Shown here: positions 1 to 64,000 of the stretch, piece after piece
How positions within the stretch are numbered: position 1 is the stretch's first letter
Layout of the letters: each line of letters begins with the position of its first letter
Source of the DNA: Styela clava
Taxonomy: Eukaryota
DNA: 64,000 nucleotides
Direction of reading: 5' to 3'
Assembly (NCBI RefSeq): GCF_964204865.1
Contig: NC_135254.1
Coordinates: 10,788,001 to 10,852,000 of the forward strand
Position numbers and translations under genes: made by a program
Notes under the pieces: model-generated
Told to the model about the DNA's origin: nothing
The model's database searches: none
Seen by the model: the letters and a program-made list of their open reading frames with translations, nothing else

Positions 1-332
1 ATATATTCATTAATAAATAAAACACAATTGATCGGTACATCTACAACAATCACTAATCATGAACAATACACAATTCATCATATAAAATAATCAGTAAATG
101 TATCATAAAATTTTCCATTTTTGATCAGACGGACTTCGTGTGTACACGAAATGTAGTTTCCCAACAATGCTATTGAGCTAGTGTGAGTCACCTTCTATGC
201 AGAATAGAATTTAAAGGAAAATTTGTCGTATGATTTATCTTATTAAAAAGATTTGTTCACAAATGTGTGATATTTAAATATATCAAAATGCAATTAGCTT
301 CAAAATAATAACTTGAACTGAGTATTCCTTAG

Positions 333-3300
333 GCCGCTGTTGACGAAATATCAATTCATGGATTCACAACTTACACTGCACATGCTATCAACAAAACAGT
401 GAATGAAGATTTCATGAGATCTGATCGTTTTTATGATGCTTCAGTGAAGAAAGTCATTATTTTATTTACAGATGGAAGGTAATATCTTGTGGGAACAATG
501 TCTGAATACACGTAAAATGCACCTTTGAATCGTATCGTTAACTGTTGTTAATGTTTTTGTTATTATTGTTAATGTTCACGGTTCATGTAATGGTAGTTAG
601 CAGAGTTCTTTTGATATATCCGTATATTTAGCCCCTTTGTTTTTCAACTTGGGTTTCTGCGCGATATATATTATTTTTATACCATCAAGATATTAGTTGT
701 TGAAAATCTAAATAAATGTTATTTCAAAGCTGATTACTACTTTATTATTTACCAAATTATTCTAATCTTAGACATCCAAAAATTAAGAAGTAGTATAAAA
801 CCGTTTTTGTTTTGCTCGATTTATTGAAGGTATGCTCGTGTAACAAGTCTTAAATATGTATGTAGATTGTAGATGGTTATAGATAATTTTTTAAATCTTT
901 TGAAGATCTACCGACAGAAATGATTTGCTTTCGTCAGCAAAATATGCTCGGTCAAATGGGATTACTATATTTGCAGTTGGTGCTGGAGGTTATGTAATGG
1001 AGGAATTACAGGTAATCTGAAAAGTTGTAACAAATTGAAATTAGAGAAATTTTTGGTTTCAATATATTATAGCATTTCTACCTTTTGTCTAATCATTATA
1101 TTTCTGTGTATTAAAGATTGTTCATCAACAAGACTGAGAAAGTATAACTAAATTAGTTATCAGGATAAAACTCTTTTTGACTGAGATTGATAAGTAACAA
1201 TGTAGGCTACTGTACTTGTTTAAATGTTGTTTACATATATGAAAACAAGAATACCTATAAGCCATATTTGCATGATAATTTCTTTCTAACAAAATGTCTA
1301 TAATTCTAGCCATTAATTTGTATTCCGTGATTAGATAAGTTAGAACTCTATTAAGTAGTATTTTAAAATATTGAATAGTCATCATAAGCATTGCATGATT
1401 CACCGATAAATTCAACTAATATGCATATGCAATAAATACATGCACGCGATTTACATATAAAACAAGCCGGTAGACGCCCAGAATCTGCACTGATACTTGA
1501 GGCCGGAGGTTCAGGAAAACGTTACCACACATGCAAAATAACAGATCTATAACGACAGTGTACTGCGGAACTGCCAGTTCATTTGAACGATGCGCGGCTC
1601 TTCAGCATCTCAGCTTTGGCGGTTTTCTGTGTTTAATTGTCAAAACATATTTACTTGTATTCCAAACTCCTGAGGTTTCCCCAGTTGTAAAGTATCGAAA
1701 TTAAATTACGAAATATTCTTCTACAGCAACATCCAGCAACATCAATTTTAAGTGCATTTACTTTCAATCGTTTGATATTAGAGCATTTTGTGCTCTTTGC
1801 AAACGATTGCGGGAGTGCTAGCATAACACACTGCACTTTATGAGTGATTGTCTGTGTTTTCTCGTTTGCAATGAATTTTTCTTTAGGAATATTGACTAGT
1901 GACGCTATGCTTCGCGTCTTTTGCCACCAATCACGTGTTGCCTGTGCTTGAAAATATACAGCGCTAGGATCGAGGGAAGGGACGTGCCAAACTTCTCTGC
2001 TGTCCAGTATGAGGTTATGATAGGAATGCCCCATAACTCCAAATCAATTCGCGGAATAAACAAATTATAGATGTTGTTATAAATGAGAATGAATAACTTG
2101 AAGGTCACGTATGAGGAGAATGTTTGTTGTATAATTGCGATATATCACTATGTGTTGGCATGTAATAAGACTCCGGCATCCCTTTTAATTTAGCATTCAC
2201 TGGTATGATTGTCTCCATTACGATTTTAATATTCATGGTTTTAGCAAATTGTATTTATGTCTTTGTGTTCATTTTTACCGACATAGTTGAATTGGGATCA
2301 TATGAGTAGGAAGTATCAAATAAAACGGTAACAAAAATATTTTTTTAGTAACGAACAAGACCTAACTTTGTATAGCTTGGCTGCATCGGATGTTTAAACC
2401 GAAACTGGGACAATCGTAAAATACCAACATGTAAAACTCCGCTGGCAAATAAGTTTCATATACTTTGACAGTAACTTTTATTCACAGATTATTGCAAATG
2501 GCCAGATCAATAACAATGAACGAGTGATTACAGTTTCAAATTTTACTAGGCTGAATACTACGGTAGACATTTTAAAGCAAGGTATATGTGCTATCCAAGG
2601 TAATGTTGATATTAATAGTCAGTTTTTATTGAGGCTGCTACGACATGTTAGTAGCATATAATTTCGAACTACGTTTTCAAAATATTTTTTGCGCCCGAAT
2701 CTGATATTGAGCCAAGACACTATAATAATTAAATGTTCCACATTTCAACATCATAAGCTGAAATGATACTTGATGGTTTTTTGTTTAAATCATTGGATTA
2801 TAAGATGAGAGGCTTTTTGCAGGCTACCACAACATAATCAACGATTGAAATTTATTTTCTCGTTTTCGAAAAGCATTTCGTTCAATGCGCAGAGCTAATA
2901 ATAACTCATTTCCTACAGATTTTATAGCATATAATATATAAATTAACATTCACCACAAGGTATAACTGCTGAAATGTTCAAATTAATAAGGGAATTATAT
3001 AAAATTCAAAAAAATATTTACATTCGTTTATAGTTCCCTTCATAGTGTCTCGCTACACTTGCACAACTTCATCGTTAGAAGTTCAATGGGAAACAACTAC
3101 ATTTAAGTCGGTCTTCTCATACAGACTTCAAATTCAGGTTACATTTATAAATAGAATGAAAATCATTACATTGGTCTAAACACTTTTACTGTGCGCTAAA
3201 ACTTGCCATTTTATGCTAAATATCACATTTATGTATTTAACTTATAGGATCTCAAGACCAAAGAAATCAAGAAGACAAGCGTTCAATTACTCATGAAAAA

Positions 3301-3508
3301 GGAACCAACAATAAAAATTCACGAAGAAAACACATCTCCGGAGTTTGCTTGCGTCACTACGACAAATTTGTATATTTCAAGCAACTACGAAATCGTTGTT
3401 GAGCAAATATCGGCAAAAACAAACAATCAAATAAAAACCATATCCAAAGTTCTTCACAATGCAAATGGGAAGACTATTATGCGGTTAACGTTTCTTGACT
3501 TTGTCTAG
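333..3508 (+). CDS. VWA1: VWA-FN3 protein, 5'-partial (exons 4-8: 333-478, 906-1011, 2488-2599, 3034-3137, 3248-3508)
   Basis: GT-AG exons join in frame: AAVDEISIHGFTTYTAHAIN...KKVIILFTDGR, STDRND...GITIFAVGAGG (VWA C-half), then TTSSLEVQW...YRLQ...NL..SNYEIVV (FN3-like). Paralogous to the two complete copies downstream. Confidence 0.85.
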
Positions 3509-3876
3509 CTTATATTCGGGATGTCAGACTTTTCAAAAGAAGATATTTTTTACACATACCAACTTAAAACACATGTAAATCTATATATGTGTGCGTATAT
3601 TTTTCATTCAGTTCAAATAAACATATTAGGACAATCCATCTATTATATGCTAATAGCCACCACCACATTCAGAGTATAATAAACTGGGTTAGGAATGCGG
3701 AACCGGAAGTATTCTGGTCCACCAAGCTCTGTTCTTTATTTATTATTTCTACTTCCCATGGTTTCTTATTTGGGGTGAAATTGTGAAGAACATTTCATAA
3801 AAATAATGCCAACTGATTACAGCTCCAAATTTGATTGGAATCCTGATTCAAATTGATATTACATTCAATTATTCAG

Positions 3877-3947
3877 GCTGTACTTGGGCATTTGATGATG
3901 GCAAGGAAAGTCAACACTGCTTGACAATACAATCAAACTCAGTTCAG
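3877..3947 (+). pseudogene. Orphan exon downstream of VWA1 (GCTWAFDDGKESQHCLTIQSNSVQ)
   Basis: Flanked by attattcag and gtgaa and conserved after all three VWA copies, but it lies beyond the in-frame stop of exon 8. Confidence 0.5.
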
Positions 3948-4269
3948 GTGAAAAAACTGAATGTTCTCTTCTTTATTCAGATTCCAGTTTTGTCAAATAA
4001 ATTATCACCATTTAATGTAAATAGATTGAAATCATGTTTTTGAATTTATAAGAAAAATTTATGAATTTTTGTGATATTAGTCGAGGACGCTTTCGAGGTC
4101 AATTTGCTTTGATTCATTTTAATGAAATGTTTACTATGTACACATTTCACACTTATATTAGTAAATTTAAAAAAAAAGGAATGTAATAAATTTTGATCGT
4201 ATTTAGTGATAATATTTACTGCCTTGGAGAAATTACCATTATTTAAATGTTTAGTACAAGATTATATTA

Positions 4270-4492
4270 TTTAGTTTGTACTACTGTCGAATAACTTATT
4301 CTCGAACGTAAGGGCAGTCAGCTAACTAGAGAAAATCATTCGAAGACTATGTTTTTACGTTGTTACGTATGGTTGTTCTCTAGTAGTACGAGACTAAATC
4401 ATTTAGTTTATACTTTGCCGAATAACTTATTGCACAAAGTAAGGACAGTCAGCTAACTAAAGAAAATCATTCGAACATGTATGTTTTTACGT
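4270..4492. repeat. Local duplication of a ~90 bp unit (..gaataacttatt..cagtcagctaacta..gaaaatcattcgaa..gtttttacgt)
   Basis: Two imperfect direct copies at ~4270-4360 and ~4402-4492; the paralogous region near 17010-17100 has one copy. Confidence 0.7.
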
Positions 4493-5752
4493 GGTGAGGT
4501 ATGTTTTACGTCACAACTCACAAATACCGCAATTAATGTTATGCTACGGTTCACATCATGAGAAAGAGTTTCCCAAGATTTTATATGTGATACTTGTTTA
4601 ATTTGGAAAGATCTAGTCTAGGTCATATTTGAACAAATCCTTCCAATTCCAATTATTAATTTAAGATTATATCGTTACAAACCTTATTTATATATAATCT
4701 GTTTGACTTATATTCATAGTTTTGTACAAGACAAAAACAATAATGGACCATACAAGTATGTTCTGAATTTAGTTATATTTTAAAGTTTCTATAAGGAACA
4801 CTTGAACGAAATCAAGTAATCTTTAAAGTGACATATTTACTATGTGGTCGTGAATTCTATTATTCTTTTATGTCAGTTTGAAGATTTCTTGATAGTGTTG
4901 ATAAACAATTACAAGAAATTTCATTTTAATGATACCATGCATATTCGTATTCAAATTTATGTTTAATCTGATTACTTTAAAAGTCTTTATCAAGAATGTA
5001 ACCAATTTAAGCAATTCAAATAAAAGCATTTTTTTGGCTCATCCTTTATATTCAAAGTATTGACATGCAAGGCGAATAGGTGAGTGTGAACTCATCACTT
5101 AGTCCTATAGCATTATAAAATAAGACGATTCCACCAAGCTTCAAATTATTGAATACCAATTATTGTAAAAAAAATGTCAGTGGCACCTACAAACAAAAAA
5201 GAAACACACTTAAAAAAATATGTTACTAATTTAGAAGGAAACAGGATGGATGCTATCAGGGTAAAGCTTTCAACAAAATATGACTTCAGATTAACAATAT
5301 TTGTTGAAAACACTTCAGAGTTAGACAATAGTGCTTGTGTACTTGCTTTCATTTATGGTAGGAAATAGAAAACCAAGGAATATCACAATACATCCATAAT
5401 ACAATACATCAACTTCATTTATATTACGGGATTCTTAAAAAAGTGGCAAATGTATTGCAAAGAAACCATTACCAGCCTAGATCATGTTATGCCAGTTATA
5501 CGAATCCAGATCCACAGTTGCCTTTATAATGAAAGATCCAAATTTTACATCTCCGATATGCAATGTTATTTTTGTTTCAATAAGTATCAGCTAATACAAG
5601 CGCAGAAGTTCAAGAACAAGTAGTAATGGTTAAAATTACAATGCTTGTATGCGTTTCAGAATGTATAACAAGATTCACGACTAAACAGGAGTGGCAATGG
5701 ATGATTGCTATTTAAAATCAACATGTCAAGAATCATATTCATTTTTAGGCAT

Positions 5753-8700
5753 TTAATTGATGTACGGATGTTCTTTTGTTGTGCTATTATTCATTTCTTC
5801 GTATTGATGATCTCCGTCTTTTATTTTCTCATAATTATGCGGGATTTCATAATTTTCTTCTTTCTCTTCTCTTAACTCATAATTTCCGGAGTTCAGTTGT
5901 GATGTTTGAATTTCATCAAAGTTTTCATAATAACTCGGGACGTCATTAACAACCCTATTCATCTCTGAAAGACGTTGTGGTTGAGTTGCGATTTTTTGAG
6001 AATTCCTTCAGTAAACAAAAAATAAGTTAGAATTAATTAATAAGTAGGATTTTAAATAAGAAACATTGGATTTGTTTTCGGAATTGCTTCTACCATAGAG
6101 GAGTTAGACAAAACAATCGACGAAAATGTTAGAGCCCAGTATTGCAGACATTGTCCCAGACATTGAGATTGCGCATACAGCTGTATAAAGAGACACACCT
6201 TACTGATTCAATTAAGAGTGAATACTCCAAATTTTCGGAAAATATACACATTTTGTTGTAGTATCGAACATTTCTCACCTCATTTTTTTGTTTCTACAAA
6301 TCAGCGAACCAATTCCAAATAGAATGATTGCAAGAATCAATGTGACTATGGATGAAATAATTGCAACCAATAAATTGTCGTGGCCTGCAATATATTTCAA
6401 CATATAGTAAGAAGAAGCATAAACGTTAAAAAAATTATCAGCATTGAACACAGGTTAAACATGAGAATCAGAAAGTCAGTGAGCATTTTATGTAACCACA
6501 AAATAGTAGTTTTAAAAACTCTGATTTTGTGCACTTAAGACTAATGTCTCTTATAATTTGTAAGCTATATAATCTTACCACAAGAAGTCGTTGTAGTAGT
6601 AGTGATTGCACTAGAGGGAAAGAAAATGTTTATCTTCGTAGATTCTGTGTTATTTGCATTGGCAGACAATGTGGAAGTATGTGTCATGTCATTGAGAGTT
6701 GTAAATTTATGATAAATATTTGTTGTTGTCATTTCAGCAGGCGCCGCGGTGGACGTTGTACTACAGGCAGTGTCTCTTGAACAATTGGTCGTCTGAAGAA
6801 AGTAATTGTGTTTAGCAATTTTTCGATACAATATATGTACGATAATATTTGTATATTCCAACATTTATTTAAATCCGAAGTTTAATGGTTGAACGTTCTT
6901 CAAAAAGTTAAACAAATTTAAAAATGCTCACAAAAATATTAATTCACACGCTTATGAAAAATAACGTCGGGCGCCCTGAATAAGAACTACTAGATATTCA
7001 CTTTTACGACTGCGGCTTATACGCTGTGAAATAGTAAAAACTATTCACACAACATAGAATGATGATCCTTTTTTTTTGAACCTTTTAGAAAATCAGAAAT
7101 TATTAACTTACTACAAATAATGGCATTTTTTTTATTATTTCTTACCTCAAAATTAGAACCAATGCAAATATTGGGCCCCGTTCTTCCCGAGTCAATGCAT
7201 GTTCGATTACGTACTTTCATCATTGAGCTGCAGTTACATGTACTCAACGATGACCAGGTTTCCCAGTATCTTCCTGCACAGTGTAAAGATTTAAAACAAA
7301 AGTTTTTTTGCCTGTTTTGATTAGAATGGCTGTATTTTTGTACGTAGTAAATAGGTTTAAACTTAAATAGGAAAAATTGCCAATTGCTTCTTATTCGCAA
7401 TAAACCCTTCGAAACTCTACAAATATCGATGACTTGCCCATACACGCCTTCTCAAGCTGTAGTGCAATACGTCCGCAAACATGGTCGGCGGAGAAAGACG
7501 CAAACGATAAGCCATTAAGTGAACCACTCCGTGTCGACGAGAAGTCCAACACTCTTGCACATTGTCACATCCCTCATGAGATTCGAACCAGGGGCGACTA
7601 TACCATTGGGCAAGGTAGGCTAAAGCCTTGAAGCCTCTAACCTCGTAGGCCTTAACAATCAATTTTAAGCTCATATTCACTGTAAATCCTTTTTGAATTG
7701 TGAAGCCTTCAGAGTTCCAGAATAATGTCACTTTAAAACTTTATATTTTTATTATTCACGGTAATAATTCCAAATATTTACCGATTGAAAGATTAAAAAA
7801 TTTGAAATATGGCCGAATAAATGATTTTGTAATAATACATCAACTTGAAATCCCTATTATGTTATATCCCATGGTTTAAATTTGTCCCAGATTCGAACCT
7901 GCATTCCAGCCGATCTAAGTATATTCTCCATTATTGTATTAATGCACTTGTTTTGTCGAATTTACAAGCGGTGACCGGGCTCCTGATGCAAATGTCTTTA
8001 GATTGTAGTAGGCCCGTGAGAGATGTTACATGATTTTTCTTTTTTTTTACTCAAAGCGTCTCCCTGATAACTCAGATAAACATTCCTGTTAAAATCTTAC
8101 GACTTTAGTGTTGGTACTAAGTTGGCGATATAGTTGCACAATGACAGTGAAACTTGAAGCAAACATTATAATAATCATTTATGCACTAATATTTAATCAA
8201 GAGTAGTTAGTTTTGAACGGAATATTTATGATAGAATTCATAGTCGCACTCACTAGGAATAAAAAAAAATCGTATCTGATTAAAATACGGGCGGTCGCTG
8301 AAATGCCAAGTGCCACTGAAATCATACCGTATTTTGTTGGCGCAAAGAGCAACAGCGAATACCTGTTGATGCGATACTTGAAGTTATTTAAATTAATGTT
8401 ATAAAGTTTATATAAACTAACGATCAGTAAACATTGGTATGATTTAAATGAACTAAATTAAAGTCAATGGCATTAAAATACATAAATAGTTATTTGTATA
8501 AAGAAAAAATGACATAATCTACAAATTAAGTAGACTTATTACATTAAAAGTTTGTTACCGATTAATCGTTGACATACAAATTCAGTTGGTGCATTCGCAG
8601 CGCAATCGACGTCATACCACGGTACATTTGCAAAATACGCGTTAAACCACCCCATAGCACCACAAGATTGGGTACTCTCACTAGAAGGTTCTCCTGAGTT

Positions 8701-9379
8701 CCAGTTAGTGTAGGTTAGTTCTGAATTGTCATTCCATATGAAGGTATTACTTGTGCCAACTTCCTTCAATCCAATATAAAATCCATAGGGTTGTCCTGTG
8801 CACAATAAAATGCCTTATCTTAGGGTAACGTTTTGTCGTGTGTAATATTTATCCAATATGAACATGGCTGATTGGGGCTGTTGAACATAATTGGAAACAT
8901 GTGCGAACACTTGAATACTGATGAATTAAGAATTCATAAACCAATGTATGGGGATTTCTCGCGCAAATCCCAAAACCCATGAGCAAAAGATTCTAATGAC
9001 CATGATGATAAATAACCTTAAGTAAATTCATTCAGGGATTTGAAATAAAAAGTGAAATGTCCTATTTACCTGAGGTAGCTGAGACTTGATTCTGAATAAA
9101 CGTTTGAATCTCGCTCGTTTTAATCATTGCCATCTCACCATCATTGTTTTTACAGAATGTTTCACCATCGGCATATGGTTTTATATCATCTTTTCCGGAT
9201 ACGTAATATTGGTAACTTCCAAATGCATTCCACTCACCTCTACCTGGTTCGCAAAAATAAAAAGTTTATGAATAAGCAAATAATTTGAAAGACATGATAT
9301 ATAGTATATACCAACCTGCGTTAACGACAGCAATCATCCAAGGAAATAATCCAATGTATATAAAAAGTTTCTCCTTCAT
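5753..9379 (-). CDS. Receptor A1: signal peptide-CTLD1-TSP1-mucin stalk-TM-acidic Tyr tail, ~391 aa (exons 9379-9316, 9243-9070, 8795-8559, 7273-7146, 6792-6579, 6384-6279, 6005-5753)
   Basis: Exons are phase-compatible and total 1176 nt. Signal MKEKLFIYIGLFPWMIAVVNA; CTLD (FC..GEMAMIK, FYIGL, WNSGEPS, WYDVDC, FVCQ); TSP1 (WETWSSLSTC..RNRTC); Thr-rich stalk; TM LLVAIISSIVTLILAIILFGIGSLI; tail motifs YENF, YELR, YEIP, YEKI, YEEM, YIN. Confidence 0.88.
7420..7915 (-). mobile_element. tRNA-derived SINE fragment, interrupted by a MITE
   Basis: Reverse-strand B-box GGTTCGAATC; body resembles the SINE at ~33950-34225. Boundaries approximate. Confidence 0.55.
7589..7890. mobile_element. hAT-like MITE
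   Basis: Starts CAGGGGCG and ends with degenerate GTCCCAG; perfect 8-bp TSD attcgaac (7581-7588 and 7891-7898). Confidence 0.6.
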
Positions 9380-11745
9380 TTACGCGGCTAATTATCTATC
9401 ATTTCTAACTTTCCCCATAACATTACAATTTGAATACAAAAATTGAAATAAAACAAGAATGGTGTGTATTTGCGAGCTGAGAACGTTTCCATCTTCTTCA
9501 TCACAAAATTGAGGATACTCAAAATAGTGTTTGATTAGGTTTAAAAACTAACAACAAATTTGTCTATATACCGTGACTCAACGTCCTGACTGTAAAGGCA
9601 GCTATGTTTTCATGCAGCAGAGAACCCTGTGGAAAACTAACTAAATAAACTATCCATGACAACATTAAAACATCAAAAGCTATGACCGATTAGATAACTC
9701 TACTAAATTTCTTCCAAAGCTAATAATACAATACACGCAAAACTTATGAATGAATGATTTGATTGCCCATAAGTACATTGAATCTAATTATTCGAGAATT
9801 TTCATTATTATTATCAGTACACTGCGACTAATTATCAAATTTCTAGCCACATTACTTTCAGTATCAGAAGAATGATGCAGCTGAAACCCTAATTCGACTC
9901 GCCAGGATGAAATCGTAAGCAATATGATCTAACATTTGTAAGATCAGTCAGTTCTTATCTTACAATGCCTAAGCCTAATATGAGTAATAAAGGTAATATT
10001 TTTATAAATGTAAAAATAAATAAAGATTTTGTGGGGGACAGAATGAAACTTTCTATTACGAGTGGGATATTTCCATAACCTTTTAGTTACAACGTTTTTG
10101 AAATGACTGCAAAGAGAAGATTAAAGATGAATATGCTCCAAAAGACGATACCTATTACAAAGCTAATTAGCAATGTTATCATATTATTCAGTCACTTATG
10201 TTGATGTTATTTTCGAGCGAACCTTATTCATACAGAAACATAGCGGTATTCTGAAAACTGACAACACTCAGATATAGGTATGTGAAAAATTATAACAGGG
10301 TTGACCTAATACTATTTATTGGAATTTCTAGCGCAAATAAGATGGTTATTATATTGAAAATACATATCTGAATCAGATTTTAATATACGAATTGTTTTCA
10401 TATGAAATTCTTGATTCTGGTTTCGCCAATCAAATCGATTTATGCGTTTTGGTTTCTACTGCAGAAGCCATACGATAACCATTACTATGGCCTTCTTACT
10501 ACGGAAATGCATGTCGAAAAAAACAACAACGGAAAATGAAGCAGAACGAAGATGGAAATGACACGTACCACAACTATTAGAATAATACATGAATATCATG
10601 ACAACTTTATAAGCAAAGCCAAGTAAAGCGATGAATATCGTGGACTATACTAGAGTTTTAATCTAATAAAAGTTTAGTAATCTCTTGTGACCGACTGCTG
10701 TGCTATCGTGAATGTCAAAAAAATTATTTAACCATTATTAAAAAAAAACTATTTGATATATGTAAAAAAACTATTCATTCATAAAATAATAAATCCATGA
10801 GTTCAAATCATTTGCGTTTTGTGGAACAAAAAAAAATAATCATAAAATTCCGAAATTTGTGTTGAAATAAATGAACGATTGTTGGTAAATGAGATGAATT
10901 CAGGTTTTAAGTTACACAAAAAAAAATTAAATTATATGTAACAACATGATTTCTCGAATATCATTTTTTTCCTAAGGGGTGTAATTAGACACTTTTATTT
11001 TCCATTGCAGAAATGAGAGTAACATTACTATGATGACTTGTGCAACAAACACTATTTTCTGAGAGTAGAAGTGTGAGCTACATATTTAGTGACGACTTGT
11101 GTTTATTTTGTATGTGTGTGTGATTCGTTCAATCTATTCGATTTTGAGCCAGTTTTGGGGAAGTTTAACGAAATTTGATTCAAAAATTACGATTATATAT
11201 TGTAAACTGTATTTTAGAGATACACTAAGATAACTGTTTACGTACTGACGTTTGCGCAAATGATTCACTGGAATAATTAGTCATAAAAAATGAACCTTGG
11301 TGATCCCCTCGCATATAATTGATCACAGTATAGTTAAATCTGTATTCAAGTTGCATTTGTTTGCATTTTTGTTTATCAGTGCATATTATAGCCACCTGTG
11401 CTGTATATTTAAAAATATGAAAATTTCGCATTGTGACTAAATATCTCAAACCGAAATTAGTATAGCGATACCAAACAGTCATATGTAAATGGGGCATTGG
11501 AGTATGTATCAAGCGCACGTATTTAACTTATTAGACATATTTTCAATTTCAATAAAATATGAATGAATAATATACTAGTGGCAGAAGTAACTGAATGCCA
11601 AGGATTTATCAATTCTTTGGAACAAGTTTTTTTTTAATGTTTTGGCATTTTCATTATCATTCTGTTTAACATATTTTTCAGAGCAATCATCCGCAAAGCA
11701 TTACAATCTATATTTGAATTTTGTCAGCTTATAGGATTTAGAAGA
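9380..11745. promoter_or_regulatory. Divergent (head-to-head) intergenic region between receptor A1 and VWA2
   Basis: Lies between outward-facing ATGs at 9379 (-) and 11746 (+); alignable along most of its length with 39579-41926. Promoter function is inferred. Confidence 0.5.
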
Positions 11746-14700
11746 ATGAGAATTGAATCAATATTTTTGTTTATTCTTCTTCAATACCCGAGGCATCTGA
11801 ACGCAGCAGGTATTATTTTATTGTTATGACTTTTTCAGGAAATTTGCTAGAAACAAAGTCATTCATTCAAGGAAAAGGGAGCTTGATCACTGATCAATGT
11901 TAGTGCAACCACGAAACGCCATCAAGAAATTTTGAGACGTTAAGAGATTGAAGCATAGAATTGAGCGTTGGTTAATACCGATGGGCATGAGGCGTAAAAC
12001 TAACTGAATTTAACGGCTGAAAACTTTTAGAGGGACAATATTCAAAGATTCAAAAGAAAATTTTAAAAGCGGTAACAACGGTTGTCTGACAATGTGAATG
12101 AGTTTAGAAAATATAGGATTACATTACATCTCAAATATTAATTTATTTTGCCAGCATGTCGTGAAACGCCCATGGATCTTGTATTTGTGCTGGATGGATC
12201 GGGTTCCATCAGAGATGAGAATTGGGAGCTTATTAAGTCATGGGTCAAGTTGGTAGCAGAAAATTATGACTTAGGCGGATTAACACAGATTGGCATCGTT
12301 CAGTTCTCACACTGGTTTCCAAATGAAAGGTAAGCTTAGAAAGATATAATCATTCAACAAATCAACGTCAATAAAGTAAGATTTTCATTTTATTCATTTT
12401 GTAAGCCGAATTTATAATTTTTCTTTAAATTATTCAAAGCAACTGCTCAATCAATTAAAATTAATTTACCTATAAACAGCTGCCATGCCATGAATGATTT
12501 TTTTCAAGCGTCAGACCATGAATGTAGCTTCAAAAATTTTCTGACTTAAGTAATGAGCTGTGTTAAATATTGTAAAATTTTTGGACATGTTAGTGGACAT
12601 AACGATCGTTTCGTTATTATGTTATTGTTGTTCTTGTTGTTCTTTGTCATAGAAAAAAAAATCGTTTTTCTCTTTGATCACTGGACCAATCGCTTTGAAA
12701 TTTAAGTGCCTAATTTTTTGCTAGAAGGCTATTACTTTGATTTATTTTAAATATTCAAGTGAGCTGTATAAAATTCGTTATTTTGTGTGCTATGACGTCA
12801 TCAAAGTTTGCTACCATGTGGCGCTACGTTTCCATATATTGAGCATAGCTCTCTTGTTTTAATTACCCAAAAAGTGTTAATTTTAAACTTTGCCATTTTG
12901 TTGTTCCACTTCGCTTCGTGTTTTCACTGCTTTTATTTGAGTACAGTCAGCATACATTCTTCCAAAATCATTTTCGGCTTTTCTTTGGGTTTTCGAATCC
13001 ATTGTCATTCAAACACAAAATATGATAAAATGATTTTCATTTTTTTTAACAGCGCACAGCCATATTTAAAAACTGAAATACAGCTCGGAAAACTGAAGAC
13101 TGAAGCCCAATTCAAGGTAAAATATTCATCGAGCGTTGACTACCGCTGAGAGGGGTAGCGTCACGGTACGATCAGACGAGAGTGCTTGCTGATAATGTCT
13201 CAAGCATGGTAGAATAAAAAGTATTCTTCTATAAATAAAATACAATGGTGAAATTTAGAGTTAGTTATTGGGCGACATAGGTGTCAAAAAAAATTTGAAG
13301 AAAACAGCAATATCATTCGTAAAATCAAAAATACTAAACACCAAAATTCAGACGGACTTCGTGTGTACACGAAATGTAGTTTCCCAACAATGCTATTGAG
13401 CTAGTGTGGAGTCACGTTCTATGCAGAATAGAATTTAAAGGAAAATTTGTCGTATGATTTATCTTATTAAAAAGATTTGTTCACAAATTTGTGATATTTG
13501 AATATATCAAAATGCAATTAGCTTCAAAATAATAACTTAAACTGAGTATTCCTTAGGAAGCTGTTGACGAAATATTAATTCATGGATTCACAACTTACAC
13601 TGCACATGCTATCAACAAAACAGTAAACGATGATTTCATGAGATCTGATCGTTTTTATGATGCTTCAGTGAAGAAAGTCATTATTTTATTTACAGATGGA
13701 AGGTAATAACTTGTCTGAACAATGTCTGAATACACGCAAAATGCACCTTTGAAACGTATTGTTAACTGTTGTTAATGTTTTTGTCACTATTGTTAATGTT
13801 CACGGTTAATGTAATGTAAGTTAGCAGATTTCTTTCGATATATCCGAATATTTAGCCCCTCTGTTATTCAACTTTGGTTTCTGCGCGATATATATGGTAT
13901 TTCAAAGATAATTACTCAGAATTATTATTTCGTTTTATTATTCACTAAATTATTCTAATCAAAGTGATGCCCGCATAAGAATTCTTAGTTATTCTTGTAC
14001 AGAAATTTTTAATTTATTTGAAGATCTTACGACAGAAATGATTTGCCTTTGTCAGCAAAATATGCTCGATCAAATGGGATTACTATATTTGCAGTTGGTG
14101 CTGGAGGTTATGTAATGGAGGAATTACAGGTAACTGAAAAGTTGTGACAAATTGAAATAACTGAGAAAAAATAACTAAGTTAGTTATCAAAATAAAACTC
14201 TTTTTGACTGAGATTGATAAATAGCAATGTATTATGAATGTTTAAATATTGTTTCTTTTTGGGGATTTGTGAGTGAGATTCGCTTATGTATATTCTATGC
14301 TTCTCAGTTCCGGGTTTTTCACAAAATATTTTATTTAAATAATATTTTTGTGTTAAATAATTAGGGATGTTGCATGGAGAAATAATGTATCGCGGGAACT
14401 CAAAGCTGATATACGACCGGCACCGAGTACGTCTTCGCATTTGCAAAATGCTCGGTGACGTTCAATATAATCGCTGAAGAGCCCCAGTGGTGATGACGTT
14501 TGTGGCTGCGAGCCATCGCACAATTGTGTTGGATTTGTTCGAAATTACTGGATGGTGTGCGATATAGTAACTGTGGAAACACGCATACATAAAAGCCATA
14601 TTCGCATAATAAATTTCATTATAACAAAATGTCTAAAACTCTGGCGATTAATTTGTATTTCTTGATTAGATAAGTTAGGACACCATGATTCAGTAGTATT

Positions 14701-16124
14701 TAAAAAAGTTGAATGGCCATTATACGTTGTTATGTTTCATCAATAAAGTCAACTAATATGCATTATGCACATGCACGTGGTTTGCATTTAAATCAAGCCG
14801 GTAGACACCCAGGATCTCCACTGATACATGAGGCTCGTTCTCTAGCAAAACGTTAAGCCATGCATGCAAAATTGCTGATCAATATCTGCAGTGTATTGCG
14901 GAACTGTCAGTTTATTTGGACGCTGCGCGGCTCTTCAGCATATCAGCTTGTGCGATTTTCTGTGGCTAATTGTCAAAACATGTTCACTTGAATTCCTAAC
15001 TTCCAAAGTTTCCCCAGTTGTGGAATATCGAAATTAGTTTACGAGAAAATCTACTGGAGCAACATCCAACATTTTGTATTCACGTTTAACGACATAGTTG
15101 AATTGGGATCATATGAGGAAGTATCAAATGAAACGGTAACAAAAATATTTTTAGTAACGAACAAGACCTTTTATTTACAGATTATTGCTAATGGCCAGGT
15201 CAATAACAATGAACGAGTGATTACAGTTTCAAATTTTACTAGGCTGAATTCTACGGTTGATATTTTAAAGCAAGGTATATGCGCTATCCAAGGTAATGTT
15301 GATATTAATAGTCAGTTTTTATTGAGGCAGCTACGATGTGTTAGTAGCATATAATTTCGAACTACGTTTTCAAAATATTCTTTGCGCCCGAATCTGATAT
15401 TGAGCCAAGACACTATAATAATTAAATGTTCCACATCTCGACGTCATATGCCGAAATGGTATTCGATTTTTTTTTTGTTAAAATCAGTGGAATATGAAAT
15501 GAGATTATTTTTGCAGGCTACCACAGCAAAATTAACGATTGAAATTTGATTTCTCGTTTTCGAAAAGCATTTCGTTCAATGCGCAGAGCTAATAATAAAT
15601 AACTCATTTCCTACAGATTTTATGTCATATAATATAGAAATAACAAGGTATAACAGCTGAAATGTACAAATTAAAGAGGGAATTATATAAGATTCAAAAA
15701 AAAATATTTATATTTGTTTATAGTTCCCTTCATAGTGTCTCGCTACACTTGCACAACTTCATCGTTAGAGGTTCAATGGAAAACAACTACATTTAAGTCG
15801 ATCTTCTCCTACAGACTTCAAATTCAGGTTATATTGATAAATATAATGAAAATCATTACATTGGTCTAAACACTTTTACTATGCGCTAGAACATGCAATT
15901 TTATGCTTAATATCACAAATATGTATTTAACTTATAAGGATCTCAAGACCAAAGAAATCAAGGAGACAAGCGTTCAATTACTCATGAAAAAAGAACCAAC
16001 AATAAAAATTCACGAAGAAAAGACATCTTCGAAATTTGATTGTATCACTACGACAAATTTGTATATTTCAAGCAACTACGAAATCGTTGTTGAGGAAATA
16101 TCGGCAAAACAAATAATCAAATAA
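11746..16124 (+). CDS. VWA2: signal peptide-VWA-FN3, ~318 aa, last exon frameshifted (exons 11746-11809, 12155-12329, 13053-13116, 13557-13702, 14024-14129, 15181-15292, 15724-15827, 15939-16124)
   Basis: Signal MRIESIFLFILLQYPRHLNA; MIDAS DLVFVLDGSGS, T (GFTTYT), IILFTDG; IFAVG; FN3-like exons 7-8. A 1-nt shorter A-run near 16106-16109 gives an early TAA relative to copies 1 and 3. Confidence 0.85.
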
Positions 16125-16595
16125 AAACCATATTCAAAGTTCTTCACAATGCAAATGGGAAGAATATTATGCGGTTAACGTTTCTTGACTTTGTCTAAGT
16201 TATATTCCGGATATCAGACATTTTCAAAAAAATATATTTTTCACACATACCAACTTAAAACACATGTAAATCTATATCTGTGTGCGTGTTTTTTCATTCA
16301 GTGTATCGGTGGAAACCAAAATTAAACATATTAGGACAATCCATCTATTATATGCTGATAGCCACCACCACATTCAGAGTGTAATAAACTGGGTTAGGAA
16401 TGCGGAACCGGAAATAATCTGGTCCACCGAGCTCTGTTCTTTATGTCTTGACTACTTCCTTATGTAATTGACTACTTCCATGGTTTCTTTTTTGGAGTGA
16501 AATTGTGGATGACACTTCATAAAAATAACGCCAACTGACAGCTCCAAACTTGATTGGAATTCTGATTCGAATTGATAATACATTCAATTATTCAG

Positions 16596-16666
16596 GCTGT
16601 ACTTGGGCATATGACAATGGCAAGAAAAGCCAACACTGCTTGAAAACACAATCAAACTCAGTTCAG
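16596..16666 (+). pseudogene. Orphan exon downstream of VWA2 (GCTWAYDNGKKSQHCLKTQSNSVQ)
   Basis: AG/GT-flanked and homologous to 3877-3947. Confidence 0.5.
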
Positions 16667-17196
16667 GTGAATTAAACTGAATGTTCTCTTTGCCATTCAG
16701 ATTCCAAATTCAGATTTCAGATTCCGTAAAATAGATTATCACCATGTAATATAAATAGATTGAAATCATGTATTCAAATTTATATGAAAAATATGTAGAT
16801 TTTTTAATATTTTTCGAAATTGTTTTCGAGATCAGTTTGCTTTGATACATTTTAATTGTATATTTACTATGAACACATTTAAAACCTATATTAGTAAATT
16901 AAAAAAAAAACGAATGTAAGAAAGTTTTAATTTTATTTGGTTATTGTATTACAATCTTGGAGAAACTGTCATTGCCATTATCCTAATGTTTAGTACAAAA
17001 CAATATTATTTAGTTTATATACTCTGTCGAATAACTTATCCTCGAACGTAAGGGCAGTCAGCTAACTAAAGAAAATCATTCGAGCATGTACGTTTTTACG
17101 TCACAACTCACAAATGCCGCCATCGGTATCACATCATGAGAAAGCGTTTACCAAGATTTTATTTGCGCTTCTTGTTTTCTTTTGAGATATCTAGGT

Positions 17197-17986
17197 CAGT
17201 GGTTTCCAAACTTTTCAGAGTTGGGACCCACTAATTATTACCACAGCTTTTGGCGGCCCAATTAACTTTAATTAAATTTTTTTTTATGACATAACACAGA
17301 ACACAGCACTGGCTAATCATTGTAAAACTACCGGGTTTCCTCGAAAATAAGACCAGGCCTGAAAATAAGATAATAATTTGAATTTTCAAATGATTTTAAT
17401 TAAACCTTACCCTTAAAATAAATTTAAAATGTATGGAGGAGGAAAGGTTCATTGGCCTGAGGTAAGGTGAAGATCACACCACTATTCAAGATTGTGTGAT
17501 ATCACAATTATGATATTTGTCACTTGATTTTTGTATAGGAAATACAAATAGAAACAATGGACGTCGGTTTTTATATAATGTTTAGTAAAAAATCTTGTGA
17601 TTTTCTACAATGTGATTATATTTTTGATAAATGAACACAAAAGACCTCTTCCAAAAACAACCATAGTGTTATTCTTCAAAAGAAAATAAATCTGAATCCT
17701 GACTAAATTTCAGGGAAACACGTTAAGAAGTGCTGTACAGTGTACAAAACACTATGCGTAAAAAAGCCACATGGTCATTCTTGTTACTTTGAAAAGATCG
17801 TAAAAAGGAAACTTTCACAGATTAGAATTTAATTTATTTTGTTTTTATGAAGATTTACGTATTCGAGTCGCCCCCGATCCTAATAACCAGTATAATTAAC
17901 CAAATCTTTCGACATCTTTTCACGACCCACTAAGATTCCTTTTGCGACCCACCAGTGGTTTGCCACCCATAGTTTGGGAACCGCTG
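17197..17986. mobile_element. Non-autonomous hAT (Charlie-like) element
   Basis: TIRs cagtggtttccaaact / agtttgggaaccgctg; perfect 8-bp TSD atctaggt (17189-17196, 17987-17994); absent at the paralogous site near 4615. Confidence 0.88.
17331..17723. mobile_element. Tc1/mariner-like MITE nested in the hAT element
   Basis: Imperfect TIRs ccgggtttcctcgaaaataagac / gactaaatttcagggaaacacgt, each flanked by TA. Confidence 0.6.
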
Positions 17987-18769
17987 ATCTAGGTCATATT
18001 TGAACAAATACATTCAATTTAAAAAATTAATTTGTGAATATATGCTCACAAACCAATTTTGTATTGAATATATAAACGATACCACCAAGTTTCAAATTAT
18101 TAATATCAGTTATTGCAAGAAGAATGTCAATGGCCTCCACAAACAAAGAATGAAAAAAACTTCACAAAAAATGTTTCTAATTCAGAAGGAAACGTGAGAT
18201 GGCTGGTATCAGGATAAAGCTTTCCATAGATTATGACTTTAATTTACTCGAGTTTAGAAATATTTGTTGAAAACACTTGATAATTAGACAATAGTGCTTG
18301 TGTACCCGTTTTCATTTATGGTGGGAAATAGAGAGCCAAGGAATATCACAATGTATCCATAATATACTATATCAAACTTATATTATTGAACGGGACGCTT
18401 GAAAAAGGGCAAATGTATTTCAAAGAAACCATTAGCAGTTCAGATCATGTCATGAGAGTTATACAAATCTAGATCCTCCTTAGTTGGTTCGTATGCCACT
18501 TCCGGTCCTCGCCGCATTTAAAAAAACGCATCAGCAGATGACTTAACTACACGTGACTTGCCTTTATAATGAAAGAACCGAATTTCACATCCGAATATTA
18601 CTAAATAAATTTATTTTGTTTCAATAAATATCAGTCAACACAAGAGCAGAAGTTCAAGAACAAGTAGTAATAGTTAAAGTAACAATGTGTATATGTGTCT
18701 CGGAAAGAATAACATGATTCAGGATTGAACAAAAATGACAAAGGGTGATCGCCATTTATATTCAACATG

Positions 18770-21700
18770 TCAAGCATCATATTCATTTTCAGGCATTGAA
18801 TTGATGTACGGATGTTCTTTTGTTGTACGATCATTCATTTCTTCGTACTGATGATCTCCGTCTTTTATTTCTTCATAATTATGTGGGATTTCATAATTAC
18901 CTTCTTTTTCTTCTCTTAACTCATTATTTCCGGAGTTCAATTGTGATGTTTGAATTTTATCATATTGTACATAAGAAACCGGGACGTCATTAACAATCCC
19001 ATTCATCTCTGAAAGACGTTGTGGTTGAGTTGCGATTTTTTTAGAAATTCCCCTGTAAACAACAATAAACTTGAAATAATTCACACGTAGGCTTTTGAAT
19101 AAGAAACAATGGATTTTTTTTTTTATTGAATTGCTTCTAATAACATATATTAGCTAAACGTCATCGTGATCGGACGAAAATGTTAGAGCCCAGTATTTAA
19201 GACATTGTTCCAGACATTGAGATTGTTACTGCTGTATAAAAGATTTTATTTAACTTATTCAATTGAGAGGAAATACTCAAAATCGTTTAAAACTTACACA
19301 TTTTATTGTTGGATCGAACAATTCTCACCTCATTACTCTGCATCTACGAATCAGCAAAACAATTCCAAATAAAATGACTGCAAGAATCAATGTGAAAATG
19401 GATGAGATAATTGCAACCAATAGAATGTTGTGTTCTGCAATATATTTCCATATATAATAAGAATCATAAACCTCAATAAATTTATCAGGTGCGACCACAA
19501 ACAACTACCTAACAGTACAGAAAACGGGTTAAATATGAGTTGTAAAAGACAAAAAGTCAGTGAGCATATTGAACCACAAAATAGTAGTTTAGAAAATCAA
19601 ATTATAAGCACTTGAGACTAATGTCTCTTATAATTTGTAAGCTATATAATCTTACCACTAGAAGTCGTTGTGGTAGTATTGATTGCACCAGTGGGAATGA
19701 GAATGTTTATCTCAGTAGTTTTTGTGTAATTTGCATTGGCAGACAATGCGGAAGTATGTGTCATGTCAGTAGGAGTTGTAAATTCATGATATTTATTTGT
19801 TGTTGTCATTTCAACGGTTGAAGGGGTGGGCGTTGTTTCACAGGTAGTGTATCTTGAACAATTGGTCGTCTGAAGAAAGTAATTGTGATTTAGCAATATT
19901 TCGATTCAATATATGTACGATAATTTTTTATTTATTTCAGCGGTTATTTAAATCTGTATAATGTTCTTCAAAAAGTTTAAAAATATAAAAAAGCTCACAA
20001 AAATATTGATTCACATGCTAATGAAAAATATCGAAAGTGAATAATTCAGATGAATCAGAAACCTTTTTGGTAATTCGTCAATAGCCAGGTCCTGCGACCT
20101 GAATCAGAAATATTGAAGATTCACTTTTGAAAGTGCAGCTTATACATTAATATAGTAAAAACTAATAAAAAAAACATAGAATGATAATCATTTTTCTTTT
20201 AAGCACTTTAGAAGATCAAAAATTGTTAAATTACTACAAAAAGTGGCTTTCCCTATTTTTTACCTCAAAATTAGAACCAATGCAATTATTGGGCCCCATC
20301 CTGCTCGAGTCAATGCATGTCCGATTTCTTACTTTCATCATAGAGCTGCAGTTACATATACTCCACGATGACCAGGTTTCCCAGTATTTTCCTACACAGT
20401 GTAAACATAATCATACGTACGATTCCTCTTTTTATTGATTTTATTCGTGGTCCATATTCCAACTATATCATATTCTAAACTTTATGCTCTTTTAATTTGT
20501 TGAATCTTACAACTAAATATAGATTCAGAGCCAGGTTTTTTTTGTCATAATTGAAACTAAGTTAAGTTGGAGTTCGTGTAAATTTGTATTCCTTTTCGCC
20601 GTTTGAATTCGTCTCAACTCGCTTGTCACCAGACATTTTACTCACCGATATGGCGTTGACACACCAATCCTTTCAACCCTGTTGCTCCAGTGTCACAGTC
20701 CATCGTATGCCATAGAAGATTTGCGTCATAAGTTTTTTGTTCACCTATCGATACACAAGTCTGTGTTCCACTATCAGTATCATGATTGTTTGGTTCTCCT
20801 TCATCCCAACGAATGAATGAAAGGTTTGTTCCGTCGTTCCATTGAAACATCGACTTTGATTTGTCATAAACAAGTCCAATGTAAAATGTGTATGGTTCTC
20901 CTGTAATAAGACATATCATATCGTCACGCTAATAATCGAATTGCGTAAGTCATTTTTGGCGATTTCGAGTTTTTTTTATAAATTAGGTATTTATGTAATG
21001 CTGCGCACCTGTCTGTTAAATCAGATTTTATTTTAAGAATTCCGAAACCCATAAAAATGGAGATTTAGTATTACAGGCACATTTGTGCAATTGTTTCGTC
21101 ATAATGAATTATCATTGTTACCGCAGGACTATTGTGACGTCACAAAGGCAAAATAACCTCGGCCAAGTATTTTCGAGTTTTTGCATCTCGGATTCTAGCT
21201 TAGCGCGTATTAATTTGAATTTTTACTACAGTATAGGAAGACGTGCACTTGTGATATTCACTGTCCGAGTCCAATTCACCTTGGTTGGCTTTTATATTGG
21301 GTGCATTGCTGTTTTATTCTTTATATTTATTCTTAGTCTAATTTCGGTGGATGTGCAGAACATGTTATATCGATGAAATATATATTTTTAAACATAAAAA
21401 ATAATGTAATTGAAACTGATTAGCTATTTTGGGGATTAGACATTGTAGATACTGAGAATTACATTCGTTTTTGGAATGTTTTGTTTTCAGGACTTGTGCA
21501 TATAGTAAAGATGCAAAATTGCGTATGTCCCCAAGTCATACACACATTTCTGCCTAAGTCACAGTGCGCCATTATGACGTCACAACCTAAATCCGGCTAC
21601 GATCAAAACATTGAACCATGGCAAATCATTGACTCTCAATGGCACAACAATATCATTAGGAAGTTTTTTACGTTTTTCTCAAAACTGCTAAAAATGACTT

Positions 21701-24494
21701 ACGCAATTCGGTTATTAGCGTGACGATATTGTTTTATACTGCTAGGGCACGTCTAGACAAGTGTTTTAGCGATGAACAATCGGTTGAAGCGTTAGCTCTA
21801 ACTGTGTTGGCATTGCAGATTACGCATCTTCGTTTCAAAAGCCATCCCACGTCACCCGTGGGTGCAATGAATTGATCAGACAACGCCAAACAGTTATAGA
21901 ATCTCCCTATATATTGTTAGATATCAGTGGTTTTTGTACAGGTCCGCGTTCGCGTCCTTGTGTGTGTCATATCCCACAGGGATCGGACTTATTGCATTTC
22001 GTTCGTAATGCCATCAACGACCGAAGTTATTATATCGGCGCAATACATACACATTCATTGACTTTCAATACTTACAATAATGCACGTACCTGATCCATCA
22101 AAAATGAGTGCTTTTATAAATCTTTGTGTTATTTTATTCTTTATTAATGCTAATTCGCCTCCTTCATTTTTGCAAAATGTTTTCGAATATTCATAAGAAC
22201 TTGAACTACCACCCGGTGAAACATAATATTCATAACTTCCATTGGGAAACCAGTTTCCTCGACCTGTTTCACAAATGAAATACCAAATATTTGAAAAATA
22301 CCAGAATCTCGAAACATGCGCAGCGAAAATGCACGGTGGAACGAGATGCCATCAGGTATTGCAGGCGCTTGGTTTTCTTTAAATACTAAAGTCAAAAATA
22401 AAGAGAAGCGGTAATATAGGGACTATTTAAAATTTTTTGGAATATTAGCTATTTTATCACCTTTTGATTAGAGCGAATAGCATAGTTAAAGGCAACGGCG
22501 TGAGTCAGTGGAAACATTCGTAACATAATTACAAAAAGACGTGTGTTCGACGTGACTTATGTGAAAGAGTTTAACAGAGCCCATTGTTCATTTCCCAATC
22601 TCTTTTTAGCATTAATTGTAATAATTGGTCAGTTTTCGGGAAATGAAGACGTAATAATATAATTTTAAAATGAGTTTTCCATTCTCACCTAGTTGAGTCG
22701 GAGCTGTGTTCATAAAGGCACAGGTAGCGGATGGCGTGCATATCTAAAAACAACGTTCAAATTGTTCATTTGGGCATGCAAGTATTTTAACCGAGCCAAC
22801 TATAATAAACAAGCATTTTGAACGGAAAGTCAATCATAATAAGTTATATATCTAAAAAACGTTTACTTCAGACTGTGTTGCCGTGTCATTGCATAAGTAT
22901 GGACCAATTCTTCCGCTGTCAACACAAGTTCGGTTAGGCTGTCTTATTCCCGGGCATTCACAACTTCCCCAAGATTCCAATGATCCCCAATTCCAGCCTG
23001 CAGAAACATACAGAGTAAAATAGGAAGTATATTCTTTACAACTAAGTATTCTGGATCAATTTTGTATCAGTAAATGTAAATCAAGATGAACTTTTAATAC
23101 AGTATGAGCGGAAGAAACAATAGCATAGCTGTGCAAGGTATATAAGTAGTGATAAGATCAAAAACAGTTAGTTATTTTTGCTTGCAGTAAATTTATGATA
23201 TTTTGAAACTGCTTTCTTTAAACATAATTTATCCTGTTAAATTTAAAATATTGGACCCAGATAACCCAATTCTCAATTTTGCTCAAAGCAAAGTTAGTCG
23301 CACTCATTCGGAATAAAGTATACTAGTATCTGATAAATATACGGGCGGTCGCTAAAATGCCAAGTGTCATTGCAATTATACAGTATTTTGGTGGTGCAAT
23401 AAACACCAGCGGATGCCTGCTGATGCGTTACTATAAGCAGTTCAAATTAATGCTATAATGAGCATAATCATGGGCAGTAACTCTTGACATGGTTAAAATT
23501 TACCAAATTGGCGTTAAAATATATAAATAGTTATTTGCATAAAGATTATGACTCTTGTGTTTTACAAAGTTCAGACGACCATTTATTGCATGAAAGATTA
23601 GTCCGTATTCACAAAAAATACATAATCTACAAATTAAGTATACATTTATTACAAACAAATGTTGTTACCGATTAATCGTTGGCAGACAAATCCAGTTGGC
23701 AAATTCGCAGCGCAGGCGACGTCATACCACGGTAGATTTGCATAATACGTGAGAAACCATCCCATAGCAACACACGGTTGGGGTCTCCCACTAGAAGGTT
23801 CTCCTGAGTTCCAGTTAATGTAGGTTAGTTCTGAATTGTCATTCCATATGAAGGTATTACTTGTGCCAACTTCGTTTAATGCAATATAAAATCCATAGGG
23901 TTGTCCTGTGGATAATGAAATGCCTTAGCTTAGGGTAATAAAACGTTTTGTCGTGTGTAATATTTGTCCAATATAACCATGAATGATTGGGGCTGTTGAA
24001 CATAATTGGAAACATGTGCGAACACTTGAATACTGATGAATTAAGAATATTAAGAATTCATAAACCAACGTATGGGGATTTCTCGCGCAAATCCCCAAAC
24101 CGATGAGCAAAGGATTCTAATGACTATGATGATAAATAACCTCAAGCAAATTCATTCAGGGATTTGGGATAAAACGTGAAATATCCTATTTACCTGAGGT
24201 AGCTGAGACTTGATTCTGAATAAACGTTTGAATCTCACTCGTTTTTATCATTGCCATCTCACCATCATTGTTTTTACAGAATGTTTCACCATCGGCATAT
24301 GGTTTTATATCATTCTTTCCGGATACGTAGTATTGGTAACTTCCAAATGCATTCCACTCACCTCTACCTGGTTCGCAAAAATAAAGAGTTTATGAATAAG
24401 CACATAGTATGAAAGACCGGATGATATATCATATATACCAACCTGCGTTAACGACGGCAATCATCCAAGCAAATATCAAAAGTTGCTCTTTCAT
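18770..24494 (-). CDS. Receptor A2: SP-CTLD1-TSP1a-linker-CTLD2-TSP1b-mucin-TM-acidic Tyr tail, ~602 aa (exons 24494-24443, 24367-24194, 23905-23669, 22997-22867, 22743-22689, 22263-22090, 20900-20646, 20391-20264, 19869-19656, 19434-19329, 19052-18770)
   Basis: Eleven phase-compatible GT-AG exons, 1809 nt. CTLD1 has EPS/WYD and CTLD2 has EPN/WHT; two TSP1 exons; TM ILLVAIISSIFTLILAVILFGIVLLI; tail motifs YDKI, YEIP, YEEI, YEEM, YINS, YDA. Confidence 0.9.
20921..21726. mobile_element. Tc1/mariner-type MITE (~806 bp) in A2 intron 6
   Basis: ~36-bp TIRs tcgtcacgctaataatcgaattgcgtaagtcatttt / aaaatgacttacgcaattcggttattagcgtgacga with TA on both sides; empty site in B2 near 52890; second copy at 27827-28645. 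Confidence 0.88.
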
Positions 24495-25985
24495 TTCCGC
24501 GGCTAATTATCCAACATTTCCAACTTACCCATTAACATTTTAATTTGAATGTAAAAATTAAAATAAAACAAGGATGATATCTATTTGCGAGCTGAAAACG
24601 TTGTAAACTTCTTCGTCACAAAAATGAGAATATTCAAAAAAGTGTTTGCGTAAGAACCAGTATGGAAAACTAACGACATGAACTTTTCTTGACAATATTA
24701 AAACATCAAAAACTATGAACCGATTATATAGCACTACTAAATTTCTTTCAAAGCTAATAATGCAACAATATGCCATACTTAGGAATAAATGATTTGATTT
24801 CCCACAATAGCATTAAATATAGGTATTCAAAAATCTTCGATATTATTTTCAGTACACTGCGAATAATTATCAAATTTCTAGCCGTATTAATTTAAGTTTC
24901 AGAAGAGTAATGCAGATAAATCCTTAATTCGACTTGCCAGGATGAAATCATAAGCAATATGATCTGACATTTATTATTATACAATAATTGGGTCTAATAT
25001 GAGTAATGAAGTTAACATTTTTAGACATGTAAAAATAAAGTGTTTGTGGGGGAAGGAAAGAGTAAAACTTACTATCATGAGTGGGACGTTTCAGTAACCT
25101 TTCAGTTACAACGTTTTTTAAATGACAGCAAAGAGATGATTAATGACGAAATTTCCTTCAGACGACGATGCTTATCACAAAGCTAATTAGCATTATTATA
25201 GTATTCTCTAGTAACTTATGTTCTGTTATGCATTGAGAAAACCATACAAAAAAATAGTACATTTTAAAAAATGACAAAACTCGGATATCAAAATGTAAAA
25301 ATTACAACAGGGTTGGCCTAATGCTATTTAGTTGAGATTTGAACGAAACAATTAGTTTCTATTCTAAAAATAAATATATGTATTATATTTCAATGTGAAT
25401 TAAAAATAATATCGTCTAGTGCCATTTCACATGGTTTTCATAAATAAAAAGTGAGTTGCGAAAATAAAATTACAAAACTCCTAAATGCAAGTATATACAA
25501 GTGATATAGTGATCACTGACTCATAGATATATTAATGCGGTAATGTAATAAAAACGGATGTTTTCCTATATTTCATAAAAATGTCTTTTTATGCATTATA
25601 ATAAAACAGTTAAATTTGAGGTGAGATACAAGCGGGTCCTACTGGATTTAGAGGTAATGTCAAAGACATAATATATATAAGCAATGGCATTCTTGCGGTT
25701 TTGCTATCTTCGGGTACTAGGAATCAGAAATCGATTAGTTGGAGTTCAATTACGACGAAATAGCCTATGGGTTCATCACTACAGCATCGACAACAACAGT
25801 AATTTAGAAAAACGATTTATATGTCCATTTTGTGTTCACAATTTGCACGGGGCTCTATTGCATTCAAATACCCATCTTTTATTGTTACTTCAGATTTCAA
25901 GATTGGACACCGGGCTGTCATCATCTACATTCTACAACAACAAACGGCCCGTCAGGCGGTAATGTTACTTGAGCATAACGACCAA

Positions 25986-26897
25986 TTAGACGTCTTTTGT
26001 CACAATGACATATTCATCACCTTTTGGACCAATAACTGTCCTTTGTATTCTATTCTGCCTTCTGACTGCCGTGGTCTTATCAATTTCCTCGTATACATCC
26101 TGTTCACATGATTTAAAACTTGGATTGACCGGTGTTGCAACTTTTATGTAGTCATCTTCAAGACTCCCTTCTTTAGCTAGAGATGGACGGATAAAACATT
26201 TTTGGGGATGTATTTATTTGTTTTTGAATAACGTTTAATTTTAACATTGTAATTATTTTCATCATCGTTGTAATATTGAGTGTCAAATTGGGACAATTTC
26301 TCGAGTGCAGAATACATGTTTTGAAGAGAATCGACTTACATATATCACGTACCTTGGACAGAAGTAAATTCATAAAGGTTCGTGCTTTGAGTTGTTTTTG
26401 TTGATCGGGTTGGTATAATATATGTCGATGCCGTTGAAAAGATTTTGTCTACCGTAGTCTGAGAACTGGTTTTATCCGATGTCGATATTGCCTCTAGAGT
26501 TGTCTGCTGGACTGATTGGTTGACGAAGTGCAAAGCAAAGACAGTCGCCTTATCATAAACTGTTGGGGCGATGTTGTCAGCGTTTGCAGGTGATGTTGTC
26601 GATTCGTCCAACCCGAAACCAGATGAGCCCAGAACAGCTATTTAAAAAATCACAATAACTAAGCTTCAACATTTATGATACTTGAGTCATTCAGAGTAAT
26701 TTTTTATAAAAACACGAAAACCCTGATACATTTTTATTATTTATTTCACATCTTCGATTCTAGAAAGTAAAGTTTTGGTGCTATCTAAATCTATATTATG
26801 CAAATTTTTTAATTTATATTGCAACAGTATTGCAAAACTCTTACTTGTAAATTCCCTGACACAGAAGATCGATCCAGTAAAAGAAGAAGAATCGCAT
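25986..26897 (-). pseudogene. C': internally deleted pseudogene of receptor C (exon 1 26897-26845 frameshifted, exon 2 26637-26353, tail remnant 26189-25986)
   Basis: Exons 1-2 match 59561-60115. A 4-bp gatc duplication frameshifts exon 1. The CTLD and TM exons are missing, and intron 2 runs directly into a 67-codon Tyr-motif remnant (DDYIKV, DVYEEI, DEYVIV) ending in TAA. Confidence 0.8.
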
Positions 26898-27826
26898 TTC
26901 TACGTTTACGTCAACATATATATTAAAATCTCAATAATAACTTGAAATCCCTTTCATCTTGAACAGCCAATCAAAAAATTTGCGCACGTGTGCCCAGCTC
27001 AAATCGTTTTATCCTGCCTCCTACAAACCCTATCCAATCGTCTTATTTATTTCACAGACCTACAAAATATTGCATGTTCTGTTACTTCCCTGTATTGCCC
27101 TATTTTAAAGATATAACTTTAATCCTCCTCAGCGATTAATGAACAGAATTTATGTATGCAAAATGGATATAATTTTTCAGTTTCATTAAGTTTAGACATC
27201 CCACTCGTTTACATTATTTGTTTTGACGTGTTTTATATACGTAGTTTCTACATCACCACGCTTTCCTATTCTTGCTAATATACGTACATGCATGCAGCTA
27301 TACGTAATGTTGTTTTGAGTCGATAAATTTTTAACAAGACATTTACACAATGTGAATTATATGAAAAAAAGATGGTGAAACTTTTAGAGATCTTACAGTA
27401 AGTTTATTATTGTTCACACTTGTTCTGTCATATGTAACTCCAAAGTAATTAATTGTGTTGGTGGACAAGAACCCTCTCCTAAATTTATTGTATGTTTTTC
27501 CACATATGTGACTTTTGGTTGAATACAACTATATAAAACTAAACTCAGTTACTTTGTAGCTCCATTCATAAATCGTGGTTGAGCTTAACAAATCTTGTAA
27601 CATAGCCCTGATTAGGCAACAAAATTTTGGACAAATAATGGCTGTGACCTCCAATTCAGGAAGTTTGATTAAAATTTATATGAATTTACAATGAAAGCTA
27701 TATATGTGAAGGTAAACTAGTAATATATATTTGCGAAATGCGTTTTAATTCAATGTTCGATTAAAATAAATAATTTAGTAAAATAAATAAGTTAGTAAAA
27801 AATTCTCTGACTAAGTTTATTGCATA

Positions 27827-28645
27827 TCGTCACGCTAACAACCGAATTGCGTAAGTCATTTTTGGCGATTTTGAGTTTGTTATAAAATAGGTATTTCTTT
27901 AATGCTGCGCACCTGTCTGTTCACTCAGATTTTACTTTAGGAATTCCGAAACCCATGAGAATGGAGATTTAGTATGACATGTATATTTGTGCAATTGTTT
28001 CGTCATAATGAATTATCATTGTTACCGCAGGACTATTGTGACGTCACAAAGGCAAAATATCCTCTGCTAAGTATTTTTGAGTTTTTGCATCTCGGATTCT
28101 ACATAGCGCGTATTAATTTGAATTTATACTACAGTATAGGAAGACGTGCACTTGTGATATTCACTGTCCGAGTCCAATTCACCTTGGTTGGCTTTTATAT
28201 TGGGTGCATTGCTGTTTTATTCTTTATATTTAATCTTAGTCTTATTTGGGTGTGCAGAACGTGTTATATTGATAAAATATATATTTTTAAACATGAAAAA
28301 TAATGTAATTGAAACTGATTAGCTATTTTGGGAATTAGACATTGTAGATACTCAGAATTACATTCGATTTTGGAATGTTTAGTTTTCAGGACTGGTGCAT
28401 ATAGTATACTTGCAAAATTGCGTATGTCCCCAAGTCATAGACACATTTCTGCCTAAGTCACAGTGCGCCATTATGACGCCACTTAAATGCGTGATACAAA
28501 TTACCTCAAATCCGGCTACGATCAAAAAATTGAACCCTGCCAAATTATTGACTCTAAATGGCATAACAATATCATTAGGAAGTTTTTTACGTTTTTCTCA
28601 AAACTGATAAAAATGACTTACGCAATTCGGTTATTATCGTGACGA
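27827..28645. mobile_element. Tc1/mariner-type MITE, second copy
   Basis: Same TIRs and body as 20921-21726; the paralogous site near 58505 is empty. Confidence 0.85.
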
Positions 28646-29587
28646 AATGTATATTTGAATAAATGTCAAATTCTAACACGATTGTCAGCTCTACCACTAG
28701 ATGAAATTTGGTTTTGCATATTTCTTACCTTTATTGCGAGATTTAATAGACGAAACGGAAAAGCTAGATTTGATAAAAAATACCCATCGATTAAATTAAA
28801 TTGGCAGTGTAAATTTTTATATCTTGGAATGAAACATTGTTACCAAGTCGGAAAATGCAATGCTATGCATGATTAAAAAGTATGGATTCAGCTTTATTTA
28901 TGGAATCTTATGAATCGTTTTCTTTTTCTGTTTTATCAGTGTTTATAGTATACGGCAGAACAGCGTAACATATTCGAAAACTAAAAAATAGTCAAAATGT
29001 AAAAATAACTTGAAAAACCCTTCCAGATAACCAGACAAATTACTATTGTTCCCAATACATGTTTATATCGTGGCATCAAAGTAGATATAGTTTGGTAAAG
29101 ATTTAAACAACGACGGCGTTTTGTCGATTAACCGATCCGGGTCCGATCTCTGTGAATAGTTAACCAAGTAATTGTTCCAAATGCACAACGTGAAAGCAAC
29201 ACGATACTTTCCATTGGATTTAGATCGACATTCTGCTTTACTGCTTGTTTGTTTCATTGAAAAAGAATATCGTGACTATTTCCGAAAGTTTTGTTCACAC
29301 CTTCAATGAAAATAACGCTTTGGTAAAGCAGTTTGAATTGAATTGTTCAAATTTATATTTATTTCACAAAATCAATTTAAGTATATTCATCGTGAATTTA
29401 ACTTATATATTAGTACTATGTTGACCTTTTTGTCAGTTTTCTTTTGTAAATTGTCGACGATGGGGCGAAGTTGTTGAACCTTCATCATTCAATCAATTTA
29501 AAACAAGCTTCAAAATTACTATCGTAAAGTTAATTGGGATTAGAAAATATATTTTCAAAAACAAAGCAGGAGCAGTTTATAATCAAC

Positions 29588-29804
29588 CCGGGGCGCTCCA
29601 GAGGTGTGTGTACCAATATGGGAGTAGCTAATTTTGTTCGCCTACTTTACATCAAATTATGTGAAGGTACTGAAACCTTTTGGCAGAGGGCTTGTTCACT
29701 TGGCTAACACAGACAGTCCCAATCTCGTAATAGAACTAAAATAGGGGGAATCGGAATAAAACTATGGCCTAACTCTAACCCGGTACAGACACTACGGAAG
29801 TAGC
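29588..29804. mobile_element. Short insertion with subterminal inverted repeats (probable MITE)
   Basis: Absent from the paralogous B2 3' region (~57420); imperfect inverted pair ccagaggtgtgtgtacc / ggtacagacactacgg. Confidence 0.5.
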
Positions 29805-29971
29805 CAACCAGATGTATAACATATTAGATAATCAACAGTTACTTCCAGAAGCAACATGGCTCGAAGTTAGAAAAGCATTAGTAGGATTATTCATCAGTCT
29901 GAACCTGTTTTTCTGCTACTAATCCAATAAATATGTGATTTTGATTATAGCTTAATTTAACTTTCCCATCC

Positions 29972-32900
29972 TTATTTAATATTGTCAATATTTGCATATG
30001 GGTCATCGTTTACTTCAATGTAAGTCCCTTCAGCACCTCCCGTGACATCGGAATTCTGATCAGTTTCAGGTTTATTGACCGTTGCAAAAGTTACTTCATT
30101 GAAGTTTGAAGAATCTTTTTTTGGGGGTTTCTGTACAACAGCAAGAGTCACTTTATTGTCGTCTCCATCTGAAGAAGTTTCCTGTTTCACGGGGACTTTC
30201 GATTTGGTATCCTGCACGGTAGCGTAAGTCGGACCAGACACTAGTTTTTCATCAAATGAATTTTCTGATTGCGACATTTTTTTAGAATCTTCAACGTTGT
30301 GTTTTTGAACTGTTGCGTAAACCACAGGGGAGTTTTCGTCAGGGTAACCGGAAACAATAATTTTTTCGCTCTTTTTTTGCTTCTTAACGACAGCGTATTG
30401 AGTTTCTGATACATCTGTCGCATCCGAATCTTTTGAGTATTTGAATAACTTTTTCGATTTTGTTTTGTTTACAGCAGTATATATAGCATTGTTGTTGCCT
30501 TCTGTGGTCACATCGTTTATCTGATTCTGATGGTTATCAGCAATGGCGCAGAGGGAATCTGGCCCGTTTGATGAGTCAACTTGAACTTCGGGTAAGAGAG
30601 AATTATTGTCTGCGTGTCCATCATGGGTTACAAACGTTTGATAACGAAGAGTTTCCGTACTTTGAGAATTGTCTCGACCTGATTCCACATCTCCGGGATC
30701 TGTAGCAGTAAAACGTGTTAGTTATATATATTAATATGAAGCACCTGTTTTGACACACTTGAAGCATTTTCGTTTGGAGGGGATGTAAAATAGGTCGGAA
30801 CCATTCAGAATAACTGACTACAGATTTGAACACGGACTCATAACCTATTACCTACTCGAGTTACTTATATTAATATATTCACCAAAACTGAATGCATGAT
30901 AAAGTTCATAAAAAACAACAATTCTGAATTTTTACGTGGAAGATTCTATTTAATATCAGTTGAGATCGTTGCAACAGGTTGTGATTTAGGTGATAATACA
31001 TAGAAATGAGTATTTCCTCTTATTTGTCATACAATTACTAGCATTTGGTAGACAGTAAAGTATAGGAATTCATCAACCCAGATACAAAACGTTGACGTAA
31101 TACTTTAAATGAAGTTACATTAACTTACGCTCTGACATTATATCTCTCGGATTAAGTTGATCTTCCATTTCTAACCCTTCATTGTAATTGCCGCGCTCTC
31201 CTGTGTTTATGATTCCGTGTCCTCTTCTGAAAGCAAAACTTCAGATTATATACATTCTCTGTGAAATGAGTGAACCCTTAGAAGAATATTTGATATTTGT
31301 TCACTATTCATAAGAGATGTAATGTCATAATGTTGGATATATTACCTCTTTTTGAGTTGCTTTGAAAGTATAAAAACAACGATAAGTGCTAAAAGAAGAA
31401 ACCCTCCGATAGTTCCCGCGACTGGTCCAATGATTGATGTTTGTGCAGCGGGTGTAGATGGACAAAGAATACCAATCGTTGAAATGTCAGAAATTTCTGT
31501 GTAAGATAATATAAGAATTGATATCTGTATAATATAAATGATCAGAAATCTAGTTTAATACATTATGTTCATTTAGACAAGCTAACACATTTACGCGAGC
31601 TGAAATTGAATTTAAAATATTTTGCAACGCTCACATTTGAAAATTAATCGTACGAAAGTTAATTGACTGCTCCATCCTGATGTTATATATTCTAATTGGT
31701 CTTTTGATCGATGAACAAATCTTGGCCACGTTCTCACGTGCATTTTAATAAATCACTCAATTGTAGAAAAGGTGAAACTGATTGTATCAACTTATGATTT
31801 GTTATGGCAAACTATTTCTAATGCTGTTATAATCATACCACGTTACGTTTGTTGGTATTTTTTGAGTTTGGTTTAAGGCGGATTTTGCCAATATTAACTC
31901 TGATCAAATATAGATGGTTGCTTATATGCAGCTAATAGTATAAGATCATGCCCGAAAATCATAAATTGCTGTTATTTTGCGCGTTGCGTGTTGATTGTTA
32001 CTAGATTCTGGATTTATAGTGACTGTAGAATTCTGCTCAAAGCATGTAGTGTCGGCAGTAGACGTAGAATCAGTGTTTGTGGGAGTAGAATCAGATTGAG
32101 TAATTCTTCCGGTCGTTGTTTCCATTACCGTTGTTGCTACAGACAAAATGGGCGATGTGACTTCAAAACTACTTCCTTCGCTTGTTTCGTACGTTGATTG
32201 TATAATTGTACTTGTAGGGATAGTGGTTTCCAATTAGCTACTTGGTATTTCTGCGCTACCGAAAGTTGTCATTTCATTTGCCATCGTCGTCCTCCTCTCA
32301 TTTGTCTGTGTGAGAGACATGGTTGAAGGCCCTGTAATCATCGTGCTTTCCGTATTAAAAACGTGGCTATTCGGTGATCTGGACAGTTGAATGGGCAAAA
32401 ATTTATGCCCGTTCCTTCTGTGCTATTAATTTTAAATTAAGATGTGAATTAAAAAGTCACTGTCGTCATTTGGTCTTGTTCCGCACCTGCAAATGAAGAA
32501 GAAATGCCTTGCAAGTTAAAGGTTGCGTTTGCCACCACATACACACCGGCGGTCATGGTAGTCATTACGTCGATGGGTTCTTCGTTTCTGGACGAGGTGG
32601 TTAACTCACCAGTTGTGGTTAATGGAGATGTTTTTTCCGCAACAATTGTCGTATAACAAGTTGGGTCTTTTGTACAATTTCCAGTCTGTTAAAAATATTA
32701 AATCAAACTAAGGGAAAATTGAAATTGATCACTATTATTACAATTCCCAAACATGACTTTTAAATTGCAAAAGTTTCTGTAACATACCCGGAAAGCATTA
32801 ATATTTTCAATATACAAAGGCTATGATATAGTATCCCTCTGATTGTTCCACCGCCAAAACAATTTAATCATACCGTGAAAATAAGTTCTACGATATACGC

Positions 32901-35900
32901 TATAATATTTTGAGGTTCAAGATCATCTCTAACATGCTAAAGTAGAATATTCCGAATGGAGAATGCCATCACTTTATAACGTGGTTACTCGAGAATGGAA
33001 AACTATCATTTATTATAGCTGTGTATACATTTGACATTGAGTTTAAGCTACACTGCAGTACAAAACTGCAGATAAAATAAACAACCACGACGACAAGAAA
33101 ATAATAAAATGTACATACTAAATATTTAGCTAATTCATACCTCATTGCGACTGCCAGCACAGGCATCGGGCCCTGTTCGCGGAGAATTAATGCATGTGCG
33201 ATTTCTCAATTTGATTATGGTTGAGCAGTTACATTCACTCCAAGAAGACCAGGTTCCCCAGTATTTATCTAGATTGGAACAGTTCGTTTTTATCAATGCG
33301 ATCAGCTAGATCAGGGGTCACCAACGCGTTGCCCGCGGGCATCAAGTCGCCCGCGAAGATCATACAAGTTGCCCGCAGGCATGTTCCAAACTAAGCTTAA
33401 TAACGGCGCTTATAAGTGAGCTACATCATCTAAATGTTGTCCTGCTATTCTTGTATAAATCACACTTATATGGAACTGAGAATGACACTATATTATTTAT
33501 TGTAACCATCAATCTGATTTTTATTTGACCTCAGTAATGTGACGCGTCAATTAACACTTTTCCAATTATGACATCACACTGATATCACTTTCCACGAACC
33601 CGCGCTTTTTCTTGTCCGCTAGTTTGTGGAGCAGCAGTAATACAATTATAGATTCCAAAGAAAAATGGCAAAAAACGATGAAAAACCCACCATTTTCACG
33701 ATGAATGGGAGGTGGATATATTTTTACCACCATAAAACAGACTGCGTGTGTCTCATTTGTGGGGCGATTGTAGCGACAGTAAAGCGAAGAGATATTTCAC
33801 ATCTTGTCACGCAATCTACCACGCTTACTATCCACTGGTCAGCACTGTACGGGCAGCTCGCGATTCAAATCATACAGCAATTCTATTTTACGAGACCATT
33901 GTTTGGTTCAACCTATCTTTGCGAATCAACATTTTCGACATAAACTCAGGATAGGATTTACATATTTATCCCAGGGGAGAAGATAGCCGATATGACGACT
34001 TAACCATATGACGAACCACGGCCTCTCGTCCGGTTACCATTCCATGTCGGGTATGAGATTAGTTAGTTATTTGCTTTTGAAAGCATGGACTTGATGGCGA
34101 AGGAAGCGGTTACGTGAAGCACCCAATGGCGGCGAGGCGTCCAGCAATCCTCTCGCACTTAACTATCCCCGCATGTGATTCTAACCTGCGAACCTAGCGC
34201 TTAGCACGATGGGCCACACCGCCGCGACTCACTCCACCAAGAACAAACACTGAACACGCCTCACTAATGAAAATGTACAAGACTTGCTCAGAGTTACAGT
34301 GTCAAGCACACGTCGAGGTTTTGAATGCAAGTGTCATTGATAGAAATTAATTTGCTACGTTGTGATAATCGTTTGACTTTCTGAAGGATCCACTAATGCA
34401 GGGGTCTCAAACTCGCGGCCCGCGGGCCAATTGCAGCCGTCGGTTAGCTTGTTGACTGTTAACTATTGACTTTGTTAAAGACAAACAAAGGCAAAAGGTC
34501 AACCGTTATTCCTCCATCTCTACCTGGTTTTACTTTGAAATGCTGAAAGTTTTTTGCGCATTTGCAACTCGCCACGGCGAAACCATTGGGAACCGCTATA
34601 TTGCACCGTTTTTCTATATCAATTTGACAATTTCACCCTTTCATTTTTTGGTGTTCCGCGAGGAGATATAAAAAGTGTAAGTGTTGCGTGGCCGAAAATG
34701 GGAAACTCTCACGTAGTGCAAAACAAAATATTTTATTATCTATTTCCTGAAAGAAATATGCGGTGCGGTAACCTACCAGTACCATACCTGTAGGCCTGCG
34801 CCTGATATTCGATCGCGGGACCGCCTGAAATAATTCAAAAACAATGTTCCATGATTTTTGACGTCACAATCACTAACGCTTAGATTTATCTTGATACATT
34901 GTAACCATGTTTCCCATGTGGCGAAACATCACTGTCCATCGGCTAAATGCTTGATTGAAACATCAGCGCAACAGTTATTACAAAATGGAATTTTATAATT
35001 TCGCACATCCCTAAACGTGTCGTTGGAAGTGAAGTTTCAGTAAACAGAAAGGTTGGTGATGAGCACAGACAATTTCAAAAAACTGGGAAATGCAATATTT
35101 CTTTGTTGAGCATAGGAGCATCCCGACATGTTTTATCTGCACAGTTAAAGATGCAGTGCACACGGAATACAATTTAAACGAATTGCTAAGCTTTTATTGT
35201 GGAAAACCAGATGCAACCCGGACTCATCCAGACTCTGCCCTAGCGGCCCCCAAGTAAATTGAGTTTGAGACCTCTGCGACTAATCCTATCAGTGTCTCTA
35301 CTTGACTAAATACCAGTAATTATCAATAATTGAAGTTTAATTCAGCAAACTGGCTTTTTTGGAATAGTACATTGAACTGGAAGCCCGCAGCTTAATCTGT
35401 ACCCAGAAAGTAGCCCTCGGCCTCGAAAAGGTTGGTGACCCCTGAGCTAGATAGTAATATATAGATATATAAAAGTGGTGGTTCAGCAAAGTTCTAACTT
35501 TCTAACTAACTTTTTTGCAAAATGTTCTCGAATCTTCATAAGATCTTGAACAACCACCCGTTGAAACATAGTATTCATAACTTCCATTAGGAAACAGATT
35601 CCTCAATCTGTTTCACAAATGAAATATCAAATAATAGAATAAAGACAGTATCTCGAAAAATGCGCAGTAAAAATGCGTGAGCTAGTGAAAACATTTGAAA
35701 AATAATTACAAAAAATACGTTGACTTTGGCGTGACTTATATGGGAGCGAATAACAGAGCCCATTGTTCATATTGTATCTCTTTTTCCCGACGATTGCAAT
35801 AAGTGTCCAGTTTGATGGGAAATGAAGACGTAACAATCTAACTTTAAAATGGGTTTTTCATTCTCACCTTGTGGAGCCGGAGCCGTGGTCAATAACGGCA

Positions 35901-38900
35901 TAGTTGCATTGCAGGAAGCGGATGGCGTGCATATCTAAAAACAACGCTCAATTTGTTCAATCGTGCATGTAGGTGTTTTAACCAAACTAAATGTAAATCA
36001 AAAATTTAATATTTAATGTAGGATGATCAAAATATGATTTTTCTCTGGCAATGAAATCTGAATTAGTTGGGTCCGCACTGAAGGGTTCGCAAGTCACATT
36101 CAAAATTGTATTATGGTAATATTTCATTACGTCAATCAATCTGTTCGAATTAATAACGAAATACGACTAAACTGACTTGAATAAATTTACCTGGGTGGCA
36201 ATGCTAGGTGTAGCTATTATTGTAGTCAAGGAAGTTAGGGACAAAAATCTACAAAACGGTTGCTTCACAACGAAATTGAGTCTCAACATGATTATGTACG
36301 GGATTTTTTTTTTATTTCATTGGGAAGTTAGTTTTCGAACAACACACTAATCGACATGCTAGAACCCTATAAAATTCCAAACTTAAATGTAATAGTTATC
36401 AATACAGCCAGGTAATAAGCAAGCATTTTGAACGGAAACACAATCATAATGAGTTATATACAGTGGTGGGATTCAGCCGGTTCGCACCAGTTCTATAGAA
36501 CCGTCTCACGGAATTTTATGGGATCAGCGAACCGGTTAGCATTACTGGCTACTGTCAATGTTTTATTTGTAACAGAACCGGCTGAAAAAGATGACTTTCG
36601 GAAGGAACCGGCTGTTACGGACTGCTAATAATCAAATTTCATCAAGTTGTTTCATGTAATCAAGTTGTTTACATTTTTAGATTTTGTTTTTAGTTGTTTA
36701 GGGCTATTGCATTCAGAATAGTTATATGTTTATGATGGAATAGGAATTATAGCTCCACTGAATATCCCTTATTGTTATTTATTTGCAGTTAAGTTATTTA
36801 TCTTAATTGTGATTTACGTTGTTCACTTTTGTAAATCCCCCGTTAGGGTACTCATTACCCGTTACGGTACTAGATAGTATACCCATTACCCCGGTTTGGA
36901 CGTTTCGTATTTGTTCTCAAGACGTTATCTACACCTGCAAGTTACCTATATGTTTACTGTCATTATTTCTGGATTTGCTGCTTGATGATTAACTTTCGAC
37001 ATTAACGGTGACCGTACATTTGAACCCACGTACATTTGAACCCATGTGTATATCCACTGGTTCAATCTATATGCTGGTGCTAAAACCCATGGGTTAGGGT
37101 TAGTATGGGTTCGGTTCCATTACATTTGAACCCACGTACATTTGAACCCATGGCAATTGCACCTGTATGCTATTGCACCCATAGAATTTTTTTTTGTTTT
37201 TCGGATAGTTAAACCCATACTAACCCTAACCCATGGGTTTTAGCACCCGCATATAGATTGAACCCGTGGATATACACATGGGTTCAAATGTACGTGGGTT
37301 CAAATGTACGGTCACCTATGGGTTCAACTATCCGTAAAACAAAAAAAAAATTCCTAGGTACAATAGCATACAGGTGCAATTGTCATGGGTTCAAATGTAC
37401 GTGGGTTCAAATGTAATGGAACCGACATTAACATTTGAAGTGCTGTGGAACCTTTTCAATATAAGTTTCAAAGCAATTCAGATTGTTTGACAGTGTGGAA
37501 CTGGGGAGGGATTTTGCAAGGTTCAACTAAGATCGTATCAAATTATTATTGTTTGCACCGAGCAAAAGGTTCGGAGTCTACAGTACTCTAAAGTCAAACG
37601 CTAGAACTCTAGTCCAAATATCCAACGCCGGCTGGCAAAATATTTGAATCCCACCACTGGTTATATATATATATGTAAAACAATTTTACTTCGAACTGTG
37701 ATGCCGTATCGTTGCAAGCGTATGAACCAATTCTTCCACTGTCAACACAAGTTCGGTTTCGCAGCTTCATTCCCGGGCATTCACAGCTTCCCCAAGACTC
37801 CCATGATCCCCAATTCCAGCCTGCAGAAACATGCAGAATAAAATAATAGTTATTTATTTTACAACCGAGTATTTCGAAGCAATATGATATCAGTAAGTTT
37901 AAATCAAGATGAACTGTAATATAATATGAGCGGTAGAAAAAATAGCTTAGCTGTGCAAAGTATAAATAGCGATGAGATGACATTAAGAAAATTTCAAAAC
38001 ATTATCAAAATCTTTCCTGCACTCATAGCTAATCAAAAAAAAGTTCTGTACTGAATATTTTAGATAAAATTTAGCTGACAGGTTTTTGGCGGTTTTATCG
38101 AAAACTGAGAATTCTTCTGACAGTAATTTAATGATATTGCGCAACTGTTTTCTTTAATAAACATAATTTATCCAGCTAAATTTAAAACATCTGACCCAGT
38201 TAACCCAATTTTCAATTTTTTGTAGGAGAATTTACTCAAAGAAAAGTCAGTCGCAATCACTCGAAAACTGTAAACTAGTGTCTGGTTAAAAGGCCGGCAG
38301 TCGCAGAGATGCCAAGTGCTACTGAAATCAAACGGTATTTTGATGGTGCAATAAGCAACAGCGAATACCTGATGATGTGATATTTGAGCACTTTAAATCA
38401 ATGCTATAATAAACTATGAGGCAGTAAACATGGCATGAGCAAAATTTACCAAAGTGGAGTCAATGTCATTAAAATATATAAATATTTATTTGTATAAAGA
38501 AATAGAAATTGCGTGGAAAATTTAGTATACATTTATTACAAATAAAGTTTTTTACCGATTACTCGTTGACAGACAAATCCAGTTGGCGAATTCGCAGTGC
38601 AATTGACGTCATACCACGGTAGATTTGCATAATACGTGTGCCACCACCCCATAGCAACACAAGGTTCAGGTTTATCACTAGAAGGTTCTCCTGAGTTCCA
38701 GTTAGTGTAAGTTAGTTCCGAATTGTCATTCCATATGAAGGTATCGTTTGTGCCAACTTCCTTTAATCCAATATAAAACCCATAGGGTTGTCCTGTAGAC
38801 AATAAGATGCTTTAGAGCAGAATTTCCCAAACTGGGCTCCCTTAGCTTAATTGAGCAGTAAAAAGCATTAATTACGTTTGTGTTGCTACATATATGAAAC

Positions 38901-39578
38901 ATTATCCTTCCTCATCCTTTCTCCTGGTTAGACACATAAATTGATTCGGCATACCATAGGGATCCGACAAAACTAAGATTTACAAATATGGGTACGCGAC
39001 TTAAAAAGTTTGGGAAACCCTGCTTCAGATTAATGGAAAGTTATGTAAGGTTGTATGTAAACATGGCTGGTTAGGACTGTTGTACATAATTGAAAACAGG
39101 TAAAACAAATACGTAAAGACTGACGAATTAAAAATTCTCAAACCAACGTATTGAGAATTCCAACACAAATCCCAAAACGCATGAACAAAGATAAAAATCA
39201 TAATGTTAAATAACCTTAAGCAAATTCATTTCGGGATTTGGGGTAAAACGTGAAATGTCTTGTTTACCTGAGGTAGCTGAGATTTGATTCTGAATAAACA
39301 TTTGAATCTCGCTAGTTTTTATCATTGCTATCTCACCATCATTGTTTTTACAGAATGTTTCACCATCAACATAGGATTTTTTATCATCTTTTCCAGATAC
39401 GTAGTATTGGTAACTTCCAAATGCATTCCACTTACCTCTACCTTGTCGTAAAATAAAGAGTTTATGAATAAGCACATCATTTGAAAGTCATGATGATATA
39501 TAGTATATGCCAACCTGCGCTAACGACGGCAACCATCCAAGCAAAAATCCCAACGAATATCAAAAGATTCTCCTTCAT
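29972..39578 (-). CDS. Receptor B1: SP-CTLD1-TSP1a-linker-TSP1b-short stalk-TM-ITIM-like tail, ~617 aa if decayed parts are skipped (exons 39578-39515, 39441-39268, 38792-38556, 37820-37690, 35934-35868, 33268-33141, 32685-32610, 31496-31346, 31226-31129, 30699-29972); alternatively a pseudogene
   Basis: The listed exons are open and phase-compatible (1854 nt). The model requires skipping the dead CTLD2 remnant and using the internal GTGAGT donor in the mucin exon. Confidence 0.65.
31975..32609 (-). pseudogene. Decayed long mucin-stalk portion of B1
   Basis: Homologous to B2 54116-54720 but has in-frame TAA at 32451-32449 and 32439-32437, a frameshift, and a deletion of the distal splice donor. 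Confidence 0.8.
33950..34225 (-). mobile_element. tRNA-derived SINE nested in the hAT element
   Basis: Reverse strand has A-box-like gtggcccatcgtgctaag and B-box-like ggttagaatc; it interrupts the hAT dimerisation-domain remnant. Confidence 0.65.
34399..35276 (+). mobile_element. Second hAT (Charlie group) deletion derivative, nested
   Basis: TIRs caggggtctcaaactc / gagtttgagacctctg; near-TSD (c)cactaat / cgactaat; frameshifted transposase N-terminus RKVGDEHRQFQK/WEMQYFFVEHRSIPTCFICTVKDAVHTEYNL at ~35045-35180. Confidence 0.8.
35513..35607 (-). pseudogene. Truncated remnant of the first CTLD2 exon in B1
   Basis: Homologous to B2 52527-52620; CGA->TGA stop, 1-nt deletion, and loss of the rest of CTLD2. 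Confidence 0.8.
36461..37659. mobile_element. Non-autonomous hAT element in B1 intron 4
   Basis: TIRs cagtggtgggattca / tgaatcccaccactg; perfect 8-bp TSD gttatata; empty sites in A2 (~22845) and B2 (~51215). Confidence 0.9.
37007..37423. mobile_element. ~204-bp MULE-like MITE containing an inverted copy of itself (37113-37316)
   Basis: Outer 9-bp TSD gacattaac and inner 9-bp TSD tatgggttc; subterminal repeats tacatttgaaccca. Confidence 0.85.
38818..39022. mobile_element. hAT-like MITE in B1 intron 2
   Basis: Imperfect TIRs cagaatttcccaaact / agtttgggaaaccctg; imperfect TSD ctttagag / cttcagat; absent in A1, A2 and B2. Confidence 0.75.
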
Positions 39579-41926
39579 TTCCGCGCTAATTATCTAACTT
39601 TCTTACCCCATAACATTCTTATTTGAATCCAAAAAGTGAATAAAACGAGATTGATATATACCAGATAGGGAAAACTAACGAGTAACGACATAAACTTCTC
39701 AAGACAATACTAAAACATCAAAAGCTATGAATCGATTAGATAACACTACTAAATATCTACAAAGCAAATATTTCAATGCATAATACTTCATGCCATAACT
39801 GGGAATGAATGATTTGATTGCCCACAATAGCATTAAATGTAAATATTCGAAAATTTTTGATATTATATTTAGTACACTGCAACTAAAGTTCATATTACTA
39901 GCCGCATTACTTCCATTATCAGAAGAGTGATGCAGATAAGACCTTAATTCGACTTGCCGGGATGAAATCATAAGCAATATGATCTGACAGTTCTTACCTT
40001 ACAATAACTAAGCCTAATATGAGTAATGAAGTTAATAAAGATAATATTTTTATAGAATACAGAATGAAACTTCCTATTACGAGTGGGATGTTTGAATAAC
40101 CTCCTAGTCACAACATTTTTGAAATTACAGCAAAGAGATGATTAATGACGAATATGCTTCAGGAGAAAATACTTATTACAAGACTGATTAGCCTTGTTAT
40201 GCGGTATTCTCTAGTCACTTATGTTTATCTCAAGATTGGCCTATTTAGTTGAGATTTGAACGCAACAATTGTTTCTTTCCTAAAAATAAATATCTGTATC
40301 ATATTTTAATATATGAATTGTTTCTAATATTGGACGAGTTATTTAATATGAAATCTTTGATTCTGGTTTCACCGATCAACTCAAATTATTCGCTTATGTT
40401 GAAAATGATATTTCGATCATATTGTGTTTGTTTTTGTAGTATAATAAACAATAACCATAATAAAGTAATAAATATTTATTTCACGAATGACACATGAATA
40501 ACAGACGGAAAAAATGAAAGAATTGTATTGTTTGCTACATTGATTGGCTCATTGGTTGTGTTTTCCGTTTTGGCTTCTACTACAGAAGCCATACGATAAC
40601 CATTACTATGGCCTTCTTACTAAGGAAATGCATGTCGAGAAAACAACAACGGAGAATATGACTAATCTAAGCAGAACGAAGATGGAAATTACATAAACAA
40701 CAACTATTAAAGTCATGCATGAATATCATGACAAATTTATAAGCAAAGTCTGGTGAAGCGATGAATATTGTGGGCTATACTAACCTGAGTTTTAACCTGA
40801 TAAATGTATAGTAATCTGTTGTGACCGACTGCTGTGCTATCGTAAATGACAGAAGAATTATTGAACCATTATTCAAAATACACAATTCGATATTTGTAGA
40901 AAAATTATTCATTTATAAAATAATAAATACATGAGTTCAAATCAATTTCGTTTTGTGGAACAAAAAAAAAAATCCTAAAATTCTAAAATTTGTGTTGAAA
41001 TAAATGAACGATTGTTGGTGAATGAGATGAATTCAGGTTTTAAGTTACAAAAAAAAAATTAAATTATATGTAACAACATGATTTCTCGAAAATCAATCTT
41101 TCTCCTAAGGGGTGTAATTAGACACTTTTATTTTCCATTGCAGAAATGAGTGTAACATTACGATGATGACTTGTGCAACAAACACTATTTTCTGAGAGTA
41201 AATGTGTGAGCTACATATTTAGTGACGACTTGGGTTTATTTGGTATGTGTATGTGATTCATCCCATTTTTTTTAGAACTTGAGCAAGTTTTGGGGAAAGT
41301 TGAACGAAATTTGATTCAAAATTTACGATTATATATTGTAAACTGTATTTTATAGATACACTAAAATAACTGTTAACGTTCTGGCATTTGCGAAAATGAT
41401 TCACTGGAATAATTAGTCATAAAAAACGAACCGTGGTGATCCCCTCGCATTTAATTGATCATAGTATAGTTAAATCTGTATTCAATTTGCATTTGTTCGT
41501 TTATCATTGCATCTTATAGCCACCTGTGATGTATATTTGGAAGATATGAGCATTTCGCTCTGTGACTAAATATCCCCAATCGAATTTAGTATAGCGATAC
41601 TAAGCAGTGATATGTAAATGGGGCATTGGCGTATGTATCAAGCGCACGTATTTAACTTATCTATTACATATGCCTCAAATTATACATATTTTAAATTTCA
41701 ATAAAATATGAATAAATTAATATACTAGTGGCAGAAGTAACTGAATGTCAAGTATTTATCAATTCTTTGGAACAAGTTTCTTTAAAAATGTTTTGGTATT
41801 TTTATTATTCATTTTGTTTAACAGAGCGTTTAATGTTTTTCAGAGCTAATCATTTTTACTGCTAGGTACATCCGCAAAGCATTACAATCTATATTCGAAT
41901 TTTGTCATCTTATATGATTCAGAAGA
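39579..41926. promoter_or_regulatory. Divergent (head-to-head) intergenic region between receptor B1 and VWA3
   Basis: Lies between outward-facing ATGs at 39578 (-) and 41927 (+); paralogous to 9380-11745. Confidence 0.5.
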
Positions 41927-44900
41927 ATGAGAATCGAATTAATATTTTTGTTGGTTCTTCTTCAATATCCGAGGCATCTGAACGCAGCAGGTATTATTTC
42001 ATTGTTATGACTTTTTTTTTAGAAAATTTACTGAAAATAAGGTTACTCATACAGGTATAAGGGAGATTGATCTGATCAAAGATTTTGAGACTATAAGAGA
42101 TTAAAGGATAGAATTGAGAGTTGGTAAATACCGATCGGCACTAAACTTAAAAGCAGTTCATATCAATACAATCAGTAAAAGATGTGTGAGGTATTGAATT
42201 CCATATATATACATGGAGTTTTTGGAATGAACTTAGGAATTATAGGTACAGTAAACCGATGAGAGCTCACAGTCAATCGTATTTAACGGCTGAAAACATT
42301 TGGTAAGCGGTAACAACGGTTACCAGACAATATGAAATGGTAAAATTAGTTTAGATAATATAGGATTACATTACGTTGAATATTGTTCCAAATATTAATT
42401 TATTTTGCCAGAATGTCGTGAAACGCCCATGGATCTTGTATTTATGCTGGATGGATCGGGTTCTATCACAAATGTGAATTGGGAGCTTATGAAGTCATGG
42501 GTCAAGTTAGTAGCAGAAAATTATGACTTAGGCGGATTAACACAGATTGGCGTCGTTCAGTTCTCACACTGGTTTTCAAATGAGAAGTAAGCTATTGAAA
42601 GAGATTTCATTTTATTTATTTAGTTTTGAAGCAGCATTTATAACTAATTTATTTAAATTTTTCAAAGCAGCCGCTCAATCAGTCAAGATCAAATTTCCCA
42701 GAAACAGCTGCCATGACATGTATGGGGCTTGACTTTGTGGCGAAGAATGATTCCTTCTTAAGCGTCAAATGAGATCATCATGATCATAATAGTTCAAAAA
42801 TTATGTCAACAGTGTTTTAGCTATGTTTTATATTTTGGTGCTTTATTAAAAATTAACAAGGAATTAGTTTTGATCGTTTTCCACTTTGTTCCACTTCGCT
42901 GCGAGTGTTTTTACGACTTTTATCTGGGTACAGTAAGACTAAGATACATTCTTCTAAAATCATTTTCGGCGTTTGTTTGTGTTTTCAAATTCTTTGTAAT
43001 TCGATAAAAAAAATTTGATAAAACAATTTTCATTCTTTTTTCATAGCACACAGCCATATTTAAAAACTGAAATTCAGCTAGGAAAACTGAAGACCAAAGC
43101 CCAATTGAAGGTAAAATATTCATCAAGGGTTGAGCAGTCGAGACTGGTACCGCCACGGTAAGATCAGACCACAGTTCTTTCTGATGAGGTATCAAACATG
43201 GCGGAATAAAAAGTATTCCTCTCTAATTGAAATACAATAGTAAACTTTCGAGATAATCATTTGGTTCTATATTTTGAAAAAAAAAATTCCTTTCGTAACA
43301 ACAAAAAAAACAAAACCCAAAATTTAGCATATTTTAGATTCACATGTACAATAAACGCAGTTGCAAAACAAAGCTAGTGAGATAGTGTGGGGTCACGTTC
43401 TATGCGAAAAAGAACTAAAGTAATATTTGTCGTATGAATTGTCTTATTTAACGATTTGTTCACAAAATTGTGATACCTTCAGAATTCAAAATGCAATTAG
43501 CTTTAAATTAATAACTGAGTATTCATTAGGCCGCTGTTGACGAAATATCAATTCATGGGTTCACAACTTACACTGCACATGCTATCAACAAAACAGTGAA
43601 CGAAGATTTCATGAGATCTTATCGTTTTTATGATGCTTCAGTGAAGAAAGTCATTATTTTATTTACAGATGGAAGGTAATAACTTATGTGTACAATGTCT
43701 GAATACACGTAAAATGCATCTCTGAATCGTATCGTTAACTGTTGTTAATGTTTTTGTTATTATTGTTAATTTTCACGGTTCATGTAATGGTAGTTAGCAG
43801 ATTTTTTCCGATATATCCGTATATTTAGCTCCTTTGTTTTTCAACTTGAGTTTCTGCGCGATATATATTATTTTTATACCATCAAGATATTAGTTGTTGA
43901 AAATCTAAATAAATGTTATTTCAAAGCTGATTACTACTTTATTATTTACCAAATTATTCTAATCTTAGACATCCAAAAATTAAGAAGTAGTATAAAACCG
44001 TTTTCCTTTTGCTCGATTTATTGAAGGTATGCTCGTGTAACAAGTCTTAAAGATGTGTGTAGATTGTAGATGGTTATAGATAATTTTTTAAATCTTTTGA
44101 AGATCTACCGACAGAAATGATTTGCTTTTGTCAGCAAAATATGCTCGGTCAAATGGGATTACTATATTTGCAGTTGGTGCTGGAGGTTATGTAATGGAGG
44201 AATTACAGGTAATCTGAAAAGTTGTAACAAATTGAAATAAGAGAAATTTTATGTTTCAATATATTATAGCTTTTCTACCTTTTGTCTAATCATTATATTT
44301 CTGTGTATTAAAGATTGTTCATCAACAAGACTGAGAAAATATAACCAAATTAGTTATCAGGATAAAACTCTTTTTGACTGAGATCAATAAGTAACAATGT
44401 ACTGTACTTGTTTAAATGTTGTTTACATATATGAAAACAAGAATACCTATAAGCCATATTCGCATGATAATTTCTTTCTAACAAAATGTCTATAATTCTG
44501 GCCATTAATTTGTATTCCGTGATTAGATAAGTTAGAACTCATCATAAGCATTGCATGATTCACCGATAAATTCAACTAATATGCATATGCAATAAATACA
44601 TGCACGCGATTTACATATAAAACAAGCCGGTAGACGCCCAGAATCTGCACTGATACTTGAGGCCGGAGGTTCAGGAAAACGTTACCACACATGCAAAATA
44701 ACAGATCTATAACGACAGTGTACTGCGGAACTGCCAGTTCATTTGAACGATGCGCGGCTCTTCAGCATCTCAGCTTTGGCGGTTTTCTGTGTTTAATTGT
44801 CAAAACATATTTACTTGTATTCCAAACTCCTGAGGTTTCCCCAGTTGTAAAGTATCGAAATTAAATTACGAAAAATTCTTCTACAGCAACATCCAGCAAC

Positions 44901-46674
44901 ATCAATTTTAAGTGCATTTACTTTCAATCGTTTGATATTAGAGCATTTTGTGCTCTTTGCAAACGATTGCGGGAGTGCTAGCATAACACACTGCACTTTA
45001 TGAGTGATTGTCTGTGTTTTCTCGTTTGCAATGAATTTTTCTTTAGGAATATTGACGCTATGCTTCGCGTCTTTTGCCACCAATCACGTGTTGCCTGTGC
45101 TTGAACATATTTGAATATACAGCGCTAGGATTGAGGGCATGGACGTGCCAAACTTCTCTGCTGTCCAGTATGAGGTTATGATAGGAATGCCCCATAACTC
45201 CAAATCAATTCGCGGAATAAACAAATTATAGATGTTGTTATAAATGAGAATGAATAACTTGAAGGTCACGTATGAGGAGAGTGTTTGTTGTATAATTGCG
45301 GTATATCACTATGTGTTGGCATGTAATAAGACTCCGGCATCCCTTTTAATTTAGCATTCACTGGTATGATTGTCTCCATTACGATTTTAATATTCATGGT
45401 TGTAGCAAATTGTATTTATGTCTTTGTGTTCATTTTTACCGACATAGTTGAATTGGGATCATATGAGTAGGAAGTATCAAATAAAACGGTAACAAAAATA
45501 TTTTTTTAGTAACGAACAAGACCTAACCTTGTATAGCTTGGCTACATCGGATGTTTAAACCGAAACTGGGACAATCGTAAAATACCCACAAGTAAAACTC
45601 CGCTGGCGAATAAATTTCATATACTTTGACAGTAACTTTCATTTACAGATTATTGCAAATGGCCAGATCAATAACAATGAACGAGTGATTACAGTTTCAA
45701 ATTTTACTAGGCTGAATACTACGGTAGACATTTTAAAGCAAGGTATATGTGCTATCCAAGGTAATGTTGATATTAATAGTCAGTTTTTATCGAGGCTGCT
45801 ACGACATGTTAGTAGCATATAATTTCGAACTACGTTTTCAAAATATTCTTTGCGCCCGAATCTGATATTGAGCCAAGACACTATAATAATTAAATGTTCC
45901 ACATTTCGACATCATAAGCTGAAATGATACTTGATGTTTTTTTGTTTAAATCAGTGGATTATAAGATGAGAGGCTTTTTGCAGGCTACCACAACATAATC
46001 AACGATTGAAATTCATTTTCTCGTTTTCGAAAAGCATTTTGTTCAATGCGCAGAGCTAATAATAACTCATTTCCTACAGATTTTATAGCATATAATATAG
46101 AAATTAACATTCACCACAAGGTATAACTGCAGAAATGTTCAAATTAAAGAGGGAATTATATAAAATTCTTTTACAAAAAATATTTACATTCGTTTATAGT
46201 TTCCTTCATAGTGTCTCGCTACACTTGCACAACTTCATCGTTAGAAGTTCAATGGGAAACAACTACATTTAAGTCGGTCTTCTCATACAGACTTCAAATT
46301 CAGGTTACCTTTATAAATAGAATGAAAGTCATTACATTGGTCTAAACACTTTTACTGTGCGCTAGAACTTGCCATTTTATGCTAAATATCACATTTATGT
46401 ATTTAACTTATAGGATCTCAAGACCAAAGAAATCAAGAAGACAAGCGTTCAATTACTCATGAAAAAGGAACCAACAATAAAAATTCACGAAGAAAACACA
46501 TCTTCGAAGTTTGCTTGCGTCACTACGACAAATTTGTATATTTCAGGAAACTACGAAATCGTTGTTAAGCAAATATCGGCAAAAACAAACAATCAAATAA
46601 AAACCATATCCAAAGTTCTTCACAATGCAAATGGAAAGACTATTATGCAGTTAACGTTTCTTGACTTTGTCTAA
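41927..46674 (+). CDS. VWA3: secreted signal peptide-VWA-FN3 protein, ~343 aa (exons 41927-41990, 42412-42586, 43047-43110, 43530-43675, 44103-44208, 45649-45760, 46200-46303, 46414-46674)
   Basis: Open 1032-nt exon chain; signal peptide; intact MIDAS (DGSGS...T...TDG); FN3-like C-terminal domain; no TM segment. Confidence 0.88.
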
Positions 46675-47080
46675 GTTATATTCCGGATATCAGACATTTT
46701 AAAAAAAAAAAAAATTTTTACACATACCAATTTAAACGACATGTAAATCTATAAATGTGTGCGTGTTTTTTTCATTCAGTGTATCGGTGGAAACCAAATA
46801 AACATATTAGGACAATCCATCTATTATATGCTGATATAGCCACCACCACATTCAGAGTGTAATAAACTTGGTTAGGAATGCGGAACCGGAAATATTCTTG
46901 TCCGCCAAGCTCTGTTCTTTATGTATCATCGACTACTTCTGGTTTCTTATTCGAGGTAAAATTGTGGATAACACTTCATAAAAATAATGCCAACTGATTA
47001 CAGCTCCAAACTTGATTGGAATCCTGATTCAAATCGATGATACATCCAATTATCCAGGAATAATACATTCAATTATTCAG

Positions 47081-47151
47081 GCTGTACTTGGGAATTTGAT
47101 ACTGGCAAGGAAAGCCAACATTGCTTGACAATACAATAAAACTCAGTTTAG
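47081..47151 (+). pseudogene. Orphan exon downstream of VWA3, with internal stop
   Basis: GCTWEFDTGKESQHCLTIQ* (TCA->TAA at 47137-47139); homologous to 3877-3947. Confidence 0.5.
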
Positions 47152-49517
47152 GTGAATTAAACTAAATGTTCTCTTGGCCATTCAGATTCTGTCATATAGA
47201 ATATCACCATGTAATGTAAATAGATTGAAATCATGTATTCAAATTTATATGGAAAATATGTAGATTTTTTTAATATTTTTCGAAATCGTTTTCGAGATAA
47301 ATTTGCTTCGATTCATTTTAAGGGAATATTTACTATGAACACATTTATCAATTATATTAGTCAATTTAAAGAAAATTGAATGTCATAAGTTTTGATTGTA
47401 TTGATTGCTAGTATTTACAGTCTTGAAGAAATTGCTATTACCATTATTTTAATGTTTAGTACAAGACTATATTATTTACTTTATAATCTGTCGAATAACT
47501 TATCCGCGAACGTAAGGACAGTCAGCTAACTAAGAAAATAATTTAAGTACTCAGTGTGAGTGTCAAAATTATTTAGAGTTAAAAGCGACGAATCTTAATT
47601 AATCATAGAAGAGGGCAACAGTTGGTATGAGTCGAGAGACTTCGAAAAGGAACAGTTCGGCCCATCGCCGATACATAATCTTACTGACTGAAAATGCCGA
47701 TAGCCTGGAACACATTTGAGCATCTGCATCCAACTTTTAGGTATCATGCATAATTGATAATTGCTCCTCATATGGATTATGACTGGAGGCTTTTTTAAAA
47801 TTTGATGACTGTACAATTAAATTGCAAATTCAGTATGCGATAGAAAAACAGCAACTGGCTATAGGACAGGCAACTGCTCCCATTAGTAGAGAGCTTTAAA
47901 ATGTTTACATTATATTGGTGATATCTCGCCTTGAAAAGTAATAATAACGCATTGTGCATCTGGTGCTGCAAATACAGAACCTTGTTTCCGAAGCGAACGT
48001 CGTAAAAAATCGTTGTTTCACTACTTGAACGATAACACTAGCAATCACATTGCTCAAAGTTTAATAGGCTTTATTCTGCTGAATTTACATGATTAAGACA
48101 GGTAAATTTCCGTGTTGGTGTAATCGTGCGCAATAACCACCTGCATCCGGTGCTTGAGGCTTCTGGGAAATCCACCTCATGATTGCAACTTTGTGTTGAT
48201 ATATGAATTCAATAAAACTTTTACCTGCTTCTGTATAGACGGACGTTAAATACGAGTACTTGGCGAAATTTGACCTAGAAGATAAAAATTCTCATAGCCT
48301 CGCTTATAAATAGAACAATGTCTGTAATATGATTAAACAAATATTCTCGCTGTGGTAATATTGTTGCCACATTTCAACTTCACAATATGTTTAGCAATAA
48401 TGAATTCTGTTCCATGCAAAGGTATATATGTTTAAAGCTACTAATTATGAGGTAGGCCTACTAAAATAAGTTGTAGAAAGCTCGGAATATAAAGGTTTTC
48501 TATGTATAATCTAGTGAACTGGACAGTGTGTGTGGAGGAAGTAACCTATGACGTTATCTGTAAGACAGTAAAAGTAATCATGAGACTCGAGTAATAGGTT
48601 TTGCAAATTGGACTTTAGTCATCATAACAAAGCCGGACAAATCCGGGCCGAGGATAAACTCAAATTATATAGAATTGGTTTAGATGGTCTTCATTTGATA
48701 GGAGTATAGTTTGTGTTGACTGCACAGGTGAACACAATTTTACTTATTTAATCATATCGTTCCTTTCAAATTTTCAACATTTCGAATAATGTATCTCCTA
48801 CGTACCACATACGGAAGAAGGAAGTAATTACTTAGTTGGAAATTTTGATAACAATACTACACGCTAATGTGTCAATGCAGTAATGCTCTTTAGACCTTTT
48901 GTGATATCGAGTATTTTAGATATCTAAATGAATCATATATATATATGTCGGCAATACCAAGTATTCATCAGATCAGAGGGAATTCTGTTTAGCGTAGATT
49001 AGCATATACATTCTTACATTGTAGATATTCATTGCTATATACAAATGGGATAACTTGAGTGTTTTGTAGTACAAACAACTACACTGTCACTGGAGTTTTA
49101 CATTGGAAATGTTATTAGATTGTCTTCAATTAGATCTCATGAGCAAAGAAATATCTCATTTGACAATTTATGAACGAGGGAGGTAAATATAGTATTCAAA
49201 ATTTCCATTATTTTCAATAATATATATATATAACAAGTGCCGTGATTGCGTATTTAGATGTATAAAAACATAGCTGAATTCACAGTCAGGACGTTAAGTC
49301 ACAGTATATTGGCAACTTTTATGTTAGTTTACCCGAAAACTTCTCTGAATATTGTTATCCTCCATTTGCTGATAAAGGAGATGGCAATGTGTTCAGTTCC
49401 AGAATATCCATTATCCCTGTTTTGTATTATTTTTTTTAACTTGTTTTATTTCGATTTTTGGATTCAAATTAGAATGTTATTGGGAAAGTTAGAAATGTTA
49501 GATAAGTAGCCGCGGAA

Positions 49518-52500
49518 ATGAATGAGAAACTTTTGATATACATTGGATTATTTGCTTGGATGATTGCTGTCGTTAGCGCAGGTTGGTATATATTATATAT
49601 CATCACATCTTCTAATTTTGTGCTTGTTGATAAACTCTTTATTTTTGCGACCAGGTAGAGGTGAGTGGAATGCATTTGGAAGTTATCAATACTACGTATC
49701 TGGAAATGAAGATATAAAACCATATGCTGATGGTGAAACATTCTGTAAAAATAATGATGGGAAGATGGCATTGATTAAAACGAGCGAGATTCAAACGTTT
49801 ATTCAAAATCAAGTAACAGCTACCTCAGGTAAATAGGACATTTTACGTTTTACCCCAAATCCCCGAATGAATTTTCTCAAGGTTATTTATCATCATGGTC
49901 ATAAGAAATTTTGTTCATGTGTTTTGGGATTTGCGCAAGAATCATTCATACGTTTATTTAGAAATACTAATATTACTAATTTGTCAGTCTTCATGTATTT
50001 GCACATGCTTTCAATTATGTCCAACAGCTATAATCAGCCATGTATACATGCAACAAATATTACACACGACAAAACTTTTTATTACTACAAGGCATTTTAT
50101 TGTCTACAGGAACACCCTATGGATTTTATATTGGATTAAAGGAAGTTGGCACAAGCAATACCTTCATATGGAATGACAATTCAGAACTAACTTACATCAA
50201 CTGGAAGAAGGGTCAACCTTCTAGTGAGAAACCTGAACCGTGTGTTTCTATGGGGTGGTTTCACACGTATTATGCAGATCTACTGTGGTATGACGTTGAA
50301 TGCGTTGCGAATGCACCAATTGGGTTTGTCTGCCAGCGATTAATTGGTAAAATTTTGTTCTCTATTTTGTTTATATTGTCTAGACTTCTGTTTTATGTAA
50401 CAAATCGCTGTCTTAACTTTGTAAAACACAAAAATGATAATCTTTTTGCAAATAACTATTTATATATTTTGATGCCATTGACGTCAATTTAATCTATTTT
50501 TATCATGCCAAGGTTTACTGCCCCATAGTTTATAGCATTAATTTTAAGTTATTAAAGCATCTCATTAACAGGTATTTGCTGGTGGTGATTGCACCATCAA
50601 AATACTGTATGATTTCATGGACACTATACATTTCTGCGACCGCCCGAGTTTGAGCAAATGCCCCTAAGAAAATTGAGAATTGAGTTATCTGGGTCCAATG
50701 TTTTAAATTCAACTGGATGAAATATGTTTATTCGCGAAAGCAGTTGCACAATATCATTTATTTGCGGCCAGATGAATTTTCAGTTTTATATGAAACAAAA
50801 CTGCTAAAAACCTGTCAGCGGTTCAATTTCAATTTCATTAAAAATGTTTCTTACAAAACTAACTACTTTTAGCTATTAGTGCAGAAAATATTCTGAGAAA
50901 GTTTTTAAGTTTTCAGTAATGTCATCTTATCACTAATTATACCTTGTACAGCTATGCTATTGTTTCCATCGCTGCTACTGTATTAACTTGAGTTAAATTT
51001 ACTGATATAAAATTCTCAGAATACTCAATTGTACAAAATATATTTTCTCTGTTTTTTTCTGCAGGCTGGAATTGGGGATCATGGGAGTCTTGGGGAAGTT
51101 GTGAATGCCCGGGAATGAGACAGCGTAACCGAACTTGTGTTGACAGCGGAAGAATTGGTCCATACTCATGTAATGATACGTCAACACAATCGGAAGTAAA
51201 CTTGTTTTACATATATAACTCATCATGATTGTCATTCCGTTCAAAATGCTTGCTCATTACCTCGTTGTATTAATAAATATCACATTAAAGTTTAGGATTT
51301 TATAAAGTTCTAACATGTCGATTAGTGTGTCGTTTCAAAACTAACTCAAAAATAGAAATACATTTTTTTATGCTTACCGTTGAGACACGCTTACGTTAAA
51401 TAGCTATTGTTTGGTTGATTTTTGTACTCAACTCAACGACATTGCCACACAGGTAAATTTATTTGAGTCAGTTTAGTCGTATTTAGCTATTAATTGAAAC
51501 AGATTGATTAATGTAATAAAATAAGTCCATATGACAGTTCTAATTTTAAATGTAACTTGCAAATCCAGTCTGCGCCGCATCAATTTGGATTTCATTGTTA
51601 CATTTTTCTATTTTTTTGGATCATGTAATAAATTTCAGAGTTACAGTTAATTTGATTAAAACACGTACATGTACGGTTGAACAAAATGAACGTTGTTTTT
51701 AGATATGCGCGCCATCTGTTTCCTGCAATGCAACTATGCCTTTGATTCCACTAGGTGAGAATGAGAACCTATTCTAGAATTAGGTTGTTATGTTTTCATT
51801 TCCCAGCAAACTGACCACATAGTACAGTTCTTGCGAAAATGAGATAGTGATATGAACAATGGGCTCTGTTATTCTCTTTCACATGAGTCATGAACCAGTT
51901 TCTATCAATTATCTTTCTCTAGTGAAACTGTATAATTTTTTTTTTATTGTAACTTTGGCACGAATATATATATTTTTTTTATTGGCTGAAAAGCAATATA
52001 GACTGAGTATATACAGATACACGGTACTCTGTACTGGTAACGGAACCGTAAGGGTACCTGTACCAAGCGTAACCGGTAAAGTAGGTTACCGTTGTCGTTT
52101 ACTGATAATGTTGAAGGACAGCGTCAACGACAGTAGATTCAAAGCTCTAAAAAAAAAATTTAAATTACATATTTGAACCTTTGCTGTTGCTGCTCAATAA
52201 CCAGCTTTGGTCCCCCGCGACTACTCTTTCCCAGTAAATCTGTGTAAATAATATTTTCTCGTACTTTGTGTTCGATTGTTGTTAATTTACTGGTTGGAAA
52301 AAATAAACTTGACTTGACTCTAATCGAAAGGTGCTAAAACGACTTACAATCGAAACTTTTAAATGCGTCAATATATCAACGTTTTTCTTTATTATTTACT
52401 TTGGTACTTAAATTAAAGCAAGTGCTTGCGATAATTGATGCTATCTCGCTCAATCGTGCATTTTCATTGCGAATTTATCGAGATACTGATATTGTATAAT

Positions 52501-55500
52501 TATTTGATATTTCATTTGTGAAACAGATCGAGGAAACTGGTTTCCTAACGGAAGTTATGAATATTACGTTTCACCGGGTGGTAGTTCAGGATCTTATGAA
52601 TATTCGAAAACATTTTGCAAAAATAAAGGAAGCGAATTAGCATTGATAAAGAATAAAATAACCCAAGGATTTATTAAAACACTCATTTCTAATGGATCAG
52701 GTACGTGCATTATACGTGCAGTATTAGTTTTTAGCACTGTATGGCAAATTTATTACACCCATGGGTGACGTGAGATGATATTTGAAACTGAGATGCGTAA
52801 TCTGCAATGCCAAAACAATTAATTCGTACGCTTTAACCGCTCTGTCATCGATAAAACGCTTATCCACGCATGTCGCAGCAGTATAAAATAATACGGTATG
52901 TTTTATTACAGGAGAACCATACACGTTCTATATTGGACTTGTTTATGACAAATCAAAGTCGATGTTTCAATGGAACGATGGAACAAACTTGTCATTCACT
53001 CTTTGGGATGAAGGAGAACCAAACAATCATGATTCTGATAGTAGCACACAAATTTGCGTATCGATTGGTAAACAAAAAACTTATGACACAAATCTCCTGT
53101 GGCATACGATAGACTGTATCACAGGAGCAACAGGACAAAAAGGATTGGTGTGTCAAAGAATTATTGGTAATTGCAATTAGTTAATGTCGAAAGTCTCGAA
53201 AGTCACGTTACTGCCCCTCTGACCACTAAAATCGTTTATTCCATTGAACAAACTTGGTAAGTTTCAATTGAATGGAGATTGCTTTATGGGGTATAAAAAA
53301 CATAAAGCTGACTAAAATCAAGTGATGTGGTAAAATGTTATGGCAAACCTTGCGTGGAAATTTAGGCCCTTTTGTGAACCGCTCCCATCGTATTTCTAAA
53401 TTACCATCTAGCTGATCGCATTAATAAAAACGAACTGTTTTGATCTAGGTAAATACTGGCAAACCTGGTCTTCTTGGAGTGAATGTAACTGCTCAACCAT
53501 AATCAAAATGAGAAAACGCACATGCATTGATTCTTCTCGAACAGGGCCCGATGCGTGCGTTGGCAGCCACAATGAGGTATGAAGTAGCTAAATATTCCAT
53601 ATAGGTACATTTTATTTTTTTTTTATCGCCGTCGTGGTTATTCATTGATATCTTCAGTTTTGTACTGCAGTGTAGCTTGAACTCGATGTCAAATTTATTC
53701 ACAGCTATATTAAATGATATTTTTTTATTCTTAAATAACCACGATATGAAGTGATGGCATTCTTCATTCGATGTAGTTTTTTAGCATGTTTAAGCTGATC
53801 TTGAATCTCGAAATAATGAAGCGGATATAATATAACTTATTTCCACGACATGGTCAAATCGTTTTGGCGGTAGCGGAGTGATACTATTGTATATCATAAC
53901 ATGTGCACATAAAATGAAATGTTGATGCTTTCCGGGTATGTTATAATAACTTTTGCTTTTAAAAACCATGTTTGGAAATTGTAATAAAACCGATCGATTT
54001 CAATTTTCTTTCAGTTTGTGTCAATATTTTTAACAGACTGCAAATTGTACAAAAGACCCAACTTGTTATACGACTACTGTTGCGGAAACAACATTACCAT
54101 TAACTACAACTGCTGGTAAGTTAACCACCGACGTAATGACTATCATGACTACTGGTTCTACAGATGAAAATAATGTTGTGACAAATGCAACCTCTAACTT
54201 GCAAGGCACTTCTTCTTTACTCGCAGAAACCGAACAAGACCAAATGACGACAGTGACCTTCCAATTCACATTTGAAACTAAAATTAACAGCACTGAAGAA
54301 ATGGGCATAAATTTAACCCAGTCAACTATTCATCTCCCCGAACCAATGACAACCACAGGGATGGACAGCCACGTTGTTAATACAGAAAGCACGACGATTA
54401 CAGGGCCGTCCCCCATGTCCCTCGTACAGACAAATGAGAGTAAAACGACGATGGAAAATAAAATGACAACTTCTGATAGCGGTGGAATAACAAGTAGCTT
54501 ATTGAACACCACTATCCCTACAAGTACAATAATACAATCAACGAGCGAAACTAGCCAAGGAAGTAATTTCGAAGTGACATCGCCAATTTTGTCTATGGCA
54601 ACAACGGTAATGGAAACAACGACAGGAAGAATTACTCAATCTATTTCCACTCCCACAAAAACTGATTTCACGTCTACTGCCGTCACTACGAGTCCAGAAT
54701 CTAGCAGCAATCAACACGCAACTTCAATTAGTGTTACAACCACAACGACGAAGGAACATAAAAGCACGGCCACAATAAAACAAACAAAGACGCAAAAGAG
54801 TGCTACTTTTGAATCGACAACTGAAGACGAAACGTCGAGTAAATTTCACAAAGATTATATATTTCAAAGCAGAGAATATTTCAAAATTATATTTTTTTTA
54901 CGTATTATTTACATATTAACGTATTTGGAGTAAAAATGTAAACGTGTCGCCACAATATAAATGTAATGTCACAAAACGCAAACATGGAAGTCATAATTCA
55001 TTTGAGGGCAAAATCAATTTATACACTCCGATAGCAGAATTAGAAATACTTCATTCATATCTTTCTTTTAACTCAAGTGACTTGCTACAGATGAGAATCG
55101 CGGAAAAAAAATGCGATTTATAATTTTACGGGCTTGATCTTATACTATTAGCTGCAAATAATCAACAAAATACATTTGATCAGAGTTAATATTGGCAAAA
55201 TCTGCAAAGAAACCAAACTCAAATAATACCAACAAACGGAACGTGGGATAATTATAACGGCATTAGCAATAGTTTAGCATAACAAATCATAAATTTATAG
55301 GTTAGTTTCGCCTTTTGTACAATTGAGTCATTTACTAAGATACACGCGAGAACGCGGCCAACATTCGATCATTGAAAAAGCCAATCAGAATGTTTAAATG
55401 TTAACATACAATCATGATGAAGCGGTCTAATAATTTTCGGACGATTAATTTCCAAATAGGAGCTTAGGAAAAATTTTAAATCAAATTTCAGCTCGCGAAA

Positions 55501-57260
55501 TTGTGTAAGCTTGTCTAAATGAACATTATCTATTAATTAAATTTCTGATTTTGTATATTGTACTGATATCAATTCCTATATTATCTCACACAGAAATTCC
55601 TGACATTTCGACGATTGGTATTCTTCGTCCATCTACACCCGCTTCACAAACATCAATCATTGGACCAGTCGTGGGAACTATCGGAGGGATTCTTCTTTTA
55701 GCGCTTATCGTTGTTTTTATACTTTCAAAGCAACTCAAAAAAAGGTAGTATATCCAACATTATCTGTTATGAATAGTGAATGAATACCAAATATGAAGGT
55801 ACACTCATTTCACAGAGAATGCATATAATCTAAAGTTTTGCTTTCAGAAGAGGTAGTGGAACCATAAACAAGGGTGGGCGTGGCAATTACAATGAGGGGT
55901 TAGAAATGGAAGAACAACTTAATCCGAGAGATATAATGTCAGAGCGTAAGTTAATGTAACTTCATTTTAAGTATTACGTCAACGCATTGTATCTGGGTTG
56001 ATGAATTACCGTACTTTACTGTCCACCACATGCTGCTAAATGTATGACAATTAAGAGGAAATACTAATTCCGACATGCACCGTATGATTATCTAAACTAT
56101 AGGCCTTATAGGAAAAACAGTGATTTCATGGAAATATATTCATTCTGAGAATGTATAGCAAATAAGAATAGTATATATAGAAGCGTAATACAAGATTGAG
56201 TTTTACACTAAAATCACAACTTATTGCAACGAGCCCAACCGATATTAAATAAATCTTTCTACGTAGAAATTTCAGAATTGTTGTTACTTATGAACATAAT
56301 TATGAGTTATTTATGTTAAAAAACGATACACCCAGTTATGGTGATTATATTATAACTAACTCAAGTTGGTAATAAGGTATGAGTCCGTATTCAAATCTGT
56401 AGTCGGTTAATTTGAATGGCTCGGACCTAATTTTCATCTCCTCCAGATGAAAACGTTTCAAGTGATTCAAAATTGCTGCTACATATTGGTATATAATATC
56501 ACTTACATGTTTTACTGCTACAGATCCCGAAGATGTGGAATCAGGTCGAGACAATTCTGAAAAAACGGAAACTCTTCGTTATCAGACGTTTTCGAACCCT
56601 GCTGGAAATTCAGACAATAATTCTCTCTTACCCAAAGATCAAGTTGACTCGTCAAACGGGCAAGATTCACCCTACGCCGTTGTCGATAACCATCAGAATC
56701 AGATAAACGATGTGACCACAGAAGGCAACGACAATGCAATGTATACTGCTGTGAACAAGACAAAATCGAAAAAGTTAACCGAATCCTCAAATGTTTCGGA
56801 TGCGGTGGATGTAACAGAACCCCAATATGCTGTTGTTGATAAGCAAAAAAAAGGCGAAATAATTAATGTTTCTGCTAACCCTGACGAGAACTCCCCTGTA
56901 GCTTATGCAACGGTTCAAAAAACCAATGTTGAGGATTCTAAAAAAATGTCAAAATCAGAAAACCCCTCTGATGAAAACCAAGAGTCTGGTCCGACTTACG
57001 CTACCGTGGAGAAATCGAAATCAAAAGGCCCTGTGAAACAGAAAACACCTTCAGATGGAGACGACAAACACGACAATAAAGTGACATACGCTGTTGTACA
57101 GAAACCCAAAAAAGATGATTCTTCAAACGTCATTGAAGTAACTTATGCAACGGTCAATAAACCCAAAACAGATCAGAGTTCCGATGTCAAGGGACGTGCT
57201 GAAGGGGCTGACATTGAACTAAATGACGACCCATATGCAATGATTGACAAGGGTAAATAA
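49518..57260 (+). CDS. Receptor B2: SP-CTLD1-TSP1a-linker-CTLD2-TSP1b-long mucin-TM-multi-ITIM tail, ~1000 aa (exons 49518-49581, 49655-49828, 50110-50346, 51065-51195, 51703-51754, 52527-52700, 52912-53166, 53449-53576, 54037-54838, 55594-55744, 55848-55945, 56524-57260)
   Basis: Twelve phase-compatible GT-AG exons, 3003 nt. Two CTLDs (QPS/WYD and EPN/WHT); two TSP1 (WGSWESWGSC, WQTWSSWSEC); ~260-aa S/T stalk; TM IIGPVVGTIGGILLLALIVVFIL; ITIMs SPYAVV, VAYATV, VTYAVV, VTYATV. Confidence 0.9.
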
Positions 57261-59560
57261 GGATGGAGAAGTTAAACGAAACTACAATCGATATTACGCG
57301 TTTGCTAGATTAGCAGCAAAAAAAGCAGGTTCAGACTGATTGATAAACCTACTAATGCCTAAATTAGAGCCATGTTGCTGCTAGAAGTAATTGTTGATCA
57401 TCTAATGTGTTATACATCGGGCTGTTTCTGAACTGTTCCTGCTTTGTTTTTTGAAATGTGTTTTCTGATCGCAATTACCTTTACAATTGTAGTTTTGAAG
57501 CTTGTTTTGAATTGATTGAATTATTTAAATTAAATGTTCAACAACTCTGCCCCGGCGTTGAGGAGGAATTTAAAAATGAAAACTGGCAAAAAAAGTTAAC
57601 ATATCACCAATACGTTTAAATTCACATTAAATTTAATTTAACTGACTTTGTAAGTTGATTATGAATTTAAACAATCTAATTCAGACTGCTTTACCAGAGC
57701 GTCATTTTCATTGAAGGTGTGAACTAAACTTCTGAAAGTCACAATTAACATCCTCATGCAATGAAACAACCACACAGTATAGAAGATTTTTTATTCAAAA
57801 TAATATAAAGTATCATGTTGCTTTCACTCGATGCATTTGGGAAGTATACATGGTCAACTATTCCCTCATCAGGCCCGGATCGGTTTCCAGACAAAAGGCT
57901 GTCGTTGTTCAAATCTTCACCAAACTATATCTTTTTTGATGCCATGATATCAGCATGTATTGGGAACAGTATCAATTTGACCGGTTATCTGAAAGTTTTT
58001 TCTAGTAATTTTTACCTGCATTTTTTGACTATTCTTTAGTTTTCGAGTTTTCGAAAGTGTTGCGCTGTTCTACTTTATATATATAACATATACATTTATA
58101 CATTGACAACAGAATTTGATAATGATCCATAATATTTCGTGAATGAAGTTGAATCCGTACTTTTCAACTATGGATACCATTCTCTTTATTTGACATGATA
58201 AAGATGTTTCATTCCAAGATATAAGAATTCCATGCCATGTTTGCCTATATTAATCTCTAATATTATAGTTTCTGTAACTGTACTGATACTTCCTTATTTA
58301 GTAATGTAAATATTTATCCTATACTCTATATATTTATGCACAAATACTATCAATTTTATTTAATCGATTGCTATTTTTTATCAAAATAGCCTTTTTCGTT
58401 TCGTCTATCAAAATTCGTAATAACGGTATAAAATATGCAAAATTGAATTTCACCTAATTTCAGTGGTATAGCTAACAATTGTGTTCACTTTTATTCAAAT
58501 ATATACATGCAATAAACTTGGATAGAGAAATTTTTAAAATGTGTTTTAACTAATATTTATTAGTTACATCTCAAGTATCCTATGTTGAGATGTACTTCTA
58601 TTTTTTATACCTGTATATTGTTGTTGCTATTATTATGTGCAACATAAGCAGGATATTGCGTATACTTTTGGCCCTAATTTGATTTTATTTGAATCAAGCA
58701 TTATATTAAACGCATTTCCCCAATAATATACTAGTTTACCTGCCCACATAAATAGGCGCTATTCAATGTAAATTCATATAAGTTTTAACCAAACTTCCTG
58801 ACTTGGAGGTCACAGGCAATGTTTGTCCAAAATTTTGCTACCTAATCAGGGTCAAGTTACAAGATCTGTTAGGCTTAACCACAATTTATGGAATAGACAA
58901 AAAGGTAACTAAGTTCGATCGTACAATTTTATATAGTTGAATTCAACCAAAAGGAACCTATGTGGAAAAACATACGATACGCTTCGAAGAGGGCTTATGT
59001 CCACCAATACAATTGATTATTATGGCGTTTCATATGCCAGAACAAGTGTGAACAATAAAAAACTTACTATAAGATCTCTAAAAGTTTCACCATCTTTTTT
59101 TCATATAATTCACATTGTGTAAATGTCTTGTAATAAATTTATCGACTCAAAACAACATTATGTATACAGCTGCATGCATGTATATTAGCAAGAACAGGAA
59201 AGCGTGGTGATGTCGAAACTATGTATAAAAACTACGTCAACACAAATAATGTATGCGAGTGGGATGTCTAAACTTCATGGAACTTAATAAATATATTGCA
59301 TACTTAAATTGTGTTCATTAATCGCAGTGGTGGATTATAGTTATATCTGTAAAACCTGGCAATACAAGGAGGTAACCGAATATGCAATAATTTGTGGGTC
59401 TGTGAATTGATTAAGACGATTGGATAGGAATGATAGGAGGTGGGATAAAACGATTTGAGTTGAATACACGTCCGCAAATTTTTTGATTAATTGGTTTAAA
59501 TCAGACTAGATTTTAAGTTATAATTAAAATTTTAATTTTTATGTTGACGAAAACGTAAAA

Positions 59561-62500
59561 ATGCGATTCTCCTTCTGCTCATGGATCTTATGTGTCACGG
59601 AATTTACAAGTAAGAGTTTTGCAATATTGTAAATAAAAATTTAAAAGTTTGCGGCATATAGATTTAGACAGCATCAGAAATTTACCTTATCAAGATACCA
59701 AAAAATTTGTAAATATTTATTTCGAGTCTTATTATATCACCAGATATGTGGATTACCTGTAAATGGTTTGTAAGAAGCGAAGGTGTGATAAACCAATGGG
59801 AATTAAAATGTAGCAGGGCTTTCATGTTTTATATTCCGATTGAATCAAGTATGTATGATAAATGTTAAAACTTAGTTGTTGTTATTTTTTAAATAGCTGT
59901 TCTGGGCTCATCTGGTTTCGGGTTGGACGAATCGACAACGTCACCAGTAAACAATGATAACATCGCCTCAACTGTTTATGATAAGGAGTTTGATAAAACC
60001 ATATCCCAGACTACGGTAGCCAAAATATTCTCAACTGCATCGACATCTAGTGCATCAACCCGAACAACAAAAGCAACCCAAAGCACGAGTCTATATGAAA
60101 CTACTTCTGCCCAAGGTACGTAATATATTTGGACAATTTTCTTCAAGGCATATTTTCTTCGCTGGAGAAAGCCAGAAAGTTGACACTCAATATTATCACA
60201 TCGATGATGGAAATGATTACAATGTTAAAATAAAACGTTATTCAGAAATAAATATTTACATCCCCAAAATTGCTTTTTCCAAAGGTCTTAGAGTTTACGA
60301 AATTATTAAACAAAGTTGCAAGATTAAAAAAAAGTCTATTTAAAATATTTGTCTCAAATTTTAGCCGATTTATTTTTAATTTTTTTCATACATTTTAAAA
60401 CTGTAAACAACCGCAGTGTACCAATGGTTTTGTTTGAGTGATAAATTATATAAAATTTTCACAAAATACCAATAGGATGGGTTGTAGGATAATTGATACT
60501 GGTGCAAAAACTCGTCATAGGAACTATCAATTTCGGTTTTGTACAAAATACAAAAACAAGATGACATTTTAGCTTTAATGATATTGTGCTGGTTTGAGTT
60601 TAAAACATTTCTTTAATTAGAAAACTAGTCTTTTTGACATGCCCTAAACTGCATCCAAAATTAGATTATTTTGACAAAATGCATATGGCCAGATGGAGTC
60701 ACCTACGCCACATTTTCAGTGATTAACACAGCCTATGTCATATCATTCAATAAATATAATTATGTGTATGTTCTTCATTATACCCTTTTTCTGTTTGTTT
60801 TTACATCCGAATAGATCGTCGTGGGAGTTGGCAGAGGCTAAATAATATCGAATATTACGTATCTAAAGCTAGAGAGATAAAGAATTTCGACCAAAGTAAA
60901 GAGTTTTGCAGGCAACAGGGTGGAACGCTTGCTCTTGTTAAAACAAGCGAAACACAGAGTTTCATTGCAAGTCTTGTGATCCGAGACTCAGGTATTTTTA
61001 TAAGCTATGACATCGACTGAGTATACTTTTCTTGATGCTTTCCTTGGCGTTTAAAATTTTTCTCCTTCTGACATCATATTTCAATGCTAATTTTAATTTT
61101 ATAAATTTGAATTAAATTTTTAACCAATATTGAAAATTGGTAGTAATGTTTTCGACACAACATTTTGTGAAAATATATATATATATTATAGATTTGTTTA
61201 ATTTTGAAGTTACTAAATTATTGGATGTTATTTTATCTTGAACTTACTTTAAACGAGCAAAGCTGCGTCTAAGAAGTCATTTATTTTTCAAAATTTCACC
61301 TAAAAATGTGTAATATTTATTTTCAATTATCCAATTGTTTGTTTAGGCATAAATTTCTCAATTTCATTACTGTATAACAGTACAATTAATTTTTTTTAAG
61401 ATGCAACAAAGAATTTATTTAAACCTGTAAAATTCAAAATAAAAAATTAAAAACAGCAATTCATTTCACAGGTACGCCATATGGGTTTTTCATTGGTTTG
61501 AAAAGAGTGAACAATAACAGCTTTGCGTGGATTGATAACGAGGCTGAATCGTATGGGGCATGGCATTCTGGAGAACCTAATAATACGGATGAAAATGAAG
61601 ATTGCGTTATTATGGGTTGGATTCACGAATTTATGAAAAATCTCCGATGGAGAGACTACAAATGTGGCGTGGAAAAATTCGCACCAACCGGATTCATATG
61701 CCAAAGGATATTAGGTAAAATAACATAAATTTTGAATTAAATTATAATAATCTTTTCAAATACAAATACATTGGAGAAATTTTTAGACTGGGAAATATTA
61801 AAAAGTAAAACAAGTACCAAATAAACATTGATAAAATCTTTCACAGGGATGTGAACGCTTATCAAATATGACATAAATTCACATCGCAAAAGATAAATTG
61901 TAGAAAAATAAATTAAGGTTAAAATATGCAATTATGACATTGTAATTGTAAACAAAAATTAAAATTTGTCCCAAGTCCAAAATCAAAAATTGTCTTTCGC
62001 CTTTGAAATTTAAAAAGAATACATCGTCATGGTGAAATCTTTTTTCAACCTCTTGTGCTTTTCTTCAGTGAAGCTTGAATTTTTATATTAAAATTTGAAG
62101 TTGGTCAAAGTACCTAATTGATTTTTTTTCGTTTTCTACTAATCACGTATTTTTCATCAAAACTTCTATTGGGCATTTGTTTGACCATCTGACCACTGCT
62201 AGTTTGCATGTTGTCAGTGATAATTGTAGGTACGATCACAACCTTTTTTCGAATACCAGGCAAATGGGGAACAATACGATTGGCCATGAGCAACGACAGT
62301 TTTGTACTTAAACTTTTCTCAAATATAACAATATAATATTTATTTTCTATTTCAGAAACGACTGTCATTCCTACTACGGAGTCGTTCACAAGCGCTTTGA
62401 AAACTACAGCTTCAAAATATATTTCGACGGAAGGGGAACTCACAACAAAATCGTCAACTTCAGAAATCTTCGAACCCACGTCCGGGACTCAACAAATTTC

Positions 62501-64000
62501 AACAAAAGAATCGACTGATCTTATTTTATGGACAGAAAGACCGAATTCTCAAACTACAACAATTGGTCTTGTGGTCGGCGGGATATCGCTGTTGCTTCTA
62601 GTTGTGATAACCGTACTTGGATATTGCTATCGAAAAAGGTACATTGAATCGGGTGTTGGGCTTGTTAACGTTATCGTAGATTCAATATACATTTTGAATT
62701 ATGTTTTATAGGCAATCTAAGAATGAATTACTGCAGAGAATACAAAAAACAAATCTTGGTAAGTACCGTAATATATGGTATATAATAGCTTTGAGAAGCA
62801 TATAAAAATCTTTTTGGCAATATCCATTTTCTCCAGAAAACAAGTACAAGAATACAACATGTAATGTCACAATATTATCGAATTCAGCAATAATCGCGCA
62901 TCTACCGTTGTTAAAAAATATTTTTACTCTGTGGTTCGCATTTTAGCGTACACTTCAAAGTTGTAATTTAACACTTTTGCAGATGTGGATGACTATGTGG
63001 AGTTACATCAAATTAATATTGAAGAACCCCGTTCTACAAAACCAGTACAGAAAGATCCTAGTTCGCCAACGCCTCTAGAATATATAAAAGATCGTGACAC
63101 GTCTACAAAAATATCCGTAAGAGATTCAACATATGTGTTGATGACGTCTCCTTCAATAGAAATCAAATCTCGCTCTGAAAGCAATCGCTCATTCGTCGAT
63201 ATCATGCTTCCAACCACAAATGTAACTCCAACAGACAATACCATTACCAGTCCTGAAGCAGAAGCATACGAGTTTATGTCTGGTGGATTTGAAGAAGATG
63301 AAAAAGAAAAAAATCTGATTTTGGGCAAAACGCAATTGACAAGCGTAGGCCAGGAAACAACAGAAGGATGCTTATACGAAATCATGACAAAGGGAACAAC
63401 GAACGAATCAAGTAATGTTAATAAACATTCGAACACAAGTCAAAGTTCAAAAATACATTTGAGAATGGATAATTCAAATAAGGATAAGCAAATGTCATCG
63501 CATATTTTGAAGGAAAAAGGCGACATCAAAAATATTGAAACACGTGAAAAATCAGCTCAAGGGGACAAATCGAATTTACAAGAAGATTTGCAGGGTAAAA
63601 CTATACAGAAAGTGGAAAAAATCATTCAGTTACCATTACCTTCAATACCGAAGTGTGGAGATGAAAACAAGACCACTGATGAGTACGAATTGATGCCGTA
63701 TGGCGAGATAACTTTTCAAAATGAACCTCCTAGTAAAGCTGATGTGCTGCCGCCTGAAGTTATCATGACAAAACAAAATTCAATGAGAATAAAGACCAAC
63801 GATAGTAGCAAAATAGTGCAGGGCAGTACTCTGCCCATCTTACCCGAAAACACAGACATAGAAATCGATAATGACATTACGCCATATGGTGCAATTGAAT
63901 ACGAGGAAAAATCTACGGAGACCGAAGAATCGCTGAGCAATAAAGAAAATCTCAGCAACGATTCAAATAAGAATAAATCAGTCATACAGAATATGCCTTT
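59561..64000 (+). CDS. Receptor C: SP-mucin-CTLD-mucin-TM-long Tyr-rich tail, 3'-partial (exons 59561-59609, 59897-60115, 60815-60991, 61472-61714, 62356-62638, 62712-62758, 62983->64000)
   Basis: Phase-compatible exons; CTLD with FFIGL, WHSGEPNN..EDC, WRDYKC, FICQ; TM IGLVVGGISLLLLVVITVLGYCY; last exon stays open to the window end with DDYVEL, YVLM, YEFM, YEIM, YELM. Confidence 0.87.

Follow-up and report, generated by a model that had tools for sequence, protein, structure and literature searches.

A tandem cluster of type I C-type lectin receptors in Styela clava with a positively selected predicted ligand face and two tail types, likely activating and inhibitory

Ly49 receptors are type II proteins. 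As outlined in PMC2213150, Ly49 and KIR genes form fast-evolving tandem clusters in which similar ectodomains are placed on ITIM-bearing inhibitory members and on activating members, with duplication and recombination among the members, and activating KIRs signal via a charged transmembrane (TM) residue and an adaptor. Among the tunicates, the closest invertebrate relatives of vertebrates, the fester family and FcoR of Botryllus schlosseri are type I receptors that are encoded in clusters of variable copy number and bear ITIM, hemITAM and other tyrosine motifs; FcoR are Ig-superfamily proteins with tail-less partners and are tied to the fuhc locus (as summarized in PMC12582321). Other ascidian blood-cell receptors carry ITAMs or CTLDs, namely a Halocynthia hemocyte ITAM glycoprotein and the CD94-like lectins of Botryllus and Ciona; the CD94-like lectins are type II, and the relevant sections of PMC5465252 do not describe any of these as a family that is clustered and has two kinds of tail. 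Outside the chordates, the oyster lectin CgCLec-HTM is an invertebrate C-type lectin with a C-terminal TM, QPS and WHD motifs and a tyrosine activation motif; its ligands include LPS and bacteria, and its signalling runs via Syk (as reviewed in PMC12842671). It is a single-domain protein, and an inhibitory counterpart, a tandem cluster and a selection analysis do not figure in the description of it excerpted from that review.

Here we describe a cluster in Styela clava in which 24 C-type lectin copies are arrayed in tandem (69-100% identity, within 0.33 Mb) and which shares features with these systems. The window (the whole stretch of DNA that was analysed, 64,000 nucleotides) holds genes A1, A2, B1 and B2 (Table 1); their four CTLD1 exons are part of the 24-copy cluster, and the observation made on them is stronger than was visible to the original prediction. 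Cluster genes are spliced and encode type I receptors made up of lectin domain, TSP1, mucin stalk, TM and tail, with one to four CTLDs per gene in alternation with TSP1. Only Lectin_C and TSP_1, and no other family, passed the Pfam cut-offs in the proteins scanned. The signal peptide and CTLD are N-terminal and the TM and tail C-terminal, which is not a type II arrangement. In contrast to Ly49 and KIR, the Styela receptors are thus type I proteins with TSP1 and mucin spacers and an uncharged TM (no K, R, D or E in the A type), the activating-like motif sits in the tail of the receptor itself, and a ligand face common to a cognate A-B pair does not occur (the closest pair in this assembly differs at 7/38 face residues). 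Unlike FcoR, they are CTLD-TSP1 proteins of a solitary species and have no Ig-superfamily ectodomain.

Table 1. Features of the window (positions are those of the window; the ligand face is residues 111-148 of CTLD1; peptides are those named in the original prediction)
Feature	Position	Strand	Description
Gene A1	5756..9379	-	signal peptide, CTLD1, TSP1, mucin stalk, TM, short ITAM-like A-type tail
A1 exon 3 (CTLD1 second half)	8559..8795	-	ligand face at 8590-8703; peptide at 8587-8691
Gene A2	18770..24494	-	signal peptide, CTLD1, TSP1, CTLD2, TSP1, mucin stalk, TM, A-type tail
A2 tail exon	about 18770-19039	-	A-type
A2 exon 3	23669..23905	-	ligand face at 23700-23813; peptide at 23697-23801
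Remnant of Z gene copy	26354..26632	-	single exon, 60% identity to neighbouring Z gene
Gene B1 (P0008)	29972..39578	-	signal peptide, CTLD1, two TSP1, mucin stalk, TM, long B-type tail
B1 CTLD2 remnant	35514-35600	-	all that is left of CTLD2 in B1
B1 exon 3	38556..38792	-	ligand face at 38587-38700; peptide at 38584-38688
Gene B2 (P0003, 963 aa)	49518..57260	+	signal peptide, CTLD1, TSP1, CTLD2, TSP1, mucin stalk, TM, long B-type tail
B2 exon 3	50110..50346	+	ligand face at 50202-50315; peptide at 50214-50318
B2 tail exon	56525-57260	+	four ITIM-pattern matches
Z gene (P0160)	59561..64000	+	distant relative, one EPN-bearing CTLD, TM, tyrosine-rich tail; extends past window end

In the mannose receptor family, at least eight CTLDs come after Cys-rich and FNII domains, an arrangement that the Styela copies lack, including those so named automatically by NCBI. 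We saw the same architecture nowhere outside Styela clava among the named matches, all of which were from this species, in collections whose tunicate coverage is thin; the close matches that were looked up were likewise S. clava, and the Atlas yielded generic lectin clusters at <0.9 only. No description of the cluster was found in the freely accessible literature. From its sequence features, we take it to be probably a hitherto undescribed system of immune recognition that is similar to vertebrate killer-cell paired receptors.

The original prediction held that the first half of exon 3 is almost invariant in the four window genes while the sugar/Ca2+ region differs in each, and this was borne out. 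The CTLD1 peptides of all four genes were recovered letter-perfect, a stretch of 25 residues was the same in A1 and B2 with two changes each in A2 and B1, and the residue following WYDV was D, A, N or E among the four copies, as the prediction had it. Twenty of the 38 columns of the ligand face varied among the four copies, compared with 4/25 in the near-invariant stretch (face versus rest of the domain, p=0.0008, Fisher's test), and the same tendency was seen in the 17 other analysed copies (25/38 in the face versus 12/25 and 24/56 elsewhere). Codon differences among the four copies were 74 non-synonymous and 13 synonymous within residues 111-148, and 38 and 35 in exon 2. This concentration is not due to chance: pN was 0.165 in the face and 0.062 in the remainder (p 5e-5 by permutation, 8e-4 after scan correction), with no rise in pS (0.150 versus 0.180). 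A mutation hotspot was ruled out, as dS is flat over the domain; tree dS per segment was 1.6, 1.7, 1.4 and 1.9, with dN of 0.57, 0.67, 1.67 and 0.40.

Diversifying selection had also been proposed, and codon site models run on the paralogues (coded for this work rather than taken from PAML, and using naive empirical Bayes; 21 of 24 copies) rejected neutrality, with dN/dS above 1 at sites around the fixed EP..W-Y-D core (2dL 36.9 for M1a/M2a, 55.9 for M7/M8 and 39.3 for M8a versus M8, with omega 2.5 on 17% of sites). Thirteen sites were selected (40, 44, 46, 81, 113, 119, 120, 121, 130, 131, 132, 134 and 143), nine of which fall inside residues 111-148, the canonical ligand face; the proposal is supported for the face, and four sites (40, 44, 46 and 81) lie elsewhere. 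When segments were tested on their own trees, residues 111-158 alone were significant (15.5, p 8e-5), and selection was unsupported in exon 2 (2.3) and in residues 80-110 (2.3). Because the tree-free pN/pS of the face was only 1.11 with overlapping intervals, the finding of omega >1 rests on the site models. CTLD2 showed a signal as well (14.3, 5% of sites, n = 12), and the A tails showed none (2dL 2.0).

These copies have the fold of a C-type lectin. PF00059 was matched by P0003 with a Pfam E of 3.5e-25, cysteines C52, C124 and C144 are present in 24/24 copies and C154 in 23/24, and a model of CTLD1 (pLDDT 81) matched CTLD structures (VIA Z 18.3, rmsd 1.8 across 122 residues). The original prediction was right that EPS/QPS and WYD replace the canonical EPN/QPD and WND; as a diversified feature the motifs failed, being nearly fixed family-wide while the flanking residues diversify instead. 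P116 and W139 are found in 24/24 copies, D141 in 23/24 and Y140 in 22/24, and position 117 is S in 20 copies, H in three and T in one. At the Ca2+-ligand positions, E115 is kept in 21/24 copies (Q in 3) and E122 in 16/24 (Q in 7), along with D141; two of the five ligands of a canonical Ca2+ site are replaced, and the domain is not a canonical Ca2+-dependent sugar CRD.

Mannose receptor CRD4, DCIR/DCAR and related CTLD structures share this fold (Z about 18) at about 25-30% identity, and differ from the Styela domains, which have EP[S/H/T] and WYD instead of EPN and WND and a beta3-beta4 hairpin that is aromatic and four residues longer. In the alignment to CRD4, residues 119/120 correspond approximately to Tyr729/Gln730 and 143 lies at Asn750, so that selected residues align with those flanking the CRD4 sugar site; clustering of the sites on one surface was assessed by this alignment to a solved lectin alone. 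According to the passages of PMC7949135 that deal with CRD4, Tyr729/Gln730 and Asn750 are at or near the sugar site, and crayfish EPS and QPS lectins are reported in the corresponding part of PMC9638144 to bind sugar and to agglutinate bacteria in a Ca2+-dependent manner. By homology, selection would act on specificity. The chances are about even that the ligand of CTLD1 is a glycan or glycoconjugate, bound at a degenerate Ca2+ site while subsites on its flanks set specificity, and a protein ligand is somewhat less likely.

The tails fall cleanly into two motif types that are unrelated in sequence and confined to this cluster: 15 of the 24 copies have an A tail, eight a B tail and one has no tail. 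YxxI-x6-YxxM occurs in 15/16 A-tail copies, and among 14 distinct A tails three tyrosines are invariant and a fourth is present in 13. No A tail contains a strict ITAM (YxxI/L-x6-8-YxxI/L), as the last residue is M and never I or L; the A1 tail ends at a stop right behind YIN and so lacks the last tyrosine. The ITIM pattern ([ILVS]xYxx[ILV]) has one to four matches in each of the eight B genes, ahead of any stop and in frame in six and preceded by a stop in two, and it is also matched in 3/16 A tails. B1 has one match, and the four of B2 have a shuffle p of 2.5e-4. Candidate signalling partners are encoded in the genome, as a Syk/ZAP-70-like ORF (E 5e-98) and a SHP2-like SH2 exon (E 3e-34) were found. 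Ectodomains differ between A and B copies at a mean of 24.6 of 135 residues, versus 22.6 for A-A and 21.7 for B-B, and a single clade of B ectodomains was not rejected (AU test, p 0.063).

Taken together, we judge it reasonably probable that in this 24-copy cluster of type I lectin genes positive selection acts on the predicted ligand-binding face, and that the two tail types likely mark activating and inhibitory immune receptors; the sequences would best be read as those of a paired family engaged in an arms race with the ligand it binds. CTLD1 would be outermost, held away from the cell by the TSP1 and mucin spacers, and would bind a variable foreign or non-self surface. Receptor clustering would lead a Src kinase to phosphorylate the tails, upon which A tails (YEIP, YxxI-x6-YxxM, YIN) could recruit a Syk-like kinase, PI3K or Grb2 for activation and B tails, with their repeated VxYATV-type motifs, a SHP2-like phosphatase for inhibition. 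Duplication, exon loss and gene conversion may have shuffled the ectodomains, while selection would have gone on altering the face in contact with the ligand. If true, the organizing principle of the vertebrate NK lectin complex would have evolved a second time, with another topology and no TM adaptors. That a solitary tunicate has an independent NK-like system of type I lectin-TSP1 receptors, in which a hypervariable and haplotype-variable lectin face is connected to either an activating tail of its own or an ITIM tail and serves polymorphic self/non-self discrimination, as a second chordate solution to allorecognition next to the Ig-type receptors of Botryllus, is a further step that we consider unlikely. 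Lectin binding faces are commonly under positive selection, and the interest comes from the receptor context; with 22 distinct ligand faces on a single scaffold and a short list of selected residues, ligands can be sought and specificities swapped in direct tests.

Could the loops vary simply as unconstrained surface, with conversion or copy decay inflating the site tests? Whole-segment omega was 1.22, indistinguishable from 1, which, like the pN/pS given above, speaks for this reading, and several cluster copies are broken. Sequence is also exchanged between copies (PHI p 0.008), and since gene conversion is present and the 5% level was nominally reached in 4/24 simulations of conversion, the nominal p values are too small; the segment-level statistics (15.5, or 11.0 with multi-nucleotide changes) are near the simulated maximum. 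However, none of 38 null simulations reached the observed 38.9 (maximum 13.1), no recombination was detected by PHI within residues 111-158 (p 0.63), and M8a, which has a neutral class, was rejected also with multi-nucleotide changes allowed (25.4), on per-segment trees and in the 14 copies without a noticed lesion (17.0). The same loops of three single-copy relatives are, moreover, unchanged between database versions (0/41, 0/39 and 0/36 differences), and we regard relaxation as highly improbable. Rather improbable, too, is a non-immune receptor set (adhesion, larval settlement, feeding or sensing) with tails that are generic phosphotyrosine scaffolds without opposite sign. TSP1 and mucin stalks, present in these receptors, are frequent in adhesion proteins, the motif patterns are short, and the tails of more distant genomic relatives, though rich in tyrosine, for the most part match neither of the two motifs; against this, copy birth and death, broken copies and a selected face are marks of conflict with another genome, and the tails are unrelated and split cleanly in two.

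A different immune explanation keeps the paired receptors and replaces microbes with a polymorphic self ligand, in blood-cell allorecognition or gamete self-recognition, such that inhibitory members sense self and the face tracks host alleles. Protein interfaces are often aromatic-rich, as is this face, and ITIM-bearing B2 differs from its other database version at 16/38 face residues and at only 6/308 residues of TM plus tail. Botryllus allorecognition is run by ITIM and hemITAM receptors in polymorphic clusters, and its ITIMs VAYAIV and LAYAIV are similar to those of B2; yet the tunicate allorecognition receptors known from this account are Ig-type (portions of PMC12582321). The selection signal was also stronger in the A group (29.7, albeit with more copies, 13) than in the B group (a weak 5.2, p 0.02, n = 8), which fits pursuit of foreign ligands, and no polymorphic ligand gene turned up in linkage with the cluster over 422 kb, a weak argument as the mapping covered only this family's exons. 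We therefore think a self ligand improbable and favor the arms race with a foreign or non-self surface.

Elsewhere in the set, P0159 is without a CTLD, so that setting P0071 against it yielded no comparison of this domain, and the Z gene was used as a control. Cluster genes appear to be expressed, as read from GT..AG joints alone in contigs of runs none of which is recorded as RNA. Contigs of paralogues cross-map, and read-based difference tables were left out of the analysis. All 11 introns of B2 are represented by GT..AG joints in RNA-like contigs, and spliced joints of A1 are present in such contigs, with a paralogue origin possible in both cases. Spliced contigs of the A type and of the B type were both found in runs X5 and X9.

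The original prediction held that variation among the CTLD1 domains (the outermost lectin domains) of genes A1, A2, B1 and B2 is concentrated in the sugar/Ca2+-site region and suggests diversifying selection. The peptides it quoted occur exactly in the window, those of A1, A2 and B1 on the minus strand and that of B2 on the plus strand, and the four copies vary in 20 of 38 columns of the predicted ligand face (residues 111-148, numbering of the B2 protein P0003) versus 4 of 25 in the stretch described as invariant. In all four, the CTLD1-bearing exon 3 has 237 bases and encodes the second half of the C-type lectin domain. A genome search with exon 3 yielded 46 matches; 24 have 69-100% identity and fall within C5:10.51-10.84 Mb. 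Exon mapping over 422 kb revealed one shared gene design: a signal peptide, then CTLD1 and TSP1, from none to three CTLD2 units, a further TSP1, a mucin stalk, a transmembrane segment (TM) and a tail. Two unrelated TM-plus-tail modules complete these genes, type A (ITAM-like) in 15 and type B (ITIM-type) in eight, while one copy has a stop and no tail; in a genome search, both tails were found only within this cluster. B2 is database protein P0003, annotated as an uncharacterized Styela clava protein. Contigs from RNA-like runs show GT..AG joints for all 11 of its introns, and A-type joints are also seen in such contigs; because paralogues cross-map, splicing is established for the family and not for every copy.

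Codon models were fitted to a gap-free CTLD1 alignment of 135 codons from 21 of the 24 copies, leaving out one identical duplicate, one frame-shifted copy and one with a stop (own code, F3x4, M0 branch lengths rescaled; sites by naive empirical Bayes, cut-off 0.95). Neutrality was rejected (2dL 36.9 for M1a/M2a, 55.9 for M7/M8 and 39.3 for M8a/M8), with M8 assigning omega 2.5 to 17% of sites; nine of the 13 sites above the cut-off lie within 111-148 (Fisher p 0.0015). By segment, dS is flat, whereas dN in 111-148 exceeds that of the other segments by a factor of 2.5 to 4. A tree-free count agrees with the models on this concentration (pN 0.165 in 111-148 vs 0.062 elsewhere; pS 0.150 vs 0.180), although its pN/pS for the whole segment is only 1.11. 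For CTLD2 the signal is smaller (14.3, on 5% of sites; 12 of 13 copies, one broken copy dropped), with one selected site adjoining an indel, and the A tail gave none.

Sequence exchange between copies is visible: A_10567 is a mosaic whose exon 2 is 3 bases from that of B_10717 and whose exon 3 start is identical to that of A_10677. As controls on the selection signal, PHI detected recombination across CTLD1 (p 0.008) and none within 111-158 (p 0.63), and when each segment was given its own tree, 111-158 alone was significant (15.5, p 8e-5). In 38 null simulations with 0, about 29 or about 90 conversion events, the statistic reached at most 13.1, whereas the real data, put through the same pipeline, gave 38.9. 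Of the 24 simulations that included conversion, four exceeded the nominal cut-off, and nominal p values therefore overstate significance. Allowing multi-nucleotide changes lowered the statistic to 25.4 for CTLD1 and gave 11.0 (M1a/M2a) for the segment alone. Subsets gave 17.0 for the 14 copies without a noticed lesion, 29.7 for A only (n = 13) and 5.2 for B only (n = 8).

An AlphaFold2 model of CTLD1 (pLDDT 81) matches CTLD structures (Z 18.3, rmsd 1.8, 122 residues). Sites were mapped by alignment to mannose receptor CRD4, from which the CRD4 numbering derives; this placed selected sites 81, 119-121, 130-134 and 143. E115, E122 and D141 align with three Ca2+ ligands of CRD4, whose two Ca2+-ligand asparagines become S/H/T117 and Y140. 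The variation is genuine and its interpretation supported, with one correction on motifs: EPS/QPS and WYD do replace the canonical motifs, but the core (E115, 117, E122, Y140, D141) is nearly fixed across the family, and by the CRD4 alignment it is the residues surrounding it that diversify. In CRD4, Tyr729, Gln730, Lys739, Leu694 and Ile749 belong to the extended sugar site, and Asn750 lies close to the Ca2+ site (PMC7949135). Since crayfish EPS and QPS lectins are described as binding mannose and galactose (PMC9638144), and the lectins listed as dependent on Ca2+ include bivalve ones with WFD, WLD or WHD (PMC12842671), the variant motifs would be compatible with sugar binding.

Ectodomains of A and B are about as distant from each other as within types. 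The tail label switches three times on the tree, and a single switch occurs in 0 of 200 bootstrap trees; one B clade was not rejected by the AU test (p 0.063). Distinct faces are found in 22 of 24 copies, and none is shared among the cluster's A-B pairs, the closest being 7 of 38 residues apart. P0007, which has the locus name of P0003 in a different accession series, appears to be that locus from another assembly. Between the two, the face changes at 16 of 38 residues, exon 2 at 10 of 56, CTLD2 at 26 of 139 and the TM and tail together at 6 of 308, and the P0007 CTLD1 is at least 23 residues away from every CTLD1 in this assembly. Three single-copy relatives show face differences of 0/41, 0/39 and 0/36 between versions. 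Misassembly of the other version possibly accounts for the divergence of P0007.

B tails carry repeated YA[T/V]V. The ITIM pattern occurs in 8 of 8 B genes (four matches in B2, shuffle p 2.5e-4), two of which have a stop preceding the matches, and also in 3 of 16 A tails. A tails contain YEIP and YIN, and 15 of 16 tail copies have YxxI-x6-YxxM; a strict ITAM occurs in 0 of 16. Among SH2 domains, Src prefers YEEI, PI3K YxxM and Grb2 YxN. The genome holds an SHP2-like gene and a kinase with tandem SH2 domains that, along its full length, most resembles Syk/ZAP-70; the top row of the kinase search was an EGFR construct without any single passing stretch.

The cluster would work like vertebrate paired receptors (PMC2213150) and Botryllus FcoR (PMC12582321) but differs from both in structure; the oyster lectin CgCLec-HTM is the nearest functional precedent for type A. 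The available part of a tunicate immunity review mentions no such cluster (PMC5465252), and our literature searches found no published description of it.

Selected sites (P0003 numbering) and positions of cluster features (window, or contigs of the genome)
Feature	Position	Correspondence or observation	Basis
Selected sites	119-121	about Tyr729/Gln730 of CRD4	alignment
Selected sites	130-134	lengthened beta3-beta4 hairpin, just after Lys739 position	alignment
Selected site	143	Asn750 of CRD4	alignment
Selected site	81	three residues before Leu694 position of CRD4	alignment
A1	window 8559-9700	CTLD1 identical to next copy upstream in the contig	
Next copy upstream of A1 in the contig	G000:C5:10783174 region	two stretches, of 1186 and 534 bases, match A1 exactly	
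B1/B2 inverted duplication	window 26189-33311 vs 53406-60280	head to head; takes in part of Z gene	
Z gene broken copies	G000:C5:10542000-10544400, 10707000-10708800, 10742300, 10758100-10761300	accompany B-type genes through cluster	
First CTLD2 exon remnants, four B genes	window 35514-35600; G000:C5:10662068, 10715695, 10767515	skipped by database gene models	
P0001, A gene	G000:C5:10619669-10635073	three tandem CTLD2-TSP1-mucin units, 1456 aa	
Upstream non-coding sequence	window 125-4360, 13348-17101, 43345-47543	several kb, 87-95% common to A and B loci	
Short element	near window 52280-52320	attracts many unrelated contigs; probably a dispersed repeat	
Stop just after YIN, four A tails	window 5756; G000:C5:10577797, 10591215, 10780343	last tyrosine lost	
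Syk/ZAP-70-like kinase gene	L071:713-2560 (-)	intronless single open frame, 615 codons	
More distant family relatives, outside the cluster	G000:C5:10481453-10486224, C18:15692666, C18:15702470, C1:27144822, C3:17078710		

Either an assembly artefact or a very recent duplication of 13.4 kb explains the identity of A1 and its neighbour upstream in the contig. At this end of the cluster, only B2 and the Z gene, a more distant relative, lie on the plus strand. The CTLD2 remnants, all that four B genes keep of the first CTLD2 exon, represent domain loss by exon decay. Distant relatives examined as proteins (P0071, P0074, P0157 and P0162) carry EPN or QPN. Their tyrosine-rich tails are different, and one of these tails repeats a YDD motif. 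Finally, a contig joint running from the CTLD2 end back to the CTLD2 start is present in the RNA-like run X9.

What the first reader, a model, noticed from the sequence alone, without database searches (positions are those of the whole stretch)
5753..64000. Candidate paired activating/inhibitory C-type-lectin-TSP1 receptor system
Seen: four receptors share closely related CTLD/TSP1 ectodomains but end in two non-homologous stalk-TM-tail blocks. A1/A2 have ~85-95 aa acidic tails with YEIP, YE(K/E)I-x6-YEEM (ITAM-like spacing) and YIN. B1/B2 have ~275 aa tails with repeated YAxV motifs, and B2 has four canonical ITIMs. Receptor C adds a third tail type. Established: ITIM (S/I/V/LxYxxI/V/L) recruits SHP phosphatases, YEEI suits Src-family SH2, YxxM binds PI3K p85 and YxN binds Grb2; same ectodomain with opposite tails defines paired receptors (KIR, Ly49, Siglec). 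Inference: an invertebrate self/non-self or pathogen-recognition cluster using a type I CTLD-TSP1 scaffold that I do not recognise as a named family. Caveat: A2 also has one ITIM-matching VQYDKI.
Basis: partly seen in the sequence, partly recalled or inferred. Interest (0 to 1): 0.92.

Follow-up and report, generated by a model that had tools for sequence, protein, structure and literature searches.

The report
Sea-squirt lectin receptors with alternative tails
The window holds the end of a roughly 340-kb Styela clava cluster of about 24 membrane lectin receptors whose fast-evolving binding domain is joined to unrelated signalling tails, one carrying inhibitory-type tyrosine motifs; this is the layout of vertebrate paired immune receptors on a different protein scaffold, but expression and function are untested.

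Summary
The window (Styela clava, contig C5) carries five type I receptor genes. A1 and A2 have 83- and 93-aa acidic tails with YEIP, YE(E/K)I-x6-YEEM and YIN. B1 and B2 have about 275-aa tails of repeated YAxV, and B2 has four canonical ITIMs. C has a 458-aa tail with four YxxM and a hemITAM-like motif. NCBI already models B1 and B2 as "uncharacterized" proteins. I built intact all-GT-AG models for A1, A2 and C.

New here:
- The membrane-proximal TSP1 exon splits A from B cleanly, but the N-terminal CTLD1 block is interleaved (AU p=0.0003), so binding blocks have moved between tail backbones.
- Amino-acid replacements pile up in the CTLD1 binding loops (N/S 5.9 against 1.3, p=1e-8).
- Every B tail has ITIMs and no A tail has the B motifs.
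- A tandem-SH2 phosphatase gene exists in the genome.

Corrections: the ectodomains are not uniform. A1 lacks CTLD2, B1 lost CTLD2 to a transposon, and C has no TSP1. The A motif is not a canonical ITAM.

The scan found this cluster before on the adjacent window (s1-812120). No homologue outside S. clava and no paper was found.

The parts
5753..9379 (-). Receptor A1: signal peptide, CTLD1 (two exons), one TSP1, Thr-rich stalk, TM, 83-aa A tail. 7 exons: 9316-9379, 9070-9243, 8559-8795, 7146-7273, 6579-6792, 6279-6384, 5753-6005.
   Evidence: Model built by homology; all junctions GT-AG; intact 391-aa ORF.
18770..24494 (-). Receptor A2: signal peptide, CTLD1, TSP1, linker, CTLD2, TSP1, stalk, TM, 93-aa A tail. 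11 exons.
   Evidence: All junctions GT-AG; intact 602-aa ORF. Pfam Lectin_C and TSP_1 on its exons.
18770..19052 (-). A2 tail exon with YEIP, YEEI-x6-YEEM, YIN and one ITIM match (VQYDKI).
   Evidence: The same motifs are in all 12 distinct A tails read.
29975..39578 (-). Receptor B1 (NCBI LOC144422883, isoforms X1-X3): CTLD1, TSP1, linker, TSP1, shortened stalk, TM, small cytoplasmic exon, 241-aa tail exon. CTLD2 is lost and the mucin exon is broken and bypassed by internal donors at 32610, 32547 or 32487.
   Evidence: Exact spliced match of P0002, P0005 and P0006. One ITIM plus one ITSM left.
33400..35400 (.). Dispersed repeat (transposable element) inside B1, where CTLD2 exons lie in B2 and A2.
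   Evidence: 85-95% identical copies on many contigs; 5282 first-look candidates. Only a partial CTLD2a remnant remains, at 35514-35600.
49518..57260 (+). Receptor B2 (NCBI LOC120344507 X2 = P0007): CTLD1, TSP1, linker, CTLD2, TSP1, 230-aa mucin stalk, TM, small cytoplasmic exon, tail exon. 13 coding exons.
   Evidence: Exact spliced match. Pfam Lectin_C twice.
56524..57260 (+). B2 tail exon: four canonical ITIMs plus YTAV, two further YA(V/T)V and YAMI.
   Evidence: 4 observed against 0.32 expected; none of 2000 shuffles reached 4. Alignment with other B tails.
50196..50300 (+). Hypervariable segment of CTLD1 in B2 (codons 86-120 of the domain), from the EPN-equivalent motif to the WND-equivalent motif. 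The same segment in A2 is 23715-23819 (-).
   Evidence: Sliding dN/dS of 1.35-2.99 here against 0.04-0.8 elsewhere. Tree-based counts are 121.5 N: 20.5 S against 109 N: 82 S, Fisher p=1e-8. Position checked against solved mannose-receptor and CD23 CTLDs.
59561..64000 (+). Receptor C (runs to 64316, 313 nt of coding sequence past the window): signal peptide, S/T-rich segment, one CTLD (EPN), stalk and TM, 47-nt cytoplasmic exon, 1.3-kb tail exon. Exons: 59561-59609, 59897-60115, 60815-60991, 61472-61714, 62356-62638, 62712-62758, 62983-64316.
   Evidence: Own model; all junctions GT-AG; intact 782-aa ORF. The first two exons are the least certain. No database protein found (length limit).
25989..26192 (-). 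Broken remnant of a C-type tail between A2 and B1.
   Evidence: The block 26189-33311 is an inverted copy of 60280-53406.
20264..20391 (-). Membrane-proximal TSP1 exon of A2, the first exon of the old A-specific C-terminal block. The B2 counterpart is 53449-53576 (+).
   Evidence: A and B copies of this exon form two clades, 100/100 support, 0.46 changes per site apart. A2/B2 nucleotide homology ends within it.

Best explanation
The genes are a young, Styela-specific, birth-and-death cluster of type I membrane recognition receptors. There are about 24 genes in C5:10.51-10.85 Mb, and the window holds its right end.

Each receptor carries an N-terminal CTLD1 whose ligand-binding loops are under diversifying selection. 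It is held away from the membrane by a variable number of TSP1, CTLD2 and mucin modules. This recognition block is joined to one of three old and mutually unrelated C-terminal blocks (TSP1/stalk, TM, tail).
- The B block carries 1-4 ITIMs of the V-x-Y-A-x-V kind, usually with an ITSM and a C-terminal YxN.
- The A block carries YEIP, YE(E/K)I-x6-YEEM and YINS.
- The C block carries four YxxM, YEEI, a membrane-proximal DVDDYVEL and a C-terminal DEYAIV.

Recombination has repeatedly moved CTLD1 blocks between A and B backbones, so similar binding sites are wired to different outputs.

Inferred mechanism: after ligand binding, Src-family kinases phosphorylate the tails. B tails then recruit the tandem-SH2 phosphatase (SHP-like) and damp the cell. 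A tails recruit Src-family, PI3K p85 and Grb2-type SH2 proteins directly (costimulatory, CD28/DAP10-like, rather than ITAM/Syk) and drive it. The balance decides the response of the expressing cell, most likely a blood or epithelial cell facing microbes or foreign cells.

Shown: gene structures, domains, motifs, motif partition between classes, block exchange, concentrated replacement changes, and presence of an SH2-SH2-PTP gene.

Inferred: expression, phosphorylation, effector binding, opposite sign of signalling, ligand, cell type.
For: - Domains and models.
- Cluster size and confinement to one locus: 16 A tails, about 8 B tails (5 open), and 24 open CTLD1b exons, all in C5:10.51-10.85 Mb.
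- Motif partition: every B tail read has ITIMs and none has YE[EK][IM]. Every A tail has YE[EK]I and YIN, and all but one have YEEM. Only 2 of 12 A tails show a single marginal ITIM match.
- B2 ITIM count is far above shuffles.
- A and B blocks are unrelated beyond the stalk start.
- The TSP1b exon splits A from B at 100/100.
- The 5' block including introns interleaves them. Holding B together costs 79 lnL units, AU p=0.0003.
- Replacement excess in the CTLD1 loops, which are the canonical CTLD binding site by alignment to solved CTLDs.
- SH2, SH2 and PTP hits lie in that order on one strand within 4 kb at C8:10921780-10925824.
- In the related styelid Botryllus, allorecognition co-receptors carry almost the same ITIM flavour (VAYAIV, LAYAIV) and hemITAM (DDVYAIL), and the ITAM/ITIM pathway genes are expressed (PMC12582321).
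Against: - Only NCBI's models with isoforms hint at transcripts.
- The A motif is not a canonical ITAM, and the A TM has no charged residue.
- Yxx(V/I/L/M) motifs are also AP-2 sorting signals.
- Tyrosine columns are not better conserved than other tail columns (0.86 against 0.90 in A; 0.91 against 0.88 in B). Whole-tail dN/dS is about 0.55, so constraint on the motifs themselves is unproven.
- Two of B2's four ITIMs are B2-specific. B1 is degenerate, and three B tails elsewhere in the cluster are broken.
- The CTLDs lack a complete Ca/sugar site.
- No orthologue was found outside S. clava, so there is no deep conservation to lean on.
- Recombination inflates parsimony counts, though it does so for N and S alike.
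Confidence: 0.5

Rival explanations
1. These are endocytic or scavenger lectin receptors. The tails are sorting signals, not signalling switches: Yxx(hydrophobic) motifs bind AP-2 and route bound particles or glycoproteins to endosomes, as in the mannose-receptor family. The A, B and C tails would differ in trafficking route or rate.
For: The closest solved CTLDs are those of the macrophage mannose receptor (E=1.7e-20) and Endo180, which are type I endocytic receptors. Their non-sugar-binding CTLDs share the GEPS/GSPS motif seen here. Most tail tyrosines fit Yxx[LIVM]. Long mucin stalks are common in scavenger receptors.
Against: One sorting signal is enough, whereas B tails carry six to eight copies of the same xxYAxVxK unit, and the -2 position fits ITIM or ITSM in 2-4 of them. 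The family has no FNII or ricin domain. The clean partition of motif types between backbones, and the exchange of binding blocks between them, are not predicted by a pure uptake role.
Confidence: 0.2
2. These are cell-cell or gamete/larval recognition and adhesion molecules, for example self-sterility or settlement cues. Diversifying selection would come from sexual conflict or self-incompatibility rather than immunity. The neighbouring secreted VWA genes would be their partners.
For: Diversifying selection in the binding loops, fast gene turnover, and repeated head-to-head pairing with VWA genes in the duplicated unit. Ascidian self-sterility loci are also tightly linked receptor/ligand gene pairs (own knowledge, not tested here).
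Against: Known ascidian self-sterility genes have other folds (own knowledge). ITIM, ITSM and YxxM tails are typical of signalling in somatic or blood cells. No tissue data exist either way.
Confidence: 0.15
3. The family is largely a decaying or silent gene family. The open frames reflect recent duplication, the tail motifs are internal repeats with no function, and the high replacement rate reflects relaxed constraint.
For: B1 has a transposon in place of CTLD2 and a broken mucin exon. Three B tails and all C-tail copies but one are broken. Tail dN/dS is about 0.55, and Tyr columns are not specially conserved. No transcript evidence could be obtained.
Against: All 24 CTLD1b exons are open. 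dN/dS is 0.04-0.3 over the CTLD core and the TSP1 exons, which shows purifying selection. In the loops dN exceeds dS, which relaxation alone cannot give. A1, A2, B2 and C are intact over 7-13 exons with consensus splice sites.
Confidence: 0.1

Closest known systems
Vertebrate paired receptor families (KIR, Ly49, LILR/PIR, Siglec, DCIR/DCAR)
   Same: Clustered, fast-turning multigene family. Near-identical binding domains sit on inhibitory (ITIM) and non-ITIM backbones. Binding domains are exchanged between the two by recombination, and diversifying selection acts at the binding site. The ITIM flavour VxYAxV matches LAIR-1/PIR-B-type ITIMs (own knowledge).
   Different: The scaffold is type I CTLD-TSP1-mucin, not Ig or type II CTLD. 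The non-ITIM members have no charged TM residue and no short tail. Instead they have their own YEEI/YEEM/YIN tail, and a third tail class exists. No functional data.
Botryllus schlosseri fester co-receptors (FcoR), PMC12582321
   Same: Same ascidian family (Styelidae). Clustered, copy-number-variable receptor genes whose tails carry ITIMs of nearly the same sequence (VAYAIV, LAYAIV against VAYATV, VTYATV) or acidic hemITAM-type motifs (DDVYAIL against DVDDYVEL and DEYAIV in C). The genes are duplicated as pairs with a second gene family.
   Different: FcoR ectodomains are immunoglobulin-superfamily, and here they are CTLD-TSP1. No sequence homology of the tails was detected (searches found them only in this cluster). 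Styela clava is solitary and has no known fusion/rejection system (own knowledge).
Mannose receptor family (MRC1, Endo180, PLA2R, DEC-205)
   Same: Type I membrane proteins with tandem CTLDs. These are the best sequence matches among solved structures. The GEPS motif replaces EPN, and the tails have tyrosine motifs.
   Different: No ricin or FNII domains, one or two CTLDs instead of eight to ten, TSP1 repeats and a mucin stalk, and long multi-tyrosine tails.
CD28 / DAP10-type YxxM / YxNM costimulatory tails
   Same: The A tail has YEEM and YINS. The C tail has four YxxM. These are the classes of motif that bind PI3K p85 and Grb2 (established knowledge; not tested here).
   Different: No exact YxNM. 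The motifs sit on the receptor itself, not on an adaptor.
Group XIV CTLD proteins (thrombomodulin, CD93, CLEC14A, endosialin)
   Same: Type I layout: N-terminal CTLD, small cysteine-rich repeats, mucin stalk, single TM.
   Different: EGF/sushi repeats instead of TSP1. Single-copy conserved genes, with no ITIM tails.

Membership tests
Paired activating/inhibitory immune receptors (functional class) | Members share closely related ectodomains | tested here: met
   CTLD1 blocks of A and B genes are 75-90% identical including introns and are interleaved in the tree.
Paired activating/inhibitory immune receptors (functional class) | Inhibitory members carry cytoplasmic ITIMs | tested here: met
   1-4 matches to [SIVL]xYxx[IVL] in every B tail read. 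B2 has 4 against 0.32 expected. This is a sequence match only.
Paired activating/inhibitory immune receptors (functional class) | Activating members have a short tail and a charged TM residue that recruits an ITAM adaptor | tested here: not met
   The A TM segment is wholly hydrophobic. The tail is 83-93 aa with its own tyrosine motifs.
Paired activating/inhibitory immune receptors (functional class) | Opposite signalling outputs in the same cell | not testable with these tools
   Needs expression and biochemical data.
ITAM-bearing receptors | Yxx[LI]-x6-12-Yxx[LI] | tested here: not met
   No match in any of the five tails. A tails have YE(E/K)I-x6-YEEM, where the second half ends in Met.
ITIM receptors that recruit SHP phosphatases | A tandem-SH2 tyrosine phosphatase is present in the organism | tested here: met
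   SH2, SH2 and Y_phosphatase hits in that order on the + strand at C8:10921780-10925824. Binding is not tested.
hemITAM receptors (CLEC-2, Dectin-1 type) | Single [DE][DE][DE]xYxxL near the membrane in a CTLD receptor | tested here: inconclusive
   C has DVDDYVEL 16 residues after the TM. The acidic run is interrupted, and the protein is type I, not type II.
C-type lectins that bind sugar through Ca site 2 | EPN or QPD motif together with WND | tested here: not met
   CTLD1 has EPS (QPS in B2) and WYD. CTLD2 has EPN but WHT..D in place of WND. C has EPN and WRD.
Mannose receptor family | N-terminal ricin-type and FNII domains followed by 8-10 CTLDs | tested here: not met
   Pfam finds only Lectin_C and TSP_1.
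NK-complex CTLD receptors (Ly49, NKG2, CD94) | Type II orientation (N-terminal tail, C-terminal CTLD) | tested here: not met
   There is an N-terminal signal-peptide exon, and the TM and tail lie C-terminal of the CTLDs.
Botryllus FcoR family | Immunoglobulin-superfamily ectodomain | tested here: not met
   No Ig domain by Pfam. Only the motif flavour is shared.

The most novel reading that the evidence does not exclude
A solitary tunicate has independently built a three-output recognition system on a CTLD-TSP1 scaffold. The outputs would be ITIM-inhibitory, Src/PI3K-costimulatory and YxxM/hemITAM-like. Hypervariable binding loops are shuffled by recombination between the signalling backbones. 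Each receptor is co-duplicated with a secreted VWA gene that serves as its ligand or co-receptor, a lectin-based counterpart of the Botryllus fester/FcoR pairs and of vertebrate NK receptor complexes.
Probability: 0.25. Interest if true: 0.85.

Novelty: new variant of a known kind. Interest (0 to 1): 0.66.

Why it matters
Paired receptor logic means the same binding site is wired to opposing signals, with fast turnover and diversifying selection. It is regarded as a recurring solution for self/non-self and pathogen discrimination, but outside vertebrates it is documented in very few systems (Botryllus FcoR, Hydractinia Alr).

A lectin-based version in a solitary sea squirt would show how easily the ITIM pathway is recruited to new ectodomains. 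It would also give a system in which the exchange of recognition blocks between signalling backbones can be followed exon by exon. And it would offer 24 natural variants of one binding loop for ligand hunting.

The family is currently labelled 'uncharacterized' in NCBI, and I found no paper on it.

Tried and rejected
- Homologue searches with the A tail exon and the C tail exon found nothing. Both are limited by the length window: the full A proteins are 391-602 aa and C is 782 aa, outside 0.55-1.75 times the query. These blanks therefore say little.
- The whole-library search with the B tail found only S. clava proteins plus one chance hit to a repetitive bacterial-looking protein.
- The structure prediction of P0013 with an 11-row family alignment failed (mean pLDDT 30). 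No fold search was made, so nothing in this report rests on structure.
Trees and counts therefore rest on 17 of about 24 genes.
- The CTLD1 coding tree alone (405 columns) could not reject B monophyly (AU p=0.15). Only the longer block with introns did.
- A test for extra conservation of the tail tyrosines was negative or uninformative.
- Literature searches for the family, for the LOC and XP identifiers, and for S. clava lectin-thrombospondin receptors found nothing relevant.
- The joined spliced models of A1, A2 and C were translated and motif-counted only inside scripts. They were not sent to any search, fold or family tool. Searches used single exons by reference or database proteins.
- Complex prediction was not used. 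Unphosphorylated ITIM peptides with an SH2 phosphatase are outside what that test can judge.

Full report
**Where we are.** The window is Styela clava contig C5:10788001-10852000. It has 32-35% G+C and no gaps. A self-comparison shows that most of it is made of large direct and inverted duplicates.

**What is in the window.**
- Stop-to-stop frames on the minus strand at 18.7-24.5 kb contain two CTLDs, each split into two exons. They also contain two short TSP1-like exons (WxxWxxW, CxC, RxRxC), a Thr-rich stalk, a TM exon and a tail exon.
- Pfam confirms Lectin_C on all four half-exons and TSP_1 on the second repeat.
- In full-length proteins Lectin_C scores E=1e-25. TSP_1 passes its cut-off in two of them.
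- A whole-library HMMER search with the B2 tail exon returned two S. clava proteins. NCBI names them 'uncharacterized protein LOC120344507' and 'LOC144422883'.
- An exact spliced walk places P0007 on 13 exons at 49518-57257 (B2). It places P0002, P0005 and P0006 on 10 exons at 29975-39578 (B1).
- I mapped the B2 exons onto the paralogues and checked every junction. This gave an 11-exon, 602-aa model for A2 and a 7-exon, 391-aa model for A1.
- For C I found a 47-nt cytoplasmic exon that links the TM exon to the 1.3-kb tail exon in frame. I also found a candidate signal-peptide exon and an S/T-rich exon upstream. The result is a 7-exon, 782-aa model that ends 313 nt beyond the window.
- All introns in the three models are GT-AG. 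The joined models were used only inside scripts.

**Corrections to the observation.** The ectodomains are modular, not uniform.
- A1 has CTLD1-TSP1 only.
- A2 and B2 have CTLD1-TSP1-linker-CTLD2-TSP1.
- B1 has lost CTLD2. A dispersed repeat with thousands of genomic copies lies there. B1's mucin exon is broken, and NCBI's three isoforms bypass it through internal donors.
- C has one CTLD and no TSP1.
- Elsewhere in the cluster the same exons are combined into proteins of 553 to 1456 aa.

**The tails**.
- Lengths after the TM stop-transfer are 83 aa (A1), 93 (A2), 273 (B1), 276 (B2) and 458 (C).
- B2 has four ITIM matches against 0.32 expected. None of 2000 shuffles reached four.
- Eight of B2's ten tyrosines are Yxx[LIVM], mostly within a repeated xxYAxVxK unit.
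- Across seven distinct B tails, VVYATV and VTYATV are the common ITIMs, TQYAVV is a common ITSM, and PYANID supplies a YxN.
- SPYAVV and VTYAVV are peculiar to B2. B1 has Cys and Phe at two tyrosine positions.
- All twelve distinct A tails carry NYEIP, YE(E/K)I and PYIN. All but one also carry YEEM six residues after YE(E/K)I. None of them carries a B motif. Two have one marginal ITIM match.
- No tail has a canonical ITAM.
- C has four YxxM (none of 2000 shuffles reached four), YEEI, a membrane-proximal DVDDYVEL and a C-terminal DEYAIV.
- A and B C-terminal blocks share only about 15 residues at the start of the stalk. Nucleotide homology between A2 and B2 ends inside the second TSP1 exon.

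**The cluster.**
- Six-frame searches of the genome find 16 A tails, about 8 B tails (5 open, 3 broken) and 24 open CTLD1b exons. All lie in C5:10.51-10.85 Mb.
- The C tail has one intact copy, the one in this window, plus at least five broken remnants. One remnant is at 25989-26192.
- More distant CTLD relatives lie on other contigs. One of them (P0016) has yet another Tyr-rich tail.
- Right of C come a Kelch gene and a CBM21 gene, so the window holds the cluster's right end.
- All database relatives are from S. clava.

- The membrane-proximal TSP1 exon separates A from B at 100/100 support, with 0.46 changes per site between the clades.
- The 5' block from the signal-peptide exon to the end of CTLD1, introns included, puts B genes in three places among A genes. 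The AU test rejects B monophyly (delta lnL 79, p=0.0003). The shorter coding-only tree was inconclusive (p=0.15).
- So the C-terminal signalling blocks are old, and the recognition blocks have been exchanged between them.
- Pairwise dN/dS is 0.2-0.3 for the TSP1 exons and CTLD1a, 0.59 for CTLD1b, and about 0.55 for the tails.
- Within CTLD1, a sliding window gives 0.04-0.5 over the core. It gives 1.35-2.99 over codons 86-120, from the EPN-equivalent to the WND-equivalent motif.
- Parsimony counts on the tree give 121.5 replacement and 20.5 silent changes there. Elsewhere they give 109 and 82 (Fisher p=1e-8).
- Alignment to solved CTLDs (mannose receptor, CD23) confirms that this is the canonical binding-loop region.
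- The two NCBI versions of LOC120344507, from different assemblies, are 91-100% identical in every part except the four CTLD exons, which are 73-81% identical. This may be allelic hypervariability, gene conversion or an assembly chimera. I could not fetch the older DNA.

**Plausibility of the signalling reading.**
- The genome has SH2, SH2 and tyrosine-phosphatase hits in that order within 4 kb on one strand of C8. This is the SHP arrangement.
- In Botryllus, a styelid like Styela, the fester co-receptors carry ITIMs VAYAIV/LAYAIV and hemITAMs DDVYAIL. They are duplicated as gene pairs, and they are co-expressed with the ITAM/ITIM pathway (PMC12582321).
- The motif flavour here is strikingly close, although the ectodomain fold differs and no tail homology is detectable.

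**What remains inference.**
- Expression, phosphorylation, effector binding, the sign of each signal, the ligand and the cell type are all inferred.
- Tyrosine columns are not more conserved than other tail columns among these young paralogues.
- Yxx-hydrophobic motifs also serve endocytosis.
- The A tail is not an ITAM.
- The CTLDs lack a complete Ca/sugar site.
- I therefore give 0.5 to the opposed-signalling reading. Near certainty applies only to the structural statement: a receptor cluster with unrelated tail classes, block exchange, and hypervariable binding loops.

**Relation to earlier scan notes.** The follow-up on the adjacent window (s1-812120) reached the same overall reading for the left part of this cluster. 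I tested it independently here and added four things: the block-exchange test, the site-localised replacement excess, the C gene model and the SHP-type gene. Notes on this window about the A/B boundary, the B1 tyrosine losses, the internal mucin donors and the C tail were checked. The B1 note needs one amendment: VTLAVV is the common state of B tails, not a B1 loss.

Noticed in passing
window 12142-12330, 13557-13703 (+); duplicated blocks 141-4340, 10445-17101, 40566-47543: A VWA-domain gene (Pfam VWA E=4e-10, DGSGS MIDAS-type motif) lies head-to-head with A1. It recurs in each duplicated unit next to the receptors, so receptor and VWA gene seem to be copied together.
   Followed up: partly
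window 33400-35400: A dispersed repeat with 85-95% identical copies on most contigs sits inside B1 where CTLD2 should be. It is probably the event that removed CTLD2 from B1.
   Followed up: partly
P0001 against P0007 (both NCBI LOC120344507; B2, window 49518-57257): The two assembly versions of the same locus differ by 19-27% in the four CTLD exons but by 0-9% elsewhere. This is a mosaic that could be allelic hypervariability or gene conversion from A-type paralogues. P0001's CTLD2a is identical to that of P0008/P0009.
   Followed up: partly
P0011 (LOC144422881 isoform X2), elsewhere in the cluster: An annotated isoform of a B-type gene joins the small cytoplasmic exon to the tail exon in another frame. 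It ends after about 25 residues, giving a B receptor without ITIMs. If real, splicing could switch the inhibitory tail off, as described for Botryllus FcoR3/4.
   Followed up: no
G000:C5:10619666-10635076 (L015-L017), P0008: One A-type gene has the CTLD2-TSP1-stalk-TSP1-stalk module three times in tandem (1456 aa). This shows very recent intragenic exon-block duplication.
   Followed up: no
window 25989-29590 (-) against 57418-60280 (+): The spacer between A2 and B1 is an inverted copy of the B2-C spacer and holds a broken C-type tail. The ancestral repeat unit therefore seems to have been B followed by C, with C decayed in all copies but the last.
   Followed up: partly
L002:5635-6720 (-), i.e. 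1.3 kb right of C: A single-exon Kelch-repeat protein whose N-terminal 100 residues are acidic and rich in tyrosine motifs (VYDYA, EYSIA, IYDYA, IYETI).
   Followed up: no
G000:C18:15692663-15702691, C1:27144822, C3:17078710; P0016: More distant CTLD-TSP1-TM relatives lie outside the cluster. P0016 (LOC120344887) has a 330-aa tail with about ten Yxx[LVM] motifs of yet another kind.
   Followed up: no

What the first reader, a model, noticed from the sequence alone, without database searches (positions are those of the whole stretch)
9379..11746. Receptor and secreted VWA-FN3 gene form a repeated head-to-head pair
A1/VWA2 (ATGs 2367 bp apart) and B1/VWA3 (2349 bp apart, 39578-41927) face outward from a homologous spacer, so one activating-like and one inhibitory-like receptor each has its own VWA partner. 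VWA/MIDAS domains bind ligands in integrins and complement. Linked receptor-ligand or receptor-co-receptor pairs are typical of recognition loci (e.g. NKR-P1/Clr). Inference: a co-regulated two-component module. Co-duplication alone could also explain the pattern, and A2 and B2 lack such a partner.
Basis: inference. Interest (0 to 1): 0.7.

Follow-up and report, generated by a model that had tools for sequence, protein, structure and literature searches.

The report
Sea-squirt receptor array with shared partner
In the sea squirt Styela clava, a cluster of 24 variable lectin-type receptor genes carries 14 near-identical copies of a likely secreted integrin-like binding protein, each back-to-back with a receptor; the pairing is real, but it was likely copied from one ancestor and reshuffled, so the protein is more likely a shared helper than each receptor's own partner.

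Summary
Both ATG distances are exact. The window ends a ~335-kb array of 24 CTLD-TSP1 type I receptor genes and 14 VWA genes plus 2 exon-1 remnants. All 16 VWA starts face a receptor across one homologous spacer; 8 of 24 receptors are unpaired.

'Each receptor has its own partner' is not supported. VWA copies are 96% identical and under purifying selection (pN/pS 0.34); the receptor loop is 68% identical (pN/pS 1.57, CI 0.95-2.75). Receptor-side and VWA-side DNA histories are uncorrelated across 13 pairs, with the break inside the spacer, so partners were likely swapped by recombination. Losses are uncoupled. The VWA belongs to the tunicate integrin alpha-I clade with an intact MIDAS; the FN3 label is unproven. 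Older paralogs of both genes are unpaired in the DNA fetched.

Best reading: one recent divergent pair amplified as a cassette, with a likely shared secreted VWA protein beside a diversifying activating/inhibitory receptor family. It resembles Botryllus FF/FcoR head-to-head pairs in layout only. Binding and co-expression are untested.

The parts
5753..9379 (-). Receptor A1 (R21): signal exon 9379-9316, CTLD 9243-9070 and 8795-8559, TSP1 7273-7146, S/T stalk 6792-6579, TM 6384-6279, tyrosine tail 6005-5753 (YxxI-x6-YxxM, YxxM, YxN)
   Evidence: CT..AC joints 8794-9069 and 9243-9316 in guessed-RNA contigs of family members
9380..11745 (.). Divergent spacer, homologous in all 16 pairs. The part up to ~10900 shares history with the receptor, the part from ~10900 with the VWA gene
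   Evidence: contigs of three runs fit up to ~9731; one low-depth contig joins 10622 to 11011 by a GT..AG shift
11746..16198 (+). VWA2 (V13): 8 exons; predicted signal peptide, integrin alpha-I-type VWA with MIDAS (DGSGS..T..D), C-terminal all-beta domain; 1-bp deletion near 16105 truncates it to 318 aa in this assembly
333..3508 (+). VWA1 (V12), exons 4-8; intact 343-aa gene whose ATG lies 1.6 kb before the window, head-to-head with R20, a near-copy of A1
18770..24494 (-). Receptor A2 (R22): two CTLDs, A-type tail, no VWA partner; keeps the first ~1005 bp of the spacer
29972..39578 (-). Receptor B1 (R23 = P0013/P0036/P0037): CTLD, two TSP1, stalk, TM, 279-aa tail with an ITIM (VVYATV) and an ITSM (TQYAVV)
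39579..41926 (.). Second divergent spacer, homologous to 9380-11745
41927..46674 (+). VWA3 (V14): intact 343-aa ORF over 8 exons with GT-AG junctions
49518..57260 (+). Receptor B2 (R24 = P0008): two CTLDs, four ITIM-consensus motifs, inverted relative to the other 23 receptors, no VWA partner; keeps ~240 bp of the spacer

Best explanation
The head-to-head receptor/VWA pairs are copies of one divergent pair that was likely amplified as a cassette, and the VWA gene likely encodes a near-invariant secreted metal-dependent binding protein shared by the whole receptor family rather than a private partner of its neighbour. Shown by calls: 16 of 16 VWA starts face a receptor across one homologous spacer; VWA copies are constrained and near-identical; receptor loops are diverse; the two sides have separate histories with the break in the spacer. 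Inferred steps. (1) A rearrangement once put a secreted offshoot of the tunicate integrin alpha-I domain back-to-back with a CTLD-TSP1 receptor. (2) Unequal crossing-over or gene conversion in the VWA gene and the VWA-side spacer, the most uniform DNA of the array, multiplied 2-gene (A,V) and 3-gene (A,B,V) units and swapped partners. (3) Receptors diversified their ligand loop and exchanged activating-like and inhibitory-like tails, while the VWA protein stayed the same. (4) Shared upstream DNA likely makes both active in the same cells, presumably hemocytes, where the VWA protein would act as a common opsonin or adhesive effector of the response that the receptors switch on or off.
For: Pair census and one spacer. 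VWA pN/pS 0.34 (CI 0.23-0.52) and 96% aa identity, on the 9 intact of 14 copies; CTLD long loop 68% identity and pN/pS 1.57, against 0.38 for the rest of the domain, on 21 of 24 genes. Mantel tests on 13 of 14 full pairs (R21/V13 dropped as a near-copy): neighbouring receptor-side segments r 0.50-0.87, VWA-side segments r 0.35-0.90, receptor exons against VWA exons r -0.10 to 0.19, none at p<0.01. A/B class against VWA-segment distance r -0.04 to -0.08. Spacer divergence follows the adjacent gene (VWA side 0.06-0.07, like VWA introns at 0.05-0.08), so it shows no extra constraint. The youngest duplication ends in VWA intron 3. Seven of 16 VWA units are damaged or remnants, beside both intact and broken receptors. 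Unpaired receptors keep spacer remnants, R02 up to position 2130, which points to VWA loss; four of them (R10, R12, R14, R16) and R24 match full-length database proteins. The VWA falls in a clade (SH-aLRT 99, 26 of 40 rows) with tunicate integrin alpha-I domains and shares two intron positions checked with an integrin gene 0.9 Mb away. The nearest VWA paralogs have no CTLD neighbour, and the older CTLD-TSP1 paralogs have no VWA of this family beside them, in the stretches fetched.
Against: At protein level, CTLD-loop distance against partner VWA distance gives r 0.35, p 0.051 on 11 pairs. The three IRDE-type VWAs all face receptors with a WFNAYF loop, though one such receptor faces the other VWA type. 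All 7 minus-strand B receptors kept a VWA gene or remnant upstream, which could reflect selection on linkage. One pair is broken on both sides (R08/V06). The loop's confidence interval includes 1 (0.95-2.75), and I set its limits by motif after seeing the sequences. Gene conversion could erase real co-evolution. Cell type, co-expression and the opsonin role have no direct data here. An older CTLD paralog at the left edge is itself head-to-head with a factor-B-like gene that contains a VWA domain.
Confidence: 0.55

Rival explanations
1. Pure passenger: the VWA gene has an unrelated job, for example in tunic or extracellular matrix, and was multiplied only because it lay inside the duplicated block; there is no functional link to the receptors.
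For: Seven of 16 units are damaged or remnants. The spacer shows no extra conservation. Its C-terminal domain also ends EGF-CTLD-EGF and EGF-rich secreted-type genes on other contigs. No paralog pairing was found elsewhere.
Against: Nine copies are intact and under purifying selection. Two single low-depth contigs hint that the 5' ends may come within ~660 bp of each other. The domain is of the integrin alpha-I type, and Ciona integrin subunits are described as part of a hemocyte complement receptor (PMC5465252 passages).
Confidence: 0.25
2. Invariant co-receptor: the secreted VWA protein binds the conserved part of any family receptor (CTLD core or TSP1) and supplies a MIDAS site, while the variable loop reads the target; cis linkage keeps the stoichiometry.
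For: An invariant VWA and a conserved CTLD core (pN/pS 0.38) fit a common interface. All VWA genes are linked to a receptor. CTLD-fold proteins are known to bind VWA-fold domains: rhodocetin inhibits integrin alpha2beta1 (PMC5509089, listing and abstract start); the detail that snaclecs bind the I or A1 domain is recalled.
Against: Eight of 24 receptors lack a cis partner and several look intact. Receptor R09 is intact beside a pseudogene VWA, and R13 beside a nonsense VWA.
Confidence: 0.13
3. Cognate receptor-ligand or receptor-co-receptor pairs: each receptor recognises its own linked VWA.
For: Strict head-to-head layout; two VWA surface types next to the MIDAS (ITNV and IRDE) and a borderline loop-VWA correlation; precedent in another ascidian (PMC12582321).
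Against: About 20 distinct loops face two VWA types, 11 of 14 of one type. There is no shared DNA history across the spacer. Activating-like and inhibitory-like receptors face near-identical VWAs.
Confidence: 0.07

Closest known systems
Botryllus schlosseri Fester family / fester coreceptor (FF/FcoR) pairs (PMC12582321: abstract, passages and section 14 read; supplements not seen)
   Same: [quoted passage not shown]
   Different: There both partners are membrane IgSF proteins, both are diverse, and cognate pairs are co-expressed and co-vary. Here the receptor is a CTLD-TSP1 type I protein and the partner a near-invariant, likely secreted VWA protein with no shared history. 'Styela' does not occur in that paper's main text.
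NKR-P1 (Klrb1) / Clr (Clec2) linked receptor-ligand genes (PMC6272133, passages read)
   Same: CTLD receptors, with putative ligand genes intermingled in one cluster.
   Different: The Clr ligands are themselves C-type-lectin-related proteins with shown binding; NKR-P1 and Clr are type II membrane proteins (recalled). Here the receptor is type I, the partner is a VWA protein, and binding is untested.
Tunicate I-domain integrin alpha subunits (CR3/CR4-like; PMC5465252 passages) and the S. clava two-VWA protein P0043
   Same: Same VWA clade, about 45-52% identity, intact MIDAS, shared intron positions.
   Different: No beta-propeller, stalk or TM; a lone VWA plus a C-terminal beta domain, so it is not an integrin.
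Modular co-duplicated cassettes such as human RCCX (C4-CYP21-TNX); recalled, not from a call
   Same: Functionally unlike neighbours are copied as a unit by unequal crossing-over and leave pseudogenes and chimeras; a complement gene lies next to the array.
   Different: Up to 16 units here, with a diversifying signalling-receptor family as the varying member.

Membership tests
VWA domain (PF00092) with MIDAS | Profile match above the cut-off | tested here: met
   P0026, 115 bits against a cut-off of 23.8, residues 29-210
VWA domain (PF00092) with MIDAS | DxSxS...T...D metal ligands | tested here: met
   DGSGS, TYT and TDG in all 9 intact copies and VWA2; V06 has a stop inside the motif
Integrin alpha subunit | I-domain of the integrin clade | tested here: met
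   SH-aLRT 99 clade with Ciona, Clavelina and Styela integrin alpha domains; the clade also holds non-integrin VWA proteins
Integrin alpha subunit | Beta-propeller, leg domains and TM | tested here: not met
   343-aa ORF: signal exon, VWA, 128-aa C-terminal domain, stop; last exon read through by a contig to 16678
Fibronectin type III domain | FN3 profile or fold | tested here: inconclusive
   No Pfam fn3 hit. ESM Atlas features give fn3 clusters at 0.84-0.87, a lead only, and TM 0.53-0.56 to fn3 rows. The AF2 model (pLDDT 63) is all-beta with no clear fold match, best Z 8.0 to beta-propellers
Secreted protein | Cleavable signal peptide and no TM | tested here: inconclusive
   Short hydrophobic N-terminus on its own 64-nt phase-1 exon and no TM-like stretch by inspection; no predictor available
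Paired activating/inhibitory receptor family | Shared ectodomain with two opposite tail classes | tested here: met
   CTLD1 common to 15 A and 8 B genes; at least 3 label changes on the tree, B monophyly p-AU 0.03
Paired activating/inhibitory receptor family | ITIM consensus in the inhibitory class | tested here: met
   1-4 ITIMs in 4 of 4 B proteins scanned and 0 in 4 of 4 A proteins (consensus recalled)
Paired activating/inhibitory receptor family | Canonical ITAM or charged TM in the activating class | tested here: inconclusive
   YxxI-x6-YxxM in 3 of 4 A proteins scanned, with Met in place of Leu/Ile
Paired activating/inhibitory receptor family | Opposite signalling shown in cells | not testable with these tools
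   needs phosphatase/kinase recruitment assays
FF/FcoR-type cognate gene pairs | Head-to-head encoding | tested here: met
   16 of 16 VWA starts
FF/FcoR-type cognate gene pairs | Both partners diversified and evolving as pairs | tested here: not met
   VWA 96% identical; cross-spacer Mantel r about 0; borderline protein signal p 0.051
FF/FcoR-type cognate gene pairs | Both partners are IgSF membrane proteins | tested here: not met
   CTLD-TSP1 receptor and VWA protein
FF/FcoR-type cognate gene pairs | Cognate co-expression across individuals | not testable with these tools
   only assembled contigs are available
NKR-P1/Clr | CTLD receptor whose ligand is a linked C-type-lectin-related protein | tested here: not met
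   the linked gene encodes a VWA protein (family definition from PMC6272133)
Bidirectional promoter | Divergent start sites within about 1 kb (recalled definition) | tested here: inconclusive
   ATGs 2.3-2.6 kb apart; contigs cannot show starts; two single contigs (depth 2.2 and 2.4, run X1) reach 9880 and ~10540
Ca2+-dependent sugar-binding C-type lectin | EPN or QPD plus WND motifs (recalled) | tested here: not met
   CTLD1 has EPS, EPH, EPT or QPS and mostly WYD (the R04 and R08 rows there are mis-anchored); CTLD2 has EPN but WHT

The most novel reading that the evidence does not exclude
A solitary ascidian has built a variable recognition system from parts not seen together before: about 20 hypervariable CTLD-TSP1 receptors with ITIM or ITAM-like tails, each expressed from a shared promoter with an invariant soluble integrin I-domain that docks on the receptor as a common MIDAS subunit or bridges it to complement-tagged targets, in a locus flanked by a factor-B-like gene.
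Probability: 0.15. Interest if true: 0.85.

Novelty: new variant of a known kind. Interest (0 to 1): 0.5.

Why it matters
The array is an apparently undescribed paired-receptor locus in a solitary invertebrate chordate. My searches (titles and abstract starts seen) listed no paper on it, and the database names are 'uncharacterized' or by loose similarity. It reaches the head-to-head layout of Botryllus FF/FcoR with unrelated domains. The contrast of a variable receptor loop with an invariant linked protein gives a small, direct test set: two VWA types against about 20 CTLDs. If the VWA is a shared subunit or opsonin, it would be a soluble integrin I-domain used in innate recognition. If it is a passenger, the case shows that strict 16-of-16 linkage can arise without cognate pairing.

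Tried and rejected
Complex prediction of the B1 ectodomain (P0013 22-280) with the full VWA protein (P0026 22-343): no answer, score 0.00 in two runs, alignments not used, controls not folded; counted neither way.

Single-sequence AF2 of P0026: pLDDT 33, unusable. Fold searches with the C-terminal model: no Foldseek match at E<=0.001 and best VIA Z 8.0; FN3 is neither shown nor excluded. The first mixed alignment (A1) misplaced the short exon rows and was not used.

Run search: no RNA holder listed on record. The runs laid are guessed RNA and contigs only; the mid-spacer bins without cover in them say nothing about starts.

A ninth coding exon near 16597 was considered and rejected: a contig reads 15937-16678 unspliced, and VWA3 has a stop there. 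B1 as a pseudogene (stops in the long stalk region) was rejected because the database models use shorter stalk exons.

Conservation in other species could not be tested: no relatives are held for this genome. The three protein searches returned only S. clava (2 of 52, 13 of 15 and 13 of 246 candidates); they are word-limited and weak evidence of absence.

Homology between the pair's spacer and the spacer of the factor-B-like gene: no blastn hit at E<=0.01. One search's spacer split failed on missing anchors and was redone by alignment columns.


Full report
Setting. The window is G000:C5:10788001-10852000. Exon searches return only proteins named Styela clava. I fetched 464 kb around the window and mapped every exon class.

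Observation. The two ATG distances (2367 and 2349 bp), the spacer homology and the missing partners of A2 and B2 are all as stated. The window is the right end of an array at C5:10.51-10.845 Mb. The genome searches give 14 matches for a VWA exon and 24 for a CTLD exon, all in this interval. Two further lone VWA first exons exist. All 16 VWA starts face a receptor ATG, at 2317-2620 bp for the 14 genes and at 1588 and 2354 bp for the remnants; 8 of 24 receptors are unpaired. Order shuffles with strands kept give a mean of 9.2 pairs, and none of 100,000 reach 16. All 16 spacers align, so this is one event copied many times. The array is built mainly of two units, receptor A plus VWA, and A plus B plus VWA.

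The VWA gene. It has eight exons and 343 codons (matching database protein P0026): a hydrophobic first exon, a VWA domain (PF00092, E 5e-33) with a complete MIDAS, and a 128-residue C-terminal domain. Nine of 14 copies are intact. V06 and V09 carry nonsense codons, V07 is decayed, V08 lacks most of the last exon, and V13 (the finding's VWA2) has a 1-bp deletion that no laid contig shows. One intact copy (V01) has a non-AG acceptor at exon 3 in my mapping that I did not resolve. Contigs of guessed-RNA runs bridge VWA introns with GT..AG ends and receptor introns with CT..AC ends; run X5 shows none of these joints among those listed. The nearest relatives are an S. clava two-VWA protein (52%) and tunicate integrin alpha I-domains (up to 50%). 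A quick tree of 40 domains puts it in a 26-row clade with them (SH-aLRT 99), and two intron positions checked match an integrin gene at C5:9.59 Mb. The C-terminal domain has no Pfam hit. It also ends EGF-CTLD-EGF genes on C2 and EGF-rich genes on C3. It is all-beta in a moderate model, and FN3-like only as an Atlas lead.

The receptors. These are type I proteins with one to four CTLDs, TSP1 repeats, an S/T stalk and a TM. A tails carry YxxI-x6-YxxM, YxxM and YxN. B tails carry 1-4 ITIM-consensus motifs, and 3 of the 4 scanned also carry an ITSM. CTLD1 lacks the classical sugar motifs. Its long loop is 68% identical among 21 of 24 genes (R08 and R18 broken, R21 identical to R20), with pN/pS 1.57 (CI 0.95-2.75) against 0.38 for the rest. 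A and B labels change at least three times on the CTLD1 tree, and B monophyly is weakly rejected (p-AU 0.03). This is the pattern of a paired-receptor family; that the tails signal oppositely is inference.

Test of cognate pairing. If each receptor had its own VWA, the two should share history and vary together. They do not. VWA pN/pS is 0.34 (CI 0.23-0.52) at 96% identity. Across 13 of 14 full pairs, segments from receptor exon 1 to position 10900 correlate with their neighbours (r 0.50-0.87), and segments from 10901 into the VWA gene correlate with each other (r 0.35-0.90). Receptor exons against VWA exons give r -0.10 to 0.19, with none at p<0.01. VWA distance is unrelated to A/B class. Losses are uncoupled: intact R09 and R13 face dead VWAs, and R01, with a stop in TSP1, faces an intact one; R08/V06 are both broken. 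Unpaired receptors keep 240-1005 bp of spacer, and R02 a piece out to 2130, which points to VWA loss for most of them. Against this reading, the protein-level loop-to-VWA correlation is borderline (r 0.35, p 0.051, 11 pairs; whole CTLD r 0.16, p 0.22), and all 7 minus-strand B genes kept a VWA or remnant.

Age of the pairing. The two-VWA gene (C5:10.21 Mb), three integrin genes (C5:9.57-9.60 Mb) and VWA hits on C5:18.7 Mb and C13 show no CTLD hit in the 20-70 kb fetched. The older CTLD-TSP1 paralogs (C5:10.48 and 10.85 Mb, C18, C1) show no VWA of this family in the stretches fetched. So the pair likely arose once, at the base of this array. Other species could not be checked.

Promoter. Contigs cannot show starts. 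Receptor contigs of three runs fit to about 9731, and VWA contigs begin at 11688-11698. Single low-depth contigs in one run reach 9880 and join 10622 to 11011 with GT..AG after a 3-base shift. If real, the 5' ends could lie within about 660 bp, but this is weak. Spacer divergence simply follows the adjacent gene.

Mechanism. Shown: one spacer, cassette copying, a constrained invariant VWA, variable receptors, decoupled histories. Inferred: crossovers in the uniform VWA-side DNA drive copy number and partner swaps (the youngest duplicate, 99.7% over 8279 bp, ends in VWA intron 3); shared upstream DNA co-activates both genes; and the VWA protein serves as a common secreted MIDAS opsonin or adhesive effector. 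I put 0.55 on this, 0.25 on a pure passenger, 0.13 on an invariant co-receptor and 0.07 on cognate pairs.

Comparison. The closest system is Botryllus FF/FcoR: head-to-head pairs, ITIM and hemITAM tails, copy-number change by pairs (PMC12582321; abstract, passages and section 14 read; supplements not seen). It matches in layout but fails on domains and on co-variation. NKR-P1/Clr has lectin-like ligands (PMC6272133, passages). Ascidian integrins as complement receptors and an ITAM-bearing hemocyte protein are reviewed in PMC5465252 (passages). Six literature searches aimed at this locus or its layout listed no description of it; subscription papers and supplements of S. clava genome papers were not searched and may mention it. 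The scan's own index had nothing near this place or for this sequence.

Verdict. The receptor array with its invariant linked I-domain protein is a new variant of a known kind. Interest 0.5.

Noticed in passing
L040:400-10000 and L039:58-121 (G000:C5:10.468-10.478 Mb, minus strand): Complement factor B-like gene (LDLa, WAP, Sushi, VWA-like, trypsin exons) at the left edge of the array. Its ATG lies 3172 bp from the ATG of an older CTLD-TSP1 receptor paralog (L039:3293, plus strand), again head-to-head, but with no spacer homology.
   Followed up: partly
window 60800-64000 and L031:1-310: Older CTLD receptor paralog (40-46% to the array's CTLD1; EPN motif) with a TM and a long tyrosine-rich tail. 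Pieces of its CTLD exon lie inside the array at C5:10542688, 10707279 and 10742549 in inverted orientation.
   Followed up: partly
G000:C5:10779696-10787974 versus window 5082-13360: Tandem unit 99.7% identical over 8279 bp (23 mismatches, no gaps): a very recent duplication or conversion, or a haplotype assembled in tandem.
   Followed up: partly
L051:900-4300, L052:4900-7100, L061-L071, L042, L045: The VWA protein's C-terminal beta domain is a two-exon module, usually terminal, shared with EGF-CTLD-EGF genes on C2 (13 hits) and EGF-rich genes on C3 (2 hits); no Pfam family.
   Followed up: partly
L031:1600-8700, L032, L033:300-1200: Tandem copies of CBM21-domain genes and Kelch-domain genes with tyrosine-rich N-terminal stretches directly right of the array.
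   Followed up: no
L078-L080 (G000:C5:9.576-9.600 Mb): Cluster of three I-domain integrin alpha genes about 0.9 Mb from the array.
   Followed up: partly
G000:C5:10619680-10635076 (R09, P0003): A 1456-aa receptor with four CTLDs and internal repeats of CTLD2-TSP1-stalk blocks; domain number varies from one to four CTLDs across the family.
   Followed up: no
window 20917-21729 and 27823-28648; 12578-12860; 36990-37430: Dispersed repeats: an 833-bp element at 91% in two places, a very high-copy short element in VWA2 intron 2 (depth spike in X5), and an inverted-repeat element in a B1 intron.
   Followed up: no
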